From positions 1 to 38,125 of the forward strand of contig QPGO01000367.1 in NCBI GenBank assembly GCA_008632985.1: a stretch of 38,125 bases of DNA. Direction: 5' to 3'. The translations under genes were made by a program, and so were the position numbers. This DNA comes from Psammoneis japonica (Eukaryota). The notes under the pieces were generated by a model that had not been told where the DNA came from, did no database searches, and saw only the letters and a list, made by a program, of their open reading frames with translations. How positions within the stretch are numbered: position 1 is the stretch's first letter; each line of letters begins with the position of its first letter. Of this stretch, positions 1 through 38,125 are shown one piece after another.

Positions 1-2
1 GA

Positions 3-1358
3 GCCTACTGCCTCAATGATGCGCCCTTTGCCATTGGCAGTCGATATCAAAAGAACCAGGAGGAAACGAACAATTATTTTAAGGGTTTTATGGACTCTGT
101 CCGCGTCTACAATGGGGCGCTAAGTGAAGATGAAGTCCGGTCTGAAATGTTTCGGCAAACTCCTTATTCGGGTGGTCCACTGGTCGGGCAAGTCTTGAAC
201 GGCAGAGGTGAAAAAGACCGTTTCGGGAATTCTATCTCCTTGTCACGCGATGGAATGGTCATGGCTATTGGAGCACCTCAATCTTATAAAACCGGCTATG
301 TCATTGTCAATCGATGCAATCCAGCCACCCAGCAATGGACCCGCATTGGCCAAAGACTGTTTGGACAAGCCGGCGGAGATCAGAGACGTAACATCCCTGG
401 TGATGGCTTCGGCGACTCCGTGTCATTGAATGGAGACGGCACGGTGGTTGCTGCTGCAGCACGATATAATGACAACGGCGGAACAGATGCTGGTCATGTA
501 CGAGTATTTGAATACAATATTGCATCGGATCGTTGGGTCCAACTGGGTAGTGACATTGAAGGACAAACCGGTGATCGATATGGTTTTTCAACATCACTCT
601 CGGACGCTGGAGACATTCTTGCCGTTTTAGCTTTATACACGGATAACGGTGCTATTCTTGGACCTGTTCGATTGTTTCGATATGATGGTGACAGTTCATC
701 CTGGAACCAGCTTGGCCAAACGCTGACGGCTGCAAATAGTGCCTTTGGCCGCTCAGTTTCTTTGAGTCGATCGGGAACCATAGTTGCCATTGGAGCTGCA
801 AGCAGAGAGAGCGATGGTCTGGTGTCAGTGTTTGAGTACAATCCTTCTTCCTCAAAATGGGATCCACTGGGTGATCCGATCATTGGAAAAGTTCCTAAAG
901 GTGAGTTTGGTAGGCCTGTGTCGCTGGACGACAGTGGATTGATCATGGCTGTGGCTGCAAGAGGAAGTCATGAGAGAGTCTTTGTTTACCGCTACGATCG
1001 TTCGACATCAACGTGGACCCAACGCGGTCAAACCCTCTTCACGCAACAGCGTGATGATGAGTTTGGTAAATCAGTGTCGCTGAGCGGAAATGGAAACGTC
1101 TTGGTTATCGGCAGTAGGTTCCATGACTTCGATGGAATGTCGGCGGCGGGTCAAGTTCAAGTTTTTCTATACAACAGCAACGCCAACAAATGGAAACAAT
1201 TGGGAAATCCTTTGTATGGCCTCTCCAAATCTGATTATTTTGGATCTTCCGTGTCCTTGTCGGCAGACGGAAGTGTCTTTGGAGTTGGTGCACCTGGAAG
1301 CAATGCCAATGGTTCCGATTCCGGATCCGCGTATGCATTCACACTCAAAAACCAATAG
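3..1358 (+). CDS. 5'-truncated protein: end of a LamG/concanavalin-A-like domain followed by an FG-GAP/integrin-alpha-type beta-propeller
   Basis: The frame of ORF 90..1358 is open from base 3 (AYCLNDAPFAIGSRYQ...YFKGFMDSVRVYNGALSEDEV, matching the LamG 'F.G.iD.vr.yn.aLs..ev' tail). Seven repeats of 'FG.SVSLS.dG.vlAiGA...G.V.vf.y....W.qlG..l.G' follow. Stop TAG at 1356-1358. Confidence 0.85.
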   Translation, partial: AYCLNDAPFAIGSRYQKNQEETNNYFKGFMDSVRVYNGALSEDEVRSEMFRQTPYSGGPLVGQVLNGRGEKDRFGNSISLSRDGMVMAIGAPQSYKTGYVIVNRCNPATQQWTRIGQRLFGQAGGDQRRNIPGDGFGDSVSLNGDGTVVAAAARYNDNGGTDAGHVRVFEYNIASDRWVQLGSDIEGQTGDRYGFSTSLSDAGDILAVLALYTDNGAILGPVRLFRYDGDSSSWNQLGQTLTAANSAFGRSVSLSRSGTIVAIGAASRESDGLVSVFEYNPSSSKWDPLGDPIIGKVPKGEFGRPVSLDDSGLIMAVAARGSHERVFVYRYDRSTSTWTQRGQTLFTQQRDDEFGKSVSLSGNGNVLVIGSRFHDFDGMSAAGQVQVFLYNSNANKWKQLGNPLYGLSKSDYFGSSVSLSADGSVFGVGAPGSNANGSDSGSAYAFTLKNQ

Positions 1359-1779
1359 ACGTGTTTCGTATTTCATCCTTTTGTGTCGTTTGTATAGAAT
1401 TTTATGACATGTGATTTGCAAGCATCGCTTGCATGTACATCGCAACGACGGCAACAGCAAGGGACAACACCTGTGATTGTACAAGTTTAGGGGAGCGCCA
1501 TTTCGACCCTGCTATCTCTACTCTAGTAGTAGAGAGTAGATTCCTGTGAGGCTTTCGCCGCCTTTCTCGTTCGTCGCTCGTGACGTCGGGCGTGGTCGGG
1601 CGCACTTGCCATGTTGAAATGACAGTTTCCGTGTCTTCGACCTTTGTTGCTAAAAAAATGACCCTCTTCTACAGATGGAGTGGAGATGGCTCTGCCATCG
1701 CGTGACATGTTGTCTCCAAAAACAGAAGCTAGCTGGCAGGGCCGGATGGCAGGAGAGGTGGGAGTGATCAAGAAAACCC

Positions 1780-2640
1780 ACAGCATCTTTTGCTGCTTCT
1801 TTCATTCTTCAGAAGAATGATTTGAGAAGAAACACAGGTGATGGGTTGCCCCAACCCTTTGACTTCAAGGACTGCACACTGTTTTGCTTCTTGTGTCATG
1901 GCATTGGGCATGGCCAGGCGGCCTCCACCAGCTGCCAAAAGCACTTCAAGAAAAAGCCATGGCATGCAACATTTCAACCAAGCTCAAAGAGTTGTGGCCC
2001 ATGAGAGAGCCGCCCTGGTGTGGTTCTGCATGCTGGAGTTTTTTTGCACATTCAGCCAGTGGAAAGCAAGCCCCAAAAACTAAAAAATGTACACTGCACA
2101 TTTGGCTTGTCCTTGTCTGCCACAAGTGTTGGAAGACAAGATGTTTGAGAGATGGGCACTTGCAGCCAGGCCCACCGTGCTTTGCACATCTGGGATGGAG
2201 GAGCATGCTGCAAGGGATGAAGATTGTGTCCCACCCTTGTTGTGGCATGCAGTGGTGTGGCACAATCAAGGTGGATGGCACTTGGGGTTGATGACTGCAA
2301 TGGACTTGTGCGAGCCACACAAATCGGCGGGAAGTGCGAAGCCTCCTGCTGGAGTTGGAGCTCCAGCTGAAAGAGTCACAGCAACTTTTCATGTTCTCAG
2401 CTGGCAGCAACACATTCGTCATTGGTCATTGGCCATTGCTTTCTCTGCTTGTTGATGTTCTTCACAAACAGTGCAGAGTGCAGCACCCCAGGAGATGCGG
2501 TCTGACAGCACCATCCAAAACGTGCACCGAAATCCGGGTTTTTCTCTTTGGTGTGTTTGTGTGCAAATTTGTTGCAGACGTGTGTCCTCATTCGAGGTGC
2601 ATGCAGAGCAAATGTGCACCGTTCTACAAAGAGTTTTGCA
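1780..2640. other. TpA- and CpG-depleted, TpG/CpA-rich domain 1 (degenerate sequence of unidentified origin)
   Basis: By eye, almost no TA and few CG, with overlapping Cys/His-rich ORFs in most frames. Edges are approximate. Confidence 0.7.
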
Positions 2641-2919
2641 TGCACCAGTTACACAGGAGGCAAACGAAAAAATTCGGGAGCTCGCTCGTTACGAAAACAT
2701 TCGGAGTTCTGCGGGACTCAGGGATCAGTCATGGTGGCGCATTTGTCTTGTTACACGACTTGGGTCCCAAAACACGATTCGCTTTTGGAATTCCAGCGAA
2801 AGCTCGACACGACACGTCATTCAATCCACCATGATGGAGAAAAGCAAATAATGGAAGCGGCGATTGCCTCTCGCCTTAAAGCAAAAGTAAAACGACACTC
2901 AACATAAAACCATTATTTT

Positions 2920-4830
2920 ATGATGATACGTTCCTCTGTTTTATCGCAGGTTCGACGACGTCACGTGGTTGCTGCCAGTCTCGTAAGCACTGGTGCTGCT
3001 GCAACGTACTACACTTTGAATAGCGAAAAGACGCTCGGGCTTCGTCGGCAGTCTCAATTTTGGGGACGAGTCTTTCCTGTTGTGGCCGACTATTATTGGC
3101 ATTTCGGAAGCAAGAGCCCTTATGTTAAATATCAAGAGTGGAGAAATGGCAGTGACGAGATGAAGATTGATAACACAAAGCAGCTTGCAGAGCTGCACAA
3201 GCGACACGCTCCCGAGATTCTTCAAGCCATGCTTGATTTGAAGGGACTTTATGTTAAATTGGGCCAGGTGTTGTCTGTCACCGCGCTTCCTATACCAGAC
3301 GAATACCGCGATCGTTTTCGGACGTTGCAGAGTGACGTACCTGGATACGAAGAATTTGAAGTTGTAAAGAAGGTACTGGAAGATGAGTTCAACACGGACG
3401 ACATTGAATCCATATTTTCCTTCATTGATCCCGTACCCTGTGGTGCTGCATCGATTGGACAAGCACACCGCGCCGTGCTAAAAGAATCGTCGGAAGATGT
3501 CATTGTGAAGGTTCAGTATCCTGACGCATCGTGGCAAGTGCCGGCAGATATTCAATGTGTAGGCGATTTGTTAAAGATTTGCGTTTGGACCGGTGTGGTC
3601 GAAGAATCCGCTGCCAACATGTCTTTTGGAGAATTTTCTCGACAGTTTCTCTCCGAGCTGGATTATACCACGGAGCAAAACAATTTGCAAGAAACCTACG
3701 AATCGTCCATCCATGATCCGGAAGCTCCGTATCGTAAACGAGGTGTGTTGGTGCCAGAGGTCTATCGAGATTTGTCTACTGAAAAGGTAATTACCATGTC
3801 GTATCTCCGGGGTCCGAAACTAGAAGAAGAAGCAAGGCGGCAAATGGAAATGCTCGGCATCGACACTAAACGAGGTATCGGTACTATTGTCCGTGATGCA
3901 GCTCGAGAGGCAGCCAGTGACAAGATTGACGAAGTCGACGAGGACACGTTTGCGTCCGAGGCTACATTGGCACCGAAAAGCTCATGGAAGGTGGCGCTCG
4001 CGAAACGGGTTGGAAATATTCTCGGCGTGGACAAGGCTCTCTGGACGATACGACAAGCGCGCAGAATCGTGCTCTGGTCTGTGGGGGCGACGGCTAGTAC
4101 AATTGGATGGGCAGGATGGATTCTGCCGCAGTCTTGGAAGGAGTGGAGCGAGTCACACGCTCAAGCATATCAGCAAGCCCAGCGCTTGGCTCTAACGCAA
4201 TCCTGGATTGACTCTTTATTCGATGTGCATGGCTACCAAATATTCCAAGCCGGTCTGTTTAATTCGGATTGTCATCCTGGAAACATTCTTGTGATTGAAG
4301 AGGACGACGGCAGTCCAGCGACTCGGTTGGGATTGATTGATTACGGCCAATGCAAACGTCTGACCCCATCCGAGCAACTTCGAGTCGCTGAATTAGTGTT
4401 GAGCGTCGCCAACAATGATTCGGAAGAAAAGATTGCGTCTGCCTTTCGCAATCTAGGCGTGCAAACCAAGAACGACTCGACCGAATTTTTGGCAGAAATG
4501 GCTCATCTCATGTTTGGACCGTTTAAAACCCAGCATTTGGACCATGCCTATCACAAAAAGTTACATGCAATGGATCGCATCACATACTTTCCAAAAGAGT
4601 TGTCCATGGTCTATCGAACGTCGCTGCTTCTTCGTGGTCTTGCTGTCTCATTACAAGTGAATGCATCCGTCAGTGAACAGTGGCGGAGGCATGCGCAAGC
4701 TGCTGTAGAGCGGTACGGCGACAAGCCAATAGAGATTGAAACCCGAGAAACGAAAACTGATGTTTCGTTTTCAAACTTGTTACGGCGAGGAGAGAAGGCA
4801 GTGGATAGTGGCATGACAGCGGCAGTTTAA
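2920..4830 (+). CDS. ABC1/UbiB/aarF-family atypical protein kinase
   Basis: 636-aa intact ORF with family motifs GLYVKLGQ, AASIGQAHRA, VIVKVQYP, ELDY..E, VPEVY..LST.KVITM, DCHPGNIL and LIDYGQ. The N-terminus is Arg/Ser-rich, resembling a transit peptide. Confidence 0.93.
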   Translation: MMIRSSVLSQVRRRHVVAASLVSTGAAATYYTLNSEKTLGLRRQSQFWGRVFPVVADYYWHFGSKSPYVKYQEWRNGSDEMKIDNTKQLAELHKRHAPEILQAMLDLKGLYVKLGQVLSVTALPIPDEYRDRFRTLQSDVPGYEEFEVVKKVLEDEFNTDDIESIFSFIDPVPCGAASIGQAHRAVLKESSEDVIVKVQYPDASWQVPADIQCVGDLLKICVWTGVVEESAANMSFGEFSRQFLSELDYTTEQNNLQETYESSIHDPEAPYRKRGVLVPEVYRDLSTEKVITMSYLRGPKLEEEARRQMEMLGIDTKRGIGTIVRDAAREAASDKIDEVDEDTFASEATLAPKSSWKVALAKRVGNILGVDKALWTIRQARRIVLWSVGATASTIGWAGWILPQSWKEWSESHAQAYQQAQRLALTQSWIDSLFDVHGYQIFQAGLFNSDCHPGNILVIEEDDGSPATRLGLIDYGQCKRLTPSEQLRVAELVLSVANNDSEEKIASAFRNLGVQTKNDSTEFLAEMAHLMFGPFKTQHLDHAYHKKLHAMDRITYFPKELSMVYRTSLLLRGLAVSLQVNASVSEQWRRHAQAAVERYGDKPIEIETRETKTDVSFSNLLRRGEKAVDSGMTAAV

Positions 4831-5552
4831 TTTTAATCTGAGCTCGTTAGAAATCAGGCTCTTCTGTTCTAAACTATGTTGTCGATAGCCTGACGTTGCT
4901 GCTCGCTTCGTGCTGGAGGTTGACAAAGTCGCCATCAAGTTTGTATGAAGCGACGGTGGAGCATTCAGATACTCCGTCATGGAAGTGCAAAAGACTTTCA
5001 CAATCCTGCGCTGGAGGATACGAAATATGGTTGACTTCTGACGGAGGAGCATTGCATCCGTTAGTCCACCGGTTCATCTTAGAGAATTCATCAATAGCTT
5101 TAGTATTGTATTGACCAGACTACAAAGCTGTTGATCGGACCATGTGAAAGCTATGATAGCTAGCTTTGGACCCGCTACTGTTGTCGGCGTGCTGTCCTCC
5201 CTTATCTTTGTTGTCATAGCTACAACTTTTTGCGACTCCTGCGACATCATGGACGCGAGGCGCAAAAGCATCTTTCTCGCGGTCCACAGTCTGGTCTGGC
5301 TCTGCTATCTACATAAGAACACTGTAGATGCCTTCTCCCAGACCCAAAGCTGGGATAGCAGGCGGGAGAGATGGGGGGCGATTAAAAGTTTCCTACGATG
5401 GTGGCTGTTGTCTGCGACAACAAGACGATGTGTGCACGTCTGCGGTCGATCGCGGTGGTTGCGCTGGGAACTCTGCGAATGTATGAACCTGCCTTTTTGT
5501 GAAATAACATCTCTCCTTTATTATTGATCCTACTTGTACGGTAGGGCCCTAG

Positions 5553-8285
5553 CTAAGATAAAATGTAGTCACTCCAGTCCAACCCACTAAAAAAGCTCAC
5601 CATCAAATCACCGATACGAGGAGCATTGACAAGCTTTGATTCTGGGCAGAAATCAATTTCACCAAGTACTTCCTCAATGCAATCCCATTCATAGTCCCAA
5701 TCAAAGGCCTTTTTGACTAGTTCAGCAAAGTCTCTGAGTTGACAAGCAACTGCAATGAAATCAATCCGAATCTCACCAAATCGGTCAACATCATGTCGAA
5801 CCGCTTCGCATGCTTTCTTGATGAAGACTTCGCACTCTGTCACATCATCCCACTCTGAGTAGTCCTTGTGTAAAACTACTCTGCAGAACTGACTTAAGTC
5901 ACTTGCACGAAGCATGCACGCCATGGATCGTCTGAAAGCGGTTTGCTGGTTACGATCATTGGTGTATCGATTTCGGGACGGCTGCATCCCGTTTTTCACT
6001 TTCATGTAGTCCAGTGCAACAGACACGTCGCGAATAGAGAGGCCAGTTCCTAGAAGAAAAGTCTTGGTAAAGTCCCCCTGGGATGAACTTTTGCCTGTCA
6101 TCCAAATCCCTGGAACCTTGGAGAAGATGCGATCGAGCTTCTCCAAGAATCCAAGTCTTTCCGCTACAATGTGCCTGCATCGCAGTGCGTTGTACAAATG
6201 CAGGACTTCACGTAAGCGTCTTCGAAGGTAATAAGTCGAAAAATGCGTACCAATAGAGACAAAGTACGCGGAATATGATCCTGCCATCAATGGATTCCAA
6301 TGCGAGACAGATACGGACGTGGCGGATACAGGCGGCCACTCTGGACGAGCTTCGTGAGCGTGCATCGCAAAAAAGTTTTTCAAAAGGCTTTTGGAATATG
6401 TTTGCGACGAAAGCTGGAGTTTGTGCATGTAGGAGACAGAAGCGGATTCTGCCTTTTCTCCGAGTCTTCTAACATGACTGTTTCCTTGCAGAGCCATGAT
6501 CGAAGTGAGTAGCGCGTGAAAACCAAAAGTGATAACCATGGGAACAGGGCCACCACGGTCATTCTGAAGGTATTCAACCAAAGAATACACTAGTGGAACA
6601 ACCTGAGGTATGCATGGGTTGTCAAGAACAGGAGGCTTAACTTCATTGCTACAAGCAGCAATGAGTTCTGGTAGCACCTCTGAGACTAGGAGATGGTCAA
6701 GGTCACCACGAATCTGTCTTGCAAAGTGCGTGTCTTCGTGCCATTTAAACTCAAACGTGTTGTCGCCAGCCAAAGCAACGCTCTTACATGCCTTTGCAGT
6801 AATATTTCTCGTTGGGTGCATGTACGAGAACACCGACTGAAGAAGCTTTTGAGTGTTAAGGATACACCGTCGATTTCCAATATATTTGTAATGGTACAGA
6901 AATTCCTCCCGAATCTTGTTGGAATCTTCTTCCAGAACAACATGGCAAACATCCGTTGCAAGCTTCTCAGCCTCTTCCAGCATAGTTTCCTTTTCCCAGT
7001 TCCCGTTCGGTAGGCCAAGTTTGGAGCCAAAGGCTTTGATAGCCTTGCTAGTATCAAGGCCCTCTATGGCAAAACAAGACTCCGCCACGTCTCCAATAAG
7101 ATGGGTGAGTAAGTGTGGATGCGACTGATTTGAATAGGAAGCGACTTCAGCGTATGCCTTGGACGCAGAAAGAGCAGGAGAGACAAAGACAACCGCCACC
7201 AAGTCGTAGAAGGACCGAATGTGCGGATGCTCCAGCGTCAGTTCCGCCCAAGTCGACTTGACGCAGTCCATGCAGATGTTAGTTGTGATAGCACCCTCCA
7301 TCAAGTAGACCATTAGTTGGTCATTGTCAAAGTCTTCAATACAAACGTGTTTGATAGTATCAAATCGCTCCCGGATCACGCCCATAAGACTGTCCATTGT
7401 CTCCAAGAACGCAATGCACTGGAACCGATCGTCCGCTCGGATCAAGTCTTCTTGTTGGGACATTGACAATGGCAGAGAAGTGCTTGGTGATGCTTGAGGT
7501 GGTGATGGTGGCCTAGTCGGTGCTTCTACTGCTTCAGAATCCAGCAAGTCTTCTTGTTGGGACGTTGACAATGGCAGAGAAGTGCTTGGTGATGCTTGAG
7601 GTGGTGATGGTGGCCTAGTCGGTGCTTCTACTGCTTCAGAATCCAGCTCGCTGTAGTCGAGATTCCATACATCGTGGTGGACGTCCTTGAGAGCATCAAA
7701 ACGCCCCCCTTGTACAGCAGCATTCCTTGTCTCTGACGCTTTCCCACACCCTCGACTGTTCAAACATTGCAGCTTTTTGGCAACAGCATTGGAAATCTTG
7801 AGAACATCGCGGCAATACTCGAGCACGGATATGATGTATTGGTGCCCCTTGCAGTGGTCCCCGTGCTTGCGGGCCTGTTCTTGGCGATGACGAATACTCG
7901 TATGGAGACAATCAAAGACGGATTGGTCCACGACAATGAGTTTTGTGCGTTTGTCGCGTCGTGCTTTGCTGCTTTTCTTCGTCTCGACACGTTCGGCAAT
8001 CCTCATACTCTGTTGCAGGATCGTTTCTGCGCCACGCTTGTAATCGTCAACAGACATTAGGCGATAACCTCGAGGGAGTAATTTGGCAAGTCCATCTCGA
8101 AAGGCCTCTGTAGCCTTCTTATAGCTAGCATAGACCCCCTTTGGCTGATGCTGCTGTTGATTGGACGACGACGACTCGTTCTCTCCAAAGCCAAAGTCGA
8201 AATCTGAAGGGGCTTTGTTGCTGTTATTTCGTTGGACGGGTCGTCCATCACTTTTGGATTTCTTTCTCCTCTTTGATGTTGACAT
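5553..8285 (-). CDS. DUF6604-like domain protein, 910 aa
   Basis: Intact long ORF. The N-terminal 'YASYKKATEAF...SIRHR...GHQYIISVLE', then 'GRFDAL', 'NPLMAG' and 'LHLYNAL', resemble the eukaryotic DUF6604 family. The family call is from motif recall, not a search. Confidence 0.7.
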   Translation of the reverse strand: MSTSKRRKKSKSDGRPVQRNNSNKAPSDFDFGFGENESSSSNQQQHQPKGVYASYKKATEAFRDGLAKLLPRGYRLMSVDDYKRGAETILQQSMRIAERVETKKSSKARRDKRTKLIVVDQSVFDCLHTSIRHRQEQARKHGDHCKGHQYIISVLEYCRDVLKISNAVAKKLQCLNSRGCGKASETRNAAVQGGRFDALKDVHHDVWNLDYSELDSEAVEAPTRPPSPPQASPSTSLPLSTSQQEDLLDSEAVEAPTRPPSPPQASPSTSLPLSMSQQEDLIRADDRFQCIAFLETMDSLMGVIRERFDTIKHVCIEDFDNDQLMVYLMEGAITTNICMDCVKSTWAELTLEHPHIRSFYDLVAVVFVSPALSASKAYAEVASYSNQSHPHLLTHLIGDVAESCFAIEGLDTSKAIKAFGSKLGLPNGNWEKETMLEEAEKLATDVCHVVLEEDSNKIREEFLYHYKYIGNRRCILNTQKLLQSVFSYMHPTRNITAKACKSVALAGDNTFEFKWHEDTHFARQIRGDLDHLLVSEVLPELIAACSNEVKPPVLDNPCIPQVVPLVYSLVEYLQNDRGGPVPMVITFGFHALLTSIMALQGNSHVRRLGEKAESASVSYMHKLQLSSQTYSKSLLKNFFAMHAHEARPEWPPVSATSVSVSHWNPLMAGSYSAYFVSIGTHFSTYYLRRRLREVLHLYNALRCRHIVAERLGFLEKLDRIFSKVPGIWMTGKSSSQGDFTKTFLLGTGLSIRDVSVALDYMKVKNGMQPSRNRYTNDRNQQTAFRRSMACMLRASDLSQFCRVVLHKDYSEWDDVTECEVFIKKACEAVRHDVDRFGEIRIDFIAVACQLRDFAELVKKAFDWDYEWDCIEEVLGEIDFCPESKLVNAPRIGDLMVSFFSGLDWSDYILS
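7443..7646. repeat. In-frame 102-bp tandem duplication (34 aa) within the DUF6604-like CDS
   Basis: 7443-7544 and 7545-7646 are identical apart from one substitution (cattg/cgttg). They encode LDSEAVEAPTRPPSPPQASPSTSLPLS(T/M)SQQEDL twice. Confidence 0.97.
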
Positions 8286-8476
8286 TGAAATTGTTTGGTT
8301 CTCGTCGGCTGATCTTTAGCGGCTCGTGGCGTGCTGCATTTATCGCAACATACAGTATGATGTTGTCGATTGTGTTGAGAAAGTTGATCGTTTTCATCGC
8401 TTCATGCTTCATCGCGGTTTTGGCGCCGCATGATCTATGTAATGTCGGTGTCCATGCTGTACATGATTTCTGCACA

Positions 8477-8627
8477 GAGGCAGGGGGGNNNNNNNNNNNN
8501 NGGGGGGGGGGCAGCAAAAAAGAAAAGAAAACAAGAAGGGGCACAAAACACTGAGGCAGGGGGGGGGGCAGCAAAAAGAAAACACAACAAGAAGGGGCAA
8601 AACACAAGAGCACCACTCTGCAGGTGA
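8477..8627 (+). repeat. Two ~75-bp purine-rich direct repeats with poly-G runs; assembly gap (13 N, 8489-8501) in the first
   Basis: gaggcag(G)n cagcaaaaa..gaaaa...caagaaggggca..aaacac occurs at 8477 and 8553. Confidence 0.8.
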
Positions 8628-10950
8628 AGCAAAAAAGGGCACTTGCCAAGGATGCCAACAAGCACATTGGCAATTTTTGCATGCTGTCCACACAAAATTT
8701 GTTTCATTTTTGCACTTCTTTTTGTGTGGGCAGCAGCCAGTGGTGACCACCACACCCTGCAGACAAAGCAGCTGTCGCCTGGTGTGATTTTTCATCAGCT
8801 TGCATTTTTGCTCCAAAGCAACTGAAACATGTGCATGCAAGCAAAGCCTCCCACTCATCACAATTTTTTCTTGAACATTGGTGTGCCCCCAATGGTGGCT
8901 GAGACTCGCACAATGCAAAATTGCACAGTCTCCAAATGTGAAATCTGTGTGAGTGCAGAGCTGGCAAATGCAAAGTCCATGCAAAGCTTGCATTGTTGAA
9001 ATCTGCAAACATTCTGCACATTTGACATTTTTGCAGCCTCTGCATTTGTGGACCCTGCAAAGATTCAGCAATGAGTGGAGAAATCTGGCTGACAAATGCC
9101 GCTGTGCATCACATTTGAAAGAACATTTCCACCAAACAATGTGTCTGTTTTTTCACATTCAATCCTGAAGATTTTGTGGACAGCACAGTGAGCAACAGCA
9201 AGCACAAAATGCCACGTCAATTTTCTCTGCTGTGAGTCAGCAAGGTGCAGAGGATGGTCACACAAATTGTGCAAAACTGTGTGGTTGCTGGTTGTTGAAT
9301 CACAATGAAAACAACCCACTCAAATTTTCCATTGTGCACCCACCAGGCAGTGCTGCACAAGTTTTTTCTTTCCAGGAGTGTTTGTGCAACTGTCTGTTCA
9401 TGTCAGTGCCCAGCACATTGGCTGGCAAAAGCCCAGCTGCATGAGACCCCATGATGCAAGCTGATGACAGGATCCAAGAGGTGTGTGTGGCAACAACACC
9501 AGTGTCAAAGCACATTGAACACATGCGATGCCTCGTTCACTTGCCCTCAATCCTCCGCTGTCAAAAAAAAGCAGGTGTCAATGTTTCAAAAGGGTTGGCA
9601 TGTGAGAGTGGCTCCATTGCTGCAACAAGGCACCATCGTTGTCATGGTTTTCAAGCTCCAATGCCCAAATGCTTGCACTCCTGTTTCTTTCATCTAATTT
9701 GGAACAAGCCACACTGCACAGCCAATTGACATGATGGATGATGGGCTCTCACACACACCAGAAGCAACATGCAATGCGTGCATTTGTGTGTGTCATCTCC
9801 ATCGTGCTTTGGCCACAAACTGCAGCCAACTCTAAAACAATGGCTGTTGTTTGTGAGCTGGCATGCCACAATTGTTCCAGCAGTGCAAGTGGCAAAACTG
9901 CAATCTCATCATTTCCCACACAACTGTTGACTCACACATCAACCAAGTTCTGCCATCAGCCACCTCACACACTCCTCCTCCTGTGTTTGAGTCTGCACGG
10001 CATTCTGAAAAATCAAAGAACACACCCACACAAGAGAGAGCAGTTATTCTGCAGACATTGGCACGTCAATGATGGTGTGCGTTCTCTCTTTGCACGCCAC
10101 ACGCAGCACCAGGGTTGTTTTTTTTTTCTGCAGAGGAGAAAACACGTGGTTTTTGCAGCTGCCTCTTTTGAGCCTGAGACTGGATGCTCATCTTGCTGGC
10201 ACTGTTGGGAAGGAAGTGATTCTCCACTCTGCCGCAACTCTTCTTCCCCAAATCACCATCTTGTGAATGCCATGCTGATGTTGTTCGAGATGAAGAAAGA
10301 CCGGTTCAATTTGAATTTTTTTGTGGTCTTTGTCTGAATGTAAAGGCTCTTCATTGTGGCGCATCAATTCGAGATGTGAAAGAGGAGATGAAGTGTCTGT
10401 GCAGAACAATTGTCAACCTTGTGTCCAGCAGAACTCCAAATTCCTTCGTAACGAGCTCCCGAAATTCGGAAAGGTTCAACGAGATTTAACACAACAGGTT
10501 CAACAAGATTCAACATGACAGGACAAGTGGAGAATCTCATCTGCAGTGCAGCGAAGATGGTGCAATGTTCACCCAGGCCTGGCACTCGCACTGCACCTGA
10601 CAAGATGACAGCAAAGGAAGTGGACAAATGCATGACACCCCAATCACTGCATTGCAAATCATCTCATCTGCAGTGCAGCGAAGATGGCACAATGGTTGCC
10701 CAGGCTCAGCACTCGCACCCACAACAACACGACAGCAGAGGAGGAATGACAATGACACCGGTCCAAGGAAAGAATTGTTGCCAACGATTTCGATTCTCCG
10801 CAAAAGAATTCTGGTGTCCACGGTCAATGGATGACCCGCAAATTATGTGCGCAAACCACACCCACTTTTTTGGTTGTTTGACAGAAATCACGACAGCCAG
10901 AGGGAGTGGTGTCTGGGTTGTTTGGCAACAAAAGAGACAACAAGGTGACA

Positions 10951-13654
10951 ATGAAGTTCTCCCCTCTCTTCTCATCTGCCGTTTCAGCTGTTTGGCTCTC
11001 TGCAACCGCGGCACAGCCATGCACCTGTGAGGTGCGGCGCAGTGGTCCCTGCACAAGCGGCTGCACTGGCCTTGTGAGGACCACGGGTTTCATCACGGTT
11101 GACAAGCTTGGAATGCTGAGCGAAGCTGACTTTGTTGACTGGAAACTCACTTTTGACAGCTCAAACACTGCAAACACCATGTTGGTTCCTTCCAACAGTG
11201 AGATCTTTTTAAATCTTGGAGGTGCTGGCTCCGCAGAGGCCAGTCTTTCCAAACTGACCATCACAATTCCGCCAGATGCAAGCACATTTTCGATCAGAGA
11301 CACTGTTGATGATCCATGCCACGTCTTTTGGTGACTTCAATTGACTGAACTTGAGGTCTTAACAGGGACAAGCGAGTTCTTGACCAATGCCCCCGACAGC
11401 TCCTCTTTTGCTGACCAAGCGTTCACACAGTTCCCAACTGGTGAGCTGTTGGTGGTTGCTCTTCCCAGCACAACAACGCCAAGGTGCACTTGTGAGGTGC
11501 AGCGCAGTGGTCCCTGCACAAGCGGCTGCACTGGCATTGTGACAACCACGGGTGCCATCACGGTCAACAAGCTTGGAATGCTGAGCGAAGCGGCTGGAAA
11601 CTCACTTTTGACAGCTCAAACGCTGCAAACACCATGTTGGTTCCTCCCAACAGTGAGATCTTCTTAAATCTTGGAAGTGGCTCCGCAGAGGCCAGTCCTT
11701 CCAAACCAACCATCACAATTCTGCCAGACACAAGCATGTTTTCGATCAGAGACACCGTTGATGATCCATGCCGCGTCTTTTGGCAACTTCAATCAACTGA
11801 ACTCTCCGTCTTAACAGGTGCAAGCAAGTTTTTGACCAATGCCCCTGACAGCTCCTCTTTTGCTGACCAAGCATTCACACAGTTCCCAACTGGTGAGACA
11901 TTGGTGGTTGTTCTTTCCAGCACAACGCCGTCACCTGCTCCAGTTCCGACACCTGCTCTGATGCCGTCGCCTGCACCAGCGCCCACCCCAAGACCTGTGC
12001 CTGCTCCGATGCCGTCGCCTGCACCAGCGCCTGCCCCGAGCTCTGCGCCTGCTCCAACAGCCATTGCCCACCCCTGCTCCAACACCGTCACCTGCACCAG
12101 CGCCTGCCCGAGCCCTGCACCTTCTCTGACCCCTGCACCCATGCCATCTCCTGCGCCGAGTCCTGCACCAAGTCCAACTCCAGCACCTGCACTGAGTCCA
12201 ACACCTGTGTCAATGCCTTCACTCACCCTTCGGAAAGGCGCTTGTTGCCCACCTGCAGATTCCAACAAGTGCTGCTTCAAGGGGATGTTAGAAGAGTGCA
12301 CTCTAAATGGCAGAACATTCCAAGGCAACGGCGTTCTCTGTAGAGACGCCGTGTGCCCTGCCTTGCCTCCTACGACGTCTCCTGCTCCGGCTCCTGCCTC
12401 AGCTCCCACTGCCCCGGGTCCTGCCATGGCACCGACCACACCGTCTCCTGCCAAGCTTCCTGCCCTCTGTCACCAACAAAGTTTGATCAAAGTCCTGGTG
12501 CATGTTGCACCTTGTTTGGGGGATGCCAGTTCCTTTCACAGGAATTGTGCAAGTTGGGTTGTGGCACTTTCACTGAGCCCGGAATCAACTGCTCTGACCC
12601 AGATGTCAATTGCCCGACCAAGGGAGCTTGCTGCACGGACGATGGATGCAAGGACAGTCACTTCAAGAAGAAGTGCACCAACAAAGGTGGCGAGTTCCAA
12701 GGATTTGGTAAAAAATGTGAGCTCGGTTTGTGCCCGACTGAACCGCCAACCCCGGCTCCATCCACCCTTCCACCTGCCTCAAAGCCCACCGTCACTCCTC
12801 CTCCGACTGGAGCATGCTGCGATGTGGAAGACGATAAATGTGAGCAAACAACTGAAGAAGATTGCAGCACGGGCGTCTTCCTTGGACTTGGTGTCAAGTG
12901 CAAGCCCGGCATTTGTCCCACTGGGACTTCTCCTGGAGCGTGTTGCCTCAAATCTGGAGAGTGCCGATTCTGGTCTCAACGCACGTGCGCTGCCAACGGA
13001 AACTTCTTCTTGGGCCCTGGCACTTCCTGCAGGAATGTGGTGTGCCCAATCAAGACTCCAAGCCCAACCCCCACTCCTGCCAAGAAAGCACTCAGAGCCT
13101 GCTGCTTAGAAAGTGGTCTTTGCCGCAACCTCATTCTGGCCAATTGCTGGAAGAAGCATGGCAAGTTCATCGGTGCAGGTGCCAAGTGCACTGAGGACAA
13201 CAAATGTCCCATTGGGCCATGCGGCAAACCCGGTGCTTGTTGTCTGGTTGAGAAAAGACAGTGCAGGACTCTCCCAGAGAAGAAGCGCAAAAAGAAGGGT
13301 GGACATTTTGGGGGTGAAGGTGTCAAGTGCAGCAAGAAAACATGCCCTGCTGCACATGGTGCCTGCTGCTTGCCAAATGCAAACTGTGCAGTGTTGAAGA
13401 AGACCACTTGTGTGAAAAAGCACGGAAAGTTTGTCGGATTCGGCACCAAGTGCAAGAAGAAGACATGCGCCTCCAAGCCAGGTGCCTGTTGCTGGAAGAA
13501 TGGCAAGTGCATGATGTTCGAACAGTCCAAGTGCTGCACGCGCAGAGGCAAATTCGTGGGAGCCAGTGTCAAGTGCCGCAAGAACACATGCCCCAAGAGC
13601 CCTCATTGCAAGCAGTCTGAGTCTGAGTTTGAGATGATGCACATCTTGGTTTGA
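10951..13654 (+). pseudogene. Disrupted gene for a secreted/surface protein: signal peptide, two tandem ~150-aa domains, Pro-rich (SPAP) linker, multiple 'GACC' Cys-rich repeats
   Basis: ATG at 10951 (MKFSPLFSSAVSAVWLSATAAQP). In-frame TGA at 11332, a frameshifting deletion near 11590, and a frame change near 12470-12510. About 9 repeats of 'GACC....C....C....G.f.G.g..C....C'. Stop at 13652-13654. Confidence 0.8.
11020..11925 (+). repeat. Tandem ~465-bp domain duplication inside the Cys-rich pseudogene
   Basis: tgcac.tgtgaggtgc.gcgcagtggtccctgcacaagcggctgcactggc at 11020 and 11485. The units stay alignable to ...cagttcccaactggtgag..ttggtggttg.tctt.ccagcacaac. Confidence 0.93.
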
Positions 13655-14283
13655 CAAAAAACATGTCGTTGTGGGAAGAGTTCCCAAGACTTGTAATTCT
13701 TAGTCATTTGTTGCAATGTGATGAGCAGTGCATTTCATCTCCTTTCCATTTGATCAATGGTGCCTTGTGCTTGCAGTGTAAAACATTCTGTTGCTCTGCA
13801 TCCTTGACATGAGACAGATGGGACTGAGGATGTGAAGGGAAAAACGCTGATGAAACTGAGCCCGGTTTGTACATTGGGTCTTAGAACGCAGCTTCATTTG
13901 CAGCCCTTGCGGTGTGAGTTGGCAAGTGACCCGAGTGGCATGAAAGTTTCACCCTTCGATAAAAGCGAGACTGTTGTCCTCTCCAGCTTGCACTGCACCA
14001 TAGACCGCTGCACTCATTTTCAGTCCTGCCGCATCCCGTGTGACAACACTGCAACAAAAGCCCCTGTTCCATGCACAGCGGCATTGTCCTTTGGCTTGCA
14101 CCATTGCATTGGACTGTCACACACAATCTCAATTCTAGTCTTTCCAGCTTAAATTGACAAACAATGGCTCTGAATGTTTTCCCTTGCAATGAAAGGAGGA
14201 TTGTGGTCCTCCAATTTGTGCGGTGGACCTCTTTGCATGCAATTTCAGGCCTGTCCATTTGGTTTGAATTAACAACAAAACTG

Positions 14284-15800
14284 GACCAGCAGATGGTCAA
14301 GGTCACCATGAATCTGTCATGCAAAGTGCATGTCTTTGTGTCATTTAAATTCAAAAGTGTTGTCACCAGCCGAAGCAACGCTTGCTTGCATGCCTGCGCA
14401 ACAACATTTCTTGTTGGGTGCATGCATGAGGACACCGGCTGAAAAAGCTTTTGAGTGTTGAGGATGCACTGTGGATTTCCAATGTGTTTGCAACAACACA
14501 CAAATTCCTCCAAAATCTTGTTGGAATCTTCTTCCAGAACAACATGACAAACATCCATTGCAAGCTTCTCAGCCTCTTCCAGCATGGATTCCTTTTTTCC
14601 CAGTTCCCCTTCTGTGGGCCAAGTTTGGAGCCAAAGGCTTTGACAGCCTTGCCAGTGTCAATGCCCTCTGTGGCAAAACAAGAGTCCACCACATCGCCAA
14701 TGAAATGGGCAAGCAAGCGTGGATGCAAATGATTTGAATGGGGGGTGTGACTTTTGAACATGCTTTGGATGCAGAAAGAGCTGGAGGGACAAAGACAACT
14801 GCCGCCAAGTCATGGAATGACCAGATGTGCAGATGCTCCAGCATCAGTTCCACCCAAGTTGACTTGACGCAATCCATGCAGATTGTGTCAGCTGTGATGG
14901 CACCCTCCATCAAGCAGAGCATCAGTTGGTCATTGTCCAAGTTTTCAACACAAACGCATTTGACAGAGTCAAACCACTCCTGGATCACGCCCACCCATGA
15001 GACAGCCCACAGTCTCCAAGAACATGATGCACTGGAGCCAATTGTCTGCATGAATCAAGTGTTCTTGTTGGGATTTTGACAATGACAAAGAAGTGCTTGG
15101 TGATGCTTAAGATGGCAACAGCTGCTCAGCTGGTGCTTCTGCTGCTTCAGAATCCAGCTTGCTGTGGTCAAAATTTCAGACATTGTGGCAGACAACATCC
15201 TTGAGAGCATCAAAACGCCCCCCTTGTGCAGCAGCATTCCCTGTCTCTGATGCTTTCCCACATCCTTGGTTGTTTAAACTTCAAACATTGCATCTTTCTG
15301 GCAACGGCATTGAAAATGTTGAGAATGTTGCAGCAATGCTTGAGGACAGATGTGATGTGTTGGTGCCCCTTGCTGTGCCCCCCCTGTGCTTGCGAGCCTG
15401 TTCTTGGTGATGATGAGCACTCATGCAAAGACAATCAAAGATGGGCTGGCCCGTGACAACAAGTTTTGTGCATTTGTCATGTCATGCTTTGCTGCTTTTT
15501 GTCTTGACACACTTGGCAATCCTCACACTCTGTTGCACGACTGTTTCTGTGCCACACTTGCAATCGTCAACAGACATCAGGCAACAACCTCAAGAGGGAG
15601 CATTTTGGCAAGTCCATCTCAAAAGGCATCCACAGCCCTCTTGCAGCTGGCATGGACCCCCTTTGGTTGATGCTGTTGTTGGTCAGATGATGGCTCCTTG
15701 TTCTTGCCAAAGCCAAAGTCAACATCTGGGGCTTTGTTGTTGTTGCATTGGATTGGTCATCCATCACTTTTGAACTTCTTTTTCCTCTTTGAAGTTGGCA
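14284..15800 (-). pseudogene. 3'-truncated, frameshifted, hypermutated copy of the DUF6604-like gene (equivalent to 6685-8285)
   Basis: Residual peptides MLEEAEKLAMDVCHVVLEEDSNKILEEF, DNDQLMLCLMEGAIT and KAFGSKLG match the 910-aa protein but are spread over several frames. Tyr codons have become Cys/His codons. Confidence 0.95.
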
Positions 15801-18080
15801 TCAGCTGGCTAATGTCAGAAGATCTTTGGCAGCTTGTGGCATGCTGCATTTGTTGCAACAAAGCAATGATGTTGTCCCCATTGTGTTGGGAGTCATTGGT
15901 CACAGTTTTTGTTTCACTTCCATGGTTTTGGCATGCATGAGAGGAGGTGGGTGCATTGGCTGTGTCACATGATGTTCACACTGTTTCTTTTTTCAGAGCA
16001 GCCAGGTGAGGCAGGTGTGTGGTTGATGCTCTGATCAATTCCATCCTGTTTTGACCACCACAGCCTTGTGGGAACATCTGGGCATTCTCCAGCTCATCAC
16101 ACTCCTCTTCACACATGATTCCTGTGTGCAGAGGCAGAAAGGAAAAAAACAGCCAAAAAGAAAAGAGGGCAAGGGGGGGCAAGGATGCTGCTGCCTTTCT
16201 GAGAAAGAAAAGCTCTCTTGCTCAGGGTGCTGGTCAGCATCCTGCCAATTCTGATGTGCTGTGTGCAAAACATTCATTTTCATTTTTTGCAGTGCATTTT
16301 GTGATGAACAGCAGTCTCCTGTGCCCCCCTGCAGAGAGAGCTCAGTGCCTTTTCTGTCTTGGACTTTTTATGAGCCCACACTTTGGGCTCAAAGCAAGAG
16401 CAGAGAAGCTTGTGCACACAAGCAAAAGTGTCCCAGCTGTTGTGGTGTTTTCTCATGCATGAGTTTGCCTTTGAAGATTGCCAGCTCACAGTTGGAAATT
16501 GCACAGAGTTTGCACTTTCAAAATCTGTGCACACACTTTGTGCATTTGACAAGCTGAAATTTGAGTCTTTGCAGACTTTGCGTTTGTGATTCCACATTTT
16601 TTGCAGGCTCCACACACTCACAATTCTGTGCTTCCTGTGAGCTCTGCATTTGCAAGCTCAGTGCCAAAAATTGAGTTTTGAGCATGGAGAAACCCAGAAG
16701 ATGACAATCGCGTTGGCTTGTGCATCATTTGAAAGAACATTTCCATTGAAAAATCCATTTTTGATGCAAGCACCCAACCCTGAAAATTTTTGAATGTTGT
16801 GGTGCAAGGCTTTCCCAAGCAACACAAGCTGCCGTATGTGCCACATAAAATTTCTGCTGTGTGTTTGCATGGTGCCTGTCACAAAAATCTTTGGCTACAA
16901 AAGGATGCTCCTGGTTGGTTGAGCTGTGATGAAAACAGCGGCACACTCTTTTTTTCATTGCATTGCTTCACAAATCCTTTCATTGACAACTGCATGAACA
17001 GCCACCAGACAATGCAGTCAAAAGTTCTCAGCTTTCACTGCTGAAAATGTCTGGGATGAAAAACCTGACTGGGTGCTGGCCTCTGTGCTCTGGGGCATGA
17101 CTGAAGTTTTCTTGGCAAGCAACAGTCCTCAACAAAGAGAGCAGCAGTCAACTCTCCATCAGCCGCTGGTGACAGATGGCACATGTGCGGCTTTACAACG
17201 AGAGCTCATGGGGCCTTCAGGCTGTTCAATCTCTTGATGTCAATTGCTTCTTTGAGCTGCAAACAGTGTGCACATGCCACCCTTGTGCCATCAAATTATG
17301 GTGACATGATGAAAGTGACCACCAGCAGGGCTTTGGCAGCAACAGCTGCTGAGCACCACAAGCAGCAATGGTGGGAGATGGTTTCTTTTGGTGTGGTGCA
17401 TGGCAACAAACATCCAAAGTGGTTGGTTGCACACATGCACATGAATCTGTCAGAGCACACTGAACATGTGCATTCATTCATTAGCTCTCAATCCTCCACT
17501 GTTGAAAAAGCCATGCTCCAACATTTCAAATGGACTTTCCCGATGCAAACAAGTGAGAGTGGCTCCATTTTGCTGTGGCAAGGCACCATTGTTGCCACAG
17601 CTGTCAAGTTCTAATCTTCACTGCTTGCACTCCTGTTTCTTTCGTCAAATTTGGAACAAACCACGCAGCACCGCTAATTGACATTACAAGCTCACACAAA
17701 TTGGAAGCAACAAGAAGCAATGCATTCGCACATGTCATCTCGATCGCACTGTAGCCACAAAACTGCAATTAAAACTCTAAAACGTTGACTATTATGTATA
17801 AATTAGTATGCAGTTGTTCCGGTAATGTACATGGTGAGACTTTTAACATCACTTCCCACGCAACACTATTGACTCACGCATCAAAAAGTCCTACTGTCAC
17901 CTTGCTCTGCGTTTTCAGTCCGTATGGCATTCTAAAGAATCAAAGAACACACACAAGAGAGTAGCACCGACATATTGACACGTCAATAAGAACATGTGTT
18001 CTCTCCTTTACGTACCACACACACACACATCACAAGAGTTGTTTCCTTTTTCTTTCTAAGGAAACACTTGGTCCGCAGCC
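14284..18080 (+). repeat. Segmental duplication, copy B
   Basis: Same anchors as copy A. It has extra segments near 15976-16110 and ~17050-17500, and only one unit of the 102-bp repeat. Confidence 0.88.
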
Positions 18081-18906
18081 AAGTCGGTCAAAAACATGTG
18101 ACCCGGGCTGTGCGTAATGCAAAAGGGGATTTTGGATTCCAAAATAACATTTTGAGGCGTCACTCCACACGCATGAAAGACGGGAACCACGTCGGGTGCC
18201 ATCAAGGTTGGTGGTGGCACGCCCCAATCCGGCTTGTGTAGATCCAAAATTCCAATCGATGCGGGACATCCAATGCAAACGGGTGCGCCGTGCGCATGGG
18301 GATAGTTGGATGTGATTTCAACCTCTTTGGAAATCCATGATGCGGGAATCAATCGCATGCTCACGACAAGATTGCCCTTGAATGTTCCGGCGGGGCGACA
18401 CGCAATGTTTGTCTTGTACATGGGAACATTCGAAGAGAGCAGTGTCCTGGGTAAAACTCCGGCTTGCTGAAGAGCATAGTCAAAGGAAAAGGAACAACCC
18501 AACAAAAAGGCAACCCCGTCTTTTGGCCAGTAGTCCTTGACATTGTAAACTTCTTTTTCTAGCGCTCCATTCTTATAAATTGCGTATCTTTTTGCAAAGA
18601 AAGTATTACAGTTCGCAACTTAGCAAAACATACGGCGGTAAAGAACAATTACAAGCATCTCCTTTTTCTTGCAATAACTACTCACTTTGGAATATCCGTC
18701 TTTAGGTCAGCATTCTTGGCAACTCTGGAATCGGGAATGCTTGTGTCGGTACAAACTTCAATCAGAGGACACGATTTTGGATTTCGTTGACAAAAGAGCA
18801 AAAAATCAAAGGCATATTCCTTGGGCAGGACCACCAAGTTGCATTGTAATTTCCCCGGACAAATCCCATTCGTCGAGCTCGTGTATTCTTCTTTTCGAAC
18901 AGACAT
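18056..18906 (-). CDS. DUF1445 family putative hydro-lyase / D-glutamate cyclase-like protein; exons 18906-18686 and 18587-18056; true start uncertain (may lie up to ~19142)
   Basis: Motifs G..Q.NLVVLP..AFDFLLFCQRNPKSCPL, DLKTDIPK|Y, FLLGCSFSFD.AL, NVPMYKTNI.CRPAG.F.G.LVVSMR, HGAPV.IG.P, PVFHACGVTPQ and ITHSPGHMFLTD. A 98-bp GT..AG intron (18685-18588) joins the two ORFs in frame. Confidence 0.9.
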
Positions 18907-19379
18907 GCGAAAGTCATGTGTATTCTTCGTAAAGTCTTCTTTTTGCTCTTGTTTATTATTATTGGTTTCTCCGTCATCATCACTCCGGTTTTCTCGATAC
19001 AGTTGTTTTGTTCTGTTTCGAACGATGCTTCTTGTTTCGTTAGCGTTAATTTCTGAATATCATAGGAACGAGTATGGGTGTTGGTTGTGACAACCTCTAC
19101 GGGAGCGTTCTCGTTCATGATATCAATCATGGGAGGCGTCATGGTATGGCAATTCTGCTTTCTAGTTGGCGTTGATTGCCAACATTGTGACAGCGAGGGA
19201 GAGAGCGTCACGGAATTCTTTCTCGCTTCTCGTCGCCACGCACTCGCCAACATTGAAATGTATACAGACATTAAAATGAAAAATGAAACATCAGCTAACG
19301 TCACAGGAAACTTAAGATTTTCGGCGGATGTGCTGTTCTGCTGTCTGTCGCATCTTTGAATGAATGATTAAATGACAGA

Positions 19380-22300
19380 TGATGTGATGTGATGGATGGT
19401 TGGGCAGGGCAATGGTTGGTGTGGTTGGTGTGGATGGATGGATGGATGGATGGATGGATGGATGGATGGATGGATGGATGGATGGATGGATGGATGGATG
19501 GATGGATGGATGGACAGATGGATGCGGAATGTGGAACATCGCTGCATGAAACAGGGGACACTCTCTGTCATGTGTTGACACATTGTGCACATGAGTGGCA
19601 GAGACAGAAAGGGAGAGGAGCTGAGCAAGAAGACAAGAAGCTCTCTCTTGTTTGACAAGACCCACCACAGCTCCTCAACAAAACAATGTCTTCAAAGAGG
19701 CTCTTCTTTTGCAGGAGCACCCAGTGCTCTCACAGCACTCAGCCCTTCTGGTGTCATGTTGATGATTGCAAGAACCTGTGCAAAGAGTTTGAGAGCACAT
19801 TCTGTGTGTTGAAGAAAAAAGCAGAGCTCTCTCGGCATCACTGACTCCAAGAACTCTGGGTTTTGTTTGGTCACAGACCATCTTCAACCAATGACGCTGT
19901 GCACTGTGCATGAAGGGCAGAGGGTTCTGCACCCCAGACCCACATTGTCTCTGCAAAAGTGCAGAGAGCTCCATGCCTGTCTGGTGTGGAAAAGCTGCAA
20001 ATGTGAAGCACCCTTTCAGAACAACTGCTTCTGCTGTTTCTGGAGATCTCTGTCAAAATTGCCCATCCATGGCATGGACAGATCATTGAATTTCACATGC
20101 CTGGCACAGTCATGGAACATCCACTCATGGATCAGCCCAGAGAAAAGCAAGAGAGAAAGAAGTCACATTTTGTGAACAAGAGGGGCTGGCTCCAGCTCAA
20201 AACATCCACCTCACAACCCAAGTCACAACATCTGGCCTCAGCAAGACAGATTCAAACAAAGCTTGAAATTGCCCTTGTCAGTGTGCAAGGAAGGTCTAAC
20301 ACTTGGTGCCAGGTTTCCTTCCTCAAGCAGTGAGAAAAAACAACAGCAAAAATGGGGTCAAACGAAAGTGCCCCCCAGCAGCTTGTGAGATTGTTGCAAT
20401 CCTCATGGGCCCAACTGGGGGCTTGATGCTCTGTCCAATCAAGGAAATTACAGGTGGTGTTTCTTTGACAGTCTCTTTGATCCCAACCTGTCTCATCATG
20501 ATGTTTGCATTTCCAAAGCTCCACACCCATGTTGGGTCTGAGGCAAAAGCTCCCTCTCACTTGTTGCTGCTGGGCCTCAGAAAAGCAACAGCTCAACATG
20601 TGACCAGCCTCTGGAGAAGAAAGCCAGTCATGCCCAAGTGAAACAAGATCTTTTGTCCCACCATCACAGCTTCAACAGACCTCAGACAAGTTGAAGATGA
20701 CTGAGTGTGCACAGCATGATGAAAAGATTGTTGTTGTCCAGTGCACCTGTTGGGTTCTGTCTGTTCTTTTGGCTCTTCTCCCAGAAATTGGATTTGTCAG
20801 CACGTGACACTTGCCTGTCAACTTGCAACTGTGGAGGCTGCTCCTCCCAACCACCCATCATGTGGGACAAAGAGAGACATCTTCCAGGTTCTTGGGAGCC
20901 TCCCATCCAAGAATCTTCCCTTCAGCTGCTCTTCAAAGATGTGAATCCCTCAATGACCCCTGTTTCTAAGAGCATGGGCAATGAGCTGGAGTCATCCAAT
21001 GCTTGATGGTGCTTTTTTTGCTGTTTCTCTAGCTGCAAAGGCACCAACAATTTGTGGCATGGATTTCTTGATGTCATGTTCTCTTCTTGACCCTGAAGCA
21101 TGAAGCTGGCACGGGCAAGTTCTTTGAAATCTTTGTGGGTGGGCACCAGGAGCACCTCTTGCTGCAGGGCAATGCAGCTCTGGTTGTTCTGCAACCATGT
21201 GGTGACAACACAGCATTTGCAGTGCCAGCACTTTGGACACCCCAAGCTGCTTCTTTCAGATTGTCAATCAATTGTGCCCATTGCCAGGGCACCTCCTGTG
21301 TGATTTTCAGTTTGTGGCAGCTTGATCTGCATGATTCAGAGCATGAGTTGCACCAAGTGCCCAGCAAGGCTGAACTTTGCTTGAGAATGAGCTGTTGTCA
21401 ATGACCAGCATTGTCATTGCTGGCTCCCCAAAGGAACACTTTGCAATGTCTTAAAAAAATTCTGCACCACCACTTGCTGCAAAATGCTCTGTCAACATCC
21501 ACAAAGACACAAAATGCTGCAGCTTTGCAGTGTCTTGAGAGTTGCTCTCAAGGAAATGAGCTTCTTCTGCCAAGACAATCACAACAGCAATGCTCTCTCC
21601 TGCCAAAACCCTTGTCAACCCTTGTCAGCTCTCAAGCATGGATTCCTGAGCACTGTCAAAATGATGATGATCACTGCCACCTGAACAAGTCTTGAGCCAC
21701 TTGTGGAGCAGCAGCACATGGGGTTTGACTGTCAAATTTCCATTTGCAGCACCCAATTTCCAGCAACCTTCTTTTTCAACAACACATGCTGTCCAGCATG
21801 CCTGTGTTTCACAAGCCTCACAAACCTGGCAGGTCTGACAAAATGCCACTTGGTCAACTCTCAAGAGCTGGGGGTCCACAAACTTGAGCAAGATGATGTT
21901 GAGGGGCTGCAGCGAATGTTGTGTCACCCTTGTCAGCATTGTTCTACATTTGCACTGTTGTCTTGCCAGCAGTTGAAGTCAGCAGTCTGCTTGGAACAAA
22001 AAAAGGTTGCACTCTGCAATGAGCTGGAGAAAGCAAGAATTAAAGAGTGGCCAGCTTTTAGAAGACCAGCTGTTGCCTGTTTTCAAAACCCAGGTTTGCA
22101 GCCAGTGGGCACACAATGGATTCTCCAGTTGGTGCCATTGATTGAGCATCGTTTTGAGAGACAGCACTTGCACTGGTTTGCTTTTGCTGGCTCCAACTCT
22201 GACATCCAGATTCACAAGCTGCTGCAATGAAGCCAGATGGTCATGAGTGCTGGGAAGTGCATTTGGACTGTGCTGATGACACTCTGATTGTGCCACACCA

Positions 22301-22960
22301 AGGCAAGTGGCTGTTGGGAAACAAGCCAGCACAAGCAAGAAGATCAAGCCTGTCACAGTGAGGGTGAGCACTAAAATGGCATTTGGGTGCAAGAAGATCC
22401 AGTTGAAAGATGGGCACATTGTCTGGGACAGTTCTTCAACACATTGTGTGTGAAGAGTGCATCAAGAGATGGTCAAAGAGATGCTGGTGGAGAACAAAAA
22501 AGACCAAGTGCTCACATCTGAGCCAGGGTCTGGTGTGGGCAGGTGTGTTGGCTCTGGTGGTCACTCCCCAGTTGTTTGTCACTGGGCAGCTGTGTGCTTC
22601 TTGGCTGCATTGGTGGAATTTTTGACAAAATGTTGAGTTTGTCTTGGCATCAGGCATGTAAAAGGTGAGACCTTTTGGATGCACAGCATCATGTGATTGT
22701 GAGCTTGAAATGACATCCTGTCCCAGGAAGGAAGGGTTTGATCTTTTACAGAGCTCCAAAAGCAGATGACTCAGTGTCCAATGATGGCACACAGATTGGG
22801 CGGAGCTTGTCTGGTCAACATGTGTGCCACCATCAGTTAAACCACAAGAACCGCTGGTGGTGGTGGCATGCTTTCTTCAATGGTGCTTCTTGTGGAGTGT
22901 GCTTCTTTCTCTTTAGCTGCTGGTTCCTCATGATGGATCTGCACTTGGAGGAACTCTTGT
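19380..22960. other. TpA- and CpG-depleted domain 3 (probable decayed transposon or gene, unidentified)
   Basis: Almost no TA or CG over ~3.6 kb, and no recognisable protein motif. Confidence 0.8.
19431..19514 (+). repeat. (TGGA)21 microsatellite
   Basis: Perfect tetranucleotide run followed by cagatggatg. Confidence 0.97.
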
Positions 22961-23284
22961 CTTTTCTAGTCTACTTCACCAACATGGGGCACTGTCAGTC
23001 TGTTTGGGGTTGTATTCTGGTGCTGTCGGGGTTGTCTCCTGCTTCGCGTTTACAAGAATTACATGTAAATACAGCGAAGGAGAATCTTTTCATCTGACGG
23101 AAAGGGCGACTCTACATGTCAAAGTGAATTCCTTCTTTAGAACAGATGTAAAACAATCAAAATCTATACGGTACATGCTTTCTTCTTCTGTTGTTCCTGT
23201 TCGATCATCCGTCGCTCATCAGTGAGTGCTGATCTAGCTCTAGAGAGGTAAGAGGAGCACCATTTGGGCGATTTCTACTATATA

Positions 23285-24592
23285 CTAAATAAATTTTCTA
23301 AGTGGCCGATGCTGTTCAAGTCTTTGGTAAAGACTGAATAGGATGGCTTCGCCAGCAAGACCATCGTCTTCGTACCAAAAGAGTTGCCATACTTCTTCCA
23401 TTCCAGTCATGAGTTTCTGCAACTCGTATGAATCCAATGCACGGAGTTTTTCGTCCATTCTGGTGACATCGCTCGGTCTTACCCACAGAGCAAAATCAAT
23501 GTAGTCAATGAGATTCTCCAGCGGGAGGAGCTGTTCCTCGGAAATAACGACCGGAATACAACCCAAGAGAACTGAATACGCCGGACGAGGAGACCATTTG
23601 TGCCACCCATGAGGACAAAGGCAAAACTTTGAACTCGCCATATCTTTCGTATAGGTATCAGATCTTGTACCACCAATCATGTAATCTTTCTCTTGGGAGA
23701 GATGAGTCTTGAAGTACTGGCGGACGCCTTCGGAATAGTTTGAACCTCGGTGATCACTTACTCCAGCAGATACGACCTGCCCTCCAAAGAATCCAAACGT
23801 CGTCTTGTCTTCCAAAACGGGTGTATGCTTGCGCCATATAGGGGTCAAATAGTGGCTTACATCTGGAGGCACGACAATGTCTTTGGCCGTAGAGAAGTGG
23901 GGCTCCGAGTAGTCGCCATTGTGCACGAGAAAAATGGCGTTTCGGTACTTGGTCCAATCCCCGGCGTGTCGAGCACCAAATCCCTGTGCAAACATAAAGA
24001 TGTGATCTCGTCCATCGCTGTTGTTCCAGTGAGGATACTTGGTCGTAATGTATTCCATCGCTTCTGAAACATATCTTCCAGACTTGTTGAGATCGTTTGG
24101 CAAATTCAACATGAGGAAGCACGTCGTAAGAATTGGTACATAAAAGAAGTCGGCTTCGCTCGCGTTCCTCGTTCTAACAGGACTATTCTTGAAGTATTCT
24201 GAGAGTGTGTTTTCAGCTGAATAGAAGCTTTGATTACAGTAAGGATCTCGAATGCGCGGAGGTGTTTCAAATGAGCGCTCTACAAGCTCCTCGTTGAACC
24301 GAGGCGGGAGGTCGTAGTAGTAGATCTTGATTCGCTCCTTAGCATACGTTGGATCTTTCCATTTGCGAACTTCTTGGAGTACTTCTCTGTTAGTCCGTCT
24401 TTTCCTAGGAGCTTTAGTCACATTATGAAGTATAAATTCTACCTTCTTGACTGGTGGTGTCGGTTCAGGCAGAAAGCGTTGACAGCCTAGCAATTGTGAT
24501 AGTTGAAGGGAATACAGGAAGCCAACTAAAAGCAATCCTTGGATAAGTCTGTCTCTCGTCAAGCGTTTATACGTATGATAGAGGGACGGCAT
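23285..24592 (-). CDS. Exostosin-family (GT47) glycosyltransferase, type II membrane protein
   Basis: N-terminal hydrophobic anchor, then IKIYYYDLPPRFN, SPVRTRNASEADFFYVP, YPHWNNSDGRDHIF, KDIVVP, SSKFCLCPHG..WSPR and GCIPVVIS....LP. Confidence 0.95.
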   Translation of the reverse strand: MPSLYHTYKRLTRDRLIQGLLLVGFLYSLQLSQLLGCQRFLPEPTPPVKKVEFILHNVTKAPRKRRTNREVLQEVRKWKDPTYAKERIKIYYYDLPPRFNEELVERSFETPPRIRDPYCNQSFYSAENTLSEYFKNSPVRTRNASEADFFYVPILTTCFLMLNLPNDLNKSGRYVSEAMEYITTKYPHWNNSDGRDHIFMFAQGFGARHAGDWTKYRNAIFLVHNGDYSEPHFSTAKDIVVPPDVSHYLTPIWRKHTPVLEDKTTFGFFGGQVVSAGVSDHRGSNYSEGVRQYFKTHLSQEKDYMIGGTRSDTYTKDMASSKFCLCPHGWHKWSPRPAYSVLLGCIPVVISEEQLLPLENLIDYIDFALWVRPSDVTRMDEKLRALDSYELQKLMTGMEEVWQLFWYEDDGLAGEAILFSLYQRLEQHRPLRKFI

Positions 24593-24982
24593 GGTACCGG
24601 TAGTGGTCTGTGATTACGTTTTTGTGACCACTTTCATTCATGAGAGTGTCTGATCGGAAAATGCCGAAAGCACCAGAAAATGTGCGGTAGAGATAACGAC
24701 ATTTTATCTCAAAATTAATGAACGTATACACACAAATTTTATCTTGAAAACTCTATCAGAGATACTGTAGTATCAGTATCGTACTTACTTAGGGTCAAAT
24801 GAACACATTCATCATGCTTTTACATTGTCAATAATTGACCACTATCAGGAAAAGTTCATGCCCACATACGTTGCCATTCCGTTACATTCATTATTTAGCA
24901 GAGCGTCGCCACTCTTTCTGCGAAGCATGCCCACGACCCACGACGCTACTCCTCACATTTCTCACATTTCGCTAAATTGGAA

Positions 24983-26768
24983 ATGGCGCCCACTCACTTT
25001 CTCAGCATGATCCGTTTGAGGCAGTTATTTGTCACAGCCGCATTTTTCGCTAGTGTGTCTAAAATATGCCTCGAACTTTGGGCGTTGTCAAGAGTCGATT
25101 CTTCTGACCGACTGGCGCTAGAGCTGTCAAATTGTCAAACGGTATTGCCGCCCAAACCACAAATTGACGAGGAGGAACCCGACCGAGAGATTGAATCACA
25201 AGTGAAGATACTCATTGGAATAGAGGTCGTTGATAAATTAGTTATCCTCTCCTTGTGAACACATGGCTTCGAGACAAGCCGTCCTTTGCGGACGTAAATG
25301 TCTACTCTCGGGACCGAAACTTCAACAAGTTACACAATACCACGTTCTACATCTCGGATGAGACAGACCTCTACCATGATTTGACGAGGCGACCCGCCAT
25401 GCATGACTGGTTTTTACGCTGTCCGAGTTCCGCCTACTTGGATGTCGACCGTTTGCATTCGTTTCTCAAGCGCTTCTCCTCCGTCACCGAGAGTCTTCCT
25501 CTTCTCCTTGGATGGTACGGTAATTCCGGTTTCATTCATGCTGATAGTGAGACGTACTGCCAAGTCTGGAACAGAAAGGCGCAATGATTCTCTTTGAAAA
25601 ATGCAGTGATGACCAGTCGGTGAATACCTGCCTAATGGAAAAAGAGTATGTTGGCCTTACGCTCCTCCCGCCAACGCAGAAAGGCGTCTACCCTAGCGTT
25701 TGCGACATAACTCAAGATTCGTGGTTGTATCCTGATGTACTGAATGGCAATGGAGGTGATCCAATTGGGCTTCCACTCTCCTTGACTTATCCAGAGCTGT
25801 TTTCTCCGTTGAATGGATGTTCTTGTACAAGTAGTCTCTTTGCCCACCGCATGTCGAACTGTGGAACATGGTTCTTTGAGGAAGATCAAAGGGAGAATTG
25901 TGAAGATCTCGATTTTCTTCCTCAATGCCCTGTTGCAAAGGAAGTTTCTTTGCAAAAGACTGTGCCATCTTCTGGGATTGGAGCATACGTCTTTACTCTT
26001 CATCGCGAAGCAACCCAAGAGAGAACAGACAAATTCATGCCTTCCCCTACATTTGATTCTCGTATTGTGATGGAATCTACATTGACGGTGACGGAGTTCA
26101 AGGCTATCGTCAAAGCATGTATAAATCGTTGAAAGAAGGTCTCGCGGATCCCGAAAATGAGCTGATTGCTGTCTTTGACGATGATTTCCGAGTTTCAAAG
26201 GAGTTTGAGTCACGGTGGAAGCGACTTCTTGATAGTCATGCTTGCTACCACGAGCCTTTAAGCTCAGGGGGCGCCGTTATTCTTGGTGCATCGGTTTGGA
26301 ATCCTAGCTTTTTCGAGTACCTTGAGACCAACAGCAATGAACTTTTGCATGACGGGTTGTGTTATGATGCTCATTCTCGTGTAAAAGGCTCTTTTGCTTC
26401 TATATTCTCCCGAAAGGTAAGGCACACTCAATGATGATGTGAACGTAGGATAGTCAATAATAAATCCATCGTGCTCACATTTTTGTCTTTATCAGGCGGC
26501 AACAATGGCTGTCCATTGGTTGGAAAAGACTCGAGGCATGAACAGACCCTTTGACTGGATTTGGGGCGATCTCGTGGAACTTGGCTATACGATTCGTGTA
26601 GCCTTGGACCCCTTGTTTGTCATGGATGTTGAGCATGCGAGTTCCGTTGATCCGGGCCGAGCGAGAAAAGGTGCCGCCGAAAGACATCGACTGCAGCGTT
26701 GGGACCGCGTAGAAGATTTCTTTCCGGCAAGTGGAGTTTATCGTACAGTACTAACTAGTACTGTGTAA
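24983..26768 (+). pseudogene. Glycosyltransferase-like gene (Fringe/GT31-like N-half, GT25-like C-half) broken by three -1 frame changes; one intron 26417-26495; pseudogene or assembly indels
   Basis: Consecutive overlapping ORFs 24977-25258, 25255-25587, 25584-26132, 26117-26434 and 26505-26768. N-terminal TM anchor; 'DWFLRCPSSAYLDVDRLHSFL' and 'SDDQSVNTCL' are GT31-like; 'IAVFDDDF', 'GSFASIFSRK' and 'PFDW' are GT25-like. Intron is gtaagg...tttatcag. Confidence 0.6.
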
Positions 26769-27144
26769 TCTCAAAAATATTAGACTTTGTCGACCATGCT
26801 TTGTTAAACTGGCGTTTACTCCTTGGTTGACTCCTCCTCTACGCTCTCTAGCTACTCTCTAGCTCTAGAGTAGAGAGTAGTAGCCACCGGTAGAAGGCAA
26901 AGGGCTAGCTAAAGTAGCTCACAAAACACGTCAAAACACCCGTAATTGTACTGACCGACAGACCGACATTTAAAAATTGTAACCGTTACGACCGTTATCG
27001 GCGCTGCTGCAACACGGACAAACGGCAACAACAAAAAAACAAAACATCTGGGAAGAGGATCCTAACAAGGAACCAGGGAACGAGATACCGGTAGGCAACT
27101 GTAAAAGCTGTAACACAAATCTGAAACAACATACCATAGCTGCC

Positions 27145-28218
27145 ATGCGGAGACAGGGTGCAGTTTTCTGTCTATGTGCAGTTTGGTTGGCGTATACGCT
27201 TCTCCAACTGAAATCAATCATCTCTTTTTCTGGACGCAGCCCATCAAGTAGCGGTTCTGGTAAAGTTGTGTTAAAAGTAACTGCAGAGGATCTTGATTTG
27301 CGAAAACCCCTGGTGCTCTTGTCCAATGCGTGCTCAGGAAGCAGTTTCCAACTCGATTTTGCTTGGCGTCTGGTAGCTCGTCATACAGGAAGGCACCCAG
27401 AATCGTATGCAGATGTAGTCGGAGAGCAGGAAGCAGGTGAATTCTTACGAACCACCTATAATCATGCTAATCGCTTGTACAATTACACGCTTAGCACAAC
27501 GGATCCTTTTCGGGCCGACAAGGAAATGGTACACGAAACGTATCGTCTGCTTGTTCTGGATCAAACCAATGCCTCGCGAAGAATCATGGCTCCCAAACTG
27601 TTGGGTTCCCAACTTACAGAGGGCGTGGCAGAGGCGCTATCCGAGCTTGGAGCTAGGGTTGTGATTACCTTTCAACAGAACTTTTTGAAACAACGAGTTT
27701 GCATGATTCGTGATTGTTTTGCCTTTGCAAACGAAGGTATTGCTGTGAACGAGACGGGAGAGAAATCTCTATACTGTCATGACCGTCGAGGTGTGCCAAA
27801 CATTACGCACTTGGCAAAATTCAACGTTACGCATCATGACCTGCAATTGAAGAATCGAATGGACCGATTAGGCTGTCAGCAGTCGAAAGATGTTTACCTC
27901 GAAGAAAAGGCCAAGAAGTGGATGAAAACGAGCGACTACCTTGTTTTTGACGGCGAGAGGCTCGCTGCGTTTCAGCAATACCCATCCTCGTCGCCTGAAT
28001 TTAGAAACAGCTTGTCAGCCTGGAAGGAATTTATGCGAGGATGGGGTATCCCCCCCAACAGGACGTTGATTCTTGACGAAATGATGAAGGAACAAGGAAC
28101 TAGATCAACGAAAAGTGGCGTGAGCAAGAATGTTTACAACATCGCCGAGATTCAAGCCTTGTACGAGGAGTTAGCTCAAGACCCTGGGTCTTGTGATTGG
28201 AGATGGATGCTAGGGTAA
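27145..28218 (+). CDS. Sulfotransferase-like (P-loop, Stf0-type) type II membrane protein
   Basis: 357-aa intact ORF with TM anchor. 'LVLLSNACSGSSF' resembles the 5'-PSB loop and 'RVVITFQQNFLKQRVC' resembles the 3'-PB 'kvI.l.R.NlL.q.vS' segment. Divergent, so function is tentative. Confidence 0.55.
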   Translation: MRRQGAVFCLCAVWLAYTLLQLKSIISFSGRSPSSSGSGKVVLKVTAEDLDLRKPLVLLSNACSGSSFQLDFAWRLVARHTGRHPESYADVVGEQEAGEFLRTTYNHANRLYNYTLSTTDPFRADKEMVHETYRLLVLDQTNASRRIMAPKLLGSQLTEGVAEALSELGARVVITFQQNFLKQRVCMIRDCFAFANEGIAVNETGEKSLYCHDRRGVPNITHLAKFNVTHHDLQLKNRMDRLGCQQSKDVYLEEKAKKWMKTSDYLVFDGERLAAFQQYPSSSPEFRNSLSAWKEFMRGWGIPPNRTLILDEMMKEQGTRSTKSGVSKNVYNIAEIQALYEELAQDPGSCDWRWMLG

Positions 28219-28479
28219 AACTGTAGTGTCTTGTCGAAAAGGAAAGAGGCGACCTCTACAGCATGCGGTGTTTACAGATAAGATGCCGTACTGTGCATTG
28301 GATCAGGTATTCAATACAATAGAACAAACGTAGAGCAATTCAAATTAAAAGTTTACATCATGGTTCGGAAAAAGTGCGTTGCTTGCTAAGATTTGTCCTG
28401 TGTTATCGGACGACTCCATTCTAACGATTCGGTGGCAGATGAACTGGAAATTATTGGGAGCTCTGGGCTGCTGTCAAAC

Positions 28480-30260
28480 TCTGGATGTTGGTGTGTTGTC
28501 ACGTGTTTTTGTTTTTTGCAGTGATCTGTTCAGTCGTTTCAAGGATGAGTTGAAGATTTGCTCAAGTGGGTTCAAGTGTTTCTTGGGATTTGTCTTGCAA
28601 AAGGAGCAAGCAGTGTTGCCAAGAAGAAGGACTCTGATCTGTGATCATTTGTGTTTGCATGTTTTTGTGGTGCAACAAGGGGGCGCCGTTCATTCTTGGT
28701 GTTGGCAAAGAAGACAAAGGAGTGGAGTTTGACATGGAAAAGAGAATGCATGACATGTGGTTGTTGATCCATGCACATGTGAAAGTGCTGCAGAATGAAA
28801 AATGCAATGGGCCAGAGGCACTGGTCATGTGTTCTTGCCAGCAGCACCACAAAACACAGCCTGCTTTGCACACATGATTGTGAGATTGTGTCAGCAAGCA
28901 CATGGCAATGTGGACATTTTGGCTTTGAGCTGCAAGGTGTCATGGGCTGCAACATTTTTTTGCACAGATGACAAACATTGAGGGAAAGGAAAGCTCTGCA
29001 AGCTTCAGTTTGGCACCTCCTCTTGTGCCTTTGAAAATTTGCTGAGTGGCCAGCTGTGAATGACAAGCTCACTTGCCACTTGGAAAATGACAACATTTCA
29101 GTCCTTTCTTTCCACTCTGGCTTTCAATGTTGAAGATCTGTGACACATTGCTGACACCTTGATTTGCACTGTTCTTGCAGCTGGTGCCAACCCAGGGCTG
29201 TGGACAAAGCTTGCCTTGCACATTGTGCTCACACAGTTTGACCTCAAATCAATGTGCAATGCAAGAGAGCTGTGACAATGAGTGCTGGCACCTGCTTGAG
29301 ATTGTGGCACCAAACTCAACGCCCCAAAACAGTTGCCGTGCCAAACTTTTTGCCAAAGTCTCTTGTGAGGACAATCTTTTTCTGCCAGGGCTGTGGAAGG
29401 TGTCAAAGTTGTTTTGCCATTGAAGTTTTTGGAGCCCCACAAGTGCTGTTTTTCTCCTTTCCTCTTTCTTGTCATTTGTGTGGAAGACATGATGATGCAC
29501 ATTTTGCCCTCTTGCTGGCTCAAAGAAATGACATGACATTGCACACACTGTGCCATTTTCTGCTGGTGGTTTTGCAGCACACACAATGGGCTGTGGCAAC
29601 AGCAACATGGTCAGTGACACTGTGCTCTTTTTCAATCACAAATGCTTGTGTGTGTGTGGACAAAAATCCCAGTGTGTTTTTCTCCTTGTCTCAAGAAGTG
29701 CCCAGCCCCTTTTTTCTTTGAGGGAGTGAGTGGGGCAAACTGCGCCAGATGCTGCAGTGGACATCCATGGGAGGGACACAGTCTTGTGACTGTCCCAACA
29801 TGCAGCAGGGTAGAAATTGGCCAATGGAGGAGTGGAGGTGTGGGCAAAGATGTCGACAACATTTTGCTGTGCACGCAGGAGGGGGGGGGACGACCAGCAA
29901 AACACAACAACAACCACAAACCTCCAATCTCAAGCAAATTTTGGAGTGATTGCACCCAAATGAAAGTGAAGTGGATCCAATGGACATGAGGTGCTTGAAG
30001 GCACATGTGCAGGCAATGCTGTGCCAGGAGCTGGAAGGCCGCCCAGCGCATCAGCGCCCTGAGGTGACTGAGTTGTGTGTGTGAGGCAAGAGGTCACAGC
30101 ATCAAAAGCCGCCACCACATGCACAGCTTGGCAAAAATGTCATCCAAACCCTGTCCCCCACAAGAATGCAATGGCAGAAAAGGCTTGGACCAGGCTGATG
30201 GCACAGCAGTGGCTGCGCAATTCAAAAACACAGGGTTTTGTGGTTGGCTGACAAAAAAGC
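28480..30260. other. TpA- and CpG-depleted domain 4, between the sulfotransferase-like and LicD genes
   Basis: Loss of TA/CG after ~28480, with an abrupt return at ~30270 (taataatgat). Confidence 0.8.
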
Positions 30261-30482
30261 GCGTTCAAAATAATAATGATATTCATTCACGAATAAATAT
30301 AACGTCTAACGGCTGCCTATTTATTGTTCTTTCTGAAGCTACGTATGATGGCATTTGTTTCTACAAAAATTGCGCCAAAGAAAAAAGCCATGGAATAGAG
30401 CCCGCCTTTTTTTTTGTGCAAACCAAGTGTTGCACTCGACAACCACAATCGACATTTGCTTTTTCAGTGTGGTCAGGAGAGC

Positions 30483-32752
30483 ATGGCGAAAATGAAACGT
30501 CTTTTTCTGCTTCGTGCAGTTTTGTTCATGGCAGCATCATGCGCACTCTTTGGTATCTTCTTTTCGCACATGATTACGCAGCGGCATCTCTCATCCTTTT
30601 TGCCGACCAACATGATGTATGCGATTGAGCAACAAAAACAACGCCGTACTTCTTCTTCATTGGAATATCAGTACTATTCTTCCAAGAACGACAAGACTCA
30701 ACATGATTCTAGCTTCAGCACCTCTTCCCCCCGAAATCTACACAAGCACTACCCACTGGTTTGTCAAGAAAACCAAGGCAACACTTCGTGGTCTGTCCCT
30801 TCTGCGACTTTGGCTTGGATTGAAATGACGTACGAGTACAAGTCGGGACCACCGAACGATTATGACTATTACTGGTCGGGACATCGAGCATTCTCGTTAG
30901 ACCCACTTGTCCCGATAGAATCCTTGCTGTCGACAATCCAGGCGTGTCTGTACACAACGCTTGAGCGTTGGTGGGATTTGAGCCTTGAGAACAATATAAC
31001 ACGATGGTCCGCGCACGGTGGAACTGCCATGGCTAGCTATTGTCACCATGCCATGAATGGATGGGACGATGATGTCGATATTACAGTAGCATCGTGCAAG
31101 ACGATCAATGATTTGTGGGACAAGGGCAAGAACGTTTCCGATGTGTATCCAGACATTCCCGAAGAGCGGTACACCAACGATGTCCATGTGGGACGATTAA
31201 TTCGCAAGGACTTGATACTCCTGCGCGGTGCGCTTGCCAAAAAAGAGAGAGAATATATGAACTATTTCAAGCTCAAACTGGTGGACCAAACCAGAGTTGT
31301 ATCTGGCAAGGACTTGAGCGGTATTGATATTCAGTGCTTTGATGAGTTTATTCCCTTCAACGAGAAAGAATCCATGGATCGATCCAACTTCAAGGCGTTT
31401 TTGAAGGGAGACCAAGAATTGTCGGTTGTGCCATTTGGACCAACGTACATAAAGGTTGTTCCTTTTGACGTGCTTGAAGAATATGTGTTTTATCGATACG
31501 GAAAACGGTCTTGGTGCGACTTTCCCTACGACAAAACAAATAAAAAGAATATAACGAACTCCTCTCGACAGCATCCTCGGTCCTCACAAATGGAAGAGGC
31601 AGTGTCCAAATGGTACACGGCGCCCAAACACCGTGAAGTGTGGCTAGAACAGGTTGGAAAGACGTCTGGTGACAAGCTGACCAAAGAACGAGTTCCTAAT
31701 TTAAATCATGTGGAAGTGGATAATTCTATTCAGCAGCATCCTTGTGCAGAATCGGCGCAACTCCTCAAGCCAACAACAATGCTAATGATGGACCTACTCC
31801 ACTCAAGGTTGTCGCATTCAACGCCGAGCGCGGTACACACTGGGACAAATTTGCAGACATGGTTCGAACCATGAAGGATTTGCAAAAGCCAGATGTCATT
31901 GTTTTGAATGAGATGGATATTGGCATGGCAAGGTCAGGGAACGTGCATACGACCCGCAAACTCGCGTACGACTTGGGTATGAATTATGCGTGGGGACTGG
32001 AGTTTGTCGAACTGACTCGGGGCAGCGAAGAAGAACAGAACCGGACCGTGGGTATGGAAAACTCACTCGGATTGCACGGAAATGCTATATTGTCCACTTG
32101 TGAAATCTATGACCCCATCATTGTCCGAGACGATCTTGCCGATATTTATTTTTCGAATAAAATCTCCTGGGAGAACGCCGATGGATATGAAAAGAGACTT
32201 GGTGGACGGATGGCACTCTTTGTTCGAACCGGAAACAATGTGTCATTGTCTGGTGATGATGCGACGTCGTTGGGAGATGATGGAAGAAGGCATATTGTTG
32301 TTGGGTCAGTACACAAACTCCAGCATAAGCATCGAATACAGCTCTACAAATACTTTGGTGCAGGCACACCTCCATCTGACTTTCAGCCCACGGCTCAAAT
32401 GCTGAATGGGACGGGCTTTGATCCTGACCAGCTACCCAAACACCAAATGGGAATCATTGCTGCCGGTGATTTGCAGGACAGGAAATTCTGTGGTTGGTAC
32501 GGACTGCGCAATCTTGACTTGGAACCAATGCCCTTGCGAAAAACGTTCCGTTCCGATTGCACCAACAAGGACAGCCCCGCCGGATATCGAAGAGGGGATT
32601 TCTTCTGTGGAACCATGGAAGTGGCCGAGCAAGACAAGAGCATTGCACCATGCTACTACAGCCGCAATGGAACGGAGATGACACAAATTGCCGACCACGC
32701 CATTATACAAATCATGCTGCGGCCCTACCATACTGAATCCTCTACCTTCTGA
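30483..32752 (+). CDS. LicD-family phosphotransferase fused to an endonuclease/exonuclease/phosphatase (EEP) domain; one -1 frame change near 31745
   Basis: ATG at 30483 with TM anchor. LicD motif 'WSAHGGTAMASYCHHAMNGWDDDVDI'. The second frame gives EEP motifs 'LKVVAFNAERG', 'PDVIVLNEMDIGMARSGN', 'GLHGNAILS', 'RLGGRMAL', 'AAGDL' and 'ADHAII'. The EEP frame has no ATG upstream of its first motif. Confidence 0.75.
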
Positions 32753-33603
32753 GCATTTTCGTAATCACTGACGGTGCCCAACTAGAATACAGATGAGCTC
32801 AGTCCTCGCTACTCTAGTTGTGTGGTTAAGAAGCAGTGACTTGCTTTCATACTTGCCTTCACACTTGCACACCATAAAACTCTCTACTTTAGCGAGAGTA
32901 GCGTAGAGGGTACCGTACGAGATGAGAGAGACCTTTGGACACAACGGGTTAAGGGGGTCCCAGTCCTAGAATTTCTTCATACGAGATTATGCTGCTTTGT
33001 TCTACTAATAGAAGTAGCATGGACGAGGAGCGGATCTTGCTTGCTTAGCGAGCTTAGCTTGCTAGCTAGAGAGTACGGTAGGTGTTGGCACGGTTCTGGG
33101 GGAAGTCTCCAGCCAGCTGCTGGCTGAAGAATCTTGTGTAGTCTAGAATAGAATTTGCACCGAAAGAGTCTGTCAATCTGTGCGTTGGGGGGGTTGGTGA
33201 ACGCTGGACAGACTCGTCGTCTGTTATGTGCGTAAAAATTGTGCCGGCAAAACCCCCAAATGCACTGAAGCTGGCTGGCTGGCCAGCTGGCTGACGGACG
33301 CCTCTTCAGCGAAGAACAGCAACACATGCATGGACATCACGCACTGTGCCTGTGCCTCGCTTGACACCCCTTTTGCTCATTCACATGGCAGAGTCGGGGC
33401 TTGCACAACACAAGAAGGTGGAGCAAGGGACAACAACTTTTCCCACTGGCCCAGCATGTTCCAACCCCAGGCAGGGCTTGACATGACACGAGCCCACAGA
33501 ATTCTTTGTGTGAGCACCACAGTTTGTGCATTGGGTGACAAGCATGTTCGTCTTTGACACCCAAAAATGAGCGACCAATGTTTTGCAGCACAGCTGCACC
33601 ATG

Positions 33604-33636
33604 CCCCCCCCCCCCCCCCCCCCACACACACACACA
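33604..33636 (+). repeat. Poly-C run followed by (CA)n
   Basis: About 20 C followed by acacacacacaca. Confidence 0.9.
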
Positions 33637-36600
33637 ATTCTCCAGGTGTGCTGTGCATGGCAAGCCAGCTCCCAGCACACAGAAAAGCACCCCAAAAAAA
33701 TGACCACAAGGGCCTTTGCCAGATGTGCCACAATGCAGCAGCCACATGAGGGCTCTTGCAAGGAGGGTGCACCCAACAGATGAGAATGTCTCCACAGAGA
33801 GCCCAGAAAAGCAACCAAAACAAAAGCAGCCCCGTTGTTGACAAAACATTTTTTGTTCTGCAGCTGAGGTGGTCAAGATGACAGTTGAGCCAGTGGGGTG
33901 CCAACAACAATGATGAGAACTCTGACATGTCTCAGAATGCCAAAACAAAGATTTTGTTCCCAGGTGATTTTTTCTGAGAATGAAGGTCAAAAAGCACACA
34001 AGTGTCTGACTTGCTTTCTTTCTTCTGCCCAAATGCTCTTTCTGCAATGTGATCAAAAACAACAAGATGGATGAAGAGCTCATCTCAATGATTTTTTCAA
34101 AAATTGCCAGGTGAATGAAGACAAAAAAGAGAGCAGACAACAAGCAAAAAAAGAAAGCCAAAGTCACAGGGTGTGGCTGCACAGCACTTGTCCACAGCAT
34201 GCACCTGGCTGTCACTCACATTGCACATCAGGGCAGCAACAGGCTGCTTTTTTGCTTGCTCTCATGCTAAAATTGAGGTTTGAAGCTTGCTGAAGCAGAG
34301 CTTGCATCTGCAGATCTTCTCCTTTTTGAGCAGTGCTTTGCCAAGGACTGGTTGCACCCCACCACATGCCAGTTTTGAGTTGATTGCATCTGTGCCACAC
34401 TGGCCAAGAAGGATTGATGAGCACACAGAGAAGTGCCAGTCAAGCTTGGAAGGTGAACATGATTTGTCACAGGAAAGCTTCTGTTGAAAGTGCTGTCAAA
34501 AGAAAACACACAAAGCAGAAGTTGGGAACAGCAGCCACTTTCTCAAAAAAACACCTGGTGCCTCACATTTGGAGATTCTCCCACCAAGTCATGGACCAAA
34601 GACCCTTTGGAAGTGCACTCAAGAAAACAGCACCTTAAATTCACCATTGATTTTTGCTGGTGCAGCTGGTTGTTCAACAAATGCAATGCAAGAGAACCCA
34701 ACTGCACAACACACACTGCAAAGAAACTGTTGCCTTTGCAGTGAAGAACAACAACACATGTGTGGACATCACATGCTGTGTGTGGCTGTGCCTTGCTTGA
34801 CACCTGAATTGCTTGTTGATGTTGCAGCTGTTGCAAAGTCAGTTGATTCATTTTGCTTGATCATTTCAAAAGCACAGACCTGTCCCCTTTTGCTTGCAAA
34901 GACTTCATGGCTGTCTTTGATGCTTTGCCCATGATTCTGTCATCATTCACAATGTTGTCTCTTGGAGCAACAGACAGGCAGAGTGGCCTTGATCCAGCCA
35001 CACATGTCTGGCTGCTGGTTGACTGTGTCAAACATCACAGTTTTGTGCAATCCTTCTGGGGCAAGGTTGTGGTGTTTTCAATCTGCTTGGCAACCAAATC
35101 TCTCTGCACTTGTTGGCTTCTACAGCTTCTTCTTTTCTTGCTGTTGAAAGAGCTTTGCAATGATGGCAGCAACCTCATGGTGCTTTCTTTCCTCCTTTTG
35201 AACAATGGTCTTGTGGGTGTGCATGTCTCTGGTGGGTGACACCTTGTCAACTTTGGCACACTCTTGGCCATTTGTTGTCTTCTTGTGGCCAGCCACCACC
35301 TTTGCAGTGTGCTCTTGCTTGGTGTAAATTGAGTTCAAAATGGCAACTCAAGCAAGCTGACCAGTCAGGTCCTTCACAGCAGACTAAAGCTCAGCACACT
35401 CCAAGTCCAGCTGCTTGGCACTGAGTGCGTGTGGGTCCTGGCAGCCCAGATCATTTCAGCTGCACTCTTGGCTGGTGGTGCTGAGAAGCAAGAGTGCTCA
35501 CTCAGCCTGTGCAACCAGGCTTTGCTCAATTGTTGCCTTGTTTTTCAGTCCATTCTCAAGACTGACATTTTGACAACATTGAGAAATCAAATTGGCCTCC
35601 ACACACTCTCTGAGTTGTCTTGGCTTGTTTGGGCCAAATTTTCTCTAGCTGAGCAAGCGCCTTTTTTGTGAGTTGGTCAGATGCTTGATTTCTTTTGCTT
35701 GTTTTGGTTGAGAAGCACATCCTTTGTTGCTCTTTCTTGAGCTTGCAGCTCCTCAACTTTTGCTTTGAGCTCTTTGATTTCTTTCATCTTTCAAAGCACA
35801 GGCCAGCTCCACAAACACTTTTTTCTCTTTGGCAGCATCTTCCTTGATCTTGGAGGTCTCCCTCAGCAGCATCAAATCTGTGTTTGAAATCTTGGATGCC
35901 AAAACAATGCCCAGCATGTTGCTGCAGCTGACAAACTGCACCTCAAGATGAGAGCTCATGCAGCAACCAGCAACCCAACACCTGACTTGTTTCTTTTCTG
36001 CCATGCCAAGCTCCTTTTAGAGCTTGAGCCTGGTGCATGTTGCATTGTCTTTGTGCTCTTGCATTCCTGTTTGAGGCTTTCTCCACATCTTGCTGGCCAC
36101 TGCTGGTGGTTTGATGTGGGCTTCAAAGATTGTCATGCATTGCCCAGCTGCAGCAGTGGGCTCTGCTGTTGTGACCACAGCCAGCACAGCATGGCAGCTG
36201 GATCCATGCAACAATGTCTTGACAAAGGTGCCCTTGTTGGGGGCAGACCAGGTCAGCACCAATTTCAAGGAAACTCTTCCCTTTTGACATTTCACTTCAA
36301 TGGACTTGGGTTGCACCAACATGAGGAGGTTGATGACCTCTTTGGTTGCTGCTTGTGTGACAAAGTGTGTGGTGAGTTGGAAGCACACGATGGCTCTGTC
36401 TTTGCACACTGGACAGCTGTGGGAAAGTCAGAAAAGTGTGCCTTCACAACATCTTTCAGGGCCTTGAAAAATGACAGCATCACAAAGAGGCAGCAAAGGC
36501 TTCCAGCACAAACTCTCCCTCCTTCCAGGAAATCAAGGTGAGAACATGCCAAGCACCCAAACAACATGGGGAAAAAAACCTTTTTCACCTGCTTCAGACT

Positions 36601-37447
36601 GTGGACACCACACACATCATGCTGTTGAGGGACTTGGCTGGGTGGCAGATTGTTGTCTTGGGCACTTTGTCACTTTGTCAGCAGCACCAGACAGAGTGCA
36701 ACAACACCAGTGCATGGCAGTGCTTGTTTGAGTCTCTGGCATTCTCAGCCACAAACCACCAATTGCATCTGCAACATCTCATCCAGCAGTCCATTTTTGC
36801 TCATCATGGTGGGGTTTGGCAAAGGTGAGTCATGCAAGTGTCCTTGATGGAAAGGTTGCTCAACAGGACCACAAGGGCAAGCTCTCTGCAGCATGGCAAA
36901 AAGTGGAGTGCCAAATGCTTCTGACCCAAACATGGCCCAGGTGTGAGACTCAACAGAACAGGCAGCAGCTGTGAGTGCCTTGTGTCACACGCATTCAAAG
37001 AATGGAGACCATGACACCAGAAACATGGCTCCACACACCTGCAGCACTCAGCAACTCAGCTGTGCTGTGACTCTGGTGGGTGGTGCTCTTTGCAAAAATT
37101 GCATTTTCTGATCCAACATGTGACCTCAGCTCCCAGTTGAGGTGACAACACTTGCCATTGTCACACTTGCATTGGTGTGAAAAGCATTGAGAGAAAATGA
37201 TCAACTCCCATTTGGGTGGCCAGAAATCTCCTGCACCTCAAGCATGCTGCTGCAGCCAAGTGCCACTCTGATGCATTGCACATGGGCGGGTAGAACTTCA
37301 CTTCTTCCAAATCAAGCTTCAAAAGAACAAGCACCCAGCGTGCATCAACCACATTTCTTGGCAGGACTTGGAGGTGTTAATTTGGACAGCGCCACTTGTG
37401 TGATTTGTTGATGCAAAGAGGGTCAATGGCGATGCTCACCAGCACAT

Positions 37448-37468
37448 TCTCTCTCTCTCTCTCTCTCT
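37448..37468 (+). repeat. (TC)n microsatellite
   Basis: tctctctctctctctctctct. Confidence 0.9.
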
Positions 37469-38125
37469 GAGCTGTGCATGCTGAAACTGCCTGAACCTCA
37501 CCAAGGCCACAATTTGGTGCTCTCTCATGTGGCTCCTGTCAACAACATGAGAGGCACCTGCCTTGTGTGCCTTGGAGATGGGAGTGAGGCTCAACCAGCT
37601 GTGCTCAACTCAGAAAAAAGGCAAACAGGGCAAAGCAAGAGCTCTTGTTTGTTCTGATGTGCAGAGGGTTTAATTGCAGCTGCCAGTGCCCCCCCCCCTG
37701 TCTGGTTTCATTTGTCACATGCATTCTTGCTGTCTGAGTGTCACTCAGGTGGCCATTTCTTTTTGAATCCATGCTCTTCAAATGTCAATTGTCACATTTT
37801 GTTGACAATGCACAGCACCCATGTGGTGTCTCAGAGAGAAGCAAAATGAAATGCCACAGCCTTTGTGTCATTGTCAACATGATCTGCTCTCCAACATTTT
37901 TCTGAAGATGCCAGAAGCACTTTTCTTGTGCTGAAAGTGTGCAAGGAAATGGAAGCACCTTTGGCACTTCCAAAAAATTGAAACAGGCTTTTTTGCCTGT
38001 GCAAAGCACACCAAAGTGGTTCCTGTCATCTGCCAAGTGCAAACATGTGATGGGCAAATCAAATGCGCCGCAATCATTGCTGACAAAGCTGCTCCACAAG
38101 GATGTGAGAGCCAGCCATTTGTCAA

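Follow-up and report, generated by a model that had tools for sequence, protein, structure and literature searches.

Background

Mutation that is confined to particular sequence contexts has been described in several lineages. In RIP, known from Neurospora and other fungi, C is changed to T mainly at CpA, a process that creates TpA, lowers the GC content and hits both copies of a duplicate. In vertebrates and plants, methylated DNA loses CpG, with unmethylated CpG islands at genes, and the edits made by ADAR and APOBEC/AID fall in strand-coordinated clusters. Dinoflagellates offer an example of a modified thymine, 5hmU, with its own chemistry and a preference for TpA. The closest described system is that of the rhizarian alga Bigelowiella natans, where integrated NCLDV and virophage DNA is subject to TpA-specific A:T>G:C hypermutation (Mettrop et al., bioRxiv 10.64898/2026.01.13.699255). 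According to that preprint, the long-term trace consists of TpA-depleted, CpA+TpG-enriched clusters rich in unannotatable ORFs, the mutations arise de novo in laboratory lines, and the candidate enzyme is an ADAT2-like deaminase; its Discussion also refers to the 5' U/T preference of ADAR. In the literature searched, we found no report prior to this 2026 preprint of chromosomal DNA undergoing A:T>G:C hypermutation in a specific context. CG methylation of silent repeats is reported to occur in diatoms (PMC9998398).

Here we analyze a stretch of 38,125 nucleotides from Psammoneis japonica (contig QPGO01000367.1), referred to as the window, in which nearly half of the DNA has lost almost all of its TpA and CpG. 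The window bears on what directs such a process (chromatin, transcription or homology) and which base is attacked, on whether it is genome defence or the by-product of a new epigenetic mark, and on pseudogene decay, genome size and the birth and death of genes in major marine primary producers.

Results

Observed/expected (o/e) ratios in sliding windows and a two-state HMM on TA and CG starts divided the sequence into LOW segments and islands. The six LOW segments amount to 17,556 bp, or 46% of the window, and match the five TpA- and CpG-poor blocks, about half of the window, of the original prediction. TpA o/e is 0.01-0.07 and CpG o/e 0.05-0.20 in these segments, with TG and CA at about 1.7-2.0, while the islands have TA o/e of 0.52-0.67 and CG o/e of 0.89-1.02. 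The density of TA is bimodal rather than smooth and unimodal, also as anticipated: the TA+CG count per 200 bp has modes at 0-1 and 18-20, and 67 of the 190 windows of 200 bp have three or fewer, a count reached by none after mononucleotide shuffling (minimum 16). The longest run free of both dinucleotides is 633 bp (28687-29320). GC content is nevertheless 0.478 in the blocks and 0.468 in the islands, staying near 0.48 because the conversion of TA to TG or CA raises it and that of CG to TG or CA lowers it by similar amounts.

Block 1 (1744-2497; 754 bp, 2 TA, 8 CG) has an FG-GAP/Kelch gene on one side and the ABC1 kinase gene on the other; on its right side CG is back from about 2311-2498 and TA is absent until about 2625, leaving 0 TA and 12 CG in about 2311-2625. 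The second block as originally proposed is not uniform: between block 2a (8461-10446; 4 TA, 21 CG; a 13-N gap at its left edge) and block 2b (12998-17642; 4645 bp, 23 TA, 52 CG) lies an intermediate sub-block (10447-12997; GC 0.54) that has only 13 TA (o/e 0.10) and keeps 98 CG (o/e 0.54). Block 3 (19370-22966; 13 TA, 11 CG) begins with a (TGGT)n(TGGA)n microsatellite and ends within an EMP70/TM9SF pseudogene fragment, block 4 (28453-30259; 1807 bp) has 1 TA and 15 CG, and block 5 (33359-38125; 4767 bp, 10 TA, 15 CG) continues off the end of the window. Most borders are less than 50 bp wide, sharper than the roughly 100-200 bp first proposed. At 8461, which adjoins the 13-N scaffold gap, and at 19370 and 28453, TA or CG are spaced about 10 bp apart as far as position -1, and beyond the border the first one is found at +155 to +315 for 8461 and 19370 and at +49 for 28453. 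Two borders, 17642 and 22966, fall within duplicated or homologous sequence, from which it follows that position, and not sequence origin, sets the domain.

Genes are spared together with 65-600 bp of flank, non-coding flank included. The island at 2498-8460 carries an ABC1 kinase gene (2920-4830, plus strand) and a 910-aa gene with a weak DUF6604 match (5553-8285, minus strand), and that at 17643-19369 a D-glutamate cyclase gene on the minus strand with a GT-AG intron of 98 nt (18588-18685). A GT47 exostosin gene (23285-24592, minus strand) and two unnamed ORFs (25584-26132 and 27145-28218) lie in the island at 22967-28452, and the island at 30260-33358 has ORFs 30414-31874 and 31742-32752, both on the plus strand, and a high-copy element of normal TA and CG composition at about 33100-33290. 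The best named protein matches in the window are all to diatoms.

The expectation that every intact gene would lie outside the blocks holds for all the Pfam-recognised genes, but not for a 436-codon open frame (12344-13651, plus strand) in the TA-depleted sub-block. With 8-9 intact Cys-rich GACC repeats and a single Tyr, it is matched by 45 proteins at E <= 0.001 (best 1.2e-30) and is probably either a gene silenced not long ago or one still in use; given such a frame-preserved repeat gene in TA-depleted DNA, to say that silent DNA alone is affected may be an oversimplification. A frame shift separates it from an upstream Pro/Ala-rich open frame (11496-13106), and the same sub-block contains a 452-bp tandem repeat (11020-11926). 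A Pfam search of 115 + 85 open pieces found no viral or transposon domain in the blocks, the sole credible match being the host-type C-terminal fragment of EMP70 (22822-22989, plus strand; about 55 codons), a pseudogene for which no upstream exons were found and whose homology crosses the border at 22966. This fragment has His or Cys where four homologues have Tyr, and a paralogous contig has, at its loose end, TAC and CGAG in place of the window's CAC and CAAG. For most of the block DNA no partner sequence was detectable, even in purine/pyrimidine space. The blocks conceal homology and give long spurious ORFs, since TGA is the sole remaining stop.

The direction of change can be read from duplicates. 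A dead copy at 14284-15891 (minus strand) reproduces codons 1-534 of the live gene 5553-8285 and the 95 bp that precede them, its counterpart (6684-8380, minus strand; normal composition) being the 5' half of that gene. The two are 83.4% identical over 1578 aligned nt, with transversions at about 3.3%, and the dead copy also differs by 149 gap columns and by non-target substitutions at about 9%. Where the live copy has TA (n = 55), the dead copy has TG 26 times and CA 24 times (50/55 converted), with 54 changed and 1 kept; at its 85 CG, the dead copy has 36 TG and 32 CA (68/85 converted), with 77 changed and 8 kept. TG is unchanged at 111 of 128 positions and CA at 97 of 109, and other contexts are 4-12% changed. 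Expressed per A, the A>G change is 0.464 after T and 0.052-0.077 after A, C or G; per C, the C>T change is 0.423 before G and 0.059-0.078 elsewhere, CpA standing at 0.059. Relative to other C sites, CG is converted to TG or CA 13-17 times as often, and TpA changes at least about 30 times as often as other A sites, a lower-bound estimate at saturation from the same counts. The changes at the three codon positions of the dead copy (92:57:93) indicate that it is unconstrained, and the TG and CA outcomes are not strand-coordinated (22 runs vs 26 expected, P = 0.16).

In the second pair, the 3' flank of the D-glutamate cyclase gene (17448-18060) is homologous to LOW sequence at 9503-10100, with the border 17642 inside the homology. 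Left of this border both copies are LOW; right of it, the LOW copy (9690-10100) has TG 9 times and CA 6 times at the 21 TA of the normal copy, and CA 6 times and TG 4 times at its 16 CG. Among the double differences that separate one LOW copy from another, the adjacent TG/CA type accounts for 6 of 13 within the tandem repeat of 452 bp, for 4 of 8 in the left part of the second pair and for 2 of 3 in the pair 10534/10661, which means that identical ancestral sites were resolved independently after duplication. In silico conversion of all island TA and CG reproduces the dinucleotide spectrum of the blocks (r = 0.986, vs 0.900 unconverted), with a predicted CA+TG of 0.242 against 0.229 observed.

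The contigs of run X1, which may share data with the assembly, show the same blocks and run across the borders, with word depth flat at about 59; a single contig covers 25632-33123, across both borders of block 4. Among the 40 of 170 differing places listed between the window and X1, 17 are in blocks, and 10 of these are transitions between CpG and TpG/CpA; CpG loss is still polymorphic and fits the decay of methylated CpG. The 80 metagenome loci of ABC1 relatives, short and dense in genes, with identities of just 25-64%, contain no such windows; in the four closest (L001-L004), TA o/e is 0.64-0.73.

Discussion

Our preferred interpretation, which we hold with moderate confidence, is that the blocks started as ordinary DNA and were altered where they lie by two transition processes, each specific to one dinucleotide and active only outside transcription units. 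The starting material would have been dead copies of genes, a repeat-protein gene in decay and unidentifiable spacer, in which a first process turned TpA, and a second CpG, into TpG or CpA. Since methylation of silent repeats is known in diatoms, the CpG arm can be read as 5-methylcytosine deaminating in silent DNA that carries CG methylation. The TpA arm may be kin to the TpA-specific A:T>G:C hypermutation of B. natans, and would most simply arise by deamination of adenine at the palindromic TpA step or by some other mutagenic modification there. Chromatin or transcription state could aim or exclude both arms, leaving each gene, plus flank of about 65-600 bp, as an island. The direction, specificity and near-saturation of the changes, their independent resolution, the borders that cut through homology, the protection of non-coding flank and the lack of strand-coordinated runs are direct observations. 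The composition had been proposed to be a fossil map of heterochromatin or methylated domains. The paralogue pairs bear out a mutational fossil of position-defined domains, and methylated domains agree with the CpG half of the pattern, as seen in 10 of the 17 listed in-block differences. Cytosine methylation, however, cannot remove TpA, so that a second process, A:T>G:C at TpA, is needed; the two processes differ partly in domain (10447-12997 and about 2311-2625).

The palindromic nature of TpA means that A-targeted and T-targeted chemistry yield identical products. The TpA arm could thus be thymine-directed, with an oxidised or modified T (5hmU/5fU type, from a TET/JBP-like dioxygenase) mispairing with G and giving T>C; single-site outcomes without strand coordination resemble the decay of such a standing modification more than processive bursts, but the literature searched yielded no evidence of such a base from diatoms, and we see this as improbable, though deserving some weight. 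Alternatively, one deaminase of dual specificity, for A and C, recruited to silent chromatin, could make both arms, which share most of their domain and both yield TG/CA; ADAT2 enzymes are reported to deaminate A and C in DNA, per the B. natans preprint (10.64898/2026.01.13.699255). We consider this unlikely, considering that the arms are uncoupled at 10447-12997 and about 2311-2625, that A needs a 5' T and C a 3' G, and that TA loss is fuller than CG loss (54/55 vs 77/85).

A duplication-triggered process like fungal RIP, in which homology sensing marks repeats for point mutation, would account for the finding that at least three block segments duplicate sequences elsewhere in the window or genome, and diatoms have DNMT4, which is related to the RIP factor RID (PMC9998398). 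Against this, the live partner copies are untouched, the borders 17642 and 22966 lie inside homologous sequence, the high-copy element at about 33100-33290 is of normal composition and most block DNA lacks a detectable partner. The chemistry at TpA is also opposite to that of RIP, which creates TpA. We regard this route as quite unlikely. There is very little chance that a genome-wide bias against TA and CG, with purifying selection alone keeping both in genes, explains the pattern: the TA o/e of the islands is somewhat under that of L001-L004, but non-ORF island DNA (5,755 nt) has TA o/e of 0.69 and CG o/e of 0.99, synonymous and flanking sites are unpurged, and the switches occur over tens of bp. 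That the blocks are a sequencing or assembly artefact, e.g. modified bases systematically misread as TG/CA, is hardly credible; one border adjoins an N gap and the runs carry no record of their library type, but the X1 contigs span borders at flat depth, the dead gene copy has gaps and non-target substitutions as well, and EMP70 is present only as a 55-codon fragment and not as a misread whole gene.

The window suggests that chemistry of the B. natans type runs to saturation in a diatom-like stramenopile. A more speculative generalization, which we put forward as possible rather than likely, is that silent chromatin in diatoms, and perhaps, given the Bigelowiella case, in SAR algae generally, bears a second heritable mutagenic mark at TpA beside CpG methylation, aimed by chromatin or transcription state and not by foreignness, such that DNA leaving transcription units is erased within tens of bp of gene ends. 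If this were true, sequence alone would provide a map of long-term silent chromatin at base-pair resolution, and the 'antiviral' hypermutation of B. natans would be one face of a general system of silent-DNA disposal.

As in B. natans, changes at TpA give both TpG and CpA (here 50/55) and the excess is regionally confined, here with a bimodal TA density and sharp borders. The host lineage, however, is a diatom-like stramenopile rather than a rhizarian, and depletion is saturated (TA o/e 0.01-0.07), as compared to a Rho of 0.45 for their NCLDV region (10.64898/2026.01.13.699255). New relative to that report are the coupling to CpG loss, 'CpG' being absent from the preprint's main text, the aim at any DNA outside gene units, with dead host-gene copies and spacer as targets and no viral or transposon domain among the open pieces searched, and borders at the ends of gene units, precise to tens of bp. 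What the process has in common with RIP is that transitions in a specific context hypermutate and inactivate redundant DNA, leaving domains with sharp bounds and an aberrant composition; unlike in RIP, TpA is destroyed, C>T at CpA is just 0.059, GC is kept (0.478 vs 0.468), and the live copy at 6684-8380 is spared, with its 55 TA and 85 CG. The excess of CG to TG/CA (68/85), still polymorphic, and genes as CpG-normal islands recall 5mC decay, which would account for only one arm of the two, whereas the depletion (CpG o/e 0.05-0.20) and the sharpness of the borders are extreme here. Finally, ADAR hyper-editing of double-stranded RNA and APOBEC/AID editing of DNA likewise produce deaminase-type transitions with a neighbour preference, but the changes described here are uncoordinated by strand, are fixed in place in chromosomal DNA and have borders inside tandemly duplicated sequence.

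A two-state composition

Across the window as a whole, sliding windows gave observed/expected (o/e) ratios of 0.31 for TpA, 0.54 for CpG and about 1.5 for TpG/CpA. A two-state HMM run on TA and CG starts, with emission rates that converged at 0.010 and 0.088 per base, divided the sequence into normal islands and six depleted segments, here called blocks, which sum to 17,556 bp and lie at 1744-2497 (2 TA, 8 CG), 8461-10446 (4 TA, 21 CG), 12998-17642 (23 TA, 52 CG), 19370-22966 (13 TA, 11 CG), 28453-30259 (1 TA, 15 CG) and 33359-38125 (10 TA, 15 CG). The blocks have TA o/e of 0.01-0.07, CG o/e of 0.05-0.20 and TG and CA o/e of 1.7-2.0, and the islands have TA o/e of 0.52-0.67 and CG o/e of 0.89-1.02. 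The stretch 10447-12997 forms a third state, with TA o/e 0.10, CG o/e 0.54 and GC 0.54. The original prediction of a sharply divided composition, as opposed to a smooth and unimodal one, is borne out by the counts of TA + CG per 200-bp window, which are bimodal and fall to three or fewer in 67 of 190 windows but in none after shuffling. The longest run without either dinucleotide is 633 bp.

The borders are abrupt. Within an island the spacing of TA or CG is about 10 bp right to its final base, and the next one then lies 49-315 bp further on, while GC is flat across the borders (0.468 in islands, 0.478 in blocks). The border at 8461, the left edge of the second block, adjoins a scaffold gap and may be affected by the scaffold join; a 13-N gap with poly-G runs on both sides is found there (8484-8606), and a direct repeat of ~49 bp (8502-8550 and 8559-8606) sits exactly at this edge. 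Contigs break at a (TGGT)n(TGGA)n microsatellite of ~25 units (19413-19524), 43 bp inside the block at 19370-22966, and at a C20 run followed by (CA)n (33604-33623) inside the last block.

Duplicated copies and mutation in place

Self-BLAST identified paralogues within the window, and in two pairs, A and B, one member is normal and the other lies in a block. In pair A, block DNA at 14284-15891 copies 6684-8380, that is, codons 1-534 plus 95 bp upstream of a live minus-strand gene (5553-8285) whose 910-aa product weakly matches DUF6604, and the alignment spans 1,578 bases at 83.4% identity with 149 gap columns. Of the 55 TA sites in the live copy, the dead copy has 26 as TG, 24 as CA, 1 as TA and 4 as something else, and of the 85 CG sites it has 36 as TG, 32 as CA, 8 as CG and 9 as something else, whereas TG was unchanged at 111 of 128 sites and CA at 97 of 109. 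The rate of A>G for each base is 0.464 following T and 0.052-0.077 following other bases, and that of C>T is 0.423 before G and 0.059-0.078 elsewhere; transversions amount to ~3.3%, and the changes are spread over the three codon positions as 92:57:93. In pair B, 9503-10100 in a block copies 17448-18060 in the 3' flank of a D-glutamate cyclase gene, and the homology contains the border at 17642. To the left of this border both copies are depleted, and to its right the 21 TA of the normal copy include 9 that became TG and 6 that became CA, and the 16 CG include 6 that became CA and 4 that became TG. At the level of sequence, we take these pairs as proof that the blocks are normal DNA after mutation. 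Both pairs have the same orientation and an offset of ~7.5-7.9 kb, which fits an old tandem duplication in which redundant gene fragments would have decayed and the complete genes stayed normal; the spacers between the two halves of this duplication showed no homology by blastn or by purine/pyrimidine 28-mers.

Where both copies lie in blocks, they differ by adjacent TG-versus-CA double differences (6 of 13 in a 452-bp tandem repeat, 4 of 8 in the left part of pair B and 2 of 3 in a third repeat). It follows that the copies resolved their shared ancestral TA or CG sites separately, and that the mutations post-date the duplication and happened in place. In a simulation, changing all island TA and CG randomly to TG or CA reproduced the block spectrum (r = 0.986 over ten strand-symmetric dinucleotides), with CA + TG predicted at 0.242 and observed at 0.229. 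The blocks retain an excess of the GC dinucleotide and a deficit of AT after this simulation, and the residue fits a TATA>TGCA change; pair A has six AT-versus-GC double differences, and TGCA is 2.8-fold enriched in blocks.

The same signature is found at 22822-22989, where Pfam (E 2.2e-7) and tblastn with four library proteins (E 6e-11 to 2e-9) recognise the last ~55 codons of an EMP70/TM9SF gene; the homology crosses the border at 22966 into normal DNA. Positions that are Tyr in the homologues read His or Cys here, and CAC and CAAG in the window correspond to TAC and CGAG in a paralogous contig with deep coverage. Upstream exons were not found by tblastn, in which the four proteins used, out of 10 found by HMMER, matched only 22822-22989, and a word-indexed search of longer proteins was empty for this fragment.

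Properties of the two arms

Both arms of the process, TpA>TpG/CpA and CpG>TpG/CpA, are strand-symmetric in pair A (26 TG and 24 CA at TA sites, 36 TG and 32 CA at CG sites), and runs tests did not support strand-coordinated editing (TA, 22 runs against 26.0 expected, P = 0.16; CG, 37 against 34.9). The process looks like many single-site events rather than processive bursts. The TpA arm is the more complete, with 54 of 55 TA sites changed and 77 of 85 CG sites, and the domains of the two arms partly differ. Thus, 10447-12997 is without most of its TA while half of its CG is kept, and its GC is raised as expected for TA loss alone; similarly, ~2311-2625 (314 bp), upstream of the ABC1 kinase gene, has 12 CG and no TA, and here CG reappears at a greater distance from the gene than TA does.

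The CpG arm appears to be ongoing. Contigs of X1, a sequencing run matching the window, show 12 and 13 differences from it in two stretches of block DNA of 3.4 kb each; the counts in largely island DNA are 0 (1.4 kb), 3 (1.0 kb) and 7 (7.5 kb), four of these seven lying inside the block at 28453-30259. X1 is one contig sample that may not be independent of the assembly data. Among the 40 of 170 differing places listed, 10 of the 17 in blocks are CpG<->TpG/CpA transitions and one is a TG-versus-CA pair. The word depth of these contigs is flat at ~59, single contigs bridge borders (e.g. 25632-33123), and the blocks are not high-copy.

Gene content of islands and blocks

Each island consists of one or a few genes, long and mostly without introns, with a flank of ~65-600 bp. 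They encode an FG-GAP/Kelch protein (3-1358), the ABC1 kinase (2920-4830), the 910-aa protein, the D-glutamate cyclase (PF07286, E 1.3e-54; 17817-19304, minus strand) and a GT47 exostosin (23285-24592, minus strand). Two long unnamed ORFs without a Pfam match, at 30414-31874 and 31742-32752 on the plus strand, overlap in different frames and might belong to a single gene interrupted by an intron or frame shift; further unnamed ORFs occur in islands, and searches of the sequence for tRNA and Rfam matches found none. Of 8,000 candidates scored for the ABC1 kinase, 2,079 are related at E <= 0.001, and in the 120 matches listed all those with a named organism are diatoms at 49-58% identity (including Odontella, Seminavis, Fragilaria, Amphora, Mayamaea, Cylindrotheca, Nitzschia and Thalassiosira), with unnamed metagenome proteins reaching 70-73%. 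On these matches the sequence belongs to a diatom or something very closely related, and Bigelowiella is rejected as its source. The cyclase gene has a 98-nt GT-AG intron (18588-18685), the only one directly seen in the window. Because one contig of a second matching run, X2, joins 18587 to 18686 across it, this run behaves like cDNA; within 17001-37000 its contigs fall only on islands, and their lack of block cover is not taken as a sign of silence.

Some further features of the islands may be mentioned. The 910-aa gene contains, in its coding sequence at 7443-7647, a 102-bp tandem duplication (2.0 copies, 99% identical). Several X1 contigs match the GT47 gene (23700-24630) at 85-95% identity with indels, which indicates that paralogous copies exist elsewhere in the genome. 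A short element at ~33100-33290 has a summed contig depth in the thousands, against ~59, and lies in an island, its own TA and CG content being normal; it is flanked by CCAGCCAGCTG-like inverted motifs, is ~100 bp from a block and is possibly a MITE.

The original prediction also placed every intact gene outside the blocks, and this holds only in part. Pfam searches of 115 open pieces of at least 80 aa from all blocks, and of 85 pieces of 25-79 aa from the block at 19370-22966, gave only EMP70 above its cut-off, leaving no credible Pfam gene beyond that fragment, and the same scan returned no reverse transcriptase, integrase, transposase or capsid domain. Matches to Ndufs5, SIP1, COX15 and DUF1924 scored under their cut-offs. 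Against the claim stands a 436-codon open frame at 12344-13651 (plus strand) in TA-depleted DNA, which has only one Tyr and carries intact Cys-rich GACC repeats, 8-9 in number; it follows the 452-bp tandem repeat and a Pro/Ala-rich open frame in a different frame (11496-13106, plus strand). It matches 45 proteins at E <= 0.001 (best 1.2e-30), and its few named relatives are bacterial (Eisenbacteria, Phycisphaerae). Given TGA as the sole remaining stop and the TG enrichment, we estimate an accidental origin of so long a frame at well under 1e-4 per start. Judging by these features, it is very probably a real gene that either is still in use or was silenced recently, a frame shift being present near 12340-12490; it may encode a surface protein and be decaying or of horizontal origin.

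Possible mechanisms and comparison with known systems

The CpG arm would be the decay of methylated CpG. According to PMC9998398, silent repeats in diatoms are CG-methylated via DNMT5a, and many diatoms have DNMT4, which is related to RID, a fungal RIP factor. Cytosine chemistry cannot account for the TpA arm. One dual deaminase making both arms was considered, as was a thymine-directed chemistry behind the TpA arm; since TpA is palindromic, an attack on A and one on T are indistinguishable from the sequence.

A RIP-like trigger is contradicted, as the live copies are spared and the high-copy element at ~33100-33290 is normal. A genome-wide bias opposed only by selection is poorly compatible with the data: island DNA outside long ORFs (5,755 nt) has TA o/e 0.69 and CG o/e 0.99, and protection is therefore not coding selection. 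An artefact is likewise poorly compatible.

The literature searches turned up neither TA/CG-free domains nor TpA hypermutation in diatoms. Among metagenome loci of ABC1 relatives (25-64% identity), which are too short and gene-dense to be informative, none of 80 had a 500-bp window with TA o/e < 0.2 and TG/CA > 1.5; these loci came from the scan with alignment A1, that with the ABC1 protein having given none. The only precedent for the TpA arm that these literature searches brought up is in Bigelowiella natans (Mettrop et al., bioRxiv 10.64898/2026.01.13.699255). In this preprint, 231 of 302 single-nucleotide mutations in mutation-accumulation lines fell in two integrated viral regions at ~1000x the background rate, and with a single exception these were A>G or T>C changes on TpA; its authors propose that foreign DNA is countered by adenine deamination, and their candidate is ADAT2-like. 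The window would show the saturated end state of this type of signature, in another supergroup branch. It differs from B. natans in the co-occurrence of CpG decay, although whether the 124 B. natans clusters share the CpG depletion may be given in the preprint's supplement; in its targets, which are dead copies of resident genes with no recognisable invaders; and in its borders, which are set with a precision of tens of bases where gene units end and cut through homologous sequence. Taken together, these differences favour a process that would be aimed by chromatin or transcription state over one recognising foreignness or homology.

Follow-up and report, generated by a model that had tools for sequence, protein, structure and literature searches.

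Rewriting of TpA and CpG to TpG and CpA in the non-genic DNA of a genomic window of the diatom Psammoneis japonica

In the window analyzed here (the whole stretch of 38,125 nucleotides of contig QPGO01000367.1 of Psammoneis japonica), all long non-genic DNA has its TA and CG dinucleotides nearly fully rewritten to TG or CA; CA/TG is the sole common pyrimidine-purine step left in it, and the GC content, near 48%, is unchanged. We propose, with a probability of roughly 80%, that two context-specific transition processes act on non-transcribed, probably silenced and CpG-methylated, DNA of this diatom. The first would be the ordinary decay of 5-methylcytosine (CpG to TpG or CpA), and the second a faster, TpA-specific process (TpA to TpG or CpA) with a signature as measured de novo in Bigelowiella natans; both would go near to saturation in blocks, the extent of which is known from this one 38-kb window.

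Mutation spectrum of a decayed gene copy

The window contains a gene and a decayed copy of its first part:
5553..8285, minus strand: intact DUF6604 gene, 910 aa (open reading frame; Pfam PF20253, E 9e-9), the unconverted reference copy
14284..15891, minus strand: decayed copy of the first ~534 codons of the DUF6604 gene (blastn and alignment), with 7 in-frame stops

The intact gene has normal TpA and CpG content, its homologues in diatoms are at 42-45% identity, and contigs of the sequencing run X2 are placed on it (5516-8173). The alignment of the gene (6684-8345) with the copy provided 1517 sites with ungapped neighbours, including 264 mismatches. Among the 54 TpA of the gene, 27 have become TG and 24 CA in the copy, one is kept and two are changed otherwise; the respective figures for the 85 CpG are 36, 32, 8, and 9. 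As for the 106 CpA, 95 are kept in the copy, and TA is among none of the listed fates. Near-complete TpA conversion, claimed by an earlier sequence-only reading of this DNA, thus holds along the copy (51 of 54 TpA, and 68 of 85 CpG, to TG or CA), and the short stretch on which this claim was based (8041-8140 against 15561-15662) was re-read with the same result (9 of 9 TpA and 3 of 4 CpG changed to CA or TG); the other sequence strings that it quoted are present as well. TpA is lost faster than CpG (1/54 against 8/85 kept).

Calculated per base, transitions affect 52/108 (0.48) of TpA and 72/168 (0.43) of CpG positions, against 49/669 (0.073) of other A/T and 43/572 (0.075) of other C/G. The excess is significant for both TpA (Fisher p ~2e-23) and CpG (~2e-24), and, when estimated from survival, which gives a lower bound, amounts to at least ~26-fold and ~15-fold, respectively. 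The predicted second, TpA-specific A:T>G:C process, acting besides CpG decay on non-expressed DNA, is supported by these rates. Selection purging TpA and CpG from non-genic DNA (as cryptic TATA-like promoters or nuclease/sensor motifs) would agree with a depletion that is restricted to such DNA and has sharp edges, and survivors of the TTAA type could be functional; however, it would accept transversions too, whereas transitions make up 52 of the 54 changes seen at TpA bases and 92/129 (71%) of those in the background (binomial p 3e-6), a difference that points to mutation and away from selection against TA. Since the pattern also hits a dead gene copy with seven stops and the copy of a 3' UTR, and the B. 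natans signature arises de novo without selection, we regard the selective explanation as very improbable.

The outcomes of neither dinucleotide are clustered (runs test: 24 runs against 26.4 ± 3.5 expected for TpA, 37 against 34.8 ± 4.0 for CpG), and the absence of strand-coordinated runs indicates that the hits are independent and fall on either strand. With respect to the 5' base, A>G changes were counted in 52/108 cases after T, 12/220 after A, 20/230 after C, and 17/219 after G. Error-prone repair of the Pol-eta type (WA>WG) triggered by T:G mismatches, which would stem from 5mC deamination, was among the candidates of the sequence-only reading, and the common domains occupied by the TpA and CpG losses speak for such repair, or for GC-biased gene conversion. 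The context spectrum largely refutes both: the rate after A is not above that after C or G, so that the WA motif is not seen, and A:T>G:C outside TpA, for which a check was run, is not elevated in comparison with C:G>T:A outside CpG (0.073 against 0.075), leaving no general GC bias. A further argument against them is the region 10.2-13.0 kb of the window, which has lost TpA but kept much CpG. We find this whole group of explanations hardly tenable.

The direction of change was determined with four outgroup homologues (proteins), the agreement of at least two of the four being taken as decisive. Among 149 non-synonymous differences between the gene and the copy, the outgroups carry the gene state in 58 cases and the copy state in four, and 87 are uninformative; at all informative Tyr sites (TAY>CAY/TGY) they carry Tyr. 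This shows the gene (TA) state to be ancestral and the copy state to be derived, in line with the direction from intact gene to broken copy assumed by the sequence-only reading, which had pointed out that TG/CA might instead turn out ancestral in an outgroup.

Converted blocks between the genes

HMM segmentation of the window delimited five blocks depleted in TpA and CpG:
1731..2624, no strand: block 1 (TA o/e 0.04, CG o/e 0.28)
8461..17611, no strand: block 2 (TA o/e 0.07, CG o/e 0.31), contains the decayed gene copy
19370..22913, no strand: block 3 (TA o/e 0.05, CG o/e 0.05)
28453..30270, no strand: block 4 (TA o/e 0.01, CG o/e 0.17)
33234..38125, no strand: block 5 (TA o/e 0.03, CG o/e 0.07), continues past the window end

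These sharply bounded blocks comprise 20,299 of the 38,125 bp (53% of the window), with TpA o/e 0.01-0.07, CpG o/e 0.05-0.31, CA/TG o/e 1.7-2.0, and GC 0.48-0.51; TA o/e in the normal segments is 0.51-0.66. The 64 TpA that the blocks retain in total compare with 748 in the 17,826 bp assigned to normal segments. Every block sits between open reading frames (ORFs), its edges being 100-500 bp away from them, and within the window the intergenic spaces are filled by blocks. One block edge bears a 13-N gap (8489-8501). In a part of block 2 (~10.2-13.0 kb) TpA is gone and about half of CpG is retained, the 250-bp bins between 10251 and 13000 having 0-4 TpA but 5-14 CpG each; since these bins are nearly TpA-free and still CpG-bearing, the TpA loss is able to outrun the CpG loss. 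From CpG decay and position we infer that the blocks may be heterochromatin or 5mC domains.

Block 2 is bounded by an expressed gene of normal composition:
18056..19059, minus strand: spliced gene of the D-glutamate cyclase family (PF07286, E 1.6e-56)

An X2 contig skips 18588-18685 of this gene, a segment with the ends CT..AC, that is, GT..AG on the minus strand. Over 8657-17676 X2 contigs gave only a trace, at 13167-13617, which is not evidence of silence. For the ABC1 kinase the closest relatives are at 70-73% identity.

Of 166 block ORFs of at least 70 aa, 67 (essentially those of at least 99 aa, with the decayed copy left out) were searched against Pfam, and none matched a family at E<=0.001, the one sub-threshold match being SIP1 (E 0.008). 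The Pfam search of these 67 ORFs thus gave no domain of a virus or transposon, although decayed foreign DNA could escape it. Three long block ORFs look like chance reading frames. A further ORF lies inside block 2:
12344..13651, plus strand: open Cys-rich-repeat reading frame of 436 codons (translation)

This ORF has 2057 relatives at E<=1e-3 and is nearly Tyr-free, multi-copy in the genome, and host-type: Tyr makes up 0.2% of it, against a median of 2.3% and a minimum of 0.37% among the 150 matches listed, and the depth of the sequencing run X1 over it is 120-340, against about 60 elsewhere.

Segmental duplication with a mosaic of converted parts

The decayed copy is a part of a collinear segmental duplication of 3.4-3.8 kb:
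6684..10129, no strand: segment A, the 5' half of the DUF6604 gene and the DNA upstream of it (blastn pairs)
15892..17611, no strand: segment B, upstream part, converted; its partner (8548-9472) is likewise converted
17751..18053, no strand: segment B, distal part, unconverted; 3' UTR of the expressed D-glutamate-cyclase gene

Blastn detected the pairs 6684-7545/14284-15158, 7545-8380/15056-15891, and 9503-10129/17448-18053. In the middle part, 8548-9472 aligns to 16126-17105, with a transition-tolerant alignment score of 511 against 130 ± 13 for shuffles. Therefore, the extent proposed in the sequence-only reading (14284..15960) needs revision in both directions: blastn homology of the copy stops at 15891, and collinear homology runs on to 18053.

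The gene half of the duplication is converted in B only, the middle in both segments, and the distal 300 bp in A only. In the latter, the segment A counterpart (about 9800-10129) of 17751..18053 is converted, the spliced X2 contig starts within the B side (at 17817), and of the 25 TpA on the B side of the 9450-10180/17400-18110 alignment 11 are TG, 7 are CA, and one is kept in A. Where both copies are converted, they differ in part in the outcome: TG<->CA steps are discordant at 37 and concordant at 92 positions of the middle part, and at 7 and 77 positions, respectively, of a 452-bp tandem repeat. This discordance indicates that each copy was converted independently, in place, and after the duplication.

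RIP of ascomycete fungi, which is homology-triggered and hits both copies, replaces C by T mainly at CpA, creates TpA, and turns DNA AT-rich. Like RIP, the present process wrecks non-genic or duplicated DNA by dinucleotide-specific transitions and leaves long compositionally aberrant blocks. A RIP-like homology-triggered defence, in which duplication marks DNA for TpA and CpG mutation, might also be suggested by the decayed sequence being a copy within a duplicated segment, by the partly tandem or multi-copy nature of block 2, and by DNMT4 enzymes related to fungal RID, which some diatoms possess according to the accessible part of a published account (PMC9998398). The polarity, however, is the opposite one, since TpA is destroyed here (24 TpA gave CpA) and GC stays near 0.48. 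Moreover, the intact gene is untouched next to its saturated duplicate, the situation is reversed in the distal 300 bp, where A is converted and B intact, and blocks 1, 3, and 4 are without other duplicates in the window. The mosaic, in which not all copies are mutated across the duplicated length, shows that local chromatin state, not homology, would decide conversion. A RIP-like mechanism is hence quite improbable, and the 'reverse-RIP' and duplication framing under which the conversion had been presented is to be abandoned: most of the converted DNA of the window has no second copy within it. A seed search of the window in RY space revealed no duplicates beyond those listed, save a weak pair near 33000/34400, which aligns poorly (295/660 identical).

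As explanations, an artefact of assembly or sequencing and a foreign origin of the DNA, with a native composition of this kind, are next to negligible. The N gap at the edge of block 2 might be held in favour of an artefact, but a 4263-nt X1 contig crosses the block edge at 17611/17612 and X1 depth is uniform (about 58-65) in blocks and genes; as for foreign DNA, outgroup polarity and the mosaic speak for in-place conversion after a duplication of host DNA. The altered sequence itself, for which support by reads was desirable, is carried by X1 contigs at a depth of about 60, equal to that of the gene, with 0-1 differing letters, X1 being probably the source sample of the assembly and not independent support. 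In single-copy block DNA the window differs from X1 at six positions (12214, 15305, 16127, 16897, 16917, and 16940), and all six are exchanges between CpG or TpA and TpG/CpA. Conversion is possibly still active.

Influence of flanking bases

The flanking bases were shown to affect strongly which TpA survive, TTAA being refractory. TTAA occurs 16 times in blocks and 30 times in normal regions, CTAA/TTAG 19 and 63 times, ATAC/GTAT once and 125 times, and ATAT 0 and 46 times. A model with unequal flank rates is better than one with equal rates (LRT 84.8, p 3e-18), and an additive flank model fits (deviance 3.2, 6 df), genic DNA being taken in this rule as a proxy for ancestral composition and fresh TpA creation being a possible contributor.

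The idea that the outer neighbour picks the mutated base pair of a TpA found no support in the direct outcomes: the preferred pair was hit 24 times and the less preferred one 15 times (p 0.20), and a model in which the neighbour decides the strand (51 outcomes) had a likelihood no better than a coin flip.

Comparison with known systems

CpG decay by deamination of 5-methylcytosine is characteristic of methylated domains of vertebrates, plants, and diatom transposons (DNMT5). The CpG outcomes reported above resemble it, being equal by strand (36 TG and 32 CA of 85) and confined to non-genic DNA. The TpA loss, in contrast, is not explained by such decay and is present where CpG is half retained.

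For the TpA-specific component, the sequence-only reading knew of no description as a germline genome-defence process. In fact, TpA>TpG/CpA hypermutation has already been measured in B. natans (Mettrop et al., bioRxiv 10.64898/2026.01.13.699255). In its mutation-accumulation lines, two viral inserts took up 231 mutations, of which 230 were A>G or T>C changes confined to TpA, the rate of ~6e-7 per site per generation being about 1000-fold elevated. The same preprint describes 124 TpA-poor, CA+TG-rich clusters in the B. natans genome (callable 85 Mb, given as 90% of the genome size), gives Rho 0.45 for an NCLDV insert, and interprets the process as an antiviral defence. The likeness concerns the TpA target with both outcomes (27 TG and 24 CA here), the concentration of A>G/T>C substitutions at TpA (here 0.48 against 0.073 at other A/T), the regional confinement beside normal DNA with TpA-poor, CA+TG-rich clusters as the long-term footprint, and the resistance of most affected ORFs to annotation.

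The differences are as follows. B. natans is a chlorarachniophyte (rhizarian), whereas the present host is a diatom (stramenopile). Instead of Rho 0.45, we observe saturation (TpA o/e 0.01-0.07 over 53% of the window), and instead of viral targets, the duplicate of a host gene, the copy of a host 3' UTR, and the host-type Cys-rich repeat ORF. CpG decay is co-located here, and the hypermutated DNA of B. natans is, as far as reported, not depleted in CpG, the text of the preprint being without the word 'CpG' (bioRxiv 10.64898/2026.01.13.699255). The terms 'TTAA', 'context', and 'flanking' do not occur in this text either, although its supplements, which list mutated sites, could contain a flank rule. 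Finally, the B. natans rate was measured de novo, and our ~26-fold excess is a lower bound derived from survival. Thus, the kind of process is already known, and what is new is the diatom host, the saturation, the host-gene targets, the co-located CpG decay, and the flank rule. Full-text searches of literature other than subscription journals did not bring up any account of TpA-specific conversion in a diatom; the accessible part of the Phaeodactylum tricornutum mutation-accumulation paper makes no mention of TpA. A gene-dense 9.4-kb diatom contig (L001), the single one yielded by a metagenome scan, contains no block, which says little about diatoms in general.

Possible chemistry

TadA and ADAT2-3 act after U33 in tRNA and ADAR has a preference for 5' U, all of them being RNA enzymes. 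The changes described here resemble the action of these A-to-I deaminases in being A>G substitutions preceded by T/U; unlike it, they occur in genomic DNA and are strand-symmetric and unclustered. DNA editing by ADAT2-type enzymes was, as far as its citation in the B. natans preprint goes, reported for amphioxus and trypanosomes (bioRxiv 10.64898/2026.01.13.699255), and ADARs are metazoan-specific according to the accessible part of another paper (PMC3239186). Our leading guess, still a tentative one, is that an enzyme deaminates the adenine of 5'-TA-3' in DNA, turning it into inosine, which is also the proposal made for B. natans (bioRxiv 10.64898/2026.01.13.699255); the mechanism may be the same in both organisms. 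Candidate genes would be those of ADAT2/3-like deaminases and of the deaminases restricted to stramenopiles that were noted by Iyer et al. 2011 (deaminase-SAM-Tudor and Rossmann-deaminase). Alternatively, thymine at TpA in silent chromatin could be oxidised or modified (5hmU/5fU type), pair with G, and turn into C. By symmetry, the footprint would be the same, TpA>CpA being TpA>TpG on the opposite strand. 5-Formyluracil mispairs with G, and the 5hmU of dinoflagellates favours TpA. We consider thymine modification conceivable, if rather unlikely, and no sequence feature tells it apart from adenine deamination.

Significance

A TpA-specific A:T>G:C mutator has so far been measured in one unrelated alga, and its saturated footprint in a diatom would mean that it is no curiosity of a single species. 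Its target would be silent chromatin generally, not viral sequence, as conversion has reached a dead host gene and the copy of a 3' UTR and spared their expressed twins, and the process would be able to dominate genome composition outside genes. The flank preference, strand symmetry, lack of processivity, and speed above that of CpG decay are testable properties that narrow the search for the enzyme, and diatoms, being genetically tractable, would allow the mechanism to be dissected. Base-editing research would also take an interest in a natural A>G editor of DNA with a defined context. As to annotation, repeats and genes in such blocks of diatom genomes will escape homology-based detection, and comparison in purine/pyrimidine space recovers homology across converted DNA.

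It may be, though we would not wager on it, that diatoms and chlorarachniophytes share an old chromatin-guided 5'-TA-3' editor (an adenine deaminase or a thymine modifier), which would hit any DNA unprotected by transcription, viral or not, act faster than 5mC decay, and, in the present diatom, have brought about half of the local sequence to a TA- and CG-free state. If so, silent DNA would be permanently and irreversibly inactivated, losing its TAA/TAG stops, TATA boxes, and Tyr codons at a constant GC content.

The duplicated segment and its genes

The intact DUF6604 gene and its decayed copy (14284-15891) are parts of a longer repeat. When the window was compared with itself by blastn, 6684-7545 matched 14284-15158 at 83%, 7545-8380 matched 15056-15891 at 79%, and a third pair, 9503-10129 and 17448-18053, matched at 68%, the three pairs being collinear with offsets of 7.6-7.95 kb. 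The gap between the pairs was bridged by transition-tolerant local alignment (8548-9472 with 16126-17105, score 511 vs 130 +/- 13 in 30 shuffles). Since the pairs are collinear and the intervening DNA aligns in this way, we conclude from the sequence that segment A (6684-10129) was duplicated as segment B (14284-18053). The genes concerned are:

5553-8285, minus strand: intact 910-codon ORF, carrying DUF6604 and containing the partner of 14284-15158
Stop codon at 18056, minus strand: D-glutamate-cyclase-family gene (PF07286, E 1.6e-56)

The distal part of segment B is the 3' end of the latter gene. Its spliced form is seen in the sequencing run X2, where a contig on 17817-18587 and 18686-19000 leaves out 98 nt whose minus-strand ends are GT..AG, and is missing from the DNA-like run X1. 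The best named relative of the DUF6604 gene is a Seminavis robusta protein (42% identity), and the named relatives of an ABC1 kinase gene in the window are diatoms only (best unnamed hits 70-73%), which by homology marks the window as diatom nuclear DNA.

Inside the intact DUF6604 gene, 7443-7647 is a 102-bp (34-codon) tandem duplication with 99% identity; the decayed copy has one unit only, and the repeat therefore postdates the segmental duplication. Three long ORFs of normal composition, 27145-28218(+), 30414-31874(+) and 31742-32752(+), matched no Pfam family; the last two share part of their length in different frames, perhaps as pieces of a single gene interrupted by an intron or a frameshift.

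Conversion of TpA and CpG in the copy

Gene and copy were compared in a MAFFT alignment (1517 sites with ungapped neighbours, 264 mismatches). The sequence-only reading had described the turnover of TpA and CpG into TG or CA, and both the stretch it quoted and its examples agree with the sequence, 51/54 TpA and 68/85 CpG being converted.

Fate in the copy of TpA and CpG present in the gene
Dinucleotide, n: TG, CA, kept, other
TpA, 54: 27, 24, 1, 2
CpG, 85: 36, 32, 8, 9

Transitions per base amount to 52/108 at TpA and 72/168 at CpG (Fisher p for the excess ~2e-23 and ~2e-24, respectively), against 49/669 for the remaining A/T and 43/572 for the remaining C/G. Judged from survival, the loss per base is at least ~26 times background for TpA and ~15 times for CpG. 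General GC-biased change, a refuting condition named in the sequence-only reading, does not overturn the claim: A:T>G:C outside TpA is not above C:G>T:A outside CpG. Nor is selection alone a favoured cause: at TpA bases transitions account for 52/54 changes, where the background share is 92/129 (p 3e-6), which argues against pure selection against TA. The TG and CA outcomes are strand-symmetric and without clustering (runs test: 24 runs vs 26.4 +/- 3.5 for TpA, 37 vs 34.8 +/- 4.0 for CpG). The WA motif of Pol-eta, proposed as a candidate agent, is not seen, A>G after a 5' A occurring at 12/220.

As to the direction of change, the gene product was aligned with four homologues as outgroups, and codons were mapped via the DNA alignment. 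Among 488 codons compared there are 149 non-synonymous differences; the outgroups (at least 2/4 agreeing) share the gene residue at 58 sites and the copy residue at 4, and 87 are uninformative. TAY Tyr codons became CAY or TGY in the copy where outgroups carry Tyr, CGN Arg codons became TGN or CAN, and the copy has 7 in-frame stops. On these grounds TA and CG are read as the ancestral state and the copy as the changed side, in agreement with the direction first proposed. Between 6684-8345 and 14284-15891, asymmetric double changes occur (gene TG/copy CA at 11 positions, the reverse at 2); one possibility is that an ancestral CpG or TpA changed in the gene lineage too.

The altered sequence is present in the raw data. 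Contigs of X1, probably the source sample of the assembly, differ from the copy by 0-1 letters; over 5500-19000 their depth is ~58-65, alike in blocks and genes. Where X1 departs from the window within single-copy block DNA, it does so by CpG or TpA <-> TpG/CpA every time (6/6, a small number), a hint of recent or continuing conversion.

Depleted blocks between genes

The observation extends beyond the copy. Segmentation of the window by dinucleotide tracks and a two-state TpA model gave five depleted blocks (20,299 bp in sum), set apart by normal segments. In the blocks CA and TG o/e are 1.7-2.0 and GC is 0.48-0.51; in the normal segments TA o/e is 0.51-0.66 and CG o/e 0.91-1.01.

TpA/CpG-depleted blocks
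1731-2624: TA o/e 0.04, CG o/e 0.28
8461-17611: TA o/e 0.07, CG o/e 0.31
19370-22913: TA o/e 0.05, CG o/e 0.05
28453-30270: TA o/e 0.01, CG o/e 0.17
33234-38125: TA o/e 0.03, CG o/e 0.07

All five sit between ORFs, their edges ~100-500 bp off ORF ends; the edge 17611/17612 is spanned by one X1 contig. A scaffold gap of 13 N (8489-8501) lies exactly where the upstream region of the DUF6604 gene meets the block 8461-17611, and none of the X1 contigs listed bridges 8488-8559. At 10251-13000, 250-bp bins hold 0-4 TpA and 5-14 CpG; TpA loss is thus able to precede CpG loss. The same block holds a 452-bp tandem repeat (11020-11926, 2 copies, 87% matches) with 7 TG<->CA discordances between copies, so conversion went on after the tandem duplication. 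A (TGGA)n microsatellite (23.5 copies, 19431-19524) stands at the start of the block 19370-22913, next to the D-glutamate-cyclase gene on its 5' side.

No Pfam family was matched at E<=0.001 in 67 block ORFs scanned (from 166 of at least 70 aa); one had a SIP1 match below threshold (E 0.008). One translated frame has many relatives:

12344-13651, plus strand: open 436-codon frame with ~10 Cys-rich repeats (GACC...C...G.F.G.G..C...CP)

It has 2057 relatives at E<=1e-3 and no Pfam family. Tyr makes up 0.2% of its residues; the 150 of these relatives that were listed have a median of 2.3%, and none falls below 0.37%. Lys is 11.7% vs 0.7% in relatives, and X1 depth over the frame is 2-5 times the single-copy level. 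The frame looks like a member of a host-type gene family from which TA was removed.

Survival of TpA depends strongly on the neighbouring bases, as shown by counts from 20,075 bp of block DNA (five blocks drawn by hand) and 18,037 bp of normal DNA.

TpA by flanking bases (blocks; normal DNA)
TTAA: 16; 30
CTAA/TTAG: 19; 63
GTAA/TTAC: 11; 89
ATAC/GTAT: 1; 125
ATAT: 0; 46

Equal rates are rejected (LRT 84.8, p 3e-18), and the data agree with an additive model (deviance 3.2, 6 df) in which the 3' neighbours rank T > C > G >> A. In the 51 direct outcomes, mutation did not fall significantly more often on the base pair next to the favoured neighbour (24 vs 15, p 0.20), and for this reason we claim the flank effect on survival and no strand model. 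Compared with genes, blocks have raised GpC o/e (1.2-1.5) and lowered ApT o/e (0.6-0.9), and A>G outside TpA is commonest with C following (CAC 8/43, GAC 8/63); these features may reflect a weaker second context effect or be a by-product of TATA>TGCA-type changes.

Local state rather than homology

The duplication is a mosaic. In the gene body segment A is normal and segment B converted; in the upstream DNA both are converted; in the distal 300 bp only A is converted while B is normal, A having 11 TG, 7 CA and 1 unchanged TpA opposite the 25 TpA of B (alignment 9450-10180/17400-18110). The upstream TG<->CA steps (37 discordant vs 92 concordant) show the pattern expected if the same ancestral TA or CG was converted independently in the two copies. 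This mosaic means that conversion tracks local state, leaving gene bodies and ends untouched, and not homology. The "reverse RIP" triggered by duplication is thereby abandoned, and the process is set apart from the homology-driven, fungal-type RIP; what stands of that interpretation is a separate, TpA-specific process acting on probably silent DNA.

Mechanism and relation to known systems

In the mechanism that fits best, domain-targeted mutagenesis would turn TpA into TpG/CpA, with 5mC decay acting alongside. Adenine deamination is the chemistry we favour, with a probability of about 40%; thymine modification appears rather unlikely. In diatoms, DNMT5a CG-methylates transposons and the RID-related DNMT4 is present in some species (PMC9998398); deaminase architectures specific to stramenopiles exist (PMC3239186). 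The accessible part of the P. tricornutum mutation-accumulation paper (PMC6604790) makes no mention of TpA.

Full-text searches turned up a single work that bears directly on the matter, by Mettrop et al. (bioRxiv 10.64898/2026.01.13.699255), by which the process, thought undescribed in the sequence-only reading, is of a kind already known. In B. natans mutation-accumulation lines, 231/302 nuclear mutations fell in an integrated NCLDV and a virophage, where A>G or T>C accounted for 230/231, every one of them within a TpA, and the rate was ~6e-7 per site per generation; the genome has 124 TpA-poor, CA+TG-rich clusters, and an ADAT2-like DNA adenine deaminase was proposed. The words "CpG", "TTAA", "context", "flanking" and "diatom" do not occur in the preprint text, supplements apart. 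The case of P. japonica differs from that of B. natans in lineage, saturation and extent, in the targeting of host sequences, and in the co-located CpG decay and the flank rule.

Follow-up and report, generated by a model that had tools for sequence, protein, structure and literature searches.

When nuclear DNA loses nearly all of its CpG and TpA dinucleotides, does the loss follow what a sequence is or where that sequence sits? A 38,125-nt stretch of DNA from the diatom Psammoneis japonica (contig QPGO01000367.1), analysed here as a whole and called the window, separates the two. It holds a duplication cut by two domain edges, a natural controlled experiment in which the same sequence stands in two contexts and has met opposite fates. 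We consider it probable that the window is a mosaic of nuclear DNA in which CpG and TpA are erased, region by region, outside transcription units, and that the halves of the duplication were split by their position.

Results

Converted and normal DNA alternate along the window

Converted stretches have observed/expected ratios per kb of 0.00-0.17 for CG and 0.01-0.13 for TA, with TG/CA reaching up to 2.06, whereas the ratios in normal stretches are about 0.8-1.2 for CG and 0.5-0.8 for TA. A two-state HMM assigned 17536 nt, 46% of the window, to converted segments. TA-only and CG-only versions of the segmentation were also run, and the former gave five sharp-edged intervals with 3.6-4.3 TA/kb inside versus 36.6-49.2 outside. 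The domains are:

1747..2496: converted domain between an FG-GAP/Kelch ORF and an ABC1 kinase ORF
8462..17605: TpA-erased domain (4.3 TA/kb), with CpG erased too except in its interior
19373..22958: converted domain, 11 CG and 13 TA among 833 YR steps
28455..30252: converted domain, 15 CG and 1 TA among 444 YR steps
33317..38123: converted domain reaching the window end, 17 CG and 10 TA among 1144 YR steps

The nine outer edges differ by at most about 12-125 nt between the TA-only and CG-only segmentations, and all nine lie 175-561 nt beyond the start or stop of the nearest long ORF. Long ORFs run in all six frames of converted DNA, because DNA free of CG and TA has almost no TAA or TAG stops on either strand. 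Pfam was run on 24 ORFs of 150 aa or longer from converted or interior DNA, and none matched a family above its cut-off, viral- and transposon-type families included. The sole Pfam match among them was SIP1 (E 0.008), under its cut-off.

The ABC1 kinase has only diatoms as named relatives among the 120 matches listed, so that protein relationships, too, mark the host as a diatom. A metagenome scan with the ABC1 protein as query returned no relative, and a scan with alignment A1 returned 79 loci (406 kb), only one of which has a converted-like segment of at least 400 nt; that locus, at 26% identity, has 0 TA but 12 CG over 660 nt. The conversion pattern is thus not general among the sampled ABC1-bearing relatives, but short, genic contigs predominate in this set, and the comparison says little either way.

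A segmental duplication spans two domain edges

The largest of these domains contains parts of both copies of a segmental duplication, which involves the following features:

6684..10150: copy A, 3.5 kb, left part up to 8460 unconverted, right part from 8462 converted
14284..18072: copy B, left and middle up to 17605 converted, right end from 17612 unconverted
5553..8315, minus strand: live DUF6604 gene, an intact 920-aa stop-to-stop ORF (first ATG 8285) in a normal domain
14284..15825, minus strand: DUF6604 pseudogene copy, residues 1-544 of 920 only, in three frames (tblastn)
18059..18906, minus strand: D-glutamate cyclase (DUF1445) CDS, 250 aa in two exons, intron 18588-18685
17612..18055, minus strand: spared non-coding stretch of 444 nt, downstream of the cyclase stop, 15 CG and 24 TA

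Three blocks align by blastn: 6684-7545 with 14284-15158 (83.0% over 875 columns), 7545-8380 with 15056-15891 (78.7% over 853 columns) and 9503-10129 with 17448-18053 (68.1% over 653 columns). The middle is homologous as well, with a semi-global score of 92.5 for 8502-9480 of copy A against 15892-17420 of copy B, versus a mean of 3.5 and a maximum of 13 in 43 control alignments to other converted DNA. The three homologous regions follow one another in identical order and at identical spacing in both copies. Homology ends about 15 nt into the cyclase CDS, tblastn found no cyclase coding remnants beside copy A, and 4.1 kb of other DNA now separates the copies. Both copies have the word depth of the single-copy flanks (58-65), so they are not two haplotypes assembled twice, a possibility that the sequence-only reading had itself raised. 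The duplication is real.

Both flanking genes are recognizable. The DUF6604 ORF matches PF20253 (E 8.5e-09), and its best named relative is a DUF6604 protein of Seminavis robusta (42% identity, E 1e-206). The cyclase matches PF07286 (E 1.6e-56), its spliced CDS is in frame, and its intron joint (CT..AC ends on the plus strand) is found in X2 alone of the two contig sets, X1 and X2, used here. The runs found are contigs of a single sample, and none listed for 9500-19400 is recorded as RNA. X2 is on record as 'DNA?', and we infer its cDNA nature from one spliced contig. Its contigs cover 6000-8328 of the DUF6604 region in pieces; cDNA-like contigs thus exist for both genes, in keeping with the suggestion that the domain is bounded by expressed genes. 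X2 has no contigs on 8682-13151 or 14046-17621, and missing cover is not taken as a sign of silence.

The polarity of conversion flips along the duplication

In the left part of the duplication (copy A 6684-8380), 68 of the 85 CG steps of copy A are TG/CA in copy B (36 TG, 32 CA) and 8 are still CG. The TA steps fared likewise: 50 of 55 have become TG/CA (26 TG, 24 CA), one is still TA and 4 are something else. In the reverse direction, just 7 of 237 TG/CA steps of copy A are CG/TA in copy B. The left-part total is therefore 118 to 7 (binomial p = 4e-27), with polarity read from domain-wide composition, as the comparison has two copies and no outgroup or ancestor. In the right part (copy A 9670-10150, copy B 17612-18072) the polarity is flipped, 4 versus 22 (p = 5e-4).

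The sequence-only reading had described exactly this arrangement, with copy A pristine on the left and converted on the right and copy B the reverse, and the alignment bears it out: CG/TA loss is far from evenly split between the copies, and the two strings that it quoted lie at about 17788 and about 9843. A flip along one duplicated segment means that conversion follows position and not repeat status, as it had also held. These data support the conclusion that conversion tracks the location of a sequence rather than its identity or its repetition.

The changes fall on both strands equally, at TA (26 versus 24) and at CG (36 versus 32). Strand-clustered, processive conversion was rejected by runs tests, which were not significant for all 118 events (64 runs versus 59.9 expected) or for the TA events (22 versus 26.0, P = 0.15). 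Non-YR mismatches between the copies number 137 in 1578 aligned columns. When the window was compared with X1 contigs, all nine differences in 7047-12214 and 15305-16940 were transitions between CG/TA and TG/CA, as were 2 of 14 listed for 12636-13565, where the DNA is multi-copy; none of the 5 in the normal stretch 18336-19264 was. This is an indirect hint of recent or continuing activity.

The edges lie just outside genes

The features that mark the limits of the domain are:

8446..8462: left edge, last CG 8446, last TA 8460, next CG/TA 8776 (segmentation)
8488..8501: assembly gap of 14 N, 28 nt from the left edge; it lies within poly-G, with a 56-nt tandem repeat after it
17605..17643: right edge, TA segmentation switch 17605/17612, CG switch 17634/17643

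The DUF6604 ATG is 175 nt downstream of the left edge, the last X2 contig ends 132 nt short of that edge, and the earlier placement at 8460 was exact. The right edge had been put at about 17680 and is actually at 17605/17612, CG and TA steps being few as far as 17541 and frequent from 17612 on. One X1 contig, 15198-19400, covers this edge and copy B from 15198. The gap beside the left edge is bridged by none of the listed X1 contigs (cover stops at 8488 and resumes at 8559), so the join there rests on collinearity with copy B.

The spared stretch beyond the right edge is non-coding, as had been claimed, but it is not inert: at least 17817-18055 lies within a spliced, transcript-like X2 contig, which makes the stretch part of a transcription unit rather than inert flank. 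CG and TA make up 0.325 of its YR steps. No AATAAA or TATAAA poly(A) signal was found on the minus strand of 17501-18060.

CpG is partly kept in the domain interior

The proposal of one contiguous domain, putatively of chromatin, from 8460 to 17680 stands for TpA, which is erased throughout 8462-17605 (39 TA among 2049 non-CG YR steps), but not for CpG, part of which is kept between the copies:

10286..14037: interior, TA nearly gone (22), CG partly kept (127)

Here CpG is at about half its normal level and about 84% of TpA is gone. CpG is partly kept at 10286-10480, 10714-12997, 13423-13577 and 13845-14037, and there are small normal-looking islands at 10286-10487 and 13845-14037. The persistence of CpG where TpA has gone shows that two processes are separable, and a single shared trigger for both losses is not proven. 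The interior holds a 455-nt tandem duplication, a Pro-rich tract and a Cys-rich repeat ORF (12344-13654) with 45 distant relatives at 26-39% identity, the few named ones being bacterial. At 12258-13598 the word depth reaches 2 to 5 times the single-copy value; the converted DNA on either side (8682-12257 and 13599-17621) has single-copy word depth, 56-82, at a likeness of at least 90%.

Comparison with known mutational processes

Repeat-induced point mutation (RIP) acts in fungi before meiosis, depends on a RID-type methyltransferase and hits both copies of a repeat. As in the RIP of ascomycetes, the changes here are dinucleotide-context transitions in duplicated or selfish DNA that leave dead gene copies. 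The sequence-only reading had used RIP as its yardstick, wrongly, since this process destroys TpA rather than making it. RIP converts CpA to TpA and enriches TpA (PMC2621366; PMC7882544), whereas most TA steps of copy A are lost in copy B. Each part of the duplication, moreover, has been struck in one copy only, according to position. RIP was rejected on both grounds, the destruction of TpA and the single-copy hits over the shared length.

ADAR-type editing through an RNA intermediate leaves strand-specific clusters. The present changes resemble it in being A-to-G changes that prefer a 5' U/T neighbour, and differ in their equal strands and lack of clustering; the DNA is, in addition, a segmental duplicate in place and not a retro-copy. 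The strand balance at TA and the runs test on TA events speak against ADAR-like editing of an RNA intermediate.

Methylation-driven decay offers a closer likeness for CpG, with CG replaced by TG/CA in non-genic intervals that have sharp edges, although methylation itself is here an assumption. In one article 5-methylcytosine is described as limited to transposable elements in Phaeodactylum tricornutum, and in diatoms it is said to mark silent DNA and to co-localise with heterochromatin marks (PMC12344493). CpG decay alone spares TpA, which is also lost here; the loss of CpG (o/e down to 0.00-0.1) is as extreme as that of TpA and has the same edges.

The closest precedent is the chlorarachniophyte B. 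natans, for which a 2026 preprint (Mettrop et al., bioRxiv 10.64898/2026.01.13.699255) reports hypermutation of TpA to TpG/CpA in viral insertions. Regional TpA hypermutation was measured there directly in mutation-accumulation lines, at a de novo rate about 1000-fold over background, and was ascribed to adenine deamination in DNA; the authors name its likeness to RIP and to ADAR-type editing (10.64898/2026.01.13.699255). Shared with the present locus are transitions limited to TpA that yield TpG or CpA according to strand (26/24, of 55, here), confinement to defined genomic intervals, and a long-term trace of TpA depletion with CpA+TpG excess in clustered windows. A full-text search, which covers no subscription journals, found no literature on such TpA conversion beyond this preprint, and nothing for diatoms.

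The differences are several. The host is a diatom, a stramenopile. Depletion is far deeper, with TA o/e of 0.01-0.13 versus a Rho of 0.45 given in that preprint for the B. natans NCLDV region. The intervals concerned have also lost their CpG, while the word CpG is absent from the preprint text (10.64898/2026.01.13.699255). The affected share is about 46% of the window, and the patterns are known here from sequence rather than from de novo rates. Finally, the targets here go beyond viral or transposon DNA and include one host-gene copy together with the 3' flank of a host gene. This copy and this flank are the best-documented targets of the locus; among the distant relatives of the interior ORF, those few that carry a name are bacterial. 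What is new relative to B. natans is TpA hypermutation coupled to CpG loss and hitting a host-gene copy.

Alternative explanations

A homology-triggered, RIP-like process, in which duplication marks DNA and transcription shields the genic part, is unlikely. Both converted halves that we compared are duplicated DNA, the interior is partly multi-copy by depth, and the B. natans authors liken their own process to RIP, yet every part of the duplication carries the mutations in just one copy, the polarity being opposite between the parts, and the chemistry is the opposite of RIP. Most of the domain outside its multi-copy core, as noted, stands at single-copy depth, and in a self-comparison of the window the converted domains 19373-22958, 28455-30252 and 33317-38123 matched nothing else. 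Converted DNA could still be ancient, decayed repeat sequence whose partners lie elsewhere in the genome.

A foreign origin of the converted DNA, from viruses, bacteria or transposons that were poor in CpG and TpA on arrival, with silencing spreading outward and composition partly inherited, is improbable. The bacterial relatives of the Cys-rich ORF and the report of the B. natans process on viral insertions would fit such an origin. Against it, comparison of the paralogues records that a host-gene copy and the 3' flank of a host gene were converted in situ, and the 24 long ORFs lack any Pfam family above cut-off.

We regard as very unlikely a genome-wide pressure on CpG and TpA from which functional sequence seems spared as selection removes the changes. 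The spared halves do lie in live genes and the converted halves are functionless, but coding status has no effect on composition: CG and TA form 0.386 of YR steps in ORFs with family matches (8268 nt), 0.401 in the non-ORF DNA of normal domains (3778 nt of UTR-like flanks, the 98-nt intron and spacers) and 0.035 in converted domains (16329 nt). In the 444-nt non-coding stretch beside the cyclase the share is 0.325. In the live DUF6604 gene, CG and TA occur at all three codon positions, and steps that cross a codon boundary, with their first base at codon position 3 (49 CG and 38 TA), are as common as those within codons. Selection would have to act singly on hundreds of dinucleotides outside coding sequence, which is implausible, and the earlier statement that protein-level selection does not explain the sparing holds.

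Lastly, an artefact, be it the assembly of two haplotypes into a duplication, a false join across the N gap or sequencing chemistry that misread modified bases, is highly improbable, despite the unbridged gap near the left edge and the chance that X1 is the window's own assembly data and its agreement not independent, given copies that are 17-32% different with indels and frameshifts, far past allelic divergence, that match the flanks in depth and each other in block order and spacing, a right edge within one contig, and frameshifts and non-YR mismatches that base misreading would not produce.

Discussion

We return to erasure set by region, which we hold to be the probable explanation. Under this model, transcription units with margins of roughly 150-560 nt would keep a normal dinucleotide make-up, and in the DNA between them nearly all CpG and TpA would be turned into TpG/CpA through transitions. 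Two processes would be at work in the same intervals. The change of CpG to TpG/CpA is most likely deamination of 5-methylcytosine in silent, methylated DNA; the change of TpA to TpG/CpA, an A:T to G:C transition at TpA, may be of the B. natans kind, through adenine deamination in DNA. Both would strike a random strand, at single sites in turn, and halt within about 125 nt of each other. Because the two stop near the same edges, access would be set by region, presumably by active versus silent chromatin, and not by sequence, copy number or coding status.

The duplication itself would be an old tandem segmental one comprising the 5' part of DUF6604, intergenic DNA and the cyclase 3' flank. The left half of copy A, still joined to the rest of DUF6604, and the right end of copy B, still joined to the cyclase gene, would each lie within a transcription unit and so be spared, and the orphaned inner halves, now in a silent interval, would be converted. 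The reciprocal pattern would thus arise because the inner halves of a tandem duplication lost their genes.

The B. natans report could not separate identity from location because its targets were viral insertions; at this locus the two come apart. If our reading is right, TpA-directed hypermutation is not the curiosity of one chlorarachniophyte but occurs also in diatoms, which are major primary producers, and the edges shared with CpG loss would point to silent, methylated chromatin as the guide and as the place to seek the enzymes. Gene finders would be misled by the long ORFs of converted DNA, as would methylation estimates based on CpG o/e and the dating of divergence. For the mapping of methylomes and transcript ends, the edges at 8460 and about 17610 offer landmarks that are exact and open to test.

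More tentatively, diatoms, and with Bigelowiella perhaps much of SAR, might possess a defence by chromatin-guided DNA editing that by default erases CpG and TpA, the two self-complementary pyrimidine-purine steps, outside active transcription units, both activities being recruited by the same silent-chromatin signal; we think this possible but doubtful. Were it true, any gene fragment, insertion or orphaned flank would in evolutionary time be scrambled beyond recovery, and neighbouring genes at a distance of a few hundred bases would stay intact.

Conversion state follows region, not coding sequence

G+C content is about 47% throughout the window (38,125 nt), which, read in 1-kb steps, is a mosaic of two dinucleotide regimes. 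Ordinary stretches have observed/expected ratios of about 0.8-1.2 for CG, 0.5-0.8 for TA, and 1.0-1.3 for TG/CA; in converted stretches, where CG and TA steps have become TG/CA, the ratios are 0.00-0.17, 0.01-0.13, and 1.8-2.06, respectively. Segmenting the window by its pyrimidine-purine (YR) steps, with a two-state model, marked the following segments as converted; they total 17,536 nt, or 46% of the window.

Converted segments called by the two-state YR model
1747-2496
8462-10282
10490-10710
12449-12611
13011-13833
14039-17605
19373-22958
28455-30252
33317-38123

Long ORFs occur in all six frames of the converted stretches because TA, and hence the TAA and TAG stops, is absent on both strands. 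At 8400-17600, 19400-22900, and 33300-38100 these ORFs overlap, measure 80-540 aa, and lack TAA/TAG (TTA/CTA on the other strand). For 24 of these ORFs, each 150 aa or longer, no Pfam family scored above its cut-off, and gene finders are likely to make false calls in such DNA.

Selection on protein sequence was considered as a cause of the sparing and rejected. In normal domains, CG and TA make up 0.386 of YR steps within ORFs that have family or homologue support (8268 nt) and 0.401 outside them (3778 nt), versus 0.035 in converted domains (16,329 nt). Among the non-ORF normal DNA are an intron of 98 nt (0.478) and the stretch 17612-18055 (444 nt, 0.325), and the live DUF6604 gene has CG and TA in all three codon phases. 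The sequence-only reading, which had discounted protein-level selection, is supported on this point: conversion state belongs to the region, not to coding sequence.

An old duplication with reciprocal conversion

Genes and copies
2908-4827, ABC1 kinase ORF; named relatives among the 120 matches listed are all diatoms; the top matches listed, which are not among the named ones, have 70-73% identity
5553-8315, minus strand, intact DUF6604 ORF, 920 aa (Pfam PF20253); contains the left part of copy A; closest named relative Seminavis robusta, 42%
6684-10150, copy A
14284-18072, copy B; DUF6604 residues 1-544 only, spread over three reading frames
adjoining the right end of copy B, minus strand, D-glutamate cyclase CDS, 250 aa in two exons (PF07286, E 1.6e-56)

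By blastn, 6684-8380 aligns with 14284-15891 at 79-83% identity, and 9503-10129 with 17448-18053 at 68%. The middle stretches are homologous too, with a semi-global score of 92.5, whereas 43 control alignments to other converted DNA averaged 3.5 and reached at most 13 (top local alignment, A 8572-9438 with B 16154-17033). Homology stops at about 10150/18072, approximately 15 nt into the cyclase coding sequence. Thus, a single collinear segment, 6684-10150, is repeated at 14284-18072, 4.1 kb away. Haplotypes assembled twice would also yield two copies; this was ruled out because, in contigs from X1, one of two sequencing runs of a single sample, word depth in each copy matches that of the single-copy flanks (58-65), and one X1 contig covers 15198-19400. 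Leaving conversions aside, the copies disagree at 137 columns out of 1578 aligned in the left part, which is constrained in one copy, and at 71 out of 433 and 38 out of 182 in the right part. Given this much divergence, the duplication is old and its edges have been kept over a long period.

Within the live DUF6604 gene, a 102-nt tandem duplication (7443-7647, 99% identical) encodes a repeated Ser/Pro-rich peptide. Copy B has one unit, so either A gained its second unit later than the segmental duplication or B lost one.

The two copies are converted in opposite halves. In the left part (A 6684-8380), 85 CG in A correspond in B to 36 TG, 32 CA, and 8 remaining CG, and 55 TA to 26 TG, 24 CA, and 1 remaining TA; in the reverse direction, B has CG or TA at only 7 of the 237 TG/CA steps of A (118 versus 7, binomial p = 4e-27). 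In the right part (A 9670-10150, B 17612-18072), where B is normal, the polarity is flipped (4 versus 22, p = 5e-4). Directly to the left of this part, A 9480-9669 and B 17420-17611 are both converted (3 versus 1, with 34 steps TG/CA in both copies). These counts support the earlier proposal that mutation follows position rather than repeat status, and the two strings quoted for it are present in the sequence. The converted interval may, as also proposed, be a chromatin domain.

The ancestral order, entirely on the minus strand, would have been DUF6604, an intergenic spacer, and the cyclase gene. A tandem duplication of the 5' part of DUF6604, the spacer, and the cyclase 3' flank could then have produced the two copies, between which other DNA now lies. 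In copy A, the left half would have remained attached to the 3' part of DUF6604; in copy B, the right end would have kept its link with the cyclase gene. The inner halves, their genes lost, would have become part of the converted interval. Where both copies are converted, in the middle part, only 13 YR steps are discordant (TG versus CA) and 158 identical, which suggests that the spacer was mostly converted already before the duplication.

Domain edges lie just outside genes

CG/TA is dense as far as a TA at 8460, the left edge proposed earlier, and the following CG/TA step is a CG at 8776. On the right, CG/TA is sparse through 17541 and dense from 17612, so the switch lies about 70 nt to the left of the proposed 17680. 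The left edge has a weak point: a 14-N gap (8488-8501) in a poly-G tract lies 28 nt from it, and the X1 contigs among those listed break there, ending at 8488 and restarting at 8559; the join depends on the left-middle-right order of homology, which is identical in the contiguous copy B. Immediately 3' of the gap is a tandem repeat of 56 nt with many G and A runs (8503-8606), with a diverged counterpart in copy B (16141-16188, 60% identity). Each of the nine outer edges lies 175-561 nt past one end, start or stop, of the long ORF closest to it.

Outer edges and distance to the nearest long ORF
1743, 388 nt, stop of FG-GAP/Kelch ORF
2498, 422 nt, ABC1 ATG
8460, 175 nt, DUF6604 ATG
17612, 444 nt, cyclase stop
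19369, 463 nt, cyclase ATG
22967, 321 nt, end of exostosin ORF
28452, 237 nt, end of an unnamed ORF
30260, 223 nt, ATG of an unnamed ORF
33310, 561 nt, end of an unnamed ORF

By the cyclase upstream edge, 42 nt into the converted domain, begins a (TGGA)n microsatellite (19415-19530) with about 25 units.

The second run, X2, is recorded only as 'DNA?' and comes from the same sample as X1. One X2 contig omits 18588-18685, whose CT..AC ends on the plus strand are GT..AG on the gene's strand, and an X1 contig is uninterrupted across it; we therefore took X2 to be cDNA-like. X2 contigs extend to 8328 at DUF6604 and span 17817-19176 at the cyclase gene. If X2 is so read, cover from 17817 means that the spared non-coding flank would be transcribed 3' UTR over at least 17817-18055. 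Measured from these contig ends (8328, 17817, and 19176), the edges are 132, 205, and 193 nt farther out, respectively.

CG and TA loss are separable

Separate segmentations on TA alone and CG alone gave the same nine outer edges, the two placements of each edge agreeing to within approximately 12-125 nt. By TA, 8462-17605 is a single block (39 TA among 2049 non-CG YR steps), whereas CG is partly retained at 10286-10480, 10714-12997, 13423-13577, and 13845-14037; the interior 10286-14037 has 127 CG versus 22 TA. The CG and TA processes are thus separable, and the single contiguous domain of the sequence-only reading holds for TA but not for CG.

The interior contains a tandem duplication of about 455 nt (11020-11926, 88% identity), in which 8 of 43 mismatches are CG/TA to TG/CA conversions in one direction or the other. 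It also contains a Cys-rich repeat ORF (12344-13654) in which GACC...C...C...CP units recur; a Pro/Ala/Ser-rich tract comes before it. This ORF has 45 distant relatives (26-39% identity), the few named ones being bacterial (Eisenbacteria, Phycisphaerae); its TA is almost gone and its CG half retained. Word depth in X1 is 122-333 at 12258-13598, 2 to 5 times single-copy, so this stretch is a member of a multi-copy family. The CG-retaining interior may be younger, less methylated, or refreshed from paralogues.

Left of copy B, 13845-14037 forms a small island of normal CG/TA share (14 of 48 YR steps) in the converted domain. A 40-nt inverted repeat has arms at 2684-2723 and 10417-10456 (83% complementary), the second within a normal-looking island (10286-10487) of the converted domain; X1 contigs have loose ends exactly at 10415 and 10457, which marks it as a short dispersed repeat.

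Conversions appear independent and recent

Left-part conversions are balanced between strands (26 versus 24 for TA; 36 versus 32 for CG), and runs tests showed no runs of one strand among the 118 events (observed versus expected, 64 versus 59.9 for all, 22 versus 26.0 for TA, and 37 versus 34.9 for CG). Both results favor independent single-site events on double-stranded DNA over processive editing, whether of a single strand or of an RNA intermediate. From the survivors in copy B (TA 1/55, CG 8/85), we roughly infer decay tens of times above background, with TA at least as fast as CG.

Comparison of the window with the aligned contigs, indels excluded, listed 29 single-letter differences, which, as X1 is possibly the assembly's source data, represent within-sample variation rather than an independent strain. 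All nine at 7047-12214 and 15305-16940 are transitions between CG/TA and TG/CA, as are none of five in the normal domain 18336-19264; an additional difference at 19264 is a transversion with loss of TA. Another 14 fall at 12636-13565, a multi-copy stretch to which contigs of other copies also aligned; the two whose context was checked are both CG to TG. Conversion thus looks recent or still going on. The copy B differences between the window and an X1 contig (15305, 16127, 16897, 16917, and 16940) are all at such sites; the window has the unconverted form at three of them and the contig at the other two. Given this mixed state, the sample seems to contain two sequence variants, each undergoing conversion on its own.

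Relation to known systems

The sequence-only reading took RIP as its yardstick, but RIP creates TpA and mutates both members of a repeat, whereas conversion here removes TpA and affects each part in just one copy. The process belongs to another family than RIP, and we dropped that framing. The loss of CpG is consistent with decay of silent, presumably methylated DNA. In the diatom Phaeodactylum tricornutum, 5mC is described as limited to TEs, and in diatoms it is said to mark silent DNA and to co-localize with heterochromatin marks (PMC12344493).

For the TpA half, the sole full-text match to a precedent was a 2026 Bigelowiella natans preprint (10.64898/2026.01.13.699255). It reports that two viral insertions in mutation-accumulation lines acquired 231 mutations, of which 230 were A-to-G or T-to-C, all at TpA, at approximately 1000 times the background rate, and it proposes an ADAT2-like adenine deaminase; its text makes no mention of CpG or diatoms. 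The window differs in lineage, in depth of depletion, in the share of DNA affected, in its coupling to CpG loss with common edges, and in its targets, a host-gene copy and a host 3' flank. Among 79 metagenome loci with ABC1 relatives (406 kb, mostly short, genic contigs), the pattern appeared in one doubtful case and is therefore not universal in the relatives sampled. We class the process as a variant of a kind of regional hypermutation only very recently described. The locus is an unusually clean natural experiment, offering two base-precise landmarks with which to test what guides conversion.
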